A stretch of 20,000 nucleotides of DNA. Origin: an uncultured virus (IMG/VR IMGVR_UViG_3300008219_000006). Lineage: Duplodnaviria > Heunggongvirae > Uroviricota > Caudoviricetes. The notes under the pieces are model-generated. The model searched no databases. It had not been told where the DNA came from and saw nothing but the letters and a program-made list of their open reading frames with translations. This document shows positions 1 to 20,000 of this stretch, piece after piece. The DNA is taken from IMG/VR virus record IMGVR_UViG_3300008219_000006; one strand, written 5' to 3'. Both the position numbers and the translations under genes were made by a program. The first letter of the stretch is position 1; every line of letters begins with the position of its first letter.

Positions 1-2
1 AA

Positions 3-3000
3 CGCAGTCTTCTCTATTTGGAGACTGGGGTTAAGACAACAGAACAAATCTTAGATGTAATTATGCCAACACGGTGGGCTTCTTTTGTTGGAACGAAACT
101 TGGTTATGTAGACAATCTAACCTTCTCGGAAAAAATGTCTGATGCTCTACACTTTAGAAAAGCGGCTTTTACAAGAAGGTTAAAGTTAGCTCCGTTTGAT
201 GCGCTTGAAGGATTTATTGAAGGAAGTATTGTTCATATAGCAGATGCTAATGAAAGAGGAGCTAATTGGACTTTAGGTTCTATGATACAAGAGGGTGGTA
301 TAGAAGCGGTTGTTAGTATTGGATTGAATCCGACTATGAGAGCAGCTATGCAGGGAGGCTCTGGTTTACTAGGAGCTGGAGCACAACTAACTAATAAATT
401 TGTTTCAAAAAATAATGATCCTGTTATTACAGATCTTATGAATAGAGCTTCAAGAATTGTATTTAGACCAAGAAGTTTGGAAGAACAAATGGAAGCTGTT
501 GATAAGTACGATAAATTTATTGAGTTTGGTAGTAGATATAAAAATATATTTGGAGAATATTCTCATGCTGAAAGAATTGAAGCTGGAGAGGCCAAGTACT
601 TGTTTCCTACAGATCCAAAGAGAGCTAATAGAGAACGAAACTTTTTAGATTCTTTGTTTGATACGGTACAACTTTTGGCGCAAGCTCAGAATGTAGAAAA
701 CCAAACTTCATGGACCCTTAATAAGATGGACGAAATCTTGTCGATGCTTGAAAAAAAAGTCAAGGATGAGAAGCGACCTAGTATGGGTATTAAGGAAGCA
801 GCTGAATTATCTATAAAATCTTTAATTGGATCTATTGATGCGGTTGTTAAAGCAGATCCAGATTTTGATATTAATCTTGCGAACAACTTAAAAAATATGA
901 TAGCTAGTGAGTATAAAACATTTCTTCTTTTAGATATAGCTAGAAATCATGTAGATCCTATTACTGGCGAAAAGAAAGAACTAACTATAGAAGAAGTAAT
1001 AGAAAAAATTGATCCTACTAAAGATGAGTTCGATGTCAATCTTTGGTTTAAGACTTTTACAGAAGCAGAAAGAGAATTATTAAACGATGAAATGGATCGA
1101 AGGGGACTAAAGCTAGAAGATATTACTGATGATCCAAAGCTAACCCAAGAGATAGTAGAAAAGGTTACTGAAGATTGGATGGGTAGAACAGAAGATACTC
1201 GAAGGTTAGAAGATGACGCTCAAAAAAAGAGAATAGAACACGCTTCGGCTCTTAGTGATTTCCTTGAACAACCTATAACTATTCAAGATATAAGAACTGG
1301 GGAAACTATTGTTGTAGGAGGAGATAGATATACTGGTACTCCTCTAACTATAGATGAAGCTATTAAGAAGAAAAACGATACAGCAGACGAAGTAGAAAGT
1401 GAACCTGAGATAGATGAAGAGGAAGTTGAAATAACTGAATTAACTCCAAGAGAACAAAGGATTATAAGAAATTCACAAGAGAGGTTACAAAAAGGATTAG
1501 AAGCTTATAAAAAAGCAAAGACACCTAAAGAAAAGAAAAGTGCTTTAAAACAAATAGCTAATGCTGTTTGGAAAACTGAAGGAAGACTTAACAAAATAAC
1601 AAAAGAACGAGCTGGAAAAGAAATAATAGATTTGCAAAATGAAAGTCAAGGTATTTTAACTAAAGAAAATATTGAAATAGGACCAGATAAAGCTGGAGAT
1701 CCTATGGATTTTAATAGAGTTGATACTGAAGTATCTGACATAAAAGGTGAAACAGCTGATACAAGTGAAAATTTTGTTATTTTACAAGTTAAACAACCAG
1801 TTATTAGACAAGGAAATGAAAGGTTACAATATGCTAAAGTTGTATTAACACCAGCTGAAAAATTTACACCGGAACCTATAGATGCTCCTCAAACTATCGT
1901 ACCTACTGAACCTCCTGCTGAACCTAAGAAGAAAACAAAGAGTCAAAGAAGAAAGTTACTTGAAAAAGCAAATGATGCAGAAGCCGTAGCTGAAGGATCT
2001 TTTGAAAAGATTAGCGAAGATCGAAAAGAAATGTTGATAGATGTTAATAATATTGATATTGAACTAGCTCAATTAAAAGCCCAACTTGATCAAATGAGCG
2101 ATGAGTTTTATGAGACTGAAGAAGGTAAGAAAATAAAAGAAATAGCCGATAAACAAGCAAAGCTTAACGAAAAACGAAATGAATTACTTCGTGAAATGGG
2201 TTTTGAATCTAGAACTCATAGTGTAGATGGTTCTAGTCTTAAGTCTGTTAAAGAAGCTATTATATCTTTTGCTAAAGAGGATATCGAATCCGAAAAGAAT
2301 CGGCTTAAAGAGATTGAGAAAGATACAAATATTCTTGAAAATACCAAAAGAGTCTTGGCTAAAAAACTTGGAAAAGACGCTACAGATAATGATAAACAAG
2401 AGCTATTAAAACAAAAAAGATCAATCCTTCTCAAGTTCTTGACTAATAAAAGAAACAACGATACTGTTGCTGGAATAGCAAAAGCAGCAGAAATACCTGT
2501 AGAATTTATTAAGGCTTTAAAAAATAACGAGGTTGTATCTCTAGAAGAGTTTGATAGAATTTTATCTAATACCAAAATACAGAGTTATTTGACTGGGATT
2601 ATTAAAGACGTTAAAAAATATGGAACACTAGAAGCTGATGTTGTAAAGAATAATATAGAGAAAGCAAACGAAAGAATAACAAATGCTGGAACATTAGCAT
2701 CTAAATGGATGGAGAATGTTAAGAGTGGAAGAAAGAATTTACATGAATTAGGAAAAGCTCAAAGGGCTGCATCTAAGGTTCATAAATATCAAGAAATGAC
2801 AGAACTAAGAGCAAAGATAGCTAATGTATCGTTAGCAAAAGGAACCTCTGTTGCTAGACTTGCAGATATTCAGCCTGATTTTGATAACTTAGTAGAACTG
2901 GCTTATATAAAGCAAGTTATTTCGGATACAAAAGCAAGTAAGAGAGATCTAAAACAAAGGATGAAGGGTAAGCGTACTATTACCAAAGCAGATCTTAAGA

Positions 3001-6000
3001 TTGTAATGTTAGGAAATTACCATACCCATGAATATATAGATGGATTCTTTGTAACCTCTGAAGATTATTCAGGTCTTGATGAAGATTCCGAAATTGATAT
3101 TGATAAAGCAAGAGATATAATTAGTAGCTTTGGTGAATGGCGAAAGAATACTTTAGGTAAGCATGTTGGTATTCAATTACAAAACGCTACTTTGGCAAAT
3201 AGAAGACCAGAAGCGTTAAATAATTTATCAGATGGGCTGAAAACAGCAGTTAATATTGAAGAGTTTGGTCCTAATGATAAGCCATTAATAAACATAACAC
3301 CAGAACAAGCTAAGACAAATGCAAAATCAAGAAGGGTAGAAGTTAAAGATACTGCTGAAAGTATAGGACAACTAGGTCTTGATCTGTTAAAAGCAACCAA
3401 ATTACTATCTAATCTGAAGAGATTAAATGGTAGGTATAGTAATATCGGTCTTGTTGTAGCTCAACTAAAGCAAGCTGGTTTGGAAAACCTTAATTTTGAT
3501 CATCCTATTTTCCATACAGAACTTAGTCCGGTCATTCTAAAACATGCAGGAGATATAATGTATGATGCTAAGAATGAATTAGATCTTACAGAACTGTATC
3601 CTCTTGATATTACAATTGATGGTATTAAATCTGATGATTACTTGAATGTTATTGTAGATATTAATGAACTAGAGAATATTCTTACTGCTCTAGCTAGTCA
3701 AATAAATAACAAACTTCAGATTATGGTTAACGAGGGAATTAGGGGAGCCGATACACAGATCACTAATATGGATGAAGCTAGTCTTAATTTATATAAGCAA
3801 TATGAACTTGTTACTAGGCTTCATGAAGGACTGTTAGAACACATCTCAACAATGACTAATCCCTTGAGAAGGGGATGGGATAGAGATCTTGATAGTCAAT
3901 TCTTACAGCTTGGTGATACAACTTATGAAACAACTCCTCATGAATATCGTCAAACAGTTGAAAACTATTTTGCGAGAGGTCTTGGAGATATACAAAACAA
4001 AAGACTATGGGATGGATATAGAGATCTTTTTGAACAATATCTAATAACTAGAAAACCAGATCCCAAGAGTATAGACTTAGATATAAAAGAACTATATGAA
4101 CAAATTTTAAGGGATGAAGTAACCTTTGATCATAATAGTCAAATAACTCTTATGTACAAACTTGTTCAAGAAGTTTTAGGTATTGAGGATATAACTCAAC
4201 TAGGAGGACTTTCAGAAGGAAGTCGTTTGGCACTAGATTGGGTTTCGGCAGAAGAAGCTGGATTTGCTTTGGCTGATTTTATTTTCCGAAGAGAAGAAGT
4301 TTCCTTATATAGAAGAGTCGTTAAGAGAAAGAGTTCTTCAAAAACTGGCGAGGGTGAAATAACTAGTGAGCAGCAAATTACTGATAGCGAACAGGGAACA
4401 GAAACTGAATTACAAGCTAAATCAGTTAGAAGTGATATACCTTTGTCTGCTAGAAACCTAGCAAGAAATTGGGAAGAGTCTGTATATAGACATAGGATGA
4501 GAAAAAGTTTAGAGTATTTGACTACAGCAAGCGATGAGGAAGTTGAATTAGTTATTGCTAGTATTCGAGAAAGTGTTCCAAGTAAGGCAGAAGCTTATAA
4601 GAAGTATGCAGATGAAACAGGTAAGGATGTTAAAACTCTAACTGCTGAAGAAAAAACTAAAGCAATTAAAACTTTTTATCTTCCTGAGAAAGAGAAGGTA
4701 GCCAAGATGGCTACAACCTATTCATTCCTACCTCAGATGACAAATAGATCTCCCGGTGAAACAATTACTAACTTTGAACGATGGGAATCTTTTGTGTTTG
4801 AGGTTATGATGGATTGGCCTGTATTGGGAATGAATCTTATACATGATGGTAGATATTATACAGATGGTACTGTTGTTGAGTTTCTAGGAAAAGACGAATC
4901 ACATCAAAGGTATGCAGATGATAATGATCTTGATGTTGAAACTCTTACTGAAGATCAAATTAAAGAAGCCGAAAGAGTTTATCCTCCTGAGATGTTGCAC
5001 ATGAAACCTTCTACTGCTGCTAGAGGAACTAGAGCTCAGCGAAGTGAAGATAAAGTTCGTAAGGCAGCACATGCTGGTATGCCTATCGGTAAACTTACTT
5101 TAGCTGGATTCTTTACACAATGGGCTCATGGAAGACTTAATATTAACTTTGAAGAGTTTGCTAAATCTGCCTTAACTCTTGGCAATGAAACAGTAAAAAG
5201 TTTGGGAATCAATAATCTATTTAATTTTACATCAAGTAAAAACTATGCCGATCTTAATGCTGCTGGTATTCATTCACACTTTAGCGTATTAATGATGACA
5301 CCAAAAAACAGAGAGGCTGCTGAAGCTTTGTTGGATAAACTAGTAAACCAAAGAAACAAAGTTTTAGGAACTACTCCTGAAGATCAGTATCTTGAGGCTA
5401 GTGAGTTTGTATTAGAAACAGCTTTACATACATTAGAAATATCTGGATTGCATACAGATATTTTTCCGGGTATACAATCTTTAGAGAAGATTGCTGCTGA
5501 GTTTGATTTTGAAGGGGTTTTAAAAGATATTAAAGCTGGTAGAAAAAAAACTGCAAGAGTCGAAAAATTCAGAAAACTTATAAAGCACCCTATTATGGTT
5601 AAACTTTATTGGGCTGGACAAGAAGGTATTAAAAGTTCTTTTAGTGATGCAAAGGATGCGGGACTGCTTGAAGGATTTACTGAACAGGACTTAGATTGGT
5701 TTGCTCTCTTCTTAGCTCAAGGTGGTGCAGTTTTGCGACACAATCTACTTAACCATGCTCTTCAAAATAAAGACGGTAAGCCTACTAGCGATGTTCTTGG
5801 AGAATCTATGGGCGTTGATATGGGCGATAGACAAGAGGCTCTCAGGATATTAAAAGACTTAGCCAATCAAGAAACAGATGTTGTTAAAAATTATATGGAC
5901 CTGTATGGCAAACAAATTGAAGGCAGAGATACAAAAGCAAGAACTCTTGAAAAATCCTTAGAAGATTTTGTGAGTGCTAAAGCTTTATATCTTGCACAAG

Positions 6001-9000
6001 GAGATCTTGCTAGAGCAGAAGAACTTAAGCCTAAGATTAGAGCAGAACATAAAAAGAGAATTGAAAACCTACAAGAATATCTAAGAGAGAACGGACTAAA
6101 GGAAGAATCCTTAAATGATCCTGTAGTTATGAATCAACACAGAGGAGAAATTGAAAGAATAATGATGGGTTGGGAGGGAGATGCATGGAAAGAAATGCCA
6201 ATGCTTCGTGCTATTAATGAAAAGAATGCTCAACCTGTTACTCTAGCAATAGATGAAAAAACCAAAGCTGCTGGAAAACCAGCTGGTATTGATATGGATC
6301 ATGTTGGAGAACATTGGTTAATGGGTAGCCTATTAGATAAGTTTACCCTGTTCATAGAATATGGAATTGATACCTCATCGGGTCGATACAATCCTATGGA
6401 TCCAAGTCCTTTGACACCATATAACTCAACTCTTGGATCTTTCCGTAGTGATGAAAAACCATACTCTATCTGGAAAACAGAAAACAATAGATTTGCTAAG
6501 ATGGCTACTGATGAAGAGGGTAATTTAGATCCTAAAAAGATGAGGGCTTATATAAATAGATTGATTGCTATTGACTTATCTATAAGAATGATACAAGACT
6601 ATGATCCTCCAATTCCAAATTTTGAACCATATACAGAAAAAGATTTCTGGGCAGATTGGCAAACAGAGTCAGATCATACAGTAGCTTCTAGAGAAAGAGA
6701 AATCAATTTTTGGGAAGATCCAGAAAACAATGATTATGAAATATCTAAAGAAGAATTCAATAAGAATACATATGGTGGGACAAGAGATCATAGGTCTAGA
6801 CCATTGTTTGCTAGGCGTAATATAGATTATAAGAGTAATCAAGAAATGAGTACTAAAGATCCTGCTGGTATCGCGGCTTTACGTCCTAGAACAGGAAAGC
6901 CCGGAAACCTAATGCATGACAGAGGATCTATGTTTCTTAGGAAAGAATCTTTAAATAGAAAGCTGAGAGAGAAAGAACAAAGATTAGAACATCTTCGTAA
7001 TACAATAAATACTACTGAAATTGATACTAATATTATGTCTGATATTATTAGTGGAGCACATCCTTTCCAATCTGATACATTACCTGTAGGACCAACACCA
7101 GATACTACAACCCTTTCTCATGTCTTTGGAGATACTATAGATGAACAAGTATACAGAGCTATACGAAACATTGAAAATAAGATTCGTCCTTGGGCTATGG
7201 AACGTGGTTACTATAAAGAAGTAAAAGATAATAAATGGGGACGATTGTGGATTATGTGGGAGATGGATCGTCTTCATAAGAATACTATTAGAGAAACAAG
7301 ACAAATCCTAAAAAGTTTTCGTGGAGCTGATGTTTGGGATCAGAACGATATAGAAATAGGAATGCGACAGATAAGACTTTCTTATTACGATAAGCTTTAC
7401 AAACTTCGATCAGTTGTACATGAACTAAGAAGTAAAGGCTTTGATTCTAGAGAAGCTGATATTATGGAAAATCAACTTAGTGCTCATATCAATATGGATG
7501 ATATGACCTATATCGAACTAGCAAGAACTCTAGCAGATAGCGGATTTGCTCAGGATTCAAGAGTCTTTACTCCAGCTCCTCATCATTTAATGGCTATTGA
7601 TCCAGAAACAGCAGCAGATCCTGTAGAATTTACAAGAACTGTTGAAGGTCCCATTGCTATGCATCACTTAGAGCAAGCATTAGCTGAGCATGAAATAGTA
7701 TTTATAAGTTATGTAAACGAAGAATTAAATATATTGTCTAAAGAAGATACTGAATTAGGGAAATATCTAAGGGATAAAAGAGATACTTTTGAAAGCGGTC
7801 GCCATCTTAATTGGAAAGACCTTCAAAATATGATGTGGTCTGAAAACGAAACTGTTAATCAATGGGCAATGGATATTCTAGATAAGGCTGAAAAGAAAGC
7901 TATTAATGCAGAGCATAAGAATTTTTATATCTACTTAGATCCTGACAGTGAAACTAGATCTACGATGACTTATGATAGAAAAGAAGAAGGAAATGTAAAA
8001 AGACTTTGGGGTGGATGGAGTCCGTTGATTTCACAAAAACCTATTGGTAGTGCAAGGTATCATCTGACTCCAGAAGGATTGCAACAACTATTTGTTAATA
8101 TTCGGTCTACCTTATTCAAGAAATTAGAAGATAGACAAATTACTGGCATTAGTACTCTGCACTCTGAACCATCTTTGGCTCAACGATTAGACTCTGGTTA
8201 TCAAGCAGATACTAGAAGATCTCACGAAGCGTTGTTAAAGGCGTTTGAACTTATGGGTGATACTGAAGTCGGAGACTATACTCTTGTTGATAAATCAAGA
8301 AGAAGTTCTTTTGATGATAGAGAACCTCAAAGAGTTCTTGATATAGATAAACTTTCAGGTATGAAGATAGTAACTGGTAATAGATTTGATCATGCTTGGG
8401 ATAGAGCTTACTACTCTCAGTGGGAAGCAACTAAAGAAGCTGCTAGAAGGCAAGGTAAAACAAGGCTACTAGATTATTTAATAAATCAAGAAGAGCTAAA
8501 TCCTGAACTTGTAAAAATACATGCTATATCATTACATGCTGAAAACTTTATGGGACTTGGTACTGAAGAAGCAAGAATATATGCAGCTGCTATAACAAAC
8601 AAAGATGTTGATTGGGTTGATAAAAATACTTTGTTACTAGATAATCTACAACAAGAGATTAACAAGTGGGAATTTTCAGGTCCTTTAGAAAAAGCTATTA
8701 TGGAATTAGAACGGCATCATAGAAATACATCTACAGAAAATACTTTAGATAGAACTAATGTAGATAATTTAAGAAAGGTATTAAAAGTATTTGGTATGGA
8801 AGATTCTGCTATAGATGCTATGCCTGAATTCAAGGATTATAATAAATGGATGAATAACGGTTTATCGGTAGTTATTGATATTGAAACTGATATTGCTGAG
8901 GATGGTGTTCCAACAAAAATATATCGAGTAGTTAAACATTATTCTAGGAAAAATACAAAAGCTGGTTTTATTTCTGAAGTTGTAACAGGAGAAGATTTAA

Positions 9001-12000
9001 ACAGTATTCTCGTAGAAATAGAAAGAGCTCAGCAAGCTGGATATAAGGTTGTTACTTATAACGGCAATACTTTTGACTTTAAGCATCTAGTTAGGTTAGG
9101 AGCAGATCCTAAGATAGCTGCAAGAATTGCTACTAGAAGCATTGATTTGTATAGTCTCTTAAGAAGAATGAAAGCTAATCAAGATAGTCGTAAGGGAAGC
9201 TTAGGACGAATATCTGAACTACTTAATCTTGGTAAGAAAAAAGAAATTGGTGGATATATGGTTCACCTTTTGGAATTAAGGAAAAGTGGAAAGACTTTAG
9301 ATAAAACAGATTTACCTATAGCCTATAGAAATGATGAAATAGCTATTGATGAATTAAATAAAATTAATGATATGGATTCATCTGATCCATCTTTAGAAAC
9401 TCGTATTGTAAACTATACTCTTGAAGACGGTGTATTAACAAATAAACTATTTGCGGAGTTGTTAAAACGTCAAGGAGAAACTAATATTAGTCTTGGAGAA
9501 ATTGGAACTCTTGATTTAGTTACAGAACTGTATCCAAACTGGGCATTAGATATAGATGGAACTAGAGCTGTAACTAATAAAGATGCCTTTAAATGGATAG
9601 ATGATGTAGTTATTCCTAAGCTTATTGGTAAGGAAGAAGATACTTCTGACTTTGGATTGCATAACAAAGGGTTTGTGACTGAAACTGGGAGTAGATTTAG
9701 AGATCGAGCAGAGAGAGAAGCAAAAGAATTCTTTAGAAGAGGAAGGCTTTGGGCTGATAAGAGAGAATTCAATGAACAACGAGATAAACTAAACGGTAAG
9801 AACTACGATGCAATCGAGGTCTTGTCGTATCAAGACTTTATTAATGAGGTTTTAGGAGAATCAGTTACACTAACAGAAAATGATGGAAGACTAATGGCAG
9901 CTAAATATGCTATGGAAGCTATTATGGCTGAGCGTAAACCTACAGAACTTAATCTATTAGATTTAACTAGAGGTATAGATGAAGATGTAGATTTATCCGA
10001 TCTTGGGGATTCTAAAAAATTCGATCTTGTCTTTATACACAATGATGCTGCTCTTAAAATGAATAAAACATTATCTAGAGCAGAGAGAGATGGTACTCTT
10101 AAACCAGAAGTAGTAGTTGGGTTGAGAATAATGTTTGCTCATTTAGCTAGAATGAATCCAGACTTCTTTAGAACAGTCGAGTTTGAGATAGATCCTAGTG
10201 ATATATTCGATACTCAAGGAAGAAGGCAACGGGGTAGATTTGGTATTAAAGATAATAAATTCCATATGATTATAGATCCAAGAGAATCTACCGATGTTCA
10301 GATTGTTGAAATTGCTCTTCATGAAATCATAGGACATATGGGCGTTGAGAAGTTTGTTAGAAAGAATGAAGCTGATTGGGTAAGTATGGTTGAATGGCTA
10401 AGAACTGCTTCTGGTAGAAACGTAGTTGCAGACTTTGTAAAATCAAATCCAAAATATAGTCACTTAACTGAAGCAGAAAAGAATAAGAAAGTTGAATATT
10501 ACCAAACAAATCCTGAAGAATGGGCTGCTCTTTATATTTCTTATCAGCTTATGAAGGATGTTACTCATGATTCTATGATTGATATCAATAATCCTAAAAT
10601 TAATAGATCTCTAAGAGGCATGATTAATAAGATTGTGTCTTCAATAAGAAACCATCTTCAAACAATTACCGATGCTTTGTTTAGGTTTAGAAAGACATAT
10701 CCTCAAGCATATGAGATGATGGAACGAATTACAGAAAATGCTTATGGTTATCAAACAAAAGGTAATATAAGATATAGAAGAGAAGCACAAACTCCAAATC
10801 GAGTAGCAAACGATTATGAATCTACCCATGAAGGATCTGATACAGAAAACATGTATTCTTTTCTTAATCCCTTAGCCGGAGAACAGGGAGATAATGCTCT
10901 TACTCTTCATGCATTTGATAAAAATAGTGGGGTTAAGATGGGAACTCCTTTGAAGAAGGGAGAGCTTTCTGGACTAGCTAAGACAGAAGAAATTGAAACA
11001 TGGGTAAGAGAAGAAGAAAACGCTAGAAGAACTCGTATTGATTTAAGAAATGAATTAAATAATCTTACTATAGGTTCTGCTGAACACATCGCTAAACAAA
11101 TAGAGTTTGATAATGCTGCTAAAAAAGAAGGAGAAATATCTCAAAGAATAAGTGATAATGAATATAATAATCTTTTTGGACAATCAAGAAGAGAAGTAGC
11201 AGATAATAAAGTTGAATTAGCTAGAAGGTTTGGTGACGAACAAGTAGTTGATTATATGTTGGGTGATGAAGCTAATGGGTTTGTTATGAAACAACAACAA
11301 TACAACGCAGGTAAGCTAAGAGAGATAATGACTTCTAGTAAACAAGAAGATATTACATTAGCTAAAACATTCCTAGCTTTGTCTTTTGAAAATATGATTA
11401 AAAAGCGTGGAGACTATGTAAGAGAAAACGCAGAACGATGGTTATCTATGTTTCCTCATATATACATGAGATTAAACAGATTGGCAACAGGTGGTCTTGC
11501 TGGTCTTAATACTACTCAATCAGATCAAACATATTTAAATACCATTATTCCTATTGTTATCTTAAGTAATCTAGTTGTACCCGGACTTGAAAATGTTTCT
11601 GGTAATGTACAAAATACAAAGGGATGGGATAGTTTGGATGATAGGCGAAACGAGTTGTTTGATATAGAAGAAGCAGCTAGAGAGTATGATAAAGAATTTG
11701 TTAAGAATACTGTTGATGGTAAGACTATGACAGAAGTACAATTTGATCAAATAAAAGAACTATCTCTTTCTTTAATCAATGATCCATCTAGTGTCTCTTC
11801 CAGCCATCCTTTTTATGATTTAGCTAGAGAATATTCTAAGACATCTGAACAACTCATACAAAGAGCTACTGATTATCTTGTTAATGCCCGTGTATTACAA
11901 GAAAGACATTTAGAAAAACCAGAGCATAGACTTATGCTATCTTTAAACAAAACAAAAATAGGAGATCTTATATCTAAGAATCCAGATGTTATTACTCAAG

Positions 12001-14765
12001 CTAAGGATGAAATAAGAAGACAAGTTTTAGAAAATCTGTCTTTAACAGATACTTCATCTATTGTAGATCCTGTTTCTCTATATGCTTCTGGTATTCTACC
12101 TGACATAACATCAAGTGAAGTTAATCTTACTTTTATTAGAGGTTGGGATGATATGCCTTTGGTTATCAGAAATAAGATTGATCAAGAAATTAAAAACGAT
12201 CCTTCATTAATGACAATAACTGAATGGGATAGTGACATGCTTATGCTTGATACTAATCCTAGCTCTGAAGCTAAAGCTAGATTAAAGATATATAAAATTC
12301 GGAAACAAAAGGTTGAAGCATTATATAAGAAAGCAGATTACGGTGCTACTACTTTATCAGATATTATAGGATCTGGTACTTCTGCTGGAGAAGCAGCTTC
12401 TATCATATCACAATATAATTCTTCATTAGAAGCACACAATACTTCTTTAGTAGATAAGTTTAGAGCACATTCTGGAAGTTATCTGGCAACTATGATTCTT
12501 AGTGGAAATGGTTTAGCGAGAGATTCTGGTACTCATATGTTATTTACAAGTAAGGAAGCCAATAGTGTTGTTGGATTTAAATCATATCTTCTTATGAATA
12601 GAATTGGTTCTACTGCTTTTATTCCCCATTCAATTGTTGGAATACCTAAGTCTTATGAATTAATGACAAACGATAAAACAAAGATGTTGTTTAATACCGA
12701 TGTAGGTAGTATATCACGGGCTCTTACAAGAGGACCGGGATGGAATGCTGGAACAATTCTAGTAATGAAGGAATTTACTAATTCAAATATAAACTTTTCT
12801 GACTTTCTGGATATGTTTAGAAATGTTATTGATAACTCGCCTGATTTAGATAGTATTAATGTTATAGATCAGTCTGTTCTAAACCTTAGTACAAAAATGA
12901 GAACTGATCTTAAAAGCAAGATATTAGATGATATTGAAACTCTAAGAAGAAAGATGCAGATTACTGGTGGTATTGCACTTAGACAATATAATAGATGGAA
13001 TAGTGCAATTGATACTGCAAATGATTTTACTTCTACTTTGTTAGGACCAAACCTAACAGTAGCTACGCTAACTGTTGAAGGTATGATGAATACTACCTCT
13101 CTTATGTTTGGCGGTCCTCAAGGATTAAAGAACTTTGCAACTGCTGTGATTGATTCTATAGCATTTGCTTCTTCTGGTAGTACTAAAAAAGGACGTAGCC
13201 AAATGCGTCAGCTTGCTAGAGAAATGGGATGGTATGCAAAACATAAGAGACATAGTATGTTTGAAGTACACCGTTCTGTTCTTTATGGCGATGAACTCCA
13301 TGATGATGAAGTAGGTGGGCTTAAAAGATATCTTAGAAGAACTAAAACTTATTCTAATAGTGTAAACGGTGGTATTAATATTGCTCTTAGAAGTCAATCT
13401 ACTATGTCCTATAGAAAATGGTTTGCAGAAATTCTTGGAAATGATAAGCTTAAAGAATTAATTATTAAAGTAAATGATGCTAAAGAAAAAGGTGAGTTTA
13501 AAACTAGAGCAGATATTAAGAGGGTAGTAAAAGAAGTACTAGGTTCTTCTCATGGAAGAACTGAAGCTGTTTATCAAATGGCTAAAGCTGGTCTTTTAGA
13601 TCTTGATATTCTACCTGATATTAAAACTCTTATTGATGAATCTGATGTTGTATATGGTGTACATACTTATGGTGGTAGAATGAGAAACTACATAAGCGAA
13701 AAGACAGATACAGCAGAAAGAACAAGACTTAATGAGGTATTGCGGAAAATGAAGAATTGGGAAAATATCGTAGTACATATGAATATTGTTGATCCTAATG
13801 CTATGGATATTGATACAACGGATGTTCCTTTGTTTAGATGGTTAAGGCATTATAAGTCTTATCCAAATATCTTTGCTGCTCAAAGAGTTTTTAGAGATTC
13901 GTCTAAATATAGTTTACCAGCCTTTGTAGCTCGTATGTTCCGTTTCATGCTTCAGGAAATGATATATGCTATTATCACTATGCTAGCCGCCGGAATGTCA
14001 GCAGCTGTCTTAAAAGAAAGGTTTGAGAAAAACCCAATTAGTGAGATGACTGCACTCTTGCAAAGAAGTCCTATGTTAGGATACTGGGGAGAATTCATTG
14101 CTTCTACAGTAAGAACTATGCTATCAGCAGCCTCTGGAAAACTAGACGCTACTCCTTTGGCTAGAACTTTACTACCTGTAGGTGGTTCTCTTATGAGATC
14201 TCAATCTCAATCTTTGGTCAATGCTATTAGAGGTAATACTGATGGAGGAGACTGGGCAAACTATGCTCGTATGTTAACTCTAGCTCCTGTCCCAGTCCTT
14301 GGACAAATTGCAGGTAATCCATTTACTAGGATAGCTGTAAGTAGAACAATGGGTAAAGAGAAGTCAGCCAATAGTATGAGACAGAAGATGGGGGACAGAC
14401 TTGGGAAACCTAATGGTCGAGACAGCTTAAGAAATGGATTAGGTACGACCGTGGAACCCTCGGACTCAAGTCTATCCTCAAGAAATGTCTTCTTTACACC
14501 TGAGGAAAAGAACCTAAGTAATATCATGAAAGAACTATATCCAGATGCTATGAATTCACCATATGTTACAGATGTTGGTGTTTCTATAGATCCTGATGAT
14601 ATTAAAACTCCAGAAGCATCTCAAGTTATTCCTCAGTTACCTCCAAGAGATACTCCAGAGCCTAAGAGCAGTCGTGTCGATATTGCTAGTAAGAAACCTG
14701 ACCCGATCCAAGCTATTTCAGAGTCTTCAAAACCTATGGAGATACCTCCAGAATTAATTGAATAA
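3..14765 (+). CDS. Giant virion-ejected polyvalent protein, 5'-partial (>4915 aa), with RNAP-like, exonuclease, metallopeptidase and gp16-like regions
   Basis: Uninterrupted frame from base 3 (CGC AGT CTT CTC TAT TTG...) to TAA ending at 14765, so the true start lies upstream of the window. Motifs: YADLNAAGIHSHFSVLM and RKLIKHPIMVKLYWAG (single-subunit RNAP motifs A and B); VIDIET / YNGNTFD / YTLED (Exo I-III); HEIIGH...PEEW (zincin). No Cys seen on reading the translation. Confidence 0.9.
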   Translation, partial: RSLLYLETGVKTTEQILDVIMPTRWASFVGTKLGYVDNLTFSEKMSDALHFRKAAFTRRLKLAPFDALEGFIEGSIVHIADANERGANWTLGSMIQEGGIEAVVSIGLNPTMRAAMQGGSGLLGAGAQLTNKFVSKNNDPVITDLMNRASRIVFRPRSLEEQMEAVDKYDKFIEFGSRYKNIFGEYSHAERIEAGEAKYLFPTDPKRANRERNFLDSLFDTVQLLAQAQNVENQTSWTLNKMDEILSMLEKKVKDEKRPSMGIKEAAELSIKSLIGSIDAVVKADPDFDINLANNLKNMIASEYKTFLLLDIARNHVDPITGEKKELTIEEVIEKIDPTKDEFDVNLWFKTFTEAERELLNDEMDRRGLKLEDITDDPKLTQEIVEKVTEDWMGRTEDTRRLEDDAQKKRIEHASALSDFLEQPITIQDIRTGETIVVGGDRYTGTPLTIDEAIKKKNDTADEVESEPEIDEEEVEITELTPREQRIIRNSQERLQKGLEAYKKAKTPKEKKSALKQIANAVWKTEGRLNKITKERAGKEIIDLQNESQGILTKENIEIGPDKAGDPMDFNRVDTEVSDIKGETADTSENFVILQVKQPVIRQGNERLQYAKVVLTPAEKFTPEPIDAPQTIVPTEPPAEPKKKTKSQRRKLLEKANDAEAVAEGSFEKISEDRKEMLIDVNNIDIELAQLKAQLDQMSDEFYETEEGKKIKEIADKQAKLNEKRNELLREMGFESRTHSVDGSSLKSVKEAIISFAKEDIESEKNRLKEIEKDTNILENTKRVLAKKLGKDATDNDKQELLKQKRSILLKFLTNKRNNDTVAGIAKAAEIPVEFIKALKNNEVVSLEEFDRILSNTKIQSYLTGIIKDVKKYGTLEADVVKNNIEKANERITNAGTLASKWMENVKSGRKNLHELGKAQRAASKVHKYQEMTELRAKIANVSLAKGTSVARLADIQPDFDNLVELAYIKQVISDTKASKRDLKQRMKGKRTITKADLKIVMLGNYHTHEYIDGFFVTSEDYSGLDEDSEIDIDKARDIISSFGEWRKNTLGKHVGIQLQNATLANRRPEALNNLSDGLKTAVNIEEFGPNDKPLINITPEQAKTNAKSRRVEVKDTAESIGQLGLDLLKATKLLSNLKRLNGRYSNIGLVVAQLKQAGLENLNFDHPIFHTELSPVILKHAGDIMYDAKNELDLTELYPLDITIDGIKSDDYLNVIVDINELENILTALASQINNKLQIMVNEGIRGADTQITNMDEASLNLYKQYELVTRLHEGLLEHISTMTNPLRRGWDRDLDSQFLQLGDTTYETTPHEYRQTVENYFARGLGDIQNKRLWDGYRDLFEQYLITRKPDPKSIDLDIKELYEQILRDEVTFDHNSQITLMYKLVQEVLGIEDITQLGGLSEGSRLALDWVSAEEAGFALADFIFRREEVSLYRRVVKRKSSSKTGEGEITSEQQITDSEQGTETELQAKSVRSDIPLSARNLARNWEESVYRHRMRKSLEYLTTASDEEVELVIASIRESVPSKAEAYKKYADETGKDVKTLTAEEKTKAIKTFYLPEKEKVAKMATTYSFLPQMTNRSPGETITNFERWESFVFEVMMDWPVLGMNLIHDGRYYTDGTVVEFLGKDESHQRYADDNDLDVETLTEDQIKEAERVYPPEMLHMKPSTAARGTRAQRSEDKVRKAAHAGMPIGKLTLAGFFTQWAHGRLNINFEEFAKSALTLGNETVKSLGINNLFNFTSSKNYADLNAAGIHSHFSVLMMTPKNREAAEALLDKLVNQRNKVLGTTPEDQYLEASEFVLETALHTLEISGLHTDIFPGIQSLEKIAAEFDFEGVLKDIKAGRKKTARVEKFRKLIKHPIMVKLYWAGQEGIKSSFSDAKDAGLLEGFTEQDLDWFALFLAQGGAVLRHNLLNHALQNKDGKPTSDVLGESMGVDMGDRQEALRILKDLANQETDVVKNYMDLYGKQIEGRDTKARTLEKSLEDFVSAKALYLAQGDLARAEELKPKIRAEHKKRIENLQEYLRENGLKEESLNDPVVMNQHRGEIERIMMGWEGDAWKEMPMLRAINEKNAQPVTLAIDEKTKAAGKPAGIDMDHVGEHWLMGSLLDKFTLFIEYGIDTSSGRYNPMDPSPLTPYNSTLGSFRSDEKPYSIWKTENNRFAKMATDEEGNLDPKKMRAYINRLIAIDLSIRMIQDYDPPIPNFEPYTEKDFWADWQTESDHTVASREREINFWEDPENNDYEISKEEFNKNTYGGTRDHRSRPLFARRNIDYKSNQEMSTKDPAGIAALRPRTGKPGNLMHDRGSMFLRKESLNRKLREKEQRLEHLRNTINTTEIDTNIMSDIISGAHPFQSDTLPVGPTPDTTTLSHVFGDTIDEQVYRAIRNIENKIRPWAMERGYYKEVKDNKWGRLWIMWEMDRLHKNTIRETRQILKSFRGADVWDQNDIEIGMRQIRLSYYDKLYKLRSVVHELRSKGFDSREADIMENQLSAHINMDDMTYIELARTLADSGFAQDSRVFTPAPHHLMAIDPETAADPVEFTRTVEGPIAMHHLEQALAEHEIVFISYVNEELNILSKEDTELGKYLRDKRDTFESGRHLNWKDLQNMMWSENETVNQWAMDILDKAEKKAINAEHKNFYIYLDPDSETRSTMTYDRKEEGNVKRLWGGWSPLISQKPIGSARYHLTPEGLQQLFVNIRSTLFKKLEDRQITGISTLHSEPSLAQRLDSGYQADTRRSHEALLKAFELMGDTEVGDYTLVDKSRRSSFDDREPQRVLDIDKLSGMKIVTGNRFDHAWDRAYYSQWEATKEAARRQGKTRLLDYLINQEELNPELVKIHAISLHAENFMGLGTEEARIYAAAITNKDVDWVDKNTLLLDNLQQEINKWEFSGPLEKAIMELERHHRNTSTENTLDRTNVDNLRKVLKVFGMEDSAIDAMPEFKDYNKWMNNGLSVVIDIETDIAEDGVPTKIYRVVKHYSRKNTKAGFISEVVTGEDLNSILVEIERAQQAGYKVVTYNGNTFDFKHLVRLGADPKIAARIATRSIDLYSLLRRMKANQDSRKGSLGRISELLNLGKKKEIGGYMVHLLELRKSGKTLDKTDLPIAYRNDEIAIDELNKINDMDSSDPSLETRIVNYTLEDGVLTNKLFAELLKRQGETNISLGEIGTLDLVTELYPNWALDIDGTRAVTNKDAFKWIDDVVIPKLIGKEEDTSDFGLHNKGFVTETGSRFRDRAEREAKEFFRRGRLWADKREFNEQRDKLNGKNYDAIEVLSYQDFINEVLGESVTLTENDGRLMAAKYAMEAIMAERKPTELNLLDLTRGIDEDVDLSDLGDSKKFDLVFIHNDAALKMNKTLSRAERDGTLKPEVVVGLRIMFAHLARMNPDFFRTVEFEIDPSDIFDTQGRRQRGRFGIKDNKFHMIIDPRESTDVQIVEIALHEIIGHMGVEKFVRKNEADWVSMVEWLRTASGRNVVADFVKSNPKYSHLTEAEKNKKVEYYQTNPEEWAALYISYQLMKDVTHDSMIDINNPKINRSLRGMINKIVSSIRNHLQTITDALFRFRKTYPQAYEMMERITENAYGYQTKGNIRYRREAQTPNRVANDYESTHEGSDTENMYSFLNPLAGEQGDNALTLHAFDKNSGVKMGTPLKKGELSGLAKTEEIETWVREEENARRTRIDLRNELNNLTIGSAEHIAKQIEFDNAAKKEGEISQRISDNEYNNLFGQSRREVADNKVELARRFGDEQVVDYMLGDEANGFVMKQQQYNAGKLREIMTSSKQEDITLAKTFLALSFENMIKKRGDYVRENAERWLSMFPHIYMRLNRLATGGLAGLNTTQSDQTYLNTIIPIVILSNLVVPGLENVSGNVQNTKGWDSLDDRRNELFDIEEAAREYDKEFVKNTVDGKTMTEVQFDQIKELSLSLINDPSSVSSSHPFYDLAREYSKTSEQLIQRATDYLVNARVLQERHLEKPEHRLMLSLNKTKIGDLISKNPDVITQAKDEIRRQVLENLSLTDTSSIVDPVSLYASGILPDITSSEVNLTFIRGWDDMPLVIRNKIDQEIKNDPSLMTITEWDSDMLMLDTNPSSEAKARLKIYKIRKQKVEALYKKADYGATTLSDIIGSGTSAGEAASIISQYNSSLEAHNTSLVDKFRAHSGSYLATMILSGNGLARDSGTHMLFTSKEANSVVGFKSYLLMNRIGSTAFIPHSIVGIPKSYELMTNDKTKMLFNTDVGSISRALTRGPGWNAGTILVMKEFTNSNINFSDFLDMFRNVIDNSPDLDSINVIDQSVLNLSTKMRTDLKSKILDDIETLRRKMQITGGIALRQYNRWNSAIDTANDFTSTLLGPNLTVATLTVEGMMNTTSLMFGGPQGLKNFATAVIDSIAFASSGSTKKGRSQMRQLAREMGWYAKHKRHSMFEVHRSVLYGDELHDDEVGGLKRYLRRTKTYSNSVNGGINIALRSQSTMSYRKWFAEILGNDKLKELIIKVNDAKEKGEFKTRADIKRVVKEVLGSSHGRTEAVYQMAKAGLLDLDILPDIKTLIDESDVVYGVHTYGGRMRNYISEKTDTAERTRLNEVLRKMKNWENIVVHMNIVDPNAMDIDTTDVPLFRWLRHYKSYPNIFAAQRVFRDSSKYSLPAFVARMFRFMLQEMIYAIITMLAAGMSAAVLKERFEKNPISEMTALLQRSPMLGYWGEFIASTVRTMLSAASGKLDATPLARTLLPVGGSLMRSQSQSLVNAIRGNTDGGDWANYARMLTLAPVPVLGQIAGNPFTRIAVSRTMGKEKSANSMRQKMGDRLGKPNGRDSLRNGLGTTVEPSDSSLSSRNVFFTPEEKNLSNIMKELYPDAMNSPYVTDVGVSIDPDDIKTPEASQVIPQLPPRDTPEPKSSRVDIASKKPDPIQAISESSKPMEIPPELIE
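1545..1856 (+). other. GrpE-like domain within the giant protein
   Basis: Helical segment ending ...QGILTKENIEIGPDKAGDPMD...FVILQVKQPVIRQGNERLQYAKVVLT resembles the GrpE C-terminal pattern (GV..I...G.PFDP...V..V.Q.GY...GR.LR.A.V.V). By-eye match only. Confidence 0.45.
4830..5640 (+). other. T7/N4-type single-subunit RNA polymerase core within the giant protein (DxxGR-like motif, motif A, motif B)
   Basis: In the correct order: IHDGRYY (~4842), D-LNAAGIHSHFSVLM (Asp codon 5250; cf. T7 DGSCSGIQHFSAML), DQY (5382; cf. T7 DIY) and R-x3-K-x3-M-x3-Y-x2-G (5571-5618; cf. T7 RSVTKRSVMTLAYG). Motif C not confidently identified. Confidence 0.7.
8862..9465 (+). other. DEDDy (DnaQ-like, RNase H fold) 3'-5' exonuclease domain within the giant protein
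   Basis: ExoI VVIDIET (D 8877, E 8883), ExoII VTYNGNTFD (9057-9077), the typical SIDLY...SLGRISELLNLGKK segment, and ExoIII NYTLED (9414-9428). Confidence 0.85.
10200..10560 (+). other. Zincin-like metallopeptidase (MPTase-type) domain within the giant protein
   Basis: RGRF...MIID...IALHEIIGHMG (HE at 10320-10325, H at 10335) with a downstream PEEWAA (10512-10529), the pattern of metallopeptidases found in phage polyvalent proteins. Confidence 0.75.
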
Positions 14766-14780
14766 TTGGGTAAAGGAGAG

Positions 14781-14885
14781 GGGGGACCTAGGGACCTAGG
14801 TTTATATTATATATATAATATATAACTAGGGTAAACTAAGGACCTAGGAAATCGACTAGGGGTCACGAATACACAGCTAGGGAGA
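14781..14885. repeat. Cluster of CTAGG/CCTAGG short repeats around a perfect 20-bp AT palindrome; candidate genome end or replication origin
   Basis: TATATTATATATATAATATA (14803-14822) is its own reverse complement and is flanked by CCTAGG/CTAGG. About seven CTAGG/CTAAGG copies occur in ~100 bp, followed by CCCCCCGTACCCCCC and GGGGTACC. Confidence 0.6.
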
Positions 14886-15043
14886 GATTATAAGAGGACT
14901 TTCTTTTCCCCCCGTACCCCCCTTAATTCTTTCGCTATAAAAAGCGATGGGGTACCGAGTGCTAATTGAAACTAGCCTACTGCCCGTGGAAGGGCTTGCA
15001 GGTGGCTGGTGCTCATTATATCCTACCGGATATGGTGGGCATT

Positions 15044-15280
15044 ATGGATAATCCTATTATCCAGACCTTGCGAGGCATGGTCAAGATAGGAGCATCGTTG
15101 TTCCTAATTTGGCTCATGCTTCAAGCAGCTTATGAAAGTATGTCTATGCTTTCACAAGCGGTGGATAGTTATGGTGTGGACTTCGCTTACAACGATCACC
15201 TCCTTTGGGCGGCGATTTCGTTTGGCGCAGCTTCAATCATAATCTCCATCATGTTTGTTCGCTCCCTTTATAGGGACTGA
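15044..15280 (+). CDS. Small hypothetical membrane protein with two hydrophobic segments; start uncertain (15044 or 15077)
   Basis: Hydrophobic stretches IGASLFLIWLMLQAAY and LLWAAISFGAASIIISIMFV. No strong Shine-Dalgarno sequence seen. Confidence 0.55.
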   Translation: MDNPIIQTLRGMVKIGASLFLIWLMLQAAYESMSMLSQAVDSYGVDFAYNDHLLWAAISFGAASIIISIMFVRSLYRD

Positions 15281-15538
15281 ACAGCATCTGCTGCATGATC
15301 CATTGGAGGTTGGTCTGCCAATGGCGGGGTTGTTGAACCCGATACCTTGTCACTCAAGGGGTTCACTGTGGCTCATTCACATCTGATGAGGAGTGTCGTT
15401 GCTCTCCAGCGACAATCTCTAGGACACTTAGATCCTAAGCATCTACCTGATGATCATTTCGATAAGAGATAATTCTTATACCCTGAGCTAGCTAGGGTTG
15501 TACAGCTAGCAATCATGTTTCCTTTGAAAGGACATGCC

Positions 15539-15883
15539 ATGTCAAATCCAAATCTGTTCAAGCGTTTGCTTGGGCGCGTTTGGAAAAGTACTGTTGCCGA
15601 GCAACAGCCTCATAATGAGTCAGAGGTGAAAGACTCTAGTTTCGACCAACTAAAAGATACTCGTGACGTTTGTAGGTTTGATACCTATGACCCAGATCGA
15701 TCTATTCTTGTTAGTCGGCTTAAGAATTCTATCTTCATCTGGGAAATGCGCAACGGAGCAATCAACCGTAGACGCATAAGTTCCAGACTTACATTAGAAT
15801 TAGATCTATTTGCTAGATCTCCTAAAAATTCTATTAGTAAGGAAGAGCTCGTTGACATGGTTCGTAAAGAACTTGTTGACTAA
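15539..15883 (+). CDS. Hypothetical protein (114 aa)
   Basis: AAAGGA at 15527-15532 lies 6 nt before ATG 15539, in frame with the listed ORF 15515..15883; followed by a strong hairpin. Confidence 0.75.
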   Translation: MSNPNLFKRLLGRVWKSTVAEQQPHNESEVKDSSFDQLKDTRDVCRFDTYDPDRSILVSRLKNSIFIWEMRNGAINRRRISSRLTLELDLFARSPKNSISKEELVDMVRKELVD

Positions 15884-15893
15884 GAGTGAACCT

Positions 15894-15927
15894 ATGGCAC
15901 TACAGGCTACCGCTTGTAGTGTCATTT
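15894..15927 (+). terminator. 14-bp RNA hairpin with TACC loop; terminator or RNase III-type processing site
   Basis: ATGGCACTACAGGC-TACC-GCTTGTAGTGTCAT with two G.U pairs, 10 nt after the stop codon; only a short T run follows. Confidence 0.5.
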
Positions 15928-15987
15928 GCCCTAGGTTAGTCGGGGCTGCAAAGTGACTAACTGAGTTCTTCCATAGGAGGCACTGCG

Positions 15988-16191
15988 ATAGCAGAACCTA
16001 CTAAGAAGTCCGAAGCTATTGAGCGTTTGTTTCGTGAACTCAATGGTGGCGTGGACAGGCGTACTATGATCGACTCCGATCTGTGTGCGGTCTGTGCTCA
16101 GCCAGCTACTGAGTTCAGCGACGCGCTCAGCCGCAAGGAATACACCATCTCTGGTATGTGTCAAGCATGCCAAGATAGTGTGTTCCGCTAG
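15988..16191 (+). CDS. Small CxxC...CxxC zinc-finger protein (67 aa), not in the ORF track; probable ATA start
   Basis: AGGAGG (15975-15980) + 7 nt + ATA GCA GAA CCT gives (M)AEPTKKSEAIERLFRELNGGVDRRTMIDSDLCAVCAQPATEFSDALSRKEYTISGMCQACQDSVFR*. In-frame TAA at 15958; first in-frame ATG only at 16066. Confidence 0.8.
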   Translation: MAEPTKKSEAIERLFRELNGGVDRRTMIDSDLCAVCAQPATEFSDALSRKEYTISGMCQACQDSVFR

Positions 16192-16244
16192 CGGTTAGCG
16201 TCGGAACAACGTCCCTCCGCCTGAGGTTTCGCCCTAGGGAGGGG

Positions 16245-16287
16245 CTTCATACCTGTGCTCTTCTCTATGGAGAGCACGGGTATGAGG
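16245..16287 (+). promoter_or_regulatory. 19-bp intergenic RNA hairpin, candidate RNase III site upstream of the RNAP gene
   Basis: CTTCATACCTGTGCTCTTC-TCTAT-GGAGAGCACGGGTATGAGG; the non-Watson-Crick positions are G.U pairs on the + strand. Confidence 0.5.
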
Positions 16288-16511
16288 TACACGTTGTATC
16301 TCGTTCGACCTAAGCATGTCGTTAAAGGGCTTATGCTGATTCTTCCAAGGAAGAGTAGACTCAGGAGACGAGTCCGACTGAGGGCGTGATTCTCAAGGGG
16401 TTTTTAAACCGACAGGTTTTTGATCCTATTGCACTTGTTGTGCATTCCTTTACTCTCTGGGATAAAGAGAGGAACCCTTTACTACTTTCGAGTAGTATAA
16501 AGGAGATAATT

Positions 16512-18305
16512 ATGAAGAAATTCATAGTTATGCTTGAGGCTCTGCCCAAGCGTTATCGGGAACCTCTGGTCGCCTTCGGGTTGACTAAGTTCATCACCCT
16601 TCGTATTCAGCTACGTAGGGACAACCGCAGTATCCATCAGATCATTGATCAGATGCGAGAACAGGTTGGTCTGTCTAACTTTGGTTACTCTTTGAGTCTT
16701 GATGACTTGAAGAAGGCCGAGTTGGCGATTTGCGCTGGTGATGCCGTACTTCCTTCGACTGATCGTATGGAGGGGTACGTTTTGGAATCACCGCACGTAG
16801 TTGGTCGGGACGATTCAAGGCGATCCGTCATGAGTCGTAACGGTAATGCTCAAGTTCCTAAGCGTGTGACGAACGCACTTAACTATCTCGGTAGTGTGGG
16901 TTTTGATATCCACCCTGAGATGGAGCACCTTCTTCTGGATAATAAGGAGAAGTGGTTGTGCGATCAGACCAAGCCGTTGTATCTTGAGCTGGAGCGAATT
17001 GAGGATTGGGATAAGTTCTTCCTAACCTCCTACCTCGATTGGAGAGGTCGCTTCTACGCAGGTTCTGGTATCCTGTCTTATCAAGGAGATGCCACTAATC
17101 GTGGGTTGGTCTGCTTTGCAGATCCATCTCCTTTCTCCGATAAGCAATGGGATTCCATTCGTACTTTCCTTCGTGGAGAGTATGGTGTCGCTCCCGATGT
17201 TCTCTCGTTTGCTTCTGAGGACTATACTCTTAAGCAACAGGCAGGATGGCTAGCACAAACAGATCGCACATTTGCCGAGCGATATATTGTGCAGCTCGAT
17301 ACCCACAGTTCTGGTCCACTTATGGTGGCTCTCATGATGAGAGACGAGCGTTTGTTGCGTGTCATCCTAACTTCAGACTTTTATATGGCGTTCCTTAAGC
17401 CGTATATGGAGTCTGGCACATCTTGGGCCAAGAGGCTGAGTGCTATATCTGAGGACGAAACTAGAGATCAGGTTGCTAAGCCCTGTGGTATTAACACCAT
17501 GTATGGGACAGCGGCTGATGCTCTGGCATATTCGTATGCAGGATTGACAATCAACGGTGTTACGCCTGAGATGTCTATCCTTGATTCTGGCAGCAAAAGT
17601 GATCCTAAGCCCGGTTTGGTGTCACTCCTTGAAACTGGAGTGGTTCTTGAATCGAATCTATCTTGGGAGATCCAACCCTGTCTTCGTCCTTACTTGATGA
17701 GTCTGTCCGTTTCTGAACGGTTACGACAGCTCTGCTACCTCGCAAGAGATATGCAGAACGCACTCTTCAGTGAGTTTCCCTCCATTAGGGTTTATCTCAA
17801 CACACTCTCTGGTGCTGCTAATAGCTGGTGGAAGAATACGCAAACTTCTTTCAGTTTCCAGCACCCTCTTGATAAGAATATCATCATCAAGCCTTTCCCG
17901 CACAAGCGTACTGATGTGCCTGTAAAGGATTATATTGATATTCGTGTCCTTTCCAAACGGCTCCGTAGGAACTTGTGTCCAATGGAGTTTGGTCGAGGTC
18001 GAGTCTCTGCGTGTGCGCCTTGCTTCACACACATGATTGATGCCGTGATCGTGACCCTTGTGGTTAACGAGTGCGAGCGAATGGATATTCCTATCGCTCC
18101 TATACACGACTCCTTCGGTGTGCCGATAGCTTATGTTGATGTTGTTAAAGACATCTTCAAGCAAGTCGTGATCTGGATGTTCACTGAGAATGATTATCTA
18201 GGTGACTTCTGCAAGGCTCATGACAAGACCCTCCCTGAGCGGTCTAGTCTTTCCGAGTTTGACATTGAAAGTCTGCTCGATGAGCTTCCATCCTGTATAG
18301 GGTGA
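16512..18305 (+). CDS. Compact T7/T3-type single-subunit DNA-directed RNA polymerase (597 aa)
   Basis: AAGGAG SD before ATG 16512. YLDWRGRFY (Asp 17037), QGDATNRGLVCFA, motif A QLDTHSSGPLMVALMMRDE (Asp 17298), DFY, motif B RDQVAKPCGINTMYG (17463-17507), APCFTHMIDA (cf. T7 APNFVHSQDG), motif C IHDSFG (18102-18119). Confidence 0.93.
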   Translation: MKKFIVMLEALPKRYREPLVAFGLTKFITLRIQLRRDNRSIHQIIDQMREQVGLSNFGYSLSLDDLKKAELAICAGDAVLPSTDRMEGYVLESPHVVGRDDSRRSVMSRNGNAQVPKRVTNALNYLGSVGFDIHPEMEHLLLDNKEKWLCDQTKPLYLELERIEDWDKFFLTSYLDWRGRFYAGSGILSYQGDATNRGLVCFADPSPFSDKQWDSIRTFLRGEYGVAPDVLSFASEDYTLKQQAGWLAQTDRTFAERYIVQLDTHSSGPLMVALMMRDERLLRVILTSDFYMAFLKPYMESGTSWAKRLSAISEDETRDQVAKPCGINTMYGTAADALAYSYAGLTINGVTPEMSILDSGSKSDPKPGLVSLLETGVVLESNLSWEIQPCLRPYLMSLSVSERLRQLCYLARDMQNALFSEFPSIRVYLNTLSGAANSWWKNTQTSFSFQHPLDKNIIIKPFPHKRTDVPVKDYIDIRVLSKRLRRNLCPMEFGRGRVSACAPCFTHMIDAVIVTLVVNECERMDIPIAPIHDSFGVPIAYVDVVKDIFKQVVIWMFTENDYLGDFCKAHDKTLPERSSLSEFDIESLLDELPSCIG

Positions 18306-18310
18306 AGCCC

Positions 18311-18346
18311 AGCCCTCTCTACCTTAGCGGGTAGGGAGGTGCTTTT
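18311..18346 (+). terminator. Rho-independent terminator after the RNAP gene
   Basis: CCTCTCTACCT-TAGC-GGGTAGGGAGG followed by TGCTTTT, just after the TGA ending at 18305. Confidence 0.65.
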
Positions 18347-18396
18347 GCTCACAGAACGTCTGTGAGTGTCTTTGTCCCTTTTCTTAGGAGGTTGCT

Positions 18397-18843
18397 ATGA
18401 AAAGCAACAAATCAATCCTTCTTAAAAGTCAAGAAGGATATTCAATGGTGTGCTTCACTATCAAGCCATCCTCGAACATGGTAACGGTTACCAAGACGCG
18501 AAAGCCCTTGGTTACCATCCCATTGTTTGATCTGGCTAGCCGTGTGAAGGAGGAACTCTCCCTTGGTTTCAAGATTGAGGAAGTTCCGTCTAGTCTGCGG
18601 CACTTTGAGGCTGACACCATTAACTACCAGTACGATATCGAGGGTATGGTAACGATGTGGGCTAATATAGAAGAGATTCTATGTAATTCTCTCATATCTT
18701 CCTATACTCTTGGGGTCAAGGGTGGTGACTTTGGGTTAGCTAAGAAAGCTTTCTTTGATACTTTCAATGCACATCACAAAGGCTCTAAGACTCTTCGTAT
18801 TCGTAGTGGATTAGCTGACGCTCGCTATACGCGGATCAGTTGA
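18397..18843 (+). CDS. Hypothetical protein (148 aa)
   Basis: Strong SD AGGAGG(T) just upstream of ATG 18397; followed by a hairpin. No motif recognised. Confidence 0.85.
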   Translation: MKSNKSILLKSQEGYSMVCFTIKPSSNMVTVTKTRKPLVTIPLFDLASRVKEELSLGFKIEEVPSSLRHFEADTINYQYDIEGMVTMWANIEEILCNSLISSYTLGVKGGDFGLAKKAFFDTFNAHHKGSKTLRIRSGLADARYTRIS

Positions 18844-18849
18844 TCTCAG

Positions 18850-18883
18850 GGGCTTACACCTCTTACCAGAGGGTAGGTCCTTT
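18850..18883 (+). terminator. Terminator-like hairpin with TACC loop
   Basis: GGGCTTAC-A-CCTCT-TACC-AGAGG-GTAGGTCC followed by TTT, just after the stop at 18843. Confidence 0.55.
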
Positions 18884-18887
18884 CCAG

Positions 18888-19082
18888 TCTCGCCTTCGGC
18901 GGGAACAACCTTCGGTTTCAACCTTCGGTTCAACCTTCGGTTCAACCCTTCGTACTACCGGAACTTCGTACCTGATTCCCTTCGGGCTCCATTCTCCGGC
19001 CCTTCGTGCCTCTCAGGCTTCGCCTCAGGGCTTTCAGCCCCTCGGAGGTCCTTCGGACCCCCCTAGGAACGCTTCGCTTAGG
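18888..19082 (-). repeat. Array of about 11 mini-hairpins with TTC (+ strand) / GAA (- strand) triloops, including three tandem CAACCTTCGGTT copies
   Basis: CGCC-TTC-GGCG, AACC-TTC-GGTT x3, GGAAC-TTC-GTACC, CCC-TTC-GGG, GGCCC-TTC-GTGCC, AGGC-TTC-GCCT, GGGCT-TTC-AGCCC, GGTCC-TTC-GGACC, GC-TTC-GC. Confidence 0.85.
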
Positions 19083-19231
19083 AACGATTCTCTGGTCAGG
19101 AGCGGGGACCCCCGCGTTTATGGGAACCCCTGCTTTTTTCCCATCAACCTTGCGCCGTCCACCGGAGCTGTTGGACATCCAACCATCTTTGGTAAGTCCA
19201 AGGTCAGCTCCTCGTGTACGGCTATGTGAAG

Positions 19232-19352
19232 CGAAGAGGGAGATGTTATGGCATATTAGTGCTAAAATCTTAAGGAATTACTCCAAAGCGTAATGCGGCT
19301 TAAGATTGATCAGTCCACCGACGCGAGGCTGACTTAACATCTCCTCTCTTCG
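19232..19352 (+). ncRNA. Candidate structured RNA (four-way junction), family unknown
   Basis: 17-bp closing stem CGAAGAGGGAGATGTTA / TAACATCTCC-T-CTCTTCG enclosing three hairpins (19249-19264, 19266-19307, 19310-19332) in a gene-free interval. Confidence 0.45.
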
Positions 19353-19410
19353 GGGATCAGCTCTCTATTGTGGCTCGATATAGCAGGGAACAGTAGAGAG
19401 CCGATCCCTG
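19351..19410 (+). promoter_or_regulatory. Long imperfect RNA hairpin, candidate RNase III site
   Basis: CGGGGATC-A-GCTCTCTATTGT ... ACAGTAGAGAGC-C-GATCCCTG: about 20 bp with G.U pairs and one mismatch, upstream of the 19459 gene. Confidence 0.5.
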
Positions 19411-19458
19411 CAGAGATTTAAATTCATTTAGCTTTAACCGATCTAGGGAGGATCAATC

Positions 19459-19683
19459 ATGACTCAAATCGTCATAGAAATCTACCACCCATACTCCGTT
19501 GCTGTTCAATGCGATGGTGACTGGGACTGTTATAACTGCCTAACGGAGGCAGCTGAAGTAGCAAAGGGCTACATGATGGAGCACCCAGATGCCTCCATCG
19601 AAATCGTGAACTCATTTGCCACGAACGAGTGGCAACAACGAAAGTGGCGGCGAAGGCTCGCCAGAGAGGAAGTCATATCATGA
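19459..19683 (+). CDS. Hypothetical protein (74 aa)
   Basis: GGAGGA SD 6 nt before ATG 19459; its stop overlaps the next start (ATGA). Confidence 0.8.
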   Translation: MTQIVIEIYHPYSVAVQCDGDWDCYNCLTEAAEVAKGYMMEHPDASIEIVNSFATNEWQQRKWRRRLAREEVIS

Positions 19684-19940
19684 CTCAACTAGACAAGTTC
19701 CGTAATGCGGAACAATACAAGGACACGATTCTTCGTGGAATCGCGCTCAACCCCAAGGCAGGAACTGCCCGTGGCAATGCCAAGGAAGTCTTGTCTGAAC
19801 GAGGTGTAACCCTCGAAAGCGTAGTCGAGAAGGACTACAGTACTCTGGACGAAGGACAGCTGGAAAACATCATCAGCATGGAACATTCCAGAGAAGCAAC
19901 GAAGGCTGCTGCTCAAACTGAGCTTGACAGTCGAAACTAA
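19680..19940 (+). CDS. Hypothetical protein (86 aa)
   Basis: ATG 19680 in an ATGA overlap with the upstream stop, GAGGA upstream, in frame with the listed ORF 19629..19940; followed by a terminator. Confidence 0.8.
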   Translation: MTQLDKFRNAEQYKDTILRGIALNPKAGTARGNAKEVLSERGVTLESVVEKDYSTLDEGQLENIISMEHSREATKAAAQTELDSRN

Positions 19941-19955
19941 AGAAGGCTAAGAGCG

Positions 19956-19986
19956 GAGGGGTGAAATTCCCCTCTTTTCTTTTTTC
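19956..19986 (+). terminator. Rho-independent terminator
   Basis: GAGGGG-TGAAATT-CCCCTC followed by TTTTCTTTTTT. Confidence 0.85.
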
Positions 19987-20000
19987 TCGAATATAAATAG

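Follow-up and report, generated by a model that had tools for sequence, protein, structure and literature searches.

The stretch of DNA analysed here (the window, 20,000 nt) is part of a 67,988-nt contig of an uncultured marine T7-like phage and appears to run from the last late gene into the early region of a genome that carries three polymerase modules: a diverged polymerase core within a giant protein, a compact RNA polymerase (RNAP) and a canonical T7-like RNAP. This reading as a whole, a marine podophage of about 68 kb with T7-like replication and structural genes that would run a hybrid N4/T7 transcription programme, is the best explanation and is held with somewhat better than even confidence; if true, the phage blends the N4 and the T7 ways of running transcription. 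A preliminary description had proposed a two-polymerase system. The three features on which it was built, two RNAP motif sets and a triloop hairpin array, are all real, but there are three polymerase modules, not two, because a canonical T7-like RNAP of 829 aa (PF00940, 9e-84), which had been missed, is encoded 5.8 kb past the window. Its identity to any deposited phage RNAP does not exceed 29%, and it is followed by genes for a T7-like SSB, primase-helicase, PolA (40% identical to T7-like pelagiphages) and exonuclease.

The second module, a compact single-chain T7-family RNAP of 597 aa counted from its ATG (16512..18305, +), is encoded in a high-GC early island after the giant gene and, as had been proposed, is recognized as such by PF00940 (E 1.8e-10, 40.7 bits, cut-off 22), by phrog_414 (2.7e-26) and by its motifs. 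Judged by the latter it is catalytically complete, as all four catalytic motifs, DWRGR, D263, K323/Y331 and H532-D533, are present and correspond to 409-413, D525, K596/Y604 and D755 of the canonical enzyme, while the N-terminal promoter-binding domain lacks about 230 residues. Paralogues of 595-715 aa occupy the same place in relatives, with PF00940 detected in four of five tested, and the motif A Asp, the motif B Lys and Tyr and the motif C His-Asp are kept in 12 of 13 compact paralogues.

The giant multidomain protein gene (3..14765, +), open at its 5' end in the window, represents the 3' 93% of an ORF of 5306 aa, which bears out the earlier estimate of more than 4900 aa (residue numbers refer to P0001, the part in the window; P0004 is the whole protein). 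Its orthologues, 3808-5694 aa in length, lie in the same genomic place in all five whole relatives, and its C-terminal part is matched by 12 of 15 further records. Searches of the window part against Pfam, PHROG and PDB sequences gave no RNAP match and none for a gp16-like end or for injection, and BLASTP detected no significant similarity to N4 gp50 or to the phage's own RNAP. Nevertheless, by sequence profile and structural model the giant very probably holds a diverged single-subunit polymerase core of the T7/N4 type, located by jackhmmer and MAFFT comparison among giants, hhalign and the ESM Atlas at 4710..7094 (+; aa about 1570-2364). The motif strings described earlier were found where expected, 'HDGRYY' at nt 4842, motif A 'ADLNAAGIHSHF' at nt 5247 and motif B 'RKLIKHPIMVKLYWAG' at nt 5571. 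In an alignment of 16 orthologous giants, elsewhere only 16-41% identical, motif A, D1750-x4-G1755 (D-x4-G; 5250..5267, +), retains its Asp in 16 and its Gly in 15 sequences, and motif B, R1857-x3-K1861-x7-Y1869-x2-G1872 ([RK]xxxK-x7-Y..G; 5571..5618, +), its Lys and Tyr in all 16. On this alignment motifs A and B exceed chance, because their residues are nearly the only invariant ones: throughout the 880-aa region solely G1692, D1750, G1755, K1861, Y1869, G1872 and R2128 are invariant or nearly so, with D1615 and P2295 as near-invariant positions. The invariant R2128 (6384..6386, +) belongs to a [DET]xxxGR-like block 267 aa after K1861. The residue five past the motif A Asp is Gly in the giant, which agrees with the N4 and T7-like RNAPs examined; family-A DNA polymerases have a Glu, the 'steric gate', at this position.

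The motif set is not complete. The reading of 'HDGR' as T/DxxGR fails, since Gly-Arg is not conserved in the 16 giants; what is conserved is an h-[HQ]-D block, I1613-H1614-D1615 (4839..4847, +; Asp in at least 90% of the 16 sequences), which resembles motif C, yet occupies the place expected for T/DxxGR. Neither T/DxxGR nor motif C is recognizable in the giant, and as the giants' alignments contain no conserved motif C Asp downstream of motif B, catalysis by this core stays putative. On the other hand, D1615, D1750 and K1861 are separated by 135 and 111 aa, precisely as are R424, D559 and K670 of N4. When the giants' alignment was compared with nine N4-like virion RNAPs (vRNAPs) by hhalign, the one hit placed D1750 on D559 and the motif B Arg, Lys and Tyr on R666, K670 and Y678 (P 0.0013, and 0.00053 extended, against 0.75 and 0.13 for reversed controls, with probabilities of just 18-31%), while comparison with a T7-like alignment yielded nothing (P 0.38). 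The ten best ESM Atlas hits were all N4 vRNAP or PF00940 clusters. Weak Pfam hits over the 16 regions included N4_RNAP_helical in two, tied for most with DUF7222, and RNA_pol in one.

Structural modelling, as the preliminary description had suggested, partly agrees with a Pol-A/T7 fold. AF2 models were poor, with a pLDDT of 39 when built from one sequence alone and of 52.5 when the 16-sequence alignment was used, and Foldseek found no match at E 0.001 or better. Among 48,161 PDB chains compared with the alignment-based model, T7 RNAP (3e2e_A) ranked first with a Z of 7.8 and an rmsd of 2.6 Å over 91 residues, a score to be read with the caveat that best Z values of 7-8 are common for models without a true match; the next rows, at Z 5.1 or less, were coiled coils. 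The match superposes the confident part of the model, residues 255-368 with the motif B helix, on the fingers of T7 RNAP (569-684); it is confined to these 91 residues, the palm being modelled with low confidence, whereas the compact RNAP can be aligned by sequence. The low palm confidence, the low profile probabilities, the missing family-level match and motif C and a Ser in place of the motif A Gly in the G006 orthologue could also fit an inactive relic, or a helical domain used for something else, for instance to bind DNA or RNA during ejection; the phage would then have just two functional RNAPs, each a T7-family enzyme. This is considered unlikely: a relic would not preserve exactly Asp, Lys and Tyr as sole invariants among proteins 16-19% identical, and the conserved h-H-D block provides a candidate second carboxylate.

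Besides the predicted polymerase core, the giant possesses a DEDD (DnaQ/RNase H-fold) exonuclease-like domain (8868..9263, +; PF13482, E 7.6e-6, 26.4 bits, cut-off 22), whose residues D2959, E2961, D3025 and D3048 are kept in the ten giants aligned at this domain. The giants' alignment also reveals an HExxH...E metalloprotease-like motif, H3440-E3441-xx-H3444/5 with E3506 (10320..10520, +), with E3441 and E3506 conserved in 15 of 15 sequences and H3445 in 14 of 15; no Pfam family matches this region. A conserved C-terminal module with hydrophobic stretches (12969..14138, +) emerged from the comparison among giants.

At about 14.8 kb the GC content climbs from 0.33 to 0.48 over about 1 kb, as it would if the assembly had wrongly joined a low-GC genome to one of higher GC in the two halves of the window. 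Such a chimera, foreseen as one possible refutation of the proposal, is practically excluded: three other contigs span the step at 99.9% identity or more (G001 and L016 at 99.94-99.98%), Logan contigs from runs X7 and X8 bridge it, and gene order and GC rise are the same in the relative G002/L018 and in five of five whole genomes. RNAP relatives numbered 262 at E 1e-10 or better, on contigs of up to 71 kb, with 222 IMG/VR stretches encoding one. The layout of giant, compact RNAP and canonical RNAP recurs across a large uncultured marine lineage with genomes of 64-70 kb. The phage matches neither the T7 nor the N4 plan, as had been claimed, and no published description of the arrangement was found in the literature; the suggestion of an undescribed lineage or strategy holds in this respect, but the arrangement is shared by a marine lineage and is not unique to this phage. 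Of the three elements whose co-occurrence had been suggested as a check, giant and compact RNAP occur together in relatives, but the hairpin array is restricted to this phage and its nearest relative.

This dense array of cTTCg (template-strand cGAAg) triloop hairpins (18891..19064, no strand assigned), noted before as lying about 600 bp after the small RNAP, begins 590 nt past the compact RNAP stop and includes three tandem units of 12-13 nt. Six perfect c-TTC-g hairpins of at least 4 bp, at 18895, 18911, 18924, 18936, 19019 and 19052, are accompanied by a 3-bp hairpin at 18981; outside the array neither strand of the 20 kb has a perfect cTTCg hairpin with 4 bp or more, and 1000 dinucleotide-preserving shuffles of 14800-20000 gave a mean of 0.094 and a maximum of two. 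By sequence the hairpins are of the N4 P1 type (coding strand GTTGC-TTC-GCAAC), with the same loop and closing pair, in keeping with the previous assignment; N4 vRNAP promoters are described as requiring a loop 5'G and 3'A plus a C:G closing pair (PMC4496689). By analogy, one of the two non-canonical polymerases may recognize the array as a DNA-hairpin site, which is the weakest step of the explanation. Since the array follows the compact RNAP gene, it cannot serve as that gene's promoter; its units, 12-16 nt apart, are too close for independent N4-type promoters, and the equivalent of the N4 -8G is present in one of six hairpins. Neither is the array a feature of the lineage: the relative G002/L018 has three cTTCg and one cGAAg hairpins with other stems in the same place, no such cluster was found in G003-G006, and copy number is variable, with one 12-nt unit absent in run X6.

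A reading in which the array works in RNA, as a run of stable C-UUC-G or CUUCGG-type hairpins near the untranslated 3' terminus of the early transcript of the compact RNAP and ORF148, serving exonuclease protection, termination or processing, or being a tolerated variable tandem repeat and in no case a promoter, is a serious competitor and is given a little less than an even chance. CUUCGG hairpins are known from intergenic regions of phage T4. The coding strand carries every gene as well as the TTC loops of all six hairpins, and the array sits after the ORF ending at 18843 and before a conserved GC hairpin with T-runs (19103-19150). In the relative, a T replaces the C at the end of this hairpin's 3' arm, and the resulting G-T pair, weaker in DNA, is one that RNA tolerates. 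Hairpin 1 grows from four to six pairs only with a plus-strand U-G pair (the RNA fold draws seven), in G012 and G014 single terminator-like cTTCg hairpins directly follow the compact RNAP gene, and the variation in copy number between samples also suits this reading. Against it, plus and minus strands fold alike as RNA (z -3.9 versus -3.8), no Rfam family matches, and the stems are symmetric about a 3-nt loop, so that the extra-stable UUCG tetraloop is impossible with a full stem. Improbable, to a degree similar to the relic, is a genome end, concatemer junction or replication origin in place of a transcription signal, either at the array or at a lineage-wide element, AATCGACT(T)AGGGG(G)TC..GAAwwT (14846..14882, +), which occurs at or overlapping the giant's stop, exactly between late and early genes, in 14 genomes and as a single copy in each whole genome carrying it. 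T7 has short-repeat arrays beside its terminal repeats, and the linear contigs of four relatives, G010, G011, G012 and G014, terminate 3.7-5.9 kb past the giant gene and begin 4.8-6 kb ahead of the canonical RNAP, so that their ends fall in the homologous region. Repeated or overlapping ends are seen in three of these contigs; the G014 repeat (273 nt, 98.5% identity) starts about 600 nt past the compact RNAP gene. However, such 'direct terminal repeats' in IMG/VR may be assembly overlaps, the G002 contig crosses its own array, and contigs of this phage from runs X6, X7 and X12 cross the array unbroken, with the reservation that contigs cannot reveal molecule ends.

In the favoured hybrid programme, the giant, as product of the last late gene and with the motif A Asp and motif B Lys/Tyr of its putative N4-vRNAP/T7-type core intact, would be packaged and ejected like N4 gp50 and would make the first, host-independent transcripts, after which the compact and the canonical RNAP might take over in turn, in an order that is conjectural. 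N4 (Schitoviridae) successively employs the virion RNAP gp50 (3500 aa), RNAPII (gp15+gp16) and the host RNAP; structures of its mini-vRNAP are available (PDB 2PO4, 3C3L; PMC4496689). In both phages a very large protein contains, in the giant very probably, an internal T7-type core that has diverged strongly. The early region of each encodes a further T7-family RNAP, shortened at its N-terminus and about 600-700 aa long, the compact RNAP having the size of N4 RNAPII, and both possess small hairpins with the c-GAA-g template-strand loop. The giant is distinguished by its length, its extra exonuclease-like and HExxH modules and no match to the Pfam vRNAP family. The second RNAP is one chain instead of two, the third is the phage's own canonical enzyme instead of the host's, the replication genes are T7-like, and a tight array with stems of 4-5 bp contrasts with three dispersed N4 promoters with stems of 5-7 bp. 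With T7-like phages (Autographiviridae) the phage shares the placement of all genes on one strand, the canonical RNAP, gp2.5-like SSB, gp4-like primase-helicase, PolA and exonuclease, and T7-like portal, scaffold, capsid and tubular tail genes; it differs in genome size (64-70 kb in the lineage versus about 40 kb), the two extra polymerase modules, the high-GC early island and the giant gene after the terminase gene. In the relative G003, too, the giant gene comes after that for the terminase and not where T7 has gp14-16, a point against packaging and ejection. Another giant, presumably ejected protein with a cryptic RNAP is gp66 of the crAss-like phage phi14:2, from a marine or gut podophage group dominated by uncultured members; its polymerase belongs to the two-barrel enzymes rather than to the T7/Pol-A type, and the present phage shows no sign of it.

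Directly after the giant's stop lies an AT-rich perfect palindrome (14795..14830, no strand assigned), which is kept in the relative L017 and at which Logan contigs of run X6 break. The early region further comprises a small Cys-rich ORF of 54 aa (16027..16191, +; phrog_19722, E 4.9e-8), two terminator-like hairpins after the compact RNAP gene (18314..18368, +), the ORF of 148 aa (18397..18843, +) with no family match in Pfam or PHROG, the noncoding conserved segment with the GC hairpin and T-runs (19101..19224, +), 78% identical in nucleotides with the relative, and two small overlapping ORFs of 74 and 103 aa (19459..19940, +).

The phage is a member of a large marine lineage in which T7-like genes occur together with a giant N4-like protein that holds a probable RNA polymerase (RNAP) region, and with an additional, compact RNAP. 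In the preliminary description, a giant RNAP-like protein, a compact RNAP and an array of GAA-triloop hairpins had been read as the hallmarks of a two-polymerase phage fitting neither the T7 nor the N4 plan. The observations were confirmed and the departure from both plans stands, but the interpretation is right in part only: three polymerase modules are encoded, including a canonical 829-aa RNAP past the window. The overlapping IMG/VR record G001, which extends 15 kb past the window, encodes there a DUF932 protein and this T7-type RNAP, which matches PF00940 with an E-value of 9.3e-84 and phrog_414 over its full length with 2.3e-156. Further genes of this record encode a metallophosphoesterase, a gp2.5-like single-stranded DNA-binding protein, RusA, a T7 gp4-like primase-helicase, PolA, a dNMP kinase and an exonuclease. 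The replication module is therefore of the T7 type, and the phage possesses a normal RNAP. Among 50,697 deposited phage records, the canonical RNAP is at most 29% identical to anything and PolA reaches ~40% identity at best, with T7-like pelagiphages and Mediterranean fosmid phages as top matches; a megablast search of the window against deposited phages gave no match.

The first part of the window is occupied by a single open reading frame (3..14765, + strand) with an open 5' end. The full giant protein, located by identity on a 67,988-nt contig, has 5306 residues, the first 386 of which lie outside the window. Small ORFs, the 597-aa ORF of the compact RNAP (16512-18305), a 148-aa ORF, a CTTCG-rich noncoding stretch and two small ORFs follow on its 3' side. 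The GC content is 0.32-0.36 across the giant gene and 0.45-0.50 from ~14.8 kb to the window end. That the two halves are an assembly chimera, the condition under which the preliminary description would have failed, is ruled out, since overlapping contigs cross the GC step and relatives share both gene order and GC rise. G001 (24,138 nt) shows 2 mismatches in 8934 nt against window 11067-20000, JGI contigs span 11030-20000 (L016) and 15289-20000 (L015), and the step at 14.8 kb is bridged by the Logan contigs X7 (13500-15411) and X8 (14357-19018), from runs not flagged as possible sources of the window. The early island (14800-20000), which holds the compact RNAP, exceeds the remainder of each genome by 8-20 GC points. 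Its GC content is 0.48 versus 0.33 here and reaches 0.58 in relatives, and the enrichment recurs throughout the lineage, in L018, G002-G006 and 13 of the 16 loci inspected. Nothing credible emerged when the island was scanned for Rfam families and tRNAs, and sigma-70 promoters were about as frequent as in shuffled sequence (7 versus 6.5).

The breadth of the lineage is evident from the canonical RNAP, which has 262 relatives with E-values of at most 1e-10 and 50-79% identity on contigs of up to 71 kb; 222 IMG/VR stretches encode such a relative, 80 of which were kept. The five whole records, 64-68 kb in length, carry their large ORFs on one strand and all share one gene order, beginning with structural genes and an ORF of 1400-2150 aa, followed by the giant (3808-5694 aa), an ORF of 595-705 aa within a GC-rich segment, another of ~330 aa, an RNAP of 812-846 aa and finally the replication genes. 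An open frame of 4040-5565 aa matching the C-terminal part of the giant was found in 12 of 15 further records. A description of the lineage was not found in the literature searched; the Poorviridae paper (PMC11654794) deals with a different phage of 48.9 kb.

In comparison with established families, the lineage shares with Autographiviridae an own single-subunit RNAP, unidirectional genes and T7-like replication and structural modules. Autographiviridae genomes are, however, ~37-45 kb in size with one RNAP gene, while those found here have 64-70 kb, two PF00940 genes and the core of the giant. Schitoviridae, the N4-like phages, are marked by a two-subunit RNAPII and N4-like replication and structural genes; the lineage does not conform to this, its second RNAP being single-chain and its replication genes matching T7-type PHROGs.

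The 597-aa gene, as had been proposed, encodes a single-chain T7-type RNAP. The protein matches PF00940 with 40.7 bits against a cut-off of 22 (E 1.8e-10) and phrog_414 with an E-value of 2.7e-26, and all four catalytic motifs are present (D176-W-R-G-R180, D263, K323/Y331-G332 and H532-D533), invariant with P0003, its sole close relative at 57% identity. The corresponding sites of the canonical RNAP are 409-413, D525, K596/Y604 and H754-D755. DWRGR is thus preceded by 175 aa in the compact enzyme versus 408 in the phage's canonical RNAP, and the motif positions therefore indicate a full-size catalytic core with ~233 fewer residues before T/DxxGR, the region which binds the promoter in T7 RNAP. 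The N-terminal promoter-binding domain PF14700 gave no match in the 597-aa protein. In size the compact RNAP comes close to N4 RNAPII, the gp15 chain of which has 269 aa in the PDB and gp16 404 aa.

The compact RNAP is a feature of the lineage. A tblastn search of 81 loci, many of which end before the region upstream of the canonical RNAP, recovered full-length relatives in that position at 20-26% identity in seven (L023, L026, L029, L034, L036, L064 and L065) and partial matches in L056 and L079, while a 594-715-aa ORF lies in the GC-rich segment at 13 of 16 inspected loci. Four of the five compact ORFs in whole genomes match PF00940 (E 3e-12 to 3e-49), that of G006 being without a match, and the motif A Asp, motif B Lys and Tyr and motif C His-Asp are kept in 12 of 13 paralogues. 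Identity to the compact RNAP of the window is 14-25% among the paralogues, whereas canonical RNAPs from this lineage reach 51-79% against the canonical enzyme of the phage; the compact enzymes therefore evolve much faster.

For the giant protein, family searches in Pfam, PHROG and PDB were blank except for an RNase H-fold/DEDD domain (aa 2958-3087). The three polymerase motif strings originally noticed were found as claimed, and comparison with the checked sequence of N4 gp50, which carries TRVGR (R1421), EADGVTNG (D1556), RGIAKNPLTITIYG (K1667, Y1675) and IFDG (D1948), or R424, D559, K670, Y678 and D951 in mini-vRNAP numbering, reveals the Asp of motif A and the Arg, Lys and Tyr of motif B, spaced as in N4, the distances D1615-D1750-K1861 (135 and 111 aa) being identical. 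An iterated profile search with 19 giants aligned 17 over aa ~1685-2364 of the window protein, leaving G004 and G007 unaligned; D1750, G1755, K1861, Y1869, G1872, R2128, G2289 and P2295 were the sole positions at least 80% conserved in the 16 non-duplicate rows. A separate MAFFT alignment of 16 giant regions (A3) has G1692, D1750, K1861, Y1869 and R2128 invariant and D1615, G1755, G1872 and P2295 among the near-invariant positions. Judged from these alignments, selection has kept essentially nothing but the catalytic Asp of motif A and the motif B Lys and Tyr, in proteins 16-19% identical to that of the window. Five residues after the motif A Asp, 15 of 16 giants have a Gly, also seen in N4 and T7-like RNAPs, and not the Glu 'steric gate' located there in family-A DNA polymerases, which argues for an RNA rather than a DNA polymerase.

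The remaining palm elements do not follow this scheme. 'HDGR' had been taken as T/DxxGR, a reading which conservation does not support: its G-R (1616-1617) occurs only in the phage of the window and in G002, and the kept element is h-[HQ]-D-[SACG], exemplified by SSIHDS and AVVHDS. This block resembles a T7-type motif C, yet is found 135 aa before motif A, at the expected T/DxxGR site, and the invariant R2128 is part of a [DET]xxxGR-like block 267 aa past K1861, roughly at the place of motif C in N4. A conserved Asp after motif B was not detected in the aligned giants; the motif C candidates 'GIDMD' (2096) and 'LMHD' (2303) were dropped as not conserved, positions 2097 and 2306 being variable. 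The palm elements may be differently arranged, or motif C may escape detection in alignments of this depth; in the structural model, it is the palm that has low confidence.

When the single sequence was compared with nine N4-like vRNAPs by hhalign, one local match resulted, exactly on motif B (P 0.017), and an HMM built from nine N4-like vRNAPs yielded only a 5-bit local match there. Alignment of the giants against the N4-like alignment produced a single match of aa 1735-1880 to mini-vRNAP 546-689 (P 0.0013, hhalign probability 18%), placing D1750 on D559 and R1857/K1861/Y1869 on R666/K670/Y678, with reversed-template controls at P 0.75 and 0.13; no match was obtained against the T7-like RNAP alignment A2. 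With A3 and greedy extension, aa 1541-2340 were matched to 265-1104 (P 0.00053, hhalign probability 31%), the placement being reliable for motif B only. An ESM Atlas feature search had N4 vRNAP and PF00940 clusters as top matches with a score of 0.90, rated by the tool as a lead only.

Structure prediction by AF2 from the single sequence was unusable (pLDDT 39), and with A3 reached pLDDT 52.5, with confident stretches near model residues 260-380. A Foldseek search of the alignment-based model against the PDB returned nothing at E-values up to 0.001. Alignment of this model to each of 48,161 PDB representatives ranked T7 RNAP (3e2e_A) first with Z 7.8 and an rmsd of 2.6 A over 91 residues, model 255-368 (aa 1794-1907, including motif B) superposing on T7 569-684, a part of the fingers; all following rows were coiled coils with Z at most 5.1. 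Models that have no true relative often reach a best Z of 7-8, and the palm part of the model has low confidence; the match draws its weight from the fact that its identity and place were predicted beforehand.

Pfam scans of the 16 regions taken singly gave sub-threshold matches only, N4_RNAP_helical (PF21894) in 2 of 16 (E 0.0094), tied for most with DUF7222, and RNA_pol in 1 of 16 (E 0.021); the giant of the window matched neither the Pfam vRNAP families PF21867, PF21894 and PF21624 nor gp50 by sequence, BLASTP with the polymerase-like region as query gave no significant match to N4 gp50 or to the RNAP of the phage itself, and a word-based search recovered the giant itself only. Taken together, the region is probably a polymerase, an assignment short of proof. 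An exhaustive HMMER search of aa 1350-2500 against 1.84 billion representatives had the 364-aa P0005 as sole match, on aa 2173-2475. P0005 is a free-standing protein resembling the segment downstream of the polymerase motifs, and its occurrence suggests that this segment is a separable domain.

Besides the polymerase-like region, the giants share an N-terminal block, a C-terminal module, a DEDD exonuclease-like domain (8868-9263), conserved in the 10 giants aligned over this part (the 4040-4183-aa giants were left out), and an HExxH...E motif (10320-10520) with E3441 in 15, H3445 in 14 and E3506 in 15 of 15 proteins. The 'gp16-like' label earlier given to the end of the giant found no supporting match. 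In G003, a T7-like portal, scaffold, major capsid protein, tubular-tail protein and large terminase are followed by an ORF of ~2150 aa and the giant. Packaging in the virion would be in line with the size of the giant, its place beside structural genes and the analogy to N4 gp50.

A whole infection might be run by three successive phage-encoded single-subunit RNAPs, of which the first would be the ejected 4000-5700-aa protein with an N4-like core, the second the fast-evolving compact RNAP and the third the canonical T7-like enzyme. The full proposal, a three-RNAP succession in a widespread marine lineage that represents a living N4-T7 intermediate, with an ejected polymerase that perhaps has a rearranged active site, is tentative and on balance rather doubtful. 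In the rearranged site, motif A would be preceded by a motif-C-like h-H-D and motif B followed by a GR block, a motif order which, to our knowledge, has so far been described only for some viral RNA-dependent polymerases. If true, an injected T7-type polymerase in host-independent early transcription would not be confined to N4-like phages but would exist, in cryptic form, also within an abundant oceanic T7-like phage group, which would link the two classic single-subunit-RNAP phage families and provide a setting for the origin of minimal enzymes of the N4 RNAPII type. Enzymology and biotechnology would gain three very different small polymerases from one genome, each with naturally occurring orthologues, and, as standard annotation sees no polymerase in these giants, similar enzymes are probably missed in viromes.

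The GAA-triloop hairpin array is borne out by six perfect hairpins (stem of 4-5 bp, TTC loop, closing C:G) at 18895-19052, three of which are tandem AACCTTCGGTT units, besides one 3-bp hairpin at 18981 and several imperfect ones. Shuffled sequences contain 0.09 hairpins on average and 2 at most, and perfect cTTCg hairpins were not found elsewhere in the window. The 12-nt unit CAACCTTCGGTT (18917-18947) varies in copy number between samples, run X6 having one unit fewer and a second contig with a similar repeat in an unrelated context. According to PMC4496689, extrusion of N4 hairpins requires a 5'G and a 3'A in the loop and a C:G closing pair, and vRNAP reads -11, -10, -8 and +1. The template strand of each of the six perfect hairpins has c-GAA-g, in agreement with a 5'-G-N-A-3' loop closed by C:G, and loop and closing pair are as in N4 P1 (coding strand GTTGC-TTC-GCAAC; P2 is AAGAAGC-TCC-GCTTCTT). 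The nearest relative, G002/L018, whose small RNAP is 56% identical, has three cTTCg hairpins and one cGAAg hairpin with other stems in the same place, four of the five such hairpins in its genome, and a loop and closing pair kept while stems changed speak for selection on structure.

The array may be an N4-type promoter acting as a DNA hairpin, although several features weigh against this reading. N4 early promoters have 5-7 bp stems and -8G and are dispersed before early genes, whereas the units of the array are just 12-16 nt apart within one 160-nt block that follows rather than precedes the compact RNAP gene, with the -8G equivalent (TTCGC) in one of six hairpins only; a hairpin cluster is absent from G003-G006 and the one missing 12-nt unit in one run likewise argues against a promoter. 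The array is moreover followed by a conserved GC hairpin with T-runs (19103-19150; a G-T pair in the relative), and it is at least as likely that the array functions at the RNA level, where it would stabilise the 3' end or form a terminator region. Genome ends may also be involved, as the linear contigs of four relatives (G010, G011, G012 and G014; ends L137-L144) terminate in the homologous region, past the compact RNAP and ahead of the following early genes, three of them with repeated or overlapping ends (273 nt with 98.5% identity in G014); these ends may reflect a genuine terminal repeat or hypervariability of the region.

Better conserved than the hairpin array is a boundary element of ~35 nt, AATCGACT(T)AGGGG(G)TC..GAAwwT (window 14846-14882; also L017 9690-9728), located at or after the stop codon of the giant gene in 14 very divergent genomes (G002, G004-G008, G010-G014, G017, G019 and G020), in some of which its TAG is the stop codon itself. 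The window composite and every whole genome having the element carry one copy of it, on the coding strand; exceptions are its absence in G003, one extra match with one mismatch in G006 and a copy apart from the ORF taken as the giant in G007. A C-rich box, CCCCCCGTACCCC, which can pair with a GGGGTA box, often follows at ~50 nt. Candidate roles of the element are those of a terminator, an early promoter or a signal at a concatemer junction. Just 3' of the giant gene, 14795-14830 is a perfect AT-rich palindrome with 18-nt arms, no spacer and CCTAGG flanks, which is conserved in the relative and at which Logan contigs of one run break. Seven of nine CTAGGG words within 35 kb fall in the early island, and the word (G)AATAATTGGGTAA(AG) is located three times at gene boundaries, at the stop of the giant (window 14760-14775), the start of the canonical RNAP (composite 24058; G001 12992) and the end of the exonuclease gene (composite 35136; G001 24070).

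What the first reader, a model, noticed from the sequence alone, without database searches (positions are those of the whole stretch)
4830..6930. Divergent virion-RNAP-like core with clear motifs A and B but no obvious motif C
Seen: motif A Asp (5250) and motif B R/K/Y (5571-5609) are well preserved, with YWAG in place of YGxG. No HDS/FDG-type motif C is visible at the usual distance; the nearest candidates are IEYGIDT (~6354-6374) and LMHDRG (~6909-6926). Known: the motif C Asp is essential for two-metal catalysis in T7 and N4 RNAPs. Inference: either a large insertion displaces a divergent motif C, or the domain is inactive and repurposed, for example as a DNA-binding or DNA-pulling component.
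Basis: partly seen in the sequence, partly recalled or inferred. Interest (0 to 1): 0.7.

Follow-up and report, generated by a model that had tools for sequence, protein, structure and literature searches.

The report
Divergent RNA polymerase inside giant phage protein
The middle of a 5,306-residue protein of an uncultured marine T7-like phage holds a very divergent single-subunit RNA polymerase core that keeps three of the four classical active-site motifs but has no recognisable motif C, so it is either a new variant of a virus-carried polymerase or a polymerase fold put to another use.

Summary

Profiles of the four known lineages align in register with T7-like RNAPs (hhalign E 8.8e-4, motifs A and B) and with N4-like virion RNAPs (E 1.2e-3, motif B). 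None of 28 column shuffles came near either score. Motif spacing matches N4 closely: 133/107 residues here against 135/107.

No canonical motif C exists. A motif-C matrix ranks every Asp downstream of motif B poorly, and profile alignments of that part are not significant. The best candidate is the Asp of G-I-D-T (nt 6369-6371): invariant in 5 of 5 sequences, at N4-like distance, and followed by a turn-forming stretch. No large insertion is needed.

Both AlphaFold runs failed (pLDDT 42 and 46), so the fold and the second carboxylate remain untested.

The two relatives with near-complete genomes encode two further canonical T7-like RNAPs; one has T7-like gene order with the giant gene last, and one such RNAP follows the giant gene in the window. 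I read the protein as an ejected, early-acting polymerase (confidence about 0.5).

The parts
3..14765 (+). Giant ORF (window part, 4,920 aa; the full protein P0002 has 5,306 aa and starts 386 residues upstream of the window)
   Evidence: The same ORF occurs at 100% identity in another metagenome contig (L004). Homologue P0003 has 5,199 aa (37-39% identity).
4098..7094 (+). Polymerase-like core as delimited by similarity to the most distant full-length relative (P0002 1752-2750 against P0004 1678-2653, 22% identity)
   Evidence: blastp E 6e-33; hhalign to T7-like and N4-like profiles; ESM Atlas nearest clusters are viral PF00940 / N4 vRNAP domains (a lead only).
4836..4853 (+). L-I-H-D-G-R: T/DxxGR-like block. 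G-R is aligned on N4 G423-R424 and on the D-W-R-G-R-F-Y of the phage's own small RNAP. I-H-D is invariant in 3 of 3 lineages; G-R is present in 2 of 3.
   Evidence: posterior digits 5-9 in this block; top hit against the small RNAP pair, E 0.1, not significant.
5250..5291 (+). Motif A: D-LNAA-G-IHSHF-S-V-L. The Asp lies 5 residues before an invariant Gly, as in T7 (D537...G542) and N4 (D559...G564).
   Evidence: MAFFT offsets the window's Asp by 3 columns; an ungapped register puts the Asp of all 3 lineages in one column (read directly from the sequences).
5571..5618 (+). Motif B: R-KLI-K-HPIMVKL-Y-WAG. R, K, Y and the last G are invariant in 3 of 3 lineages.
6300..6323 (+). H-V-G-E-H-W-L-M: putative pre-C palm block (H-x-x-acidic; the acidic residue is kept in 5 of 5 sequences)
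   Evidence: (aligned to N4 I-G-T-G-D-G-M-M and T7 V-H-S-Q-D-G-S-H; low confidence).
6351..6386 (+). F-I-E-Y-G-I-D-T-S-S-G-R: best candidate for a non-canonical motif C. The Asp (nt 6369-6371) and the Arg at +5 are invariant in 5 of 5 sequences. The Glu four residues earlier is not conserved (E, E, T, T, Q).
   Evidence: spacing.
6561..6587 (+). L-I-A-I-D-L-S-I-R: second invariant Asp (5 of 5), an alternative motif C candidate
   Evidence: most conserved peptide of the family; rank 126 of 383.
6909..6926 (+). The Asp is invariant in 4 of 4 sequences that reach it.
   Evidence: weak likeness to T7 N-F-V-H-S-Q-D-G-S-H-L-R-K, E 0.51; rank 40 of 383.
8874..9263 (+). RNase_H_2 / DnaQ-like exonuclease-type domain (V-V-I-D-I-E-T-D) in the same giant protein
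   Evidence: PF13482, E 7.6e-6, 26.4 bits against a cut-off of 22; also in P0003; not found in P0008.
14850..14922 (+). Conserved non-coding element directly after the giant gene's stop codon, conserved at DNA level in all three lineages; possible first promoter, terminator or genome-end element
16386..18305 (+). Stand-alone 639-aa T7-like RNAP with canonical D-W-R-G-R-F-Y and I-H-D-S-F-G
   Evidence: PF00940, E 1.8e-10; phrog_414, E 2.7e-26; orthologue follows the giant gene in the relative G002/L002.

Best explanation
Nt ~4100-7100 encode the catalytic core of a very divergent T7/N4-type single-subunit DNA-dependent RNA polymerase, embedded in the middle of a 5,306-aa protein.

Shown:
- The T/DxxGR-like block, motif A and motif B are present, colinear and spaced almost exactly as in the N4 virion RNAP.
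- They are conserved in the known relatives, except that the G-R of the T/DxxGR-like block is kept in only 2 of 3 lineages.
- Canonical motif C is absent.

Inferred:
- The second metal-binding carboxylate is the invariant Asp of G-I-D-T (nt 6369-6371), at the tip of a divergent hairpin.
- The giant protein is packaged in the capsid and ejected with the DNA, as N4 gp50 and T7 gp16 are.
- Its polymerase core transcribes the first genes of the genome, which start just downstream of the giant gene and include a small stand-alone T7-like RNAP.
- In the two relatives with near-complete genomes, a second, more canonical T7-like RNAP then takes over, giving a cascade of phage-encoded single-subunit polymerases.
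For: Profile evidence:
- hhalign of the 5-sequence family alignment against 11 T7-like RNAPs: E 8.8e-4, 169 columns, query 552-767 on T7 531-705, covering motifs A and B.
- The same alignment against 14 Schitoviridae vRNAP cores: E 1.2e-3, query 604-695 on N4 609-693, motif B.
- 0 of 28 column shuffles reached the real scores; the shuffle maxima were 24.1 and 20.9 against 42.3 and 42.1.

Spacing, from positions verified:
- GR to motif A Asp: 133 here, 135 in N4, 112 in T7.
- Motif A Asp to motif B Arg: 107 here, 107 in N4, 90 in T7.
- Motif B Tyr to candidate motif C Asp: 254 here, 273 in N4, 173 in T7.

Conservation: the motif A Asp and the motif B R, K, Y and G are invariant in 3 of 3 lineages. 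The G-I-D Asp and the Arg at +5 are invariant in 5 of 5 sequences. Overall, 134 of 980 columns (13.7%) are invariant.

Weaker leads:
- P0003 gives a sub-threshold hit to Pfam N4_RNAP_helical (E 0.014, 15.7 bits against a cut-off of 27) over the stretch before motif B.
- The ESM Atlas nearest clusters are viral PF00940 and N4 vRNAP domain families (score 0.91).

Context:
- The relative G002 has T7-like gene order with the giant gene last, after terminase, a 1,488-aa protein and a LysM/transglycosylase protein.
- A small PF00940 RNAP follows the giant gene in the window and in G002.
- The relatives each have two stand-alone PF00940 RNAPs.
- A DNA element conserved across all three lineages sits between the giant gene and the early genes.
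- No plus-strand sigma-70-like site above chance lies there (a weak test).
Against: - No canonical motif C. The G-I-D Asp ranks 241 of 383 Asp residues by a motif C matrix, and the C-terminal profile alignments are not significant.
- The single-sequence searches found nothing: Pfam PF00940 and the N4 vRNAP families, PHROGs, PDB sequences and tblastn against 50,697 phage records give no hit for the window's protein.
- hhalign probabilities are only 20-23%.
- The most distant lineage (P0004/P0008) lacks the G-R of T/DxxGR.
- Both AlphaFold2 models are unusable (mean pLDDT 41.7 and 46.3), so the fold and the closeness of the two Asp residues are untested.
- The parts flanking the core show no similarity to the N4 gp50 N- and C-terminal domains (E 0.05-0.5).
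- Nothing shows directly that the protein is in the virion.
- The relatives have two other complete RNAPs, so a third active one is not obviously needed.
Confidence: 0.5

Rival explanations
1. The fold is a polymerase fold but the module is catalytically dead. It serves as a DNA-binding or DNA-pulling part of the ejection machinery, and host RNAP or the stand-alone phage RNAPs do all transcription.
For: Canonical motif C is absent. Motif B has W or S where T7 and N4 have Gly after the Tyr. One lineage lacks the G-R of T/DxxGR. The relatives carry two complete PF00940 RNAPs.
Against: The motif A Asp and the motif B Arg, Lys and Tyr, which matter mainly for catalysis and NTP binding, are invariant across lineages at 22% identity, where only 13.7% of columns are invariant. 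Several invariant acidic residues lie downstream of motif B. Schitoviridae also tolerate S or N after the motif B Tyr/Phe.
Confidence: 0.2
2. The polymerase is active, but the second catalytic carboxylate is not the G-I-D Asp. It is one of three others: the Asp of L-I-A-I-D (nt 6573-6575), the Asp of H-D-R-G (nt 6918-6920, which would imply a large insertion), or the Asp of the invariant L-I-H-D block upstream of motif A (nt 4845-4847, a permuted C-A-B order).
For: All three Asp residues are invariant (3 of 3 to 5 of 5 sequences). L-I-H-D-[GS] is the only Asp that scores among the top six motif-C-like sites at the same place in all three giant proteins: rank 5 of 383, 5 of 357 and 6 of 208. 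H-D-R-G...L-R-K weakly resembles T7 N-F-V-H-S-Q-D-G-S-H-L-R-K (E 0.51).
Against: L-I-H-D-G-R aligns with good posterior on the N4 T-x-x-G-R block and on the small RNAP's D-W-R-G-R-F-Y, which explains its conservation without a permutation. L-I-A-I-D has no turn-forming residues after the Asp, and H-D-R-G is followed by a helix-like stretch with no hairpin (read from the sequence). None of these alignments is significant.
Confidence: 0.2
3. The motif matches are chance and the region is not a polymerase at all. It would be, for example, a helical spacer of a giant internal virion protein.
For: No family library or PDB sequence search reaches significance. The AlphaFold models are mostly low-confidence helices, and Foldseek finds nothing.
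Against: Two independent profile comparisons hit the right motifs in register, far above the shuffled controls. Four motifs are colinear with N4-like spacing. The language-model neighbours are RNAP families.
Confidence: 0.07

Closest known systems
Virion RNA polymerase of coliphage N4 (gp50; mini-vRNAP = residues 998-2103) and other Schitoviridae
   Same: A single-subunit RNAP core sits in the middle of a giant protein. The T/DxxGR-type block, motif A and motif B are colinear with nearly identical spacing (135/107 in N4, 133/107 here). A large distance separates motif B from the presumed motif C. A small second RNAP gene lies among the first genes of the genome. N4 background comes from passages of PMC4496689; sequences come.
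   Different: No significant sequence match to N4 by phmmer, tblastn or Pfam. The protein is about 1,800 residues longer. The flanking domains are unrelated by hhalign. Motif A reads like T7 (D-x-S-x-x-G-x-H-x-F-x-A-M-L in P0004), not like N4 (E-A-D-G-V-T-N-G). Motif C is not [IV]-[FH]-D-[GA]. The relative's genome is organised like T7, not like N4. An exonuclease-type domain is fused in.
T7-like single-subunit RNA polymerases (Pfam PF00940; T7 gene 1)
   Same: The motif A and motif B residues and their register match: D537/G542 and R627/K631/Y639.
   Different: Not a stand-alone ~800-900-aa enzyme. There is no PF00940 hit and no I-H-D-S motif C. The motif B to C distance is 254 against 173.
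Internal core / ejection proteins of T7-like podoviruses (T7 gp14-gp16); the comparison is recalled, not tested
   Same: The gene sits at the end of the structural module, next to a LysM/transglycosylase-type protein in the relative G002. The protein is very large, and its N-terminal part outside the window has Gly-rich hydrophobic stretches.
   Different: No sequence similarity was found (PHROGs: 0 families). T7 gp16 has no polymerase module.
Tape-measure-fused virion RNAP of Thermus phage P23-45 and crAss-like virion RNAPs (search listing only; otherwise recalled)
   Same: An RNA polymerase is fused into a giant virion protein that enters the cell.
   Different: Those are two-barrel (multisubunit-type) polymerases; this one has the right-hand Pol A-type motifs.

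Membership tests
T7-like single-subunit RNAP superfamily (right-hand, Pol A-type) | Motif A Asp in a D-x4-G...[SA]-[MV]-L context | tested here: met
   The Asp lies 5 residues before the invariant Gly in 3 of 3 lineages, and hhalign aligns it to T7 D537.
T7-like single-subunit RNAP superfamily (right-hand, Pol A-type) | Motif B R-x3-K-x7-Y | tested here: met
   R, K and Y are invariant in 3 of 3 lineages and align to T7 R627/K631/Y639 and N4 R666/K670/Y678.
T7-like single-subunit RNAP superfamily (right-hand, Pol A-type) | T/DxxGR motif | tested here: inconclusive
   H-D-G-R-[YF]-Y is present in the window and in P0003 and is aligned to N4 R-V-G-R and to the small RNAP's W-R-G-R-F-Y. P0004/P0008 has H-D-S-Q instead.
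T7-like single-subunit RNAP superfamily (right-hand, Pol A-type) | Motif C [IV]-[HF]-D-[SGA] downstream of motif B | tested here: not met
   no Asp downstream of motif B scores as motif C (ranks 40, 126 and 241 of 383 for the three invariant candidates). E 0.56 and 0.33.
T7-like single-subunit RNAP superfamily (right-hand, Pol A-type) | Significant match to the family model (Pfam PF00940) | tested here: not met
   no PF00940 hit at E up to 10 for 5 family sequences. Only profile-profile comparison reaches E about 1e-3.
T7-like single-subunit RNAP superfamily (right-hand, Pol A-type) | Right-hand fold with the two catalytic Asp side by side | tested here: inconclusive
   Two AlphaFold2 runs gave mean pLDDT 41.7 and 46.3 and pTM 0.27. 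Foldseek on the second model found no match with E <= 0.001.
Schitoviridae virion RNAP (N4 gp50 type) | Pfam domain set PF21769 + PF21894 + PF21624 + PF21867, as carried by the 120 listed N4 relatives (629 had E <= 1e-5) | tested here: not met
   The only hit is a sub-threshold PF21894 match in P0003 (E 0.014).
Schitoviridae virion RNAP (N4 gp50 type) | Homologous N- and C-terminal domains flanking the core | tested here: not met
   hhalign E 0.054 to 0.49.
Schitoviridae virion RNAP (N4 gp50 type) | Packaged in the virion and ejected; transcribes early genes from hairpin promoters | not testable with these tools
   Only context is available: gene position in the relative and a conserved element after the gene with a predicted nested hairpin.

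The most novel reading that the evidence does not exclude
An uncultured lineage of marine T7-like podoviruses runs its whole programme on three phage-encoded single-subunit RNA polymerases. The first is built into a ~5,300-aa ejected protein and has a rebuilt active site. Its classical motif C hairpin is replaced either by a G-[IV]-D turn or by the invariant I-H-D that sits upstream of motif A. The second case would be a permuted C-A-B palm, so far known only from some RNA-virus replicases (recalled).
Probability: 0.2. Interest if true: 0.85.

Novelty: new variant of a known kind. Interest (0 to 1): 0.66.

Why it matters
Virion-carried single-subunit RNAPs are known from N4-like phages only. 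Here a polymerase core of the same type sits in a protein half as long again, and the two relatives with near-complete genomes also encode two ordinary T7-like RNAPs; one of them (G002) is shown to be organised like T7. If the core is active, three things follow:
- Delivering a polymerase with the DNA arose, or was kept, outside Schitoviridae.
- The two-metal site of the Pol A-type palm tolerates loss of the canonical motif C signature.
- A phage may need no host RNAP at any stage.

The family also lies beyond the reach of Pfam, PHROGs and the AlphaFold2 runs done here, so it marks a blind spot in phage annotation. If the core is inactive, it is a clear case of a polymerase fold reused in DNA ejection.

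Tried and rejected
**Sequence searches of the window's core or whole ORF**
- Pfam, PHROGs, PDB sequences (phmmer and profile) and tblastn against 50,697 phage records gave no polymerase hit.

**Homologue hunts**
- Word-index search of residues 1500-2350: 2 proteins, the protein itself and P0003.
- HMMER profile against 1.84 billion representatives: 3 proteins (P0004, P0005, P0006).
- 'Longer' search with the alignment: none of 3,020 candidates.
- Viral contigs: none with the single protein, 2 loci with the alignment.
- Metagenome contigs: 3 loci, all identical to the window or to P0003.
- The family stays at 3 full lineages plus 1 fragment, too shallow for AlphaFold2.

**Structure**
- Two AlphaFold2 models had pLDDT 41.7 and 46.3.
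- Foldseek against the PDB on the second model gave 0 matches with E <= 0.001, and the top rows were unrelated helical proteins. I draw nothing from it.

**Motif C tests**
- hhalign of the family's C-terminal 760 residues against T7 residues 740-883 and N4 residues 880-1010 gave E 0.56 and 0.33.
- A motif C matrix scan found no convincing site.
- An alignment of T7 H-D-S-F-G-T onto N-R-S-P-G-E-T (nt ~4743) has E 0.24 and no Asp there, so I rejected it.
- The Asp of N-P-M-D-P (domain 944) is not conserved, so I rejected it.

**Other checks**
- The N- and C-terminal parts against the N4 gp50 NTD and CTD were not significant.
- I suspected an HExxH metalloprotease motif near nt ~10,200. The window has H-E-I-I-G-H (HExxxH) and only P0008 has H-E-L-A-H, so I did not pursue it.
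- The sigma-70 scan of nt 14600-16500 found 3 sites against 2.7 expected, which is uninformative.
- Rfam found nothing in nt 14700-20000.
- CCTAGG and CTAGGG counts over the whole window are not above chance, although every copy lies after nt 14787.
- Earlier findings of this scan: nothing by place or by sequence.
- The window's own assembly is not held. The nearest record, G001, is a 24-kb fragment without this gene.

Full report
**What is there**

The window is dominated by one open frame, nt 3-14765 on the plus strand, which runs off the 5' end. The protein collection holds it as a 5,306-aa protein, P0002, on a 67,988-bp contig. Window residue n is P0002 residue n+386. An identical copy lies on another metagenome contig (L004).

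- The Asp of N-Y-A-D-L-N-A-A-G at nt 5250.
- R, K and Y of F-R-K-L-I-K-H-P-I-M-V-K-L-Y-W-A-G at nt 5571-5609.
- I-E-Y-G-I-D-T at nt 6354-6374.
- L-M-H-D-R-G at nt 6909-6926.

**Relatives**

The family is tiny.
- A word-index search of residues 1500-2350 found 2 proteins: the protein itself and P0003 (5,199 aa, 37-39% identity).
- A HMMER profile search of 1.84 billion cluster representatives found 3: P0004 (a 2,696-aa N-terminal fragment), P0005 and P0006, both fragments.
- P0004 and the 3,257-aa open frame at the start of viral contig L003 (P0008) are two ends of one gene on a 66.7-kb contig.
- Scans of viral and metagenome contigs only re-found the window's phage and P0003's phage, the latter on one IMG/VR record and two ocean scaffolds, all identical.
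- The core of the window's protein is 22% identical to that of P0004.

**Is it a polymerase?**

Single-sequence methods say nothing. The window's protein has no Pfam PF00940 or N4 vRNAP domain hit, no PHROG, no PDB sequence match and no tblastn hit in 50,697 phage records. One weak signal is a sub-threshold match of P0003 to Pfam N4_RNAP_helical (E 0.014), just before motif B.

For profile-profile tests I built two outside alignments from records fetched here:
- 14 Schitoviridae vRNAP cores, from N4 down to 21% identity.
- 11 T7-like RNAPs, including the two small RNAPs of this phage group.

hhalign of the 5-sequence family alignment gave the following:
- Against the T7-like set: E 8.8e-4, 169 columns, query 552-767 on T7 531-705. 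The motif A Asp column aligns with D537, and R, K and Y with R627, K631 and Y639.
- Against the N4-like set: E 1.2e-3, query 604-695 on N4 609-693. R, K and Y align with R666, K670 and Y678.
- Probabilities are low (20-23%).
- 28 column-shuffled versions of the family alignment reached at most 24.1 and 20.9, against real scores of 42.3 and 42.1.

With the alignment forced end to end against N4, the block L-I-H-D-G-R-Y-Y (nt 4836 onward) falls on N4 M-T-R-V-G-R-M-Q, the TxxGR motif, with posterior digits 5-9. The same block is the top, though non-significant, hit against the phage's own small RNAP motif D-W-R-G-R-F-Y.

The spacing is striking. In numbering of the protein translated from nt 3570, with T7 and N4 positions checked:

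| Interval | Here | N4 | T7 |
|---|---|---|---|
| GR to motif A Asp | 133 | 135 | 112 |
| Motif A Asp to motif B Arg | 107 | 107 | 90 |

The ESM Atlas neighbours are viral PF00940 and N4 vRNAP domain clusters (score 0.91, recognition value low). That is a lead, not a test. I conclude that a T7/N4-type polymerase core is present, at about 0.85-0.9.

One caveat concerns motif A. MAFFT puts a 3-column gap there, so the window's Asp is offset from the Asp of P0003 and P0004. Read without the gap, all three have Asp five residues before the invariant Gly, as in T7 (D537...G542) and N4 (D559...G564). In addition, P0004 reads F-D-K-S-F-N-G-K-H-H-F-H-A-M-L against T7 F-D-G-S-C-S-G-I-Q-H-F-S-A-M-L.

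**Motif C**

- A position matrix from the 25 outside motif C windows ([IV]-H-D-[SC] and [IV]-[FH]-D-[GA]) gives no Asp in the three giant proteins more than 3.8 bits.
- Profile alignments of the 760 residues from just before the A-W-K-E-M-P block onward against T7 740-883 and N4 880-1010 are not significant (E 0.56 and 0.33).

I therefore ranked candidates by conservation and geometry. Acidic residues kept in every available sequence downstream of motif B are positions 753, 914, 934, 1002, 1035 and 1117 (1117 in the 4 sequences that reach it); position 895 is Asp in 4 of 5.

Asp934, in G-I-D-T at nt 6369-6371, is the best candidate:
- It is Asp in 5 of 5 sequences, with an invariant Arg at +5.
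- It follows a hydrophobic stretch.
- It is followed in every lineage by a turn-forming segment (T-S-S-G, T-A-A-G, L-A-G-N, P-S-G-E).
- It lies 254 residues after the motif B Tyr (N4: 273).
- It lies 20 residues after an H-x-x-acidic block. The N4 and T7 alignments both place that block on the conserved pre-C block, at low confidence.

The Glu four residues earlier, which the forced N4 alignment puts on D951, is not conserved (E, E, T, T, Q).

The other candidates are weaker:
- Asp1002 (L-I-A-I-D-L-S) is invariant but has no turn after it.
- Asp1117 (H-D-R-G) is invariant in 4 of 4, but it would need a motif B to C distance of 437, and a conserved helix-like segment follows it.

One oddity remains. 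The only Asp that scores among the top six motif-C-like sites at the same place in all three proteins is the I-H-D of the T/DxxGR-like block upstream of motif A, with ranks 5 of 383, 5 of 357 and 6 of 208. Its alignment to TxxGR explains it more simply, but a permuted arrangement cannot be excluded.

Structure prediction could not settle this. Two AlphaFold2 runs (1,141 aa with 4 rows, 626 aa with 5 rows) gave mean pLDDT 41.7 and 46.3. Foldseek on the second model returned nothing meaningful.

**Active or dead?**

Across the three lineages, 134 of 980 gap-free columns (13.7%) are invariant. Yet the motif A Asp and Gly, the motif B Arg, Lys, Tyr and Gly, and Asp934 with Arg939 are all kept. That pattern is what selection on catalysis would give.

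Three points weigh against activity:
- The G-R is missing in the P0004 lineage.
- The residue after the motif B Tyr is W or S. Schitoviridae also show S and N there.
- The relatives have other RNAPs.

**Context**

Right after the giant gene the window has small ORFs and then a 639-aa PF00940 RNAP with canonical D-W-R-G-R-F-Y and I-H-D-S-F-G (nt 16386-18305). Its orthologue follows the giant gene in the relative G002, which holds P0003. G002 (64 kb, CheckV completeness estimate 95%) and G003 (66.7 kb, 99%) each have two stand-alone PF00940 RNAPs, one of them a strong match (E 7e-82 and 1e-84).

G002 is transcribed in one direction and has T7-like gene order: small RNAP, small ORFs, 814-aa T7-like RNAP, gp2.5-like SSB, RusA-type resolvase, primase-helicase, family A DNA polymerase, dNMP kinase, exonuclease, ribonucleotide reductase, portal-type adaptor, scaffold, major head protein, two very large tail-tube-type proteins, large terminase, a 1,488-aa protein, a LysM/transglycosylase-type protein, and finally the giant gene.

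The giant gene therefore sits where T7 has its internal core proteins (recalled). Its product is a reasonable candidate for a packaged, ejected protein. That step is inference.

Between the giant gene's stop and the first early ORF lies a DNA element conserved in all three lineages, although their proteins are only 22-39% identical. In the window it reads G-G-A-A-A-T-C-G-A-C-T-A-G-G-G-G-T-C-A-C-G-A-A-T-A-C-A-C-A-G-C-T-A-G-G-G, then about 25 nt, then C6-G-T-A-C6, at nt 14850-14922. It can form a nested hairpin with some double changes among only three sequences. It could be the first promoter, a terminator or an end element; I did not resolve which.

**Comparison and novelty**

In function the closest known system is the N4 virion RNAP, with a central single-subunit RNAP in a giant ejected protein and a small second RNAP made early (passages of PMC4496689). 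Membership in the Schitoviridae vRNAP family fails on three counts: the Pfam domain set, the flanking domains and the genome type. Membership in PF00940 fails by the model score and by motif C. I file it as a new variant of a known kind.

Three full-text searches listed nothing describing such a protein in a T7-like phage. I saw only listings and abstract openings, so this is weak evidence that it is not in print.

**Verdict**

- A polymerase-type core is very likely.
- Canonical motif C is truly absent.
- The most likely second carboxylate is the invariant Asp at nt 6369-6371, with no large insertion.
- Activity, fold and virion location are untested.

Noticed in passing
window 14784-14922; L002 20860-21000; L003 9790-9885 and 10247-10325: An AT-rich palindrome flanked by CTAGG repeats is followed by a ~70-nt element that is conserved at DNA level in all three phage lineages. 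The element has two G-runs and two C-runs that can pair as a nested hairpin. It sits directly after the giant gene's stop and before the early genes. It is a possible first promoter, terminator or genome-end element, and it has no Rfam match.
   Followed up: partly
G002 (L031 364-2808, L029) and G003 (L030, L032): The two relatives with near-complete genomes each encode two stand-alone PF00940 single-subunit RNAPs in addition to the giant protein's core. That makes three polymerase genes of this type per ~65-kb genome. The window shows only the small one.
   Followed up: partly
window 8874-9263: An RNase_H_2 (PF13482, DnaQ-like V-V-I-D-I-E-T-D) domain lies inside the same giant protein, about 600 residues after the polymerase core. 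It is present in P0003 but was not detected in the third lineage. An exonuclease-type module in a presumed ejected polymerase protein is unexplained.
   Followed up: no
window 14000-16000: G+C content rises from 0.32-0.36 across the giant gene to 0.45-0.50 in the genes after nt 14766.
   Followed up: no
window 4836-4850: L-I-H-D-[GS], invariant in three lineages at the T/DxxGR position, looks like a canonical motif C signature but lies upstream of motif A.
   Followed up: partly
window 18906-18952: A 12-13-nt direct repeat (CAACCTTCGGTT, about 3-4 copies) lies inside the ORF at nt 18840-19229.
   Followed up: no
L034 8346-12812, L037, L035 4610-8716 (relative G002): The tail-tube-type genes are unusually large (2,042 and 1,368 aa), and a 1,488-aa protein with no PHROG match precedes the LysM protein and the giant gene. 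Much of the extra genome length over T7 is in virion proteins.
   Followed up: no

Follow-up and report, generated by a model that had tools for sequence, protein, structure and literature searches.

A 597-residue single-chain T7-family RNA polymerase encoded beside a canonical T7-like RNA polymerase in an uncultured phage

Introduction

The RNA polymerase (RNAP) of bacteriophage T7 (gene 1, 883 aa) serves as the workhorse for in vitro transcription and orthogonal gene expression. The AT-rich recognition loop and an intercalating hairpin lie in its N-terminal region, which is considered essential for finding and opening promoters. Phage N4 encodes two further members of this family: the N4 mini-vRNAP (gp50 residues 998-2103; PDB 2po4, 3c2p), which has a T7-family core and uses DNA-hairpin promoters, and N4 RNAPII, which is formed by gp15 (269 aa) and gp16. 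PMC4496689 describes N4 RNAPII as binding only ssDNA and requiring the cofactors gp1 and gp2, and (in its Table 1) the mitochondrial RNAPs as unable to melt promoters alone, using Mtf1 or TFB2M instead.

Here we compare with these systems a locus from an uncultured marine T7-like phage of ~64-68 kb. The window, that is, the whole stretch of 20,000 nt that was analysed (IMG/VR record IMGVR_UViG_3300008219_000006), contains a gene that a sequence-only reading had assigned to a single-chain T7-type RNAP lacking most of the N-terminal domain. The product, referred to below as the mini polymerase, was at 597 aa the smallest single-chain T7-family enzyme encountered in the present searches.

Results

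The mini polymerase gene and its genome context

Translation of 16512-18305 on the plus strand yielded one uninterrupted frame with no internal stop (Table 1). An alternative GTG start at 16386 gives a longer frame of 639 aa, which is not conserved in the homologue P0003 of phage G002 (56% identity to the mini polymerase) 5' of the common LPKRYREPL block. Values of dN/dS between 0.11 and 0.19 were obtained for all six close pairs of mini-family genes; this is a genuine gene that evolves under purifying selection. Its GC content of 0.48 corresponds to early-region composition, compared with 0.34 in the giant gene located upstream. No RNA data set containing this stretch was among the 17 runs listed.

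The mini enzyme is the second polymerase of its phage. The source phage (G001, G002) also encodes a canonical T7-like RNAP of ~815 aa, 5.8 kb downstream of the mini polymerase gene, for which the PF00940 match in G001 reached E 9e-84 and which is followed by T7-type replication genes; the layout of G002, with both polymerases, is that of G001. Such a pair was present in 10 of 11 related phage fragments. Of nine additional mini polymerase loci from IMG/VR, eight likewise carry a canonical RNAP 5-6.5 kb downstream. A T7 gp4-type primase-helicase with Toprim and DnaB domains is encoded by the phage as well, and so is a gp2.5-like SSB.

The early region starts with the mini polymerase gene, which precedes the replication module and in G002 comes directly after the block of ejection proteins (a transglycosylase, then the giant protein). 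Between the giant and mini genes lie a conserved non-coding element, at 14849-14885, and, in the window, small ORFs spanning 1.75 kb. Terminator-like sites in the region number 14, against 5.0 +/- 2.4 in shuffled sequences, and two of them directly follow the gene. Further downstream, at a distance of 550 nt, a non-coding array of short CTTCGG-type (UUCG-type) hairpins occupies positions 18850-19230 and is partly conserved in G002. Depth is roughly two-fold over 14.9-19.2 kb, possibly because of a long terminal repeat that contains the mini polymerase gene. The 86-aa protein encoded beyond it is, by position only, a candidate cofactor; a complex prediction with the mini polymerase scored 0.00, a value with no bearing either way. 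The sole repeated promoter-like motif found precedes both polymerase genes and later genes, and therefore assigns no promoter set to the mini enzyme. AT-rich noise dominated a search of G002 for repeats that might mark a second class of promoter, a sigma-70 promoter scan showed no enrichment (7 sites versus 6.2 expected), Rfam on 14700-20000 gave nothing meaningful, and no tRNA genes were found.

Table 1. Features of the mini polymerase locus, in positions of the window
Feature	Position (nt)	Strand	Description
Giant gene, 3' part	3..14765	+	>4920 aa in window, 5306 aa in full; T7/N4-type motifs A (nt 5244-5297) and B (nt 5571-5618)
Promoter-like motif, AATAATTGGGTAAAGGAG	14761..14780	+	Head of early region; further copies immediately 5' of the canonical RNAP gene and at corresponding sites in G002
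Shine-Dalgarno AAGGAG	16500..16505	+	6 nt 5' of ATG 16512; read from sequence
Mini RNA polymerase gene (P0001)	16512..18305	+	T7 family, 597 aa; based on open frame, Pfam, PHROGs, AF2 and fold match
N-terminal ~90 residues	16512..16781	+	Helical, low-confidence, family-specific; in place of the 266-aa promoter-binding domain of T7
DWRGR motif	17037..17051	+	Residues 176-180, equivalent to T7 D421-R425
Motif A, DTHSSGP	17298..17318	+	Catalytic D263, equivalent to T7 D537
Motif B, RDQVAKPCGINTMYG	17463..17507	+	K323, Y331 and G332, equivalent to T7 K631, Y639 and G640; Arg displaced by one residue
Predicted basic beta-hairpin, TDVPVKDYIDIRVLSKRLRRNLCPME	17910..17987	+	Residues 467-492, at the place of the specificity loop
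Motif C, IHDSFG	18102..18119	+	H532 and D533, equivalent to T7 H811 and D812
Two terminator-like hairpins	18314..18368	+	Directly 3' of the mini polymerase gene; stems of 11 and 10 pairs, each with a T-rich tail
148-aa ORF	18397..18843	+	No family assigned; adjoins the mini polymerase gene; conservation limited to G002 (32% over 104 aa)
86-aa protein	19680..19940	+	No known family; downstream of the mini polymerase gene; co-conserved in 8 of 11 related phage fragments

Family assignment and catalytic motifs

The match of the 597-aa protein to the T7 family is far beyond chance, with a PF00940 score of 40.9 bits (cut-off 22) that covers only residues 495-583 and a match to phrog_414 at E 1.9e-26. 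Translation and alignment with T7 RNAP agreed with the earlier reading in the length of the protein, in the equivalence of D176 and T7 D421, and in the shortened distance from this Asp to that of motif A (D176-D263, 87 aa, versus D421-D537, 116 aa in T7). Two alignments, of 146 and of 98 RNAPs, showed no variation at D263, K323, Y331, H507, D510 and D533, and the C-terminal tail aligned with T7 878-883 in the multiple alignment.

Motif A reads DTHSSGP and motif B has the R-x4-K spacing, both as previously noticed; the latter, which departs from the T7-like R-x3-K-x7-YG and retains K323, Y331 and G332, proved to be common to the whole mini family. The Tyr equivalent to T7 Y639, which acts in rNTP selection, is kept. 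The start of the O-helix is unusual, since the Arg is found one residue earlier, the column of T7 R627 (presumably a contact to the NTP phosphate) is occupied by D319, and a Pro directly follows K323; with such a sequence the activity could be altered. We propose that the protein is a catalytically competent, stripped-down polymerase of 68 kDa, composed of palm, fingers, a short thumb and the C-terminal tail, together with a hairpin resembling the specificity loop.

Predicted structure

An AF2 model of the mini polymerase was obtained with pLDDT 82.9 and pTM 0.83. One VIA-align match placed residues 52-596 on T7 263-882 (Z 29.8, rmsd 3.4, 443 aligned) and another residues 87-597 on T7 267-883 (Z 27.5, 448 aligned). 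Taken together, the matches to the polymerase-domain fold of T7 RNAP (267-883; PDB 1cez, 1h38, 1msw, 8dh5) had Z values of 27-30 with 443-450 residues aligned, over residues ~80-597, and Foldseek returned E 1.5e-13. The fold match begins only at T7 262/267, and in the multiple alignment T7 6-131, 151-181, 186-205, 238-245 and 251-272 are without counterpart. Judged from alignment and model, the promoter-binding and DNA-melting domain of T7 is almost wholly absent, in line with the sequence-only reading, which had found most of the N-terminal domain lacking. Most of residues 1-87 of the model have pLDDT < 50, and conservation of the N-terminal ~90 residues is good with P0003 and weak across the mini family. 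No RPOL_N Pfam match was detected on the mini polymerase or nearby ORFs, and none of the 6 flanking ORFs of the window or of 17 other downstream ORFs of G001 had an RNAP Pfam match.

In the multiple alignment the thumb is shorter than in T7 by about 50 residues that have no counterpart, T7 472-495 and 582-613 are also missing, and insertions of 27 and 14 residues are present C-terminal to motif B. Residues 467-492 align with T7 745-769 at equal length, and the model places two strands (474-479 and 482-487) within this hairpin, at pLDDT < 50. The hairpin is retained in 14 of the 17 aligned members of the mini family.

Distribution of the mini polymerase family

Mini polymerases constitute a diverse metagenomic family with relatives of about 550-680 aa, for which a wider IMG/VR scan was made with a 9-row alignment, and whose divergence reaches about 20% identity. 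The best 13 database relatives of the mini polymerase are all 551-654 aa long, and a similar short length was seen in every one of the nine independent viral contigs carrying the family. A FastTree analysis over 80 rows (a quick method, with midpoint root) resolved the mini family as a 31-row clade with SH-like support of 99, apart from canonical RNAPs and N4 gp16. The trees of mini and canonical RNAPs group related phages alike. Scans of IMG/VR for close relatives of P0001, P0007 and P0008 returned only G001 and G002, or nothing, and a plasmid search with the mini polymerase gave no match.

When GenBank phages were searched with P0001, 181 records matched, none at a query coverage of at least 80%; the top matches among those listed covered 31% (the C-terminal part) at <28% identity and corresponded to canonical RNAP genes. 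With P0010, 1565 records matched, 14 of them at a coverage of at least 80%, and the matches among those listed were 22-24% identical and lay over annotated RNAP genes. No cultured phage with the mini family was therefore seen among the GenBank phage matches listed. The literature search found no paper on the family and no characterised homologue of such size. The full-size T7-like RNAP, the polymerase motifs of the giant ORF, the kept hairpin, the short thumb and the metagenomic family were absent from the sequence-only reading.

The giant upstream protein

The giant protein carries motif A and motif B as YADLNAAGIHSHFS and RKLIKHPIMVKLYWAG, which are retained in the giant proteins of G002 and G004; the two motifs are conserved in three distant homologues. 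Comparison of the giant protein with 98 RNAPs by hhalign gave a probability of 86.6% (E 4.4e-6, 102 columns), and its ten best family-bearing neighbours in the ESM-Atlas were all PF00940 clusters (score 0.90). The sole Pfam match was RNase_H_2 (residues 2958-3087), PHROGs assigned no family to the giant protein, a PDB profile search with the region gave no sequence match, and an AF2 model of residues 1200-2380 built from a 2-row alignment was unusable (pLDDT 36.9). The better comparison for this protein, in which motifs A and B lie about 110 residues apart, is the N4 mini-vRNAP. The giant protein is a candidate injected virion polymerase, its position after the transglycosylase gene in G002 being suggestive of a virion location, and the phage has two, probably three, single-subunit RNA polymerases.

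Discussion

The mini polymerase shares with T7 RNAP the DxRGR motif, the Asp of motif A, the Lys, Tyr and Gly of motif B, H784, the His-Asp of motif C, the C-terminal tail and, as predicted by the model, a hairpin at the place of the specificity loop, but it lacks almost all of T7 6-272 and part of the thumb, falls in a separate, well-supported clade and coexists with a true T7-like RNAP in one genome. Mitochondrial RNAPs (yeast Rpo41, human POLRMT) match its fold with Z 22-27 (8c5u_A, Z 27.3, 446 aligned), roughly as well as T7 RNAP does, but have large N-terminal extensions that bring them to about double the length, and no homologue of a mitochondrial-type initiation factor was seen in the phage. 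The N4 mini-vRNAP (Z 16-17) is far more distant. N4 RNAPII resembles the mini enzyme in being a minimal T7-family enzyme of similar total size with no full promoter-binding domain and an early-gene location, and each comes from a podovirus that possesses, in addition, a giant virion-type protein bearing polymerase motifs. However, N4 RNAPII is a heterodimer, divided after the DxxGR motif and encoded by separate genes, whereas the mini enzyme is a single chain, and the midpoint-rooted FastTree places gp16 within the canonical-side clade together with other short proteins, not with the mini family. The match of the mini polymerase to phrog_2051 was weak (E 0.009), and no gp2-like protein was seen in Pfam and PHROGs searches of the mini polymerase and the phage ORFs. 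The mini family is no closer in sequence to N4 RNAPII than to T7-like enzymes, so that the analogy with N4 is functional only. Moreover, N4 late genes use the host RNAP, whereas the phage described here has its own canonical T7-like enzyme.

We propose, at what we judge to be even chances, that the mini enzyme acts as a second transcriptase, dependent on a factor or on a particular template, within a polymerase relay like that of N4. With its gene placed first in the early region, between the giant gene and the canonical RNAP gene that follows 5.8 kb later, it would be the first to be made and would transcribe a subset of early or middle genes, the specificity-loop-like hairpin reading a short promoter. 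Because the catalytic body is kept but the T7-type part that binds and opens promoters is absent, the opening of DNA would need other help, which could be a small phage factor or an ssDNA-binding protein or, alternatively, a template that is negatively supercoiled, already melted or folded into a hairpin. N4 RNAPII and the mitochondrial RNAPs operate in this manner, and the sequence-only reading had reasonably suggested a possible need for ssDNA or hairpin templates or for an accessory factor. We infer in this scheme the catalytic activity, the timing, the promoter and the dependence on a helper.

T7 RNAP and mitochondrial RNAP make replication primers or activate origins by transcription, and the mini enzyme might be specialised for one such non-mRNA task, be it primers, origin activation or a single structured template like the array at 18850-19230. 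The absent duplex-promoter domain would suit ssDNA or hairpin templates, and both the location upstream of the replication module and the unusual, partly conserved hairpin array nearby fit this idea. Nevertheless, proximity alone connects the array with the enzyme, a hairpin kept in most family members fits sequence-specific duplex recognition, and the primase role suggested by the sequence-only reading is made less likely by the phage's own gp4-type primase-helicase; we regard such a specialisation as unlikely. It is quite improbable, in our view, that the mini enzyme is instead a virion-associated or very early starter acting with the giant protein or in its place, the giant protein then being no polymerase. 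The position of the gene directly after the ejection block in G002 would agree with a starter, as would the failed AF2 model and the lack of a PDB sequence match for the putative RNAP module of the giant protein, but the early-region GC content of the mini gene, the conserved non-coding element and small ORFs that separate it from the giant gene, and the conservation of motifs A and B in three distant giant homologues argue against it.

The Asp at the position of T7 R627, the Pro after K323 and the short thumb could also be signs of a weakened or inactive paralogue serving as a DNA- or RNA-binding regulator or as a decoy. This seems very improbable given that, in a family diverged to ~20% identity, little or no change is seen at the two catalytic Asp residues, at K323, Y331 and H507 or in the C-terminal tail, that the shifted Arg is itself conserved within the family and that dN/dS is low. 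As for an annotation artefact, that is, a gene cut short or split, with its N-terminal domain located elsewhere or reached via a frameshift, split T7-like RNAPs do exist, N4 gp15/gp16 being an example (PMC4496689). Against this stand the strong Shine-Dalgarno site at the start, the unconserved upstream frame and the uniformly short relatives in databases and independent contigs; a separate N-terminal subunit or upstream frameshift was looked for and none was found, and there is no RNAP-like ORF in the 1.75 kb upstream nor, except for the full-size RNAP, among the downstream early ORFs. The chance of an artefact is close to negligible.

An extension of the proposed second-transcriptase role, possible though on the doubtful side, is a self-contained relay of three polymerases in widespread uncultured marine and freshwater T7-like phages, in which the injected giant protein would start transcription through a hidden polymerase core, the mini enzyme with its small helper would serve early or middle genes and the canonical RNAP would finish. 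If this were true, the mini enzyme would represent a naturally minimal, orthogonal transcriptase of 68 kDa that has a short promoter of its own. In any case, a single-chain enzyme one third smaller has been kept by selection in many phages beside the full-size enzyme, which suggests that the catalytic body can be a separate working module and may help to define the minimal requirements of initiation and to develop new promoter/polymerase pairs and compact expression tools. A further suggestion is that the strategy known from N4, with one polymerase brought in and a second one made, exists within T7-like phages as well; their late step would use their own T7-type enzyme and not the host RNAP.

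Mini RNAP gene and catalytic core

Gene callers start the gene of the miniature T7-family RNA polymerase (mini RNAP) at a GTG at 16386, giving a 639-aa product (P0002). This extension is not conserved in P0003, the 56% identical homologue in the phage record G002, where similarity starts at an LPKRYREPL block common to both proteins, and the sequence 5' of the P0001 start showed no protein-level alignment with G002. The shorter product, P0001, is listed with the other features of the region in the table. Among close gene pairs of the mini family, dN/dS was 0.11–0.19 in all six.

Positions of the mini RNAP gene and of surrounding features (window coordinates)
Feature	Position	Strand	Remarks
Giant gene (P0004)	3–14765	+	>4920 aa in the window, 5306 aa in full
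Repeated motif AATAaTTGGGTaAaGGaG	14761–14780, 24058, 27855, 35137	+ at 14761	Window coordinates continued through G001
Non-coding stretch 3' of giant gene	14784–14925		CCTAGG repeats, CCCCCCGTACCCCCC
AT palindrome-like run	14800–14825		25 nt
37-nt element	14849–14885		Almost identical in G002, despite proteins only ~56% alike
Three small ORFs	14966–16191	+	~1.5 kb, missing from G002
AAGGAG	16500–16505	+	ATG of P0001 6 nt further on
Mini RNAP gene (P0001)	16512–18305	+	Stop-free frame, 597 residues
Hairpin region	18850–19230		~380 nt, non-coding
86-aa protein gene	19680–19940	+	No known family; downstream of mini RNAP in 8 of 11 fragments

The Pfam family PF00940 matched P0001 with 40.9 bits (cut-off 22), limited to residues 495–583, and PHROGs placed the protein in phrog_414, 'RNA polymerase' (E 1.9e-26). 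An exhaustive HMMER search with a two-sequence profile retrieved 935 proteins at E ≤ 0.001, and the best 13 matches beyond the query's own cluster were all 551–654 aa long. Two alignments of these matches, with 146 and 98 sequences, showed residues D263, K323, Y331, H507, D510 and D533 to be invariant. The same length class recurs in nine independent IMG/VR contigs. None of the 181 GenBank phage records matching P0001 reached at least 80% query coverage, so that no near-full-length relative was found among them, and no plasmid record matched.

Alignment of P0001 to T7 RNAP, taken from NC_001604, bore out the motif assignments of the sequence-only reading: DWRGR at residues 176–180 (T7 421–425), motif A as DTHSSGP with its Asp at D263 (T7 D537), a DWRGR-to-motif A spacing of 87 aa versus 116 in T7, and R-x4-K spacing in motif B (RDQVAKPCGINTMYG). 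The sequence of motif C is IHDSFG. Asp319 falls in the column of T7 R627, with an Arg one position earlier and a Pro after K323, and both the displaced Arg and this Pro are common to most of the mini family. In T7 RNAP, R627 contacts phosphate and Y639 is the rNTP selector. The RNA-specific Tyr is present in an intact, selected T7-type catalytic core of P0001, and the enzyme is predicted to be active.

Predicted fold and comparison with T7 RNAP

An AlphaFold2 model of P0001 based on the 98-row alignment had a mean pLDDT of 82.9 and a pTM of 0.83. It was confident over residues ~90–597 apart from 464–493, and residues 1–87 were helical with pLDDT < 50. T7 RNAP and mitochondrial RNAPs were the top structures by Foldseek and VIA-align, with 8dh5_M (Z 29.8, rmsd 3.4, 443 aligned) placing model residues 52–596 on T7 263–882 and 1h38_A (Z 27.5, 448 aligned) placing 87–597 on T7 267–883; N4 mini-vRNAP gave Z 16–17. 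An AlphaFold comparison had been proposed earlier, and the model indeed superposes on T7 RNAP from T7 263/267 onward. As the fold matches cover T7 ~263–883, P0001 is, by its model, a T7 polymerase domain preceded by a short family-specific N-terminal piece.

The claim that P0001 lacks most of the T7 N-terminal domain also held when T7 RNAP was added to the 98-row RNAP alignment, in which T7 6–131, 151–181, 186–205, 238–245 and 251–272 were unmatched. Thumb segments 348–361 and 365–400 had no counterpart either, nor did T7 472–495, 582–613 and 853–863, and P0001 342–368 and 381–394 had no T7 equivalent. The AT-rich loop and the intercalating hairpin of T7 RNAP are elements of its N-terminal domain, which binds and melts promoters. 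P0001 has no such T7-type domain and in this differs from T7-type enzymes proper. A basic stretch, P0001 467–492, aligned with T7 745–769 and formed a beta-hairpin of low confidence in the model; a specificity-loop-like element is therefore predicted to be retained. The last six residues of P0001 aligned with T7 878–883.

No sign that the N-terminal domain is encoded elsewhere was found in the flanking ORFs, the downstream ORFs of G001 or the upstream region. None of the six ORFs flanking P0001 contained a Pfam family, and the sole RNAP-family match among 18 downstream ORFs of G001 was the full-size RNAP.

A mini and a canonical RNAP in the same phages

The IMG/VR record G001 (24,138 bp) matches window 11067–20000 with 2 mismatches and adds 15 kb of further sequence. 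After the mini RNAP gene it encodes small ORFs, a DUF932 protein and a canonical T7-like RNAP (829-aa frame; PF00940 E 9.3e-84, phrog_414 E 2.3e-156; C-terminus SDYFFS), followed by a metallophosphoesterase, a gp2.5-like SSB, RusA, a gp4-type primase-helicase, a family A DNA polymerase, a dNMP kinase and a 5'-3' exonuclease. The source is a T7-like phage carrying two single-subunit RNAP genes, and a dedicated primase is encoded elsewhere in its genome. The same pair is present in G002 (64,002 bp, 95% complete by CheckV), with mini and canonical enzymes 56% and 79% identical to those of the window and G001. All G002 genes lie on one strand, in the order replication genes; portal, scaffold and capsid; tail tube proteins; terminase; a 1488-aa protein; a 366-aa transglycosylase; a 5199-aa giant protein; mini RNAP; early ORFs; canonical RNAP. 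The mini RNAP gene heads the early region, before the canonical RNAP gene.

The three small ORFs between the giant and mini RNAP genes encode a 104-aa hydrophobic protein, a 122-aa protein and a 54-aa protein with two CxxC pairs (zinc-ribbon-like), and look like a variable early-gene cassette.

Scanning IMG/VR with a 9-row mini RNAP alignment yielded 15 loci, nine with a mini-family member of 590–682 aa and six matched via larger RNAPs only. A canonical RNAP lay 5–6.5 kb downstream in eight of the nine mini-bearing loci (812–834 aa; one copy of 587 aa was cut by the locus end), and the ninth stops just past the DUF932 gene that elsewhere precedes it. Together with window/G001 and G002, 10 of 11 fragments contained both enzymes. 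The DUF932 protein (phrog_1221; L004 3404–4426 in G001) was found in 8 of the 11, always encoded immediately 5' of the canonical RNAP gene. Two loci extended upstream into the end of a giant ORF that weakly resembled the window giant protein in its C-terminal part (E 1e-12).

In a FastTree phylogeny of 80 rows, a quick method with midpoint root, the mini family formed a 31-row clade (support 99), apart from a 49-row clade where N4 gp16 fell together with all 30 canonical RNAPs. One clade united the canonical RNAPs of mini-bearing phages; because the mini and canonical trees group the phages alike, long co-inheritance of the two enzymes is suggested.

Giant protein upstream of the mini RNAP

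The giant protein P0004 has homologues in G002 (38% identity) and G004 (5140 aa, about 21% identical). It contains, in T7-family order, MMDW..HDGRYY, YADLNAAGIHSHFSVLMM and RKLIKHPIMVKLYWAG, and the G004 protein contains FDGNFNGIHH and LRKLFKKPVMVYLYGAG. When a profile of 98 RNAPs was compared by hhalign with P0004 alone, a probability of 28% (E 6e-4) was obtained; with two giant proteins it was 34% (E 4e-4), and with three, G004 included, 86.6% (E 4.4e-6) over 102 columns spanning motifs A and B. The best ten family-bearing ESM-Atlas neighbours of residues 1200–2380 were all PF00940 clusters (score 0.90, a lead-level result). The AF2 model of this segment was unusable (pLDDT 36.9), and no PDB sequence matched this region. 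From its sequence, the giant protein probably contains a polymerase module.

As its gene follows those of a transglycosylase and a large unknown protein, the giant protein is putatively located in the virion; the internal core protein genes of T7 occupy that same place in gene order. P0004 also contains an RNase H-like domain at residues 2958–3087 (DnaQ-type, DIETD...NGNTFD) and a metalloprotease-like motif, HEIIGH. The GC content of its gene is 0.32–0.36, versus 0.45–0.50 in the early region.

Non-coding elements and read depth

A copy of AATAaTTGGGTaAaGGaG heads the early region, and others are found just 5' of the canonical RNAP gene (the copy at 24058 is 46 nt from its start) and before some later genes, with counterparts at matching places in G002 (reverse complement; 7243, 36869, 53586 and 60490). 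A short inverted repeat, such as ATGGAGT-AAC-ACTCCAT, often comes after the motif, which may be a phage promoter or else a processing site. Since it precedes both RNAP genes and some later genes, its distribution does not indicate which enzyme uses it. Possible roles of the non-coding stretch 3' of the giant gene are those of genome end, packaging signal or early promoter region. The hairpin region 3' of the mini RNAP gene contains at least ten short hairpins with CTTCGG-type (UUCG tetraloop-like) cores, among them three tandem AACCTTCGGTT units; it is conserved in part in G002 and had no Rfam match.

Contig depth between about 14.9 and 19.2 kb was ~2x that of the flanks in four marine metagenome runs, and contigs from three of the four spanned the junction between giant gene and early region. 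This doubling could reflect a long terminal repeat containing the mini RNAP gene, or could arise from strain variation (microdiversity) splitting the flanking contigs. No RNA runs carrying the stretch were found.

Proposed role of the mini RNAP

Full-text searches of openly accessible literature found no paper on a mini enzyme of this kind or on two or three single-subunit RNAPs in one T7-like phage. N4 RNAPII binds only ssDNA and requires gp1 and gp2, and mitochondrial RNAPs work with Mtf1 or TFB2M (PMC4496689). By analogy, these enzymes would be precedents for a helper-dependent mini RNAP. Unlike N4 RNAPII, the mini RNAP is a single chain and belongs to a separate clade, and is therefore not its orthologue. 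By its position, the 86-aa protein is a candidate helper. The mini RNAP would act as a second transcriptase in the early or middle phase of infection and may read a short promoter by means of its loop; template opening would depend either on a helper or on the topology of the DNA.

What the first reader, a model, noticed from the sequence alone, without database searches (positions are those of the whole stretch)
18888..19082. Array of about 11 GAA-triloop DNA mini-hairpins with variable stems
Seen: within ~195 bp nearly every stem-loop has the loop TTC, almost always closed by a C-G pair, while stems differ yet stay complementary (CGCC/GGCG, AACC/GGTT x3, AGGC/GCCT, GGTCC/GGACC, GGGCT/AGCCC, CCC/GGG), which implies selection on structure. 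The stems pair as triloops, not as cUUCGg RNA tetraloops, so the likely functional form is C-GAA-G on the minus (template) strand. Known: d(C-GNA-G) triloops are exceptionally stable, nuclease-resistant ssDNA hairpins, and N4 vRNAP promoters are template-strand hairpins with such triloops. Inference: a clustered promoter or loading site for one of the two RNAPs, a single-strand origin, or a barrier to the exonuclease.
Basis: partly seen in the sequence, partly recalled or inferred. Interest (0 to 1): 0.85.

Follow-up and report, generated by a model that had tools for sequence, protein, structure and literature searches.

The report
Conserved mini-hairpin array in marine phage
A non-coding stretch of a new T7-like marine phage carries 11 same-direction copies of CTTCG, most of them tiny three-base-loop hairpins; a distant relative keeps the array at the same spot, and its function is not yet known.

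Summary
CTTCG occurs 11 times on the + strand in 18894-19076, against about 1 in dinucleotide shuffles. Eight loci are real 3-5 bp triloop hairpins, counting one TTC loop closed by T-A. Stems pair with their own flanks far better than with each other's.

The region is not coding and matches no Rfam family. It is the most GC-rich spot of the genome.

The only relative found is a 64-kb, T7-like marine phage (RNAP2 53-55% identical). It has 8 CTTCG copies at the syntenic place: after a giant ORF, a small second RNA polymerase (RNAP2) and a 148-aa ORF, and before small early-type ORFs. A roughly 160-nt core just downstream is more conserved than the flanking genes.

The same stem-CTTCG-stem hairpin, same orientation, lies 49-95 nt from the left end of T7, T3, phiKMV and K1-5. 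In N4 it lies at the position expected for virion-polymerase promoter P1.

Best reading (about 0.3): minus-strand C-GAA-G DNA hairpins at the late/early boundary act as a structure-specific start or loading site for a phage polymerase. Rivals are a terminal-repeat end element, an RNA element and protein-binding repeats. No transcript or genome-end data exist.

The parts
14761..14778 (+). Candidate promoter for the phage's canonical T7-like polymerase (RNAP1), AATAATTGGGTAAAGGAG. It sits just after the giant ORF and upstream of the RNAP2 block. This is context, not part of the array.
   Evidence: The motif AATA(A/G)TTGGGTAA(A/T)GGAG occurs 4 times on the + strand in the 35.2-kb merged sequence, at 14766, 24063, 27860 and 35142 (the position of TTGGGTA), all between ORFs. 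The promoter role is inferred.
16386..18305 (+). RNAP2, a 639-aa minimal single-subunit RNA polymerase.
   Evidence: Pfam PF00940 E 1.8e-10; PHROG 414 E 2.7e-26. Its family profile matches mitochondrial RNAP (1e-40), T7 RNAP (1e-35) and the N4 RNAPII subunits 6dt7 (2.8e-14, 1.5e-8). Profile position 113 aligns with T7 residue 307, so most of the N-terminal domain is missing.
18397..18843 (+). 148-aa ORF of unknown fold that always sits between RNAP2 and the array.
   Evidence: 31% identical to the 149-aa ORF at the same place in the relative, E 8e-19. No Pfam or PHROG hit. AlphaFold pLDDT 85.6. No clear structural match.
18848..18882 (+). Long hairpin directly after the stop codon of the 148-aa ORF.
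   Evidence: Present in the minimum-free-energy RNA fold. The relative has a different, AT-rich hairpin at the same place.
18888..19082 (.). The array: 11 CTTCG on the + strand, which read CGAAG on the - strand. Eight triloop hairpins lie at 18891-18901, 18907-18917, 18920-18930, 18932-18942, 18978-18986, 19015-19025, 19028-19040 (T-A closed) and 19047-19059.
   Evidence: The 12-nt tandem repeat spans 18906-18952. One public contig lacks one 12-nt unit at 18917.
19066..19078 (.). GGAACGCTTCGCT, the last array unit, identical in both phages. On the - strand it contains the GCGAAGC heptamer.
   Evidence: Alignments.
19098..19228 (+). Conserved core. It holds a GCGGGGACCCCCGC hairpin (19102-19115), GTTTATGGG, a T6 run (19134-19139) inside the ATGGGAA/TTCCCAT stem (19120-19144), and a branched rod at 19154-19222 (outer GCCGT/ACGGC, GGAGCTG/CAGCTCC, inner hairpins).
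   Evidence: 0.77 nucleotide identity over 19066-19225, against 0.61-0.67 in the flanking genes. The RNAalifold run over 19060-19235 gives 41 pairs, 3 with both sides changed and several G-U pairs on the + strand. A covariance model built on 19098-19228 finds it only in the two phages. No Rfam match.
19239..19416 (+). Two long inverted repeats found only in this phage and absent from the relative: arms 19239-19253/19330-19344 and 19345-19371/19390-19416.
   Evidence: the repeat finder pairs I5 and I1. The alignment shows about 200 nt that the relative lacks.
19459..19940 (+). The first two small early-type ORFs downstream (74 aa, and 86 aa from 19680). Their Shine-Dalgarno and start region is conserved.
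   Evidence: 33% and 59% identical to the relative's ORFs at the same places.

Best explanation
The array acts as DNA, not as protein or as a simple RNA terminator. Each unit is a short palindrome. On the - strand, which is the template for every gene here, it folds into a C-GAA-G mini-hairpin. That is the unusually stable form, resistant to nuclease and SSB.

The array sits at the boundary between the last late-type genes (giant ORF, RNAP2, 148-aa ORF) and the first early-type ORFs of a T7-like genome. In T7-like phages and N4, the leading (left) genome end lies in this kind of position.

The mechanism I commit to: when this stretch is unwound, the - strand hairpins form and give a phage polymerase a structure-specific place to bind and start rightward synthesis. 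Unwinding could come from supercoiling during entry or from exposure of the end as single strand. The most likely polymerase is the adjacent minimal RNAP2, which lacks most of the promoter-binding N-terminal domain. The logic is that of N4 promoter P1, multiplied to 8-11 copies.

**Shown:** the motif, the stems, the strand bias, the conservation, the synteny and the non-coding status.

**Inferred:** that hairpins form in vivo, which strand acts, which enzyme uses them, and that the genome end is nearby.
For: - **Invariant loop and closure, varying stems.** Loop and closing pair are fixed, while stems vary and pair specifically with their own flanks. The tetraloop register that RNA stability would favour gives only 0-2 pairs. 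An invariant TTC loop has no special stability of its own, whereas its complement C-GAA-G does (review PMC13037366, passages).
- **Conserved in position and orientation.** The relative keeps 8 copies, although the neighbouring proteins are only 31-59% identical.
- **N4 parallel.** N4 has GTTGC-TTC-GCAAC at 90-102 on the coding strand, upstream of gp1. The review says N4 promoters have GGA or GAA loops. The N4 review states that the template-strand hairpin is the active form and that SSB spares it.
- **Orientation fits.** All ORFs are on the + strand, so the GAA hairpins lie on the template strand upstream of the early ORFs.
- **No conventional promoter nearby.** No sigma-70-like + strand site was found in 17885-20000, nor in the relative from 8656 to 11400. 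No copy of the candidate RNAP1 promoter lies between 14766 and 24063. Some other start signal is therefore needed here.
- **RNAP2 is minimal.** At 639 aa it is similar in size to N4 RNAPII (673 aa), which binds only single-stranded DNA and needs a cofactor.
- **Arrays and RNAP2 co-occur.** None of the 80 loci around ordinary T7-like polymerases has a cluster of more than 5 CTTCG.
Against: - **Stems are short.** Only 1 of the 19 CTTCG units has 5 contiguous pairs and 8 of 19 have 2 or fewer. N4 promoters use 5-7 bp stems.
- **No shared downstream sequence.** Nothing common follows the hairpins, whereas N4 promoters are conserved from -17 to +1.
- **Spacing is tight.** Units 12-16 nt apart cannot all be independent promoters.
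- **A T6 run intervenes.** A conserved terminator-like stem with T6 lies between the array and the first ORF.
- **The core favours RNA.** Its pairing uses G-U on the + strand, which fits an RNA running through this region.
- **Folding energy is unremarkable.** The - strand folded as DNA is not more stable than shuffles, z -1.06. From memory, the energy model may lack the special GNA-loop bonus.
- **RNAP2 is not N4-vRNAP-like.** It gave no match to N4 mini-vRNAP at E <= 0.01.
- **The hairpin exists without a virion polymerase.** T7, T3, phiKMV and K1-5 have it near their left ends.
- **Thin sampling.** Only two lineages exist, so the link between RNAP2 and the array rests on n = 2.
- **No direct data** on transcripts or genome ends.
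Confidence: 0.3

Rival explanations
1. Terminal-repeat or concatemer-junction element, as in T7. The array lies in or beside the direct terminal repeat. When the repeat is single-stranded after incomplete end replication or 5'-3' resection, the strand ending 3' at the left end carries the C-GAA-G hairpins. These hairpins protect the tail from exonucleases and SSB, or guide annealing and processing of concatemers.
For: - A stem-CTTCG-stem hairpin with TTC on the coding strand lies 49-95 nt from the left end in 4 of 11 Autographiviridae records sampled. These are T7 (7 bp), T3 (6 bp, with stem changes relative to T7), phiKMV (5 bp) and K1-5 (5 bp).
- The background rate is 5 such hairpins in 1.30 Mb, so 0.004 would be expected in 11 x 100 nt.
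- In T3 and phiKMV the hairpin lies inside the annotated terminal repeat. In T7 it lies inside the 160-bp repeat (length from PMC4925675, Table 3).
- Next to its repeat, T7 has 12 same-orientation CCTAAAG-like heptamers at irregular spacing. That is the same architecture as this array.
- The genome of the relative is T7-like, and the array lies between its last and first gene blocks.
- Mini-hairpins resist nucleases and bind SSB poorly.
- High nucleotide conservation fits a packaging or end sequence.
Against: - The physical ends are unknown. No contig is classed as having terminal repeats, and contigs run through the array without breaks.
- The T7-type pause motif ATCTGTT is not present in the region (read).
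- Seven of 11 sampled T7-like left ends lack the hairpin.
- As far as my searches went, the T7 hairpin has no known function.
Confidence: 0.2
2. RNA-level element. The array and core are transcribed in the + sense. They could be the structured 3' end of the RNAP2/148-aa transcript (stabiliser plus terminator), the leader of the early operon, or a separate small RNA whose C-UUC-G hairpins are bound by a protein.
For: - The array is the most GC-rich 150 nt of both genomes: 0.65 against a mean of 0.38, and 0.64 against 0.35.
- The 397-nt stretch folds better than shuffles as RNA, z -4.2. For the relative z is -2.1.
- The core has compensatory changes and several G-U pairs on the + strand, which would be A-C mismatches on the other strand.
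- A T6 run after GC-rich stems is conserved.
- The first array hairpin extends to 7 pairs through one G-T on the + strand.
Against: - Stems sit in the triloop register, not the cUUCGg tetraloop register that RNA stability selects. Three- to five-pair UUC triloop hairpins are marginal as RNA.
- There is no Rfam match down to E 10.
- The terminator reading is weak in the relative: the simple scan reports no terminator there.
- One array stem has an A-C on the + strand that would be G-T on the - strand (19046/19060, read output).
- No RNA run is available either way.
Confidence: 0.25
3. Double-stranded DNA repeats bound by a protein. Candidates are the small terminase at a pac site, a replication initiator or a repressor. 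The flank complementarity would then reflect a partly palindromic binding site, CCnnnGG.
For: - There are same-orientation short repeats at irregular spacing in a non-coding region between gene blocks.
- CCTTCGG occurs 6 times here and 4 times in the relative.
- The copy number of the 12-nt unit varies between strains.
Against: - Stems beyond CC/GG differ between units yet stay complementary. A fixed binding site does not predict this.
- A palindromic site would not keep TTC always on one strand.
- No DNA-binding protein was identified next to the array.
Confidence: 0.1

Closest known systems
Bacteriophage N4 early promoters (P1, P2) used by the virion RNA polymerase
   Same: - Both are template-strand hairpins with a 3-nt G-N-A loop closed by C-G. 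N4 P1 reads stem-CTTCG-stem on the coding strand, exactly as here.
- Both lie upstream of co-oriented early genes.
- Both are linked to a T7-family polymerase other than the canonical one.
   Different: - N4 has three dispersed promoters with 5-7 bp stems and conserved -17 to +1 sequence. Here 8-11 units are packed into 135-185 nt, with 1-5 bp stems and no shared downstream sequence.
- RNAP2 is not detectably related to N4 vRNAP beyond the family level.
- Packaging of RNAP2 into the virion is unknown.
T7-group terminal repeat hairpin and the adjacent short-repeat arrays
   Same: - The genome type is the same.
- T7, T3, phiKMV and K1-5 carry one stem-CTTCG-stem hairpin in the same orientation near the left end.
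- T7 has 12 same-orientation heptamers at irregular spacing next to its repeat.
   Different: - Those phages have one hairpin, not 8-11, and its stem is longer (5-7 bp).
- The T7 heptamer (CCTAAAG) is not a hairpin.
- It is not known whether this array lies in a terminal repeat.
Single-strand initiation signals and mini-hairpin DNA (RSF1010 ssiA, the phage G4 origin)
   Same: The CCGAAGG mini-hairpin named for ssiA is the - strand reading of the commonest unit here, CCTTCGG. Such hairpins mark primase start sites on single-stranded DNA.
   Different: - ssi signals are single elements of about 40 nt, recognised by dedicated primases.
- No RepB'-type primase was looked for or seen. The phage has a T7-type primase-helicase.
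RNA hairpins with cUUCGg tetraloops in intrinsic terminators
   Same: The letters CTTCGG occur in GC-rich stems, with a T-run nearby.
   Different: The register differs: these stems close a 3-nt loop, and the tetraloop register gives 0-2 pairs. A true example was seen in unrelated locus L165, where a long stem closes CTTCGG and is followed by T6.

Membership tests
N4-type hairpin promoter for a virion RNA polymerase | Template-strand hairpin with a 3-nt loop, purine centre, C-G closure (GC-rich heptamer GCG(A/G)AGC) | tested here: met
   GAA loop and C-G closure on the - strand at 11 of 11 units here and 8 of 8 in the relative. The exact heptamer GCGAAGC occurs at 2 of 11 and 2 of 8; CCGAAGG occurs at 6 and 4.
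N4-type hairpin promoter for a virion RNA polymerase | Stem of 5-7 base pairs | tested here: not met
   Contiguous pairs are 4,4,4,4,1,2,3,1,4,5,2 here and 4,1,3,4,1,4,2,2 in the relative. Only 1 of 19 reaches 5.
N4-type hairpin promoter for a virion RNA polymerase | Conserved sequence from -17 to +1, with a fixed distance to the start site | tested here: not met
   Apart from the tandem copies, the units share no sequence downstream of the hairpin (flanks listed). N4 P1 and P2 share TT(A/T)TGGA after the stem.
N4-type hairpin promoter for a virion RNA polymerase | A virion-packaged polymerase of the N4 vRNAP type | tested here: inconclusive
   The RNAP2 profile matched T7, mitochondrial and N4 RNAPII chains but no N4 mini-vRNAP chain at E <= 0.01. 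Packaging cannot be tested here.
T7-group terminal repeat element | Lies within or next to a direct terminal repeat | not testable with these tools
   Only contigs are available. IMG/VR classes both records as linear without end repeats. Laid contigs show no molecule ends.
T7-group terminal repeat element | Stem-CTTCG-stem hairpin with TTC on the coding strand | tested here: met
Intrinsic terminator with a cUUCGg tetraloop | Stem closing the 4-nt loop TTCG, followed directly by a T-run | tested here: not met
   The tetraloop register gives 0-2 pairs at all 19 units. The only T6 run lies about 55 nt after the last unit.
Protein-coding tandem repeat | Motif in one codon phase, with a reading frame conserved between relatives | tested here: not met
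   Phases are 0,1,2,2,0,1,2,0,1,1,1. The conserved block is in phase 0 in the ORF here and in phase 1 or 2 in the relative's ORFs. The 129-aa ORF has no Pfam or PHROG hit.
Any Rfam RNA family | Covariance-model match | tested here: not met
   No match within 18844-19344 at E up to 10. The only noncoding-gap hit is the chance mir-515 match at 19345-19416, E 5.5.
Single-strand initiation signal (RSF1010 ssiA type) | CCGAAGG mini-hairpin inside a roughly 40-nt hairpin used by a RepB'-type primase | tested here: inconclusive
   The mini-hairpin letters are present. The long enclosing hairpin is not seen in the folds. The primase was not searched for.

The most novel reading that the evidence does not exclude
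A T7-like phage lineage has added a second, minimal RNA polymerase that starts on extruded template-strand GAA mini-hairpins. This would be N4-style hairpin promoter logic moved into a T7-type genome and multiplied to 8-11 copies. In addition, the stem-CTTCG-stem hairpin 49-95 nt from the left end of T7, T3, phiKMV, K1-5 and N4 would be one shared, ancient leading-end signal of podoviruses with single-subunit polymerases.
Probability: 0.2. Interest if true: 0.85.

Novelty: new variant of a known kind. Interest (0 to 1): 0.62.

Why it matters
Hairpin promoters on single-stranded or extruded DNA are known in detail from only one phage group, N4. Here the same mini-hairpin appears as a conserved multi-copy array beside a minimal second polymerase in a T7-type genome.

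If the link is real, it gives a second, independent system for studying how T7-family polymerases read DNA structure rather than sequence. It would also give a compact polymerase/hairpin pair of possible use as a tool.

Single copies of the same hairpin lie near the left end of T7, T3, phiKMV and K1-5, where I found no described function. This suggests an overlooked end signal in very well studied phages that could be tested directly in T7.

Tried and rejected
**Database and similarity searches**
- Rfam at E up to 10: nothing in the array or core.
- blastn of 18300-20000 against 50,697 phage records: no match.
- tRNA scan: none.
- No whole genome is held for the window.

**Search for relatives**
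- Queries were RNAP2, the 148-aa ORF, the giant-ORF C-terminus, a core pattern, the distant RNAP2 homologue P0003, and a 10-sequence RNAP2 alignment.
- Only the window's own phage and one other lineage turned up.
- Two of the four core-pattern hits (L010, L013) were chance matches in glycine-rich coding sequence.
- The covariance model of the core found nothing in 95 sources (768 kb) beyond the two phages.

**Scan of viral contigs for CCTTCGG x3**
I analysed all of them.
- Most are coding repeats with spacing in multiples of 3, or exact tandem repeats.
- I read 12 loci by eye. Only L108 looks like an irregular non-coding hairpin cluster, and I did not follow it up.
- The PF00940 search in three of those records is void, because its control found nothing anywhere.

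**Expression and genome ends**
- No RNA holder was listed among the sequencing runs.
- Laid contigs gave no molecule ends.

**The 148-aa protein**
- Foldseek against PDB: no match at E <= 0.001.
- VIA-align: best Z 7.7, within the noise range the tool states. There are weak WGR-like rows for residues 1-65 and dsRBD-like rows for 67-131.
- The Atlas gives weak WGR-like rows below its bar.
- BLASTP against N4 gp2: E 0.73.

**Literature**
- I found nothing on the T7 terminal-repeat hairpin, searching 'bacteriophage T7 / terminal repeat / concatemer / hairpin' and the 11-mer itself. Passages of two hits held nothing relevant.

**Reading rejected**
- Translation of the 129-aa ORF 18840-19229.

Full report
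**What is there**

The window is one strand of a phage: every sizeable ORF is on the + strand. In order, it holds:
- a giant open frame, 3-14765, at least 4920 aa;
- a 639-aa single-subunit RNA polymerase, here called RNAP2 (16386-18305; PF00940 E 1.8e-10, PHROG 414 E 2.7e-26);
- a 148-aa ORF (18397-18843);
- a 615-nt gap without a credible gene (18844-19458);
- small ORFs from 19459 onward.

The reported array lies in that gap.

**The observation**

CTTCG starts 11 times on the + strand between 18894 and 19072, and never on the - strand there. Dinucleotide-preserving shuffles of 18888-19082 give a mean of 1.04 copies and at most 5 in 5000 trials.

In the triloop register the stems have 4,4,4,4,1,2,3,1,4,5,2 contiguous Watson-Crick pairs, counting the C-G closure. 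With GGGCT-TTC-AGCCC (19028-19040, closed by T-A) there are eight real hairpins.

Four CTTCG loci have little or no stem, so 'about 11 hairpins' overcounts. The invariant feature is the pentamer.

The tetraloop register gives 0-2 pairs everywhere.

Complementarity is specific to each unit. Own flanks give 1.82 extra pairs on average, against 0.44 when flanks of different units are paired. None of 20000 permutations reached the observed mean.

Elsewhere in the two phage sequences, only 3 of 43 + strand and 6 of 84 - strand CTTCG have three or more pairs.

**Not coding, not a known RNA**

- The motif falls in all three codon phases.
- The chance ORFs that cross the region here (18840-19229) and in the relative read the conserved block GGAGCTGTTGG in different frames.
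- The 129-aa ORF has no Pfam or PHROG hit.
- Rfam gives nothing in the array or core at E up to 10.

**Relatives**

A 24,138-bp IMG/VR contig overlaps the window from 11067 with 2 differences, which extends the sequence to 35.2 kb.

One other lineage was found, in two TARA scaffolds and a 64,002-bp IMG/VR contig rated 95% complete.

| Protein | Identity to the window's phage |
|---|---|
| RNAP2 | 53-55% |
| Giant protein | 38% |
| 148-aa ORF | 31% |
| First downstream ORF | 33% |
| Second downstream ORF | 59% |

At the syntenic place this relative has 8 CTTCG on the same strand in 135 nt. Shuffles give a mean of 0.86 and a maximum of 5. Its stems are 4,1,3,4,1,4,2,2.

Some units are plainly orthologous, such as TTCCCTTCGGGCT and GGAACGCTTCGCT. 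Others differ in the stem while staying paired, for example AGGC/GCCT against CGGC/GCCG.

No further lineage turned up in seven scans of viral and metagenome collections.

**Genome context**

The relative's genome is T7-like. Its gene order is:
1. small early-type ORFs;
2. a canonical 814-aa T7-type polymerase, RNAP1 (PHROG 414, E 6e-153);
3. a gp2.5-like SSB, primase-helicase, exonuclease and ribonucleotide reductase;
4. portal, scaffold, capsid and tail genes, then the large terminase;
5. a lysin-like protein, the 5199-aa giant protein, RNAP2 and the 149-aa ORF;
6. the array.

The array therefore marks the junction between the last and the first gene blocks. It is also the most GC-rich 150 nt of each genome: 0.647 against 0.383, and 0.64 against 0.346.

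In this phage a candidate RNAP1 promoter, AATA(A/G)TTGGGTAA(A/T)GGAG, occurs four times in 35 kb. One copy lies just upstream of the RNAP2 block, and none lies between 14766 and 24063.

The simple sigma-70 scan finds no + strand site between 17885 and 20000, or between 8656 and 11400 in the relative.

**The conserved core**

Directly after the array, about 160 nt (19066-19225) are 0.77 identical between the phages, against 0.61-0.67 for the flanking genes. The core contains:
- a GC hairpin (19102-19115);
- GTTTATGGG;
- an invariant CCTGCTTTTTTC;
- a branched rod (19154-19222).

RNAalifold predicts 41 pairs. Three changed on both sides, and several are G-U on the + strand. This part therefore looks like a + sense RNA, or + strand DNA, structure.

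A covariance model of the core matched only these two phages in 768 kb of loci, including 80 loci around ordinary T7-like polymerases.

**Comparison with known systems**

- **Mini-hairpin DNA.** A 2026 review (passages read) describes GCGAAGC-type mini-hairpin DNA as extremely stable, nuclease-resistant and poorly bound by SSB. It names the CCGAAGG hairpin of RSF1010 ssiA, and N4 virion-polymerase promoters with 5-bp stems and GGA or GAA loops.
- **N4.** The N4 record shows GTTGC-TTC-GCAAC at 90-102, upstream of gp1, and AAGAAGC-TCC-GCTTCTT at 557, upstream of gp2. N4 P1 thus reads stem-CTTCG-stem on the coding strand, exactly as the units here. The N4 review (passages) states several points. 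The template-strand hairpin is the active form and SSB spares it. The sequence from -17 to +1 is conserved. N4 RNAPII (673 aa) is a minimal polymerase that binds only single-stranded DNA and needs gp2.
- **RNAP2.** At 639 aa it is comparably small. Its family profile aligns from about position 113 with T7 residue 307, so most of the N-terminal domain is missing. It matched T7, mitochondrial and N4 RNAPII chains, but no N4 mini-vRNAP chain at E <= 0.01.
- **T7-type left ends.** T7 has GTCAACC-TTC-GGTTGAC at 66-82 of its terminal repeat. T3 has TTAACC-TTC-GGTTAA at 79-93, inside its annotated repeat. phiKMV has CCGGC-TTC-GCCGG at 76-88, inside its annotated repeat. K1-5 has CCGTC-TTC-GACGG at 49-61.
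  - That is 4 of 11 Autographiviridae left ends sampled. gh-1, SP6, Syn5, K1F, K11, LKA1 and LUZ100 have none.
  - T7 and T3 are close relatives, so they are not independent.
  - In the 80 T7-like loci such hairpins with 5 or more pairs occur 5 times in 1.30 Mb, so 0.004 would be expected in 11 x 100 nt.
  - All four have TTC on the coding strand.
  - T7 also carries 12 same-orientation CCTAAAG-like heptamers at irregular spacing next to its repeat.
  - I found nothing in print on the T7 hairpin.

**Weighing the readings**

The fixed loop and closure, together with varying but paired stems in the triloop register, argue that structure with a specific loop is selected. Of the two strands, only the - strand form (C-GAA-G) has known special properties. 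That favours a DNA-level role for the array itself.

The position (upstream of co-oriented early ORFs that lack recognisable promoters), the identity with N4 P1, and the adjacent minimal polymerase favour a start or loading site. I give that reading about 0.3.

Several points count against it:
- stems are short;
- there is no shared downstream sequence;
- the units are crowded;
- a conserved T-run lies between the array and the first ORF;
- the same hairpin exists in phages that have no second polymerase.

That last point feeds the terminal-repeat reading (0.2). The two are not exclusive, because N4 P1 also sits 90 nt from a genome end.

The core's + strand wobble pairs, the GC island and the RNA fold scores (z -4.2 and -2.1) keep an RNA role alive (0.25). 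The - strand DNA fold is no better than shuffles, z -1.06.

Duplex protein-binding repeats get 0.1.

No run on record as RNA holds the region. Contigs laid on it show no molecule ends, only a variant lacking one 12-nt unit.

**Verdict**

This is a real, conserved, strand-asymmetric mini-hairpin array. It is a new multi-copy variant of a known kind of signal, and its function is open.

Noticed in passing
T7 66-82, T3 79-93, phiKMV 76-88, K1-5 49-61, N4 90-102 (loci L220, L221, L225, L231, L227): The same stem-CTTCG-stem triloop hairpin, always with TTC on the coding strand, lies 49-95 nt from the left end of these phages. It is in 4 of 11 Autographiviridae sampled, plus N4 at the position expected for promoter P1. 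About 0.004 would be expected by chance. I found no paper on the T7 copy.
   Followed up: partly
window 3-14765: A giant ORF of at least 4920 aa (5199 aa in the relative, 38% identical). Its only domain hit is RNase H-like (PF13482, residues 2958-3087, E 7.6e-6). An HEIIGH motif is seen by eye. There is no PHROG family. It is probably an internal or ejected virion protein.
   Followed up: partly
window 16386-18305: A T7-like phage with two single-subunit RNA polymerases: a canonical 814-aa enzyme in the early region and this 639-aa minimal one at the far end of the late block. Among 1.84 billion representative proteins, only 9 match RNAP2 at E <= 1e-10.
   Followed up: partly
merged sequence 14766, 24063, 27860, 35142 (the first is in the window): The repeated intergenic motif AATA(A/G)TTGGGTAA(A/T)GGAG is a likely promoter for the canonical phage polymerase. 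The relative has only one copy.
   Followed up: partly
window 14784-14830: Directly after the giant ORF there is a GGACCTAGGGACCTAGG hairpin followed by an (AT)-rich run. The relative has a similar AT-rich stretch, with a sigma-70-like site, upstream of RNAP2. This could be an alternative candidate for the genome end or the early promoter region.
   Followed up: no
window 14800-20000: The whole RNAP2 block, up to the first early ORFs, is richer in G+C (0.43-0.57) than the giant ORF (about 0.41) and the genome mean (0.38). The relative shows the same pattern.
   Followed up: no
window 18917: One public contig (run X15, depth 2) lacks one 12-nt unit of the CAACCTTCGGTT repeat, so copy number varies between strains.
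   Followed up: no
window 19239-19416: Two long inverted repeats (15-nt and 27-nt arms) lie just upstream of the first early ORF. They are absent from the relative. By position they recall the RNase III sites of T7 early RNA.
   Followed up: no
window 18397-18843: The 148-aa protein folds confidently (pLDDT 85.6) into two beta-sheet-plus-helix halves with no clear structural relative. There are weak WGR-like rows for residues 1-65 from two tools, all within the noise range.
   Followed up: partly
L108 (40.6-kb viral contig, about 12430-12510), L169 (end of a 73-kb contig), L101 (68-kb contig with terminal repeats): Other viral contigs have non-coding CCTTCGG clusters. L108 has an irregular cluster of 5 CTTCG in 70 nt upstream of an ORF. 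L169 and L101 have exact 14-nt tandem repeats; the L169 repeat sits at the very end of its contig, just before a TTGACA-type promoter.
   Followed up: no
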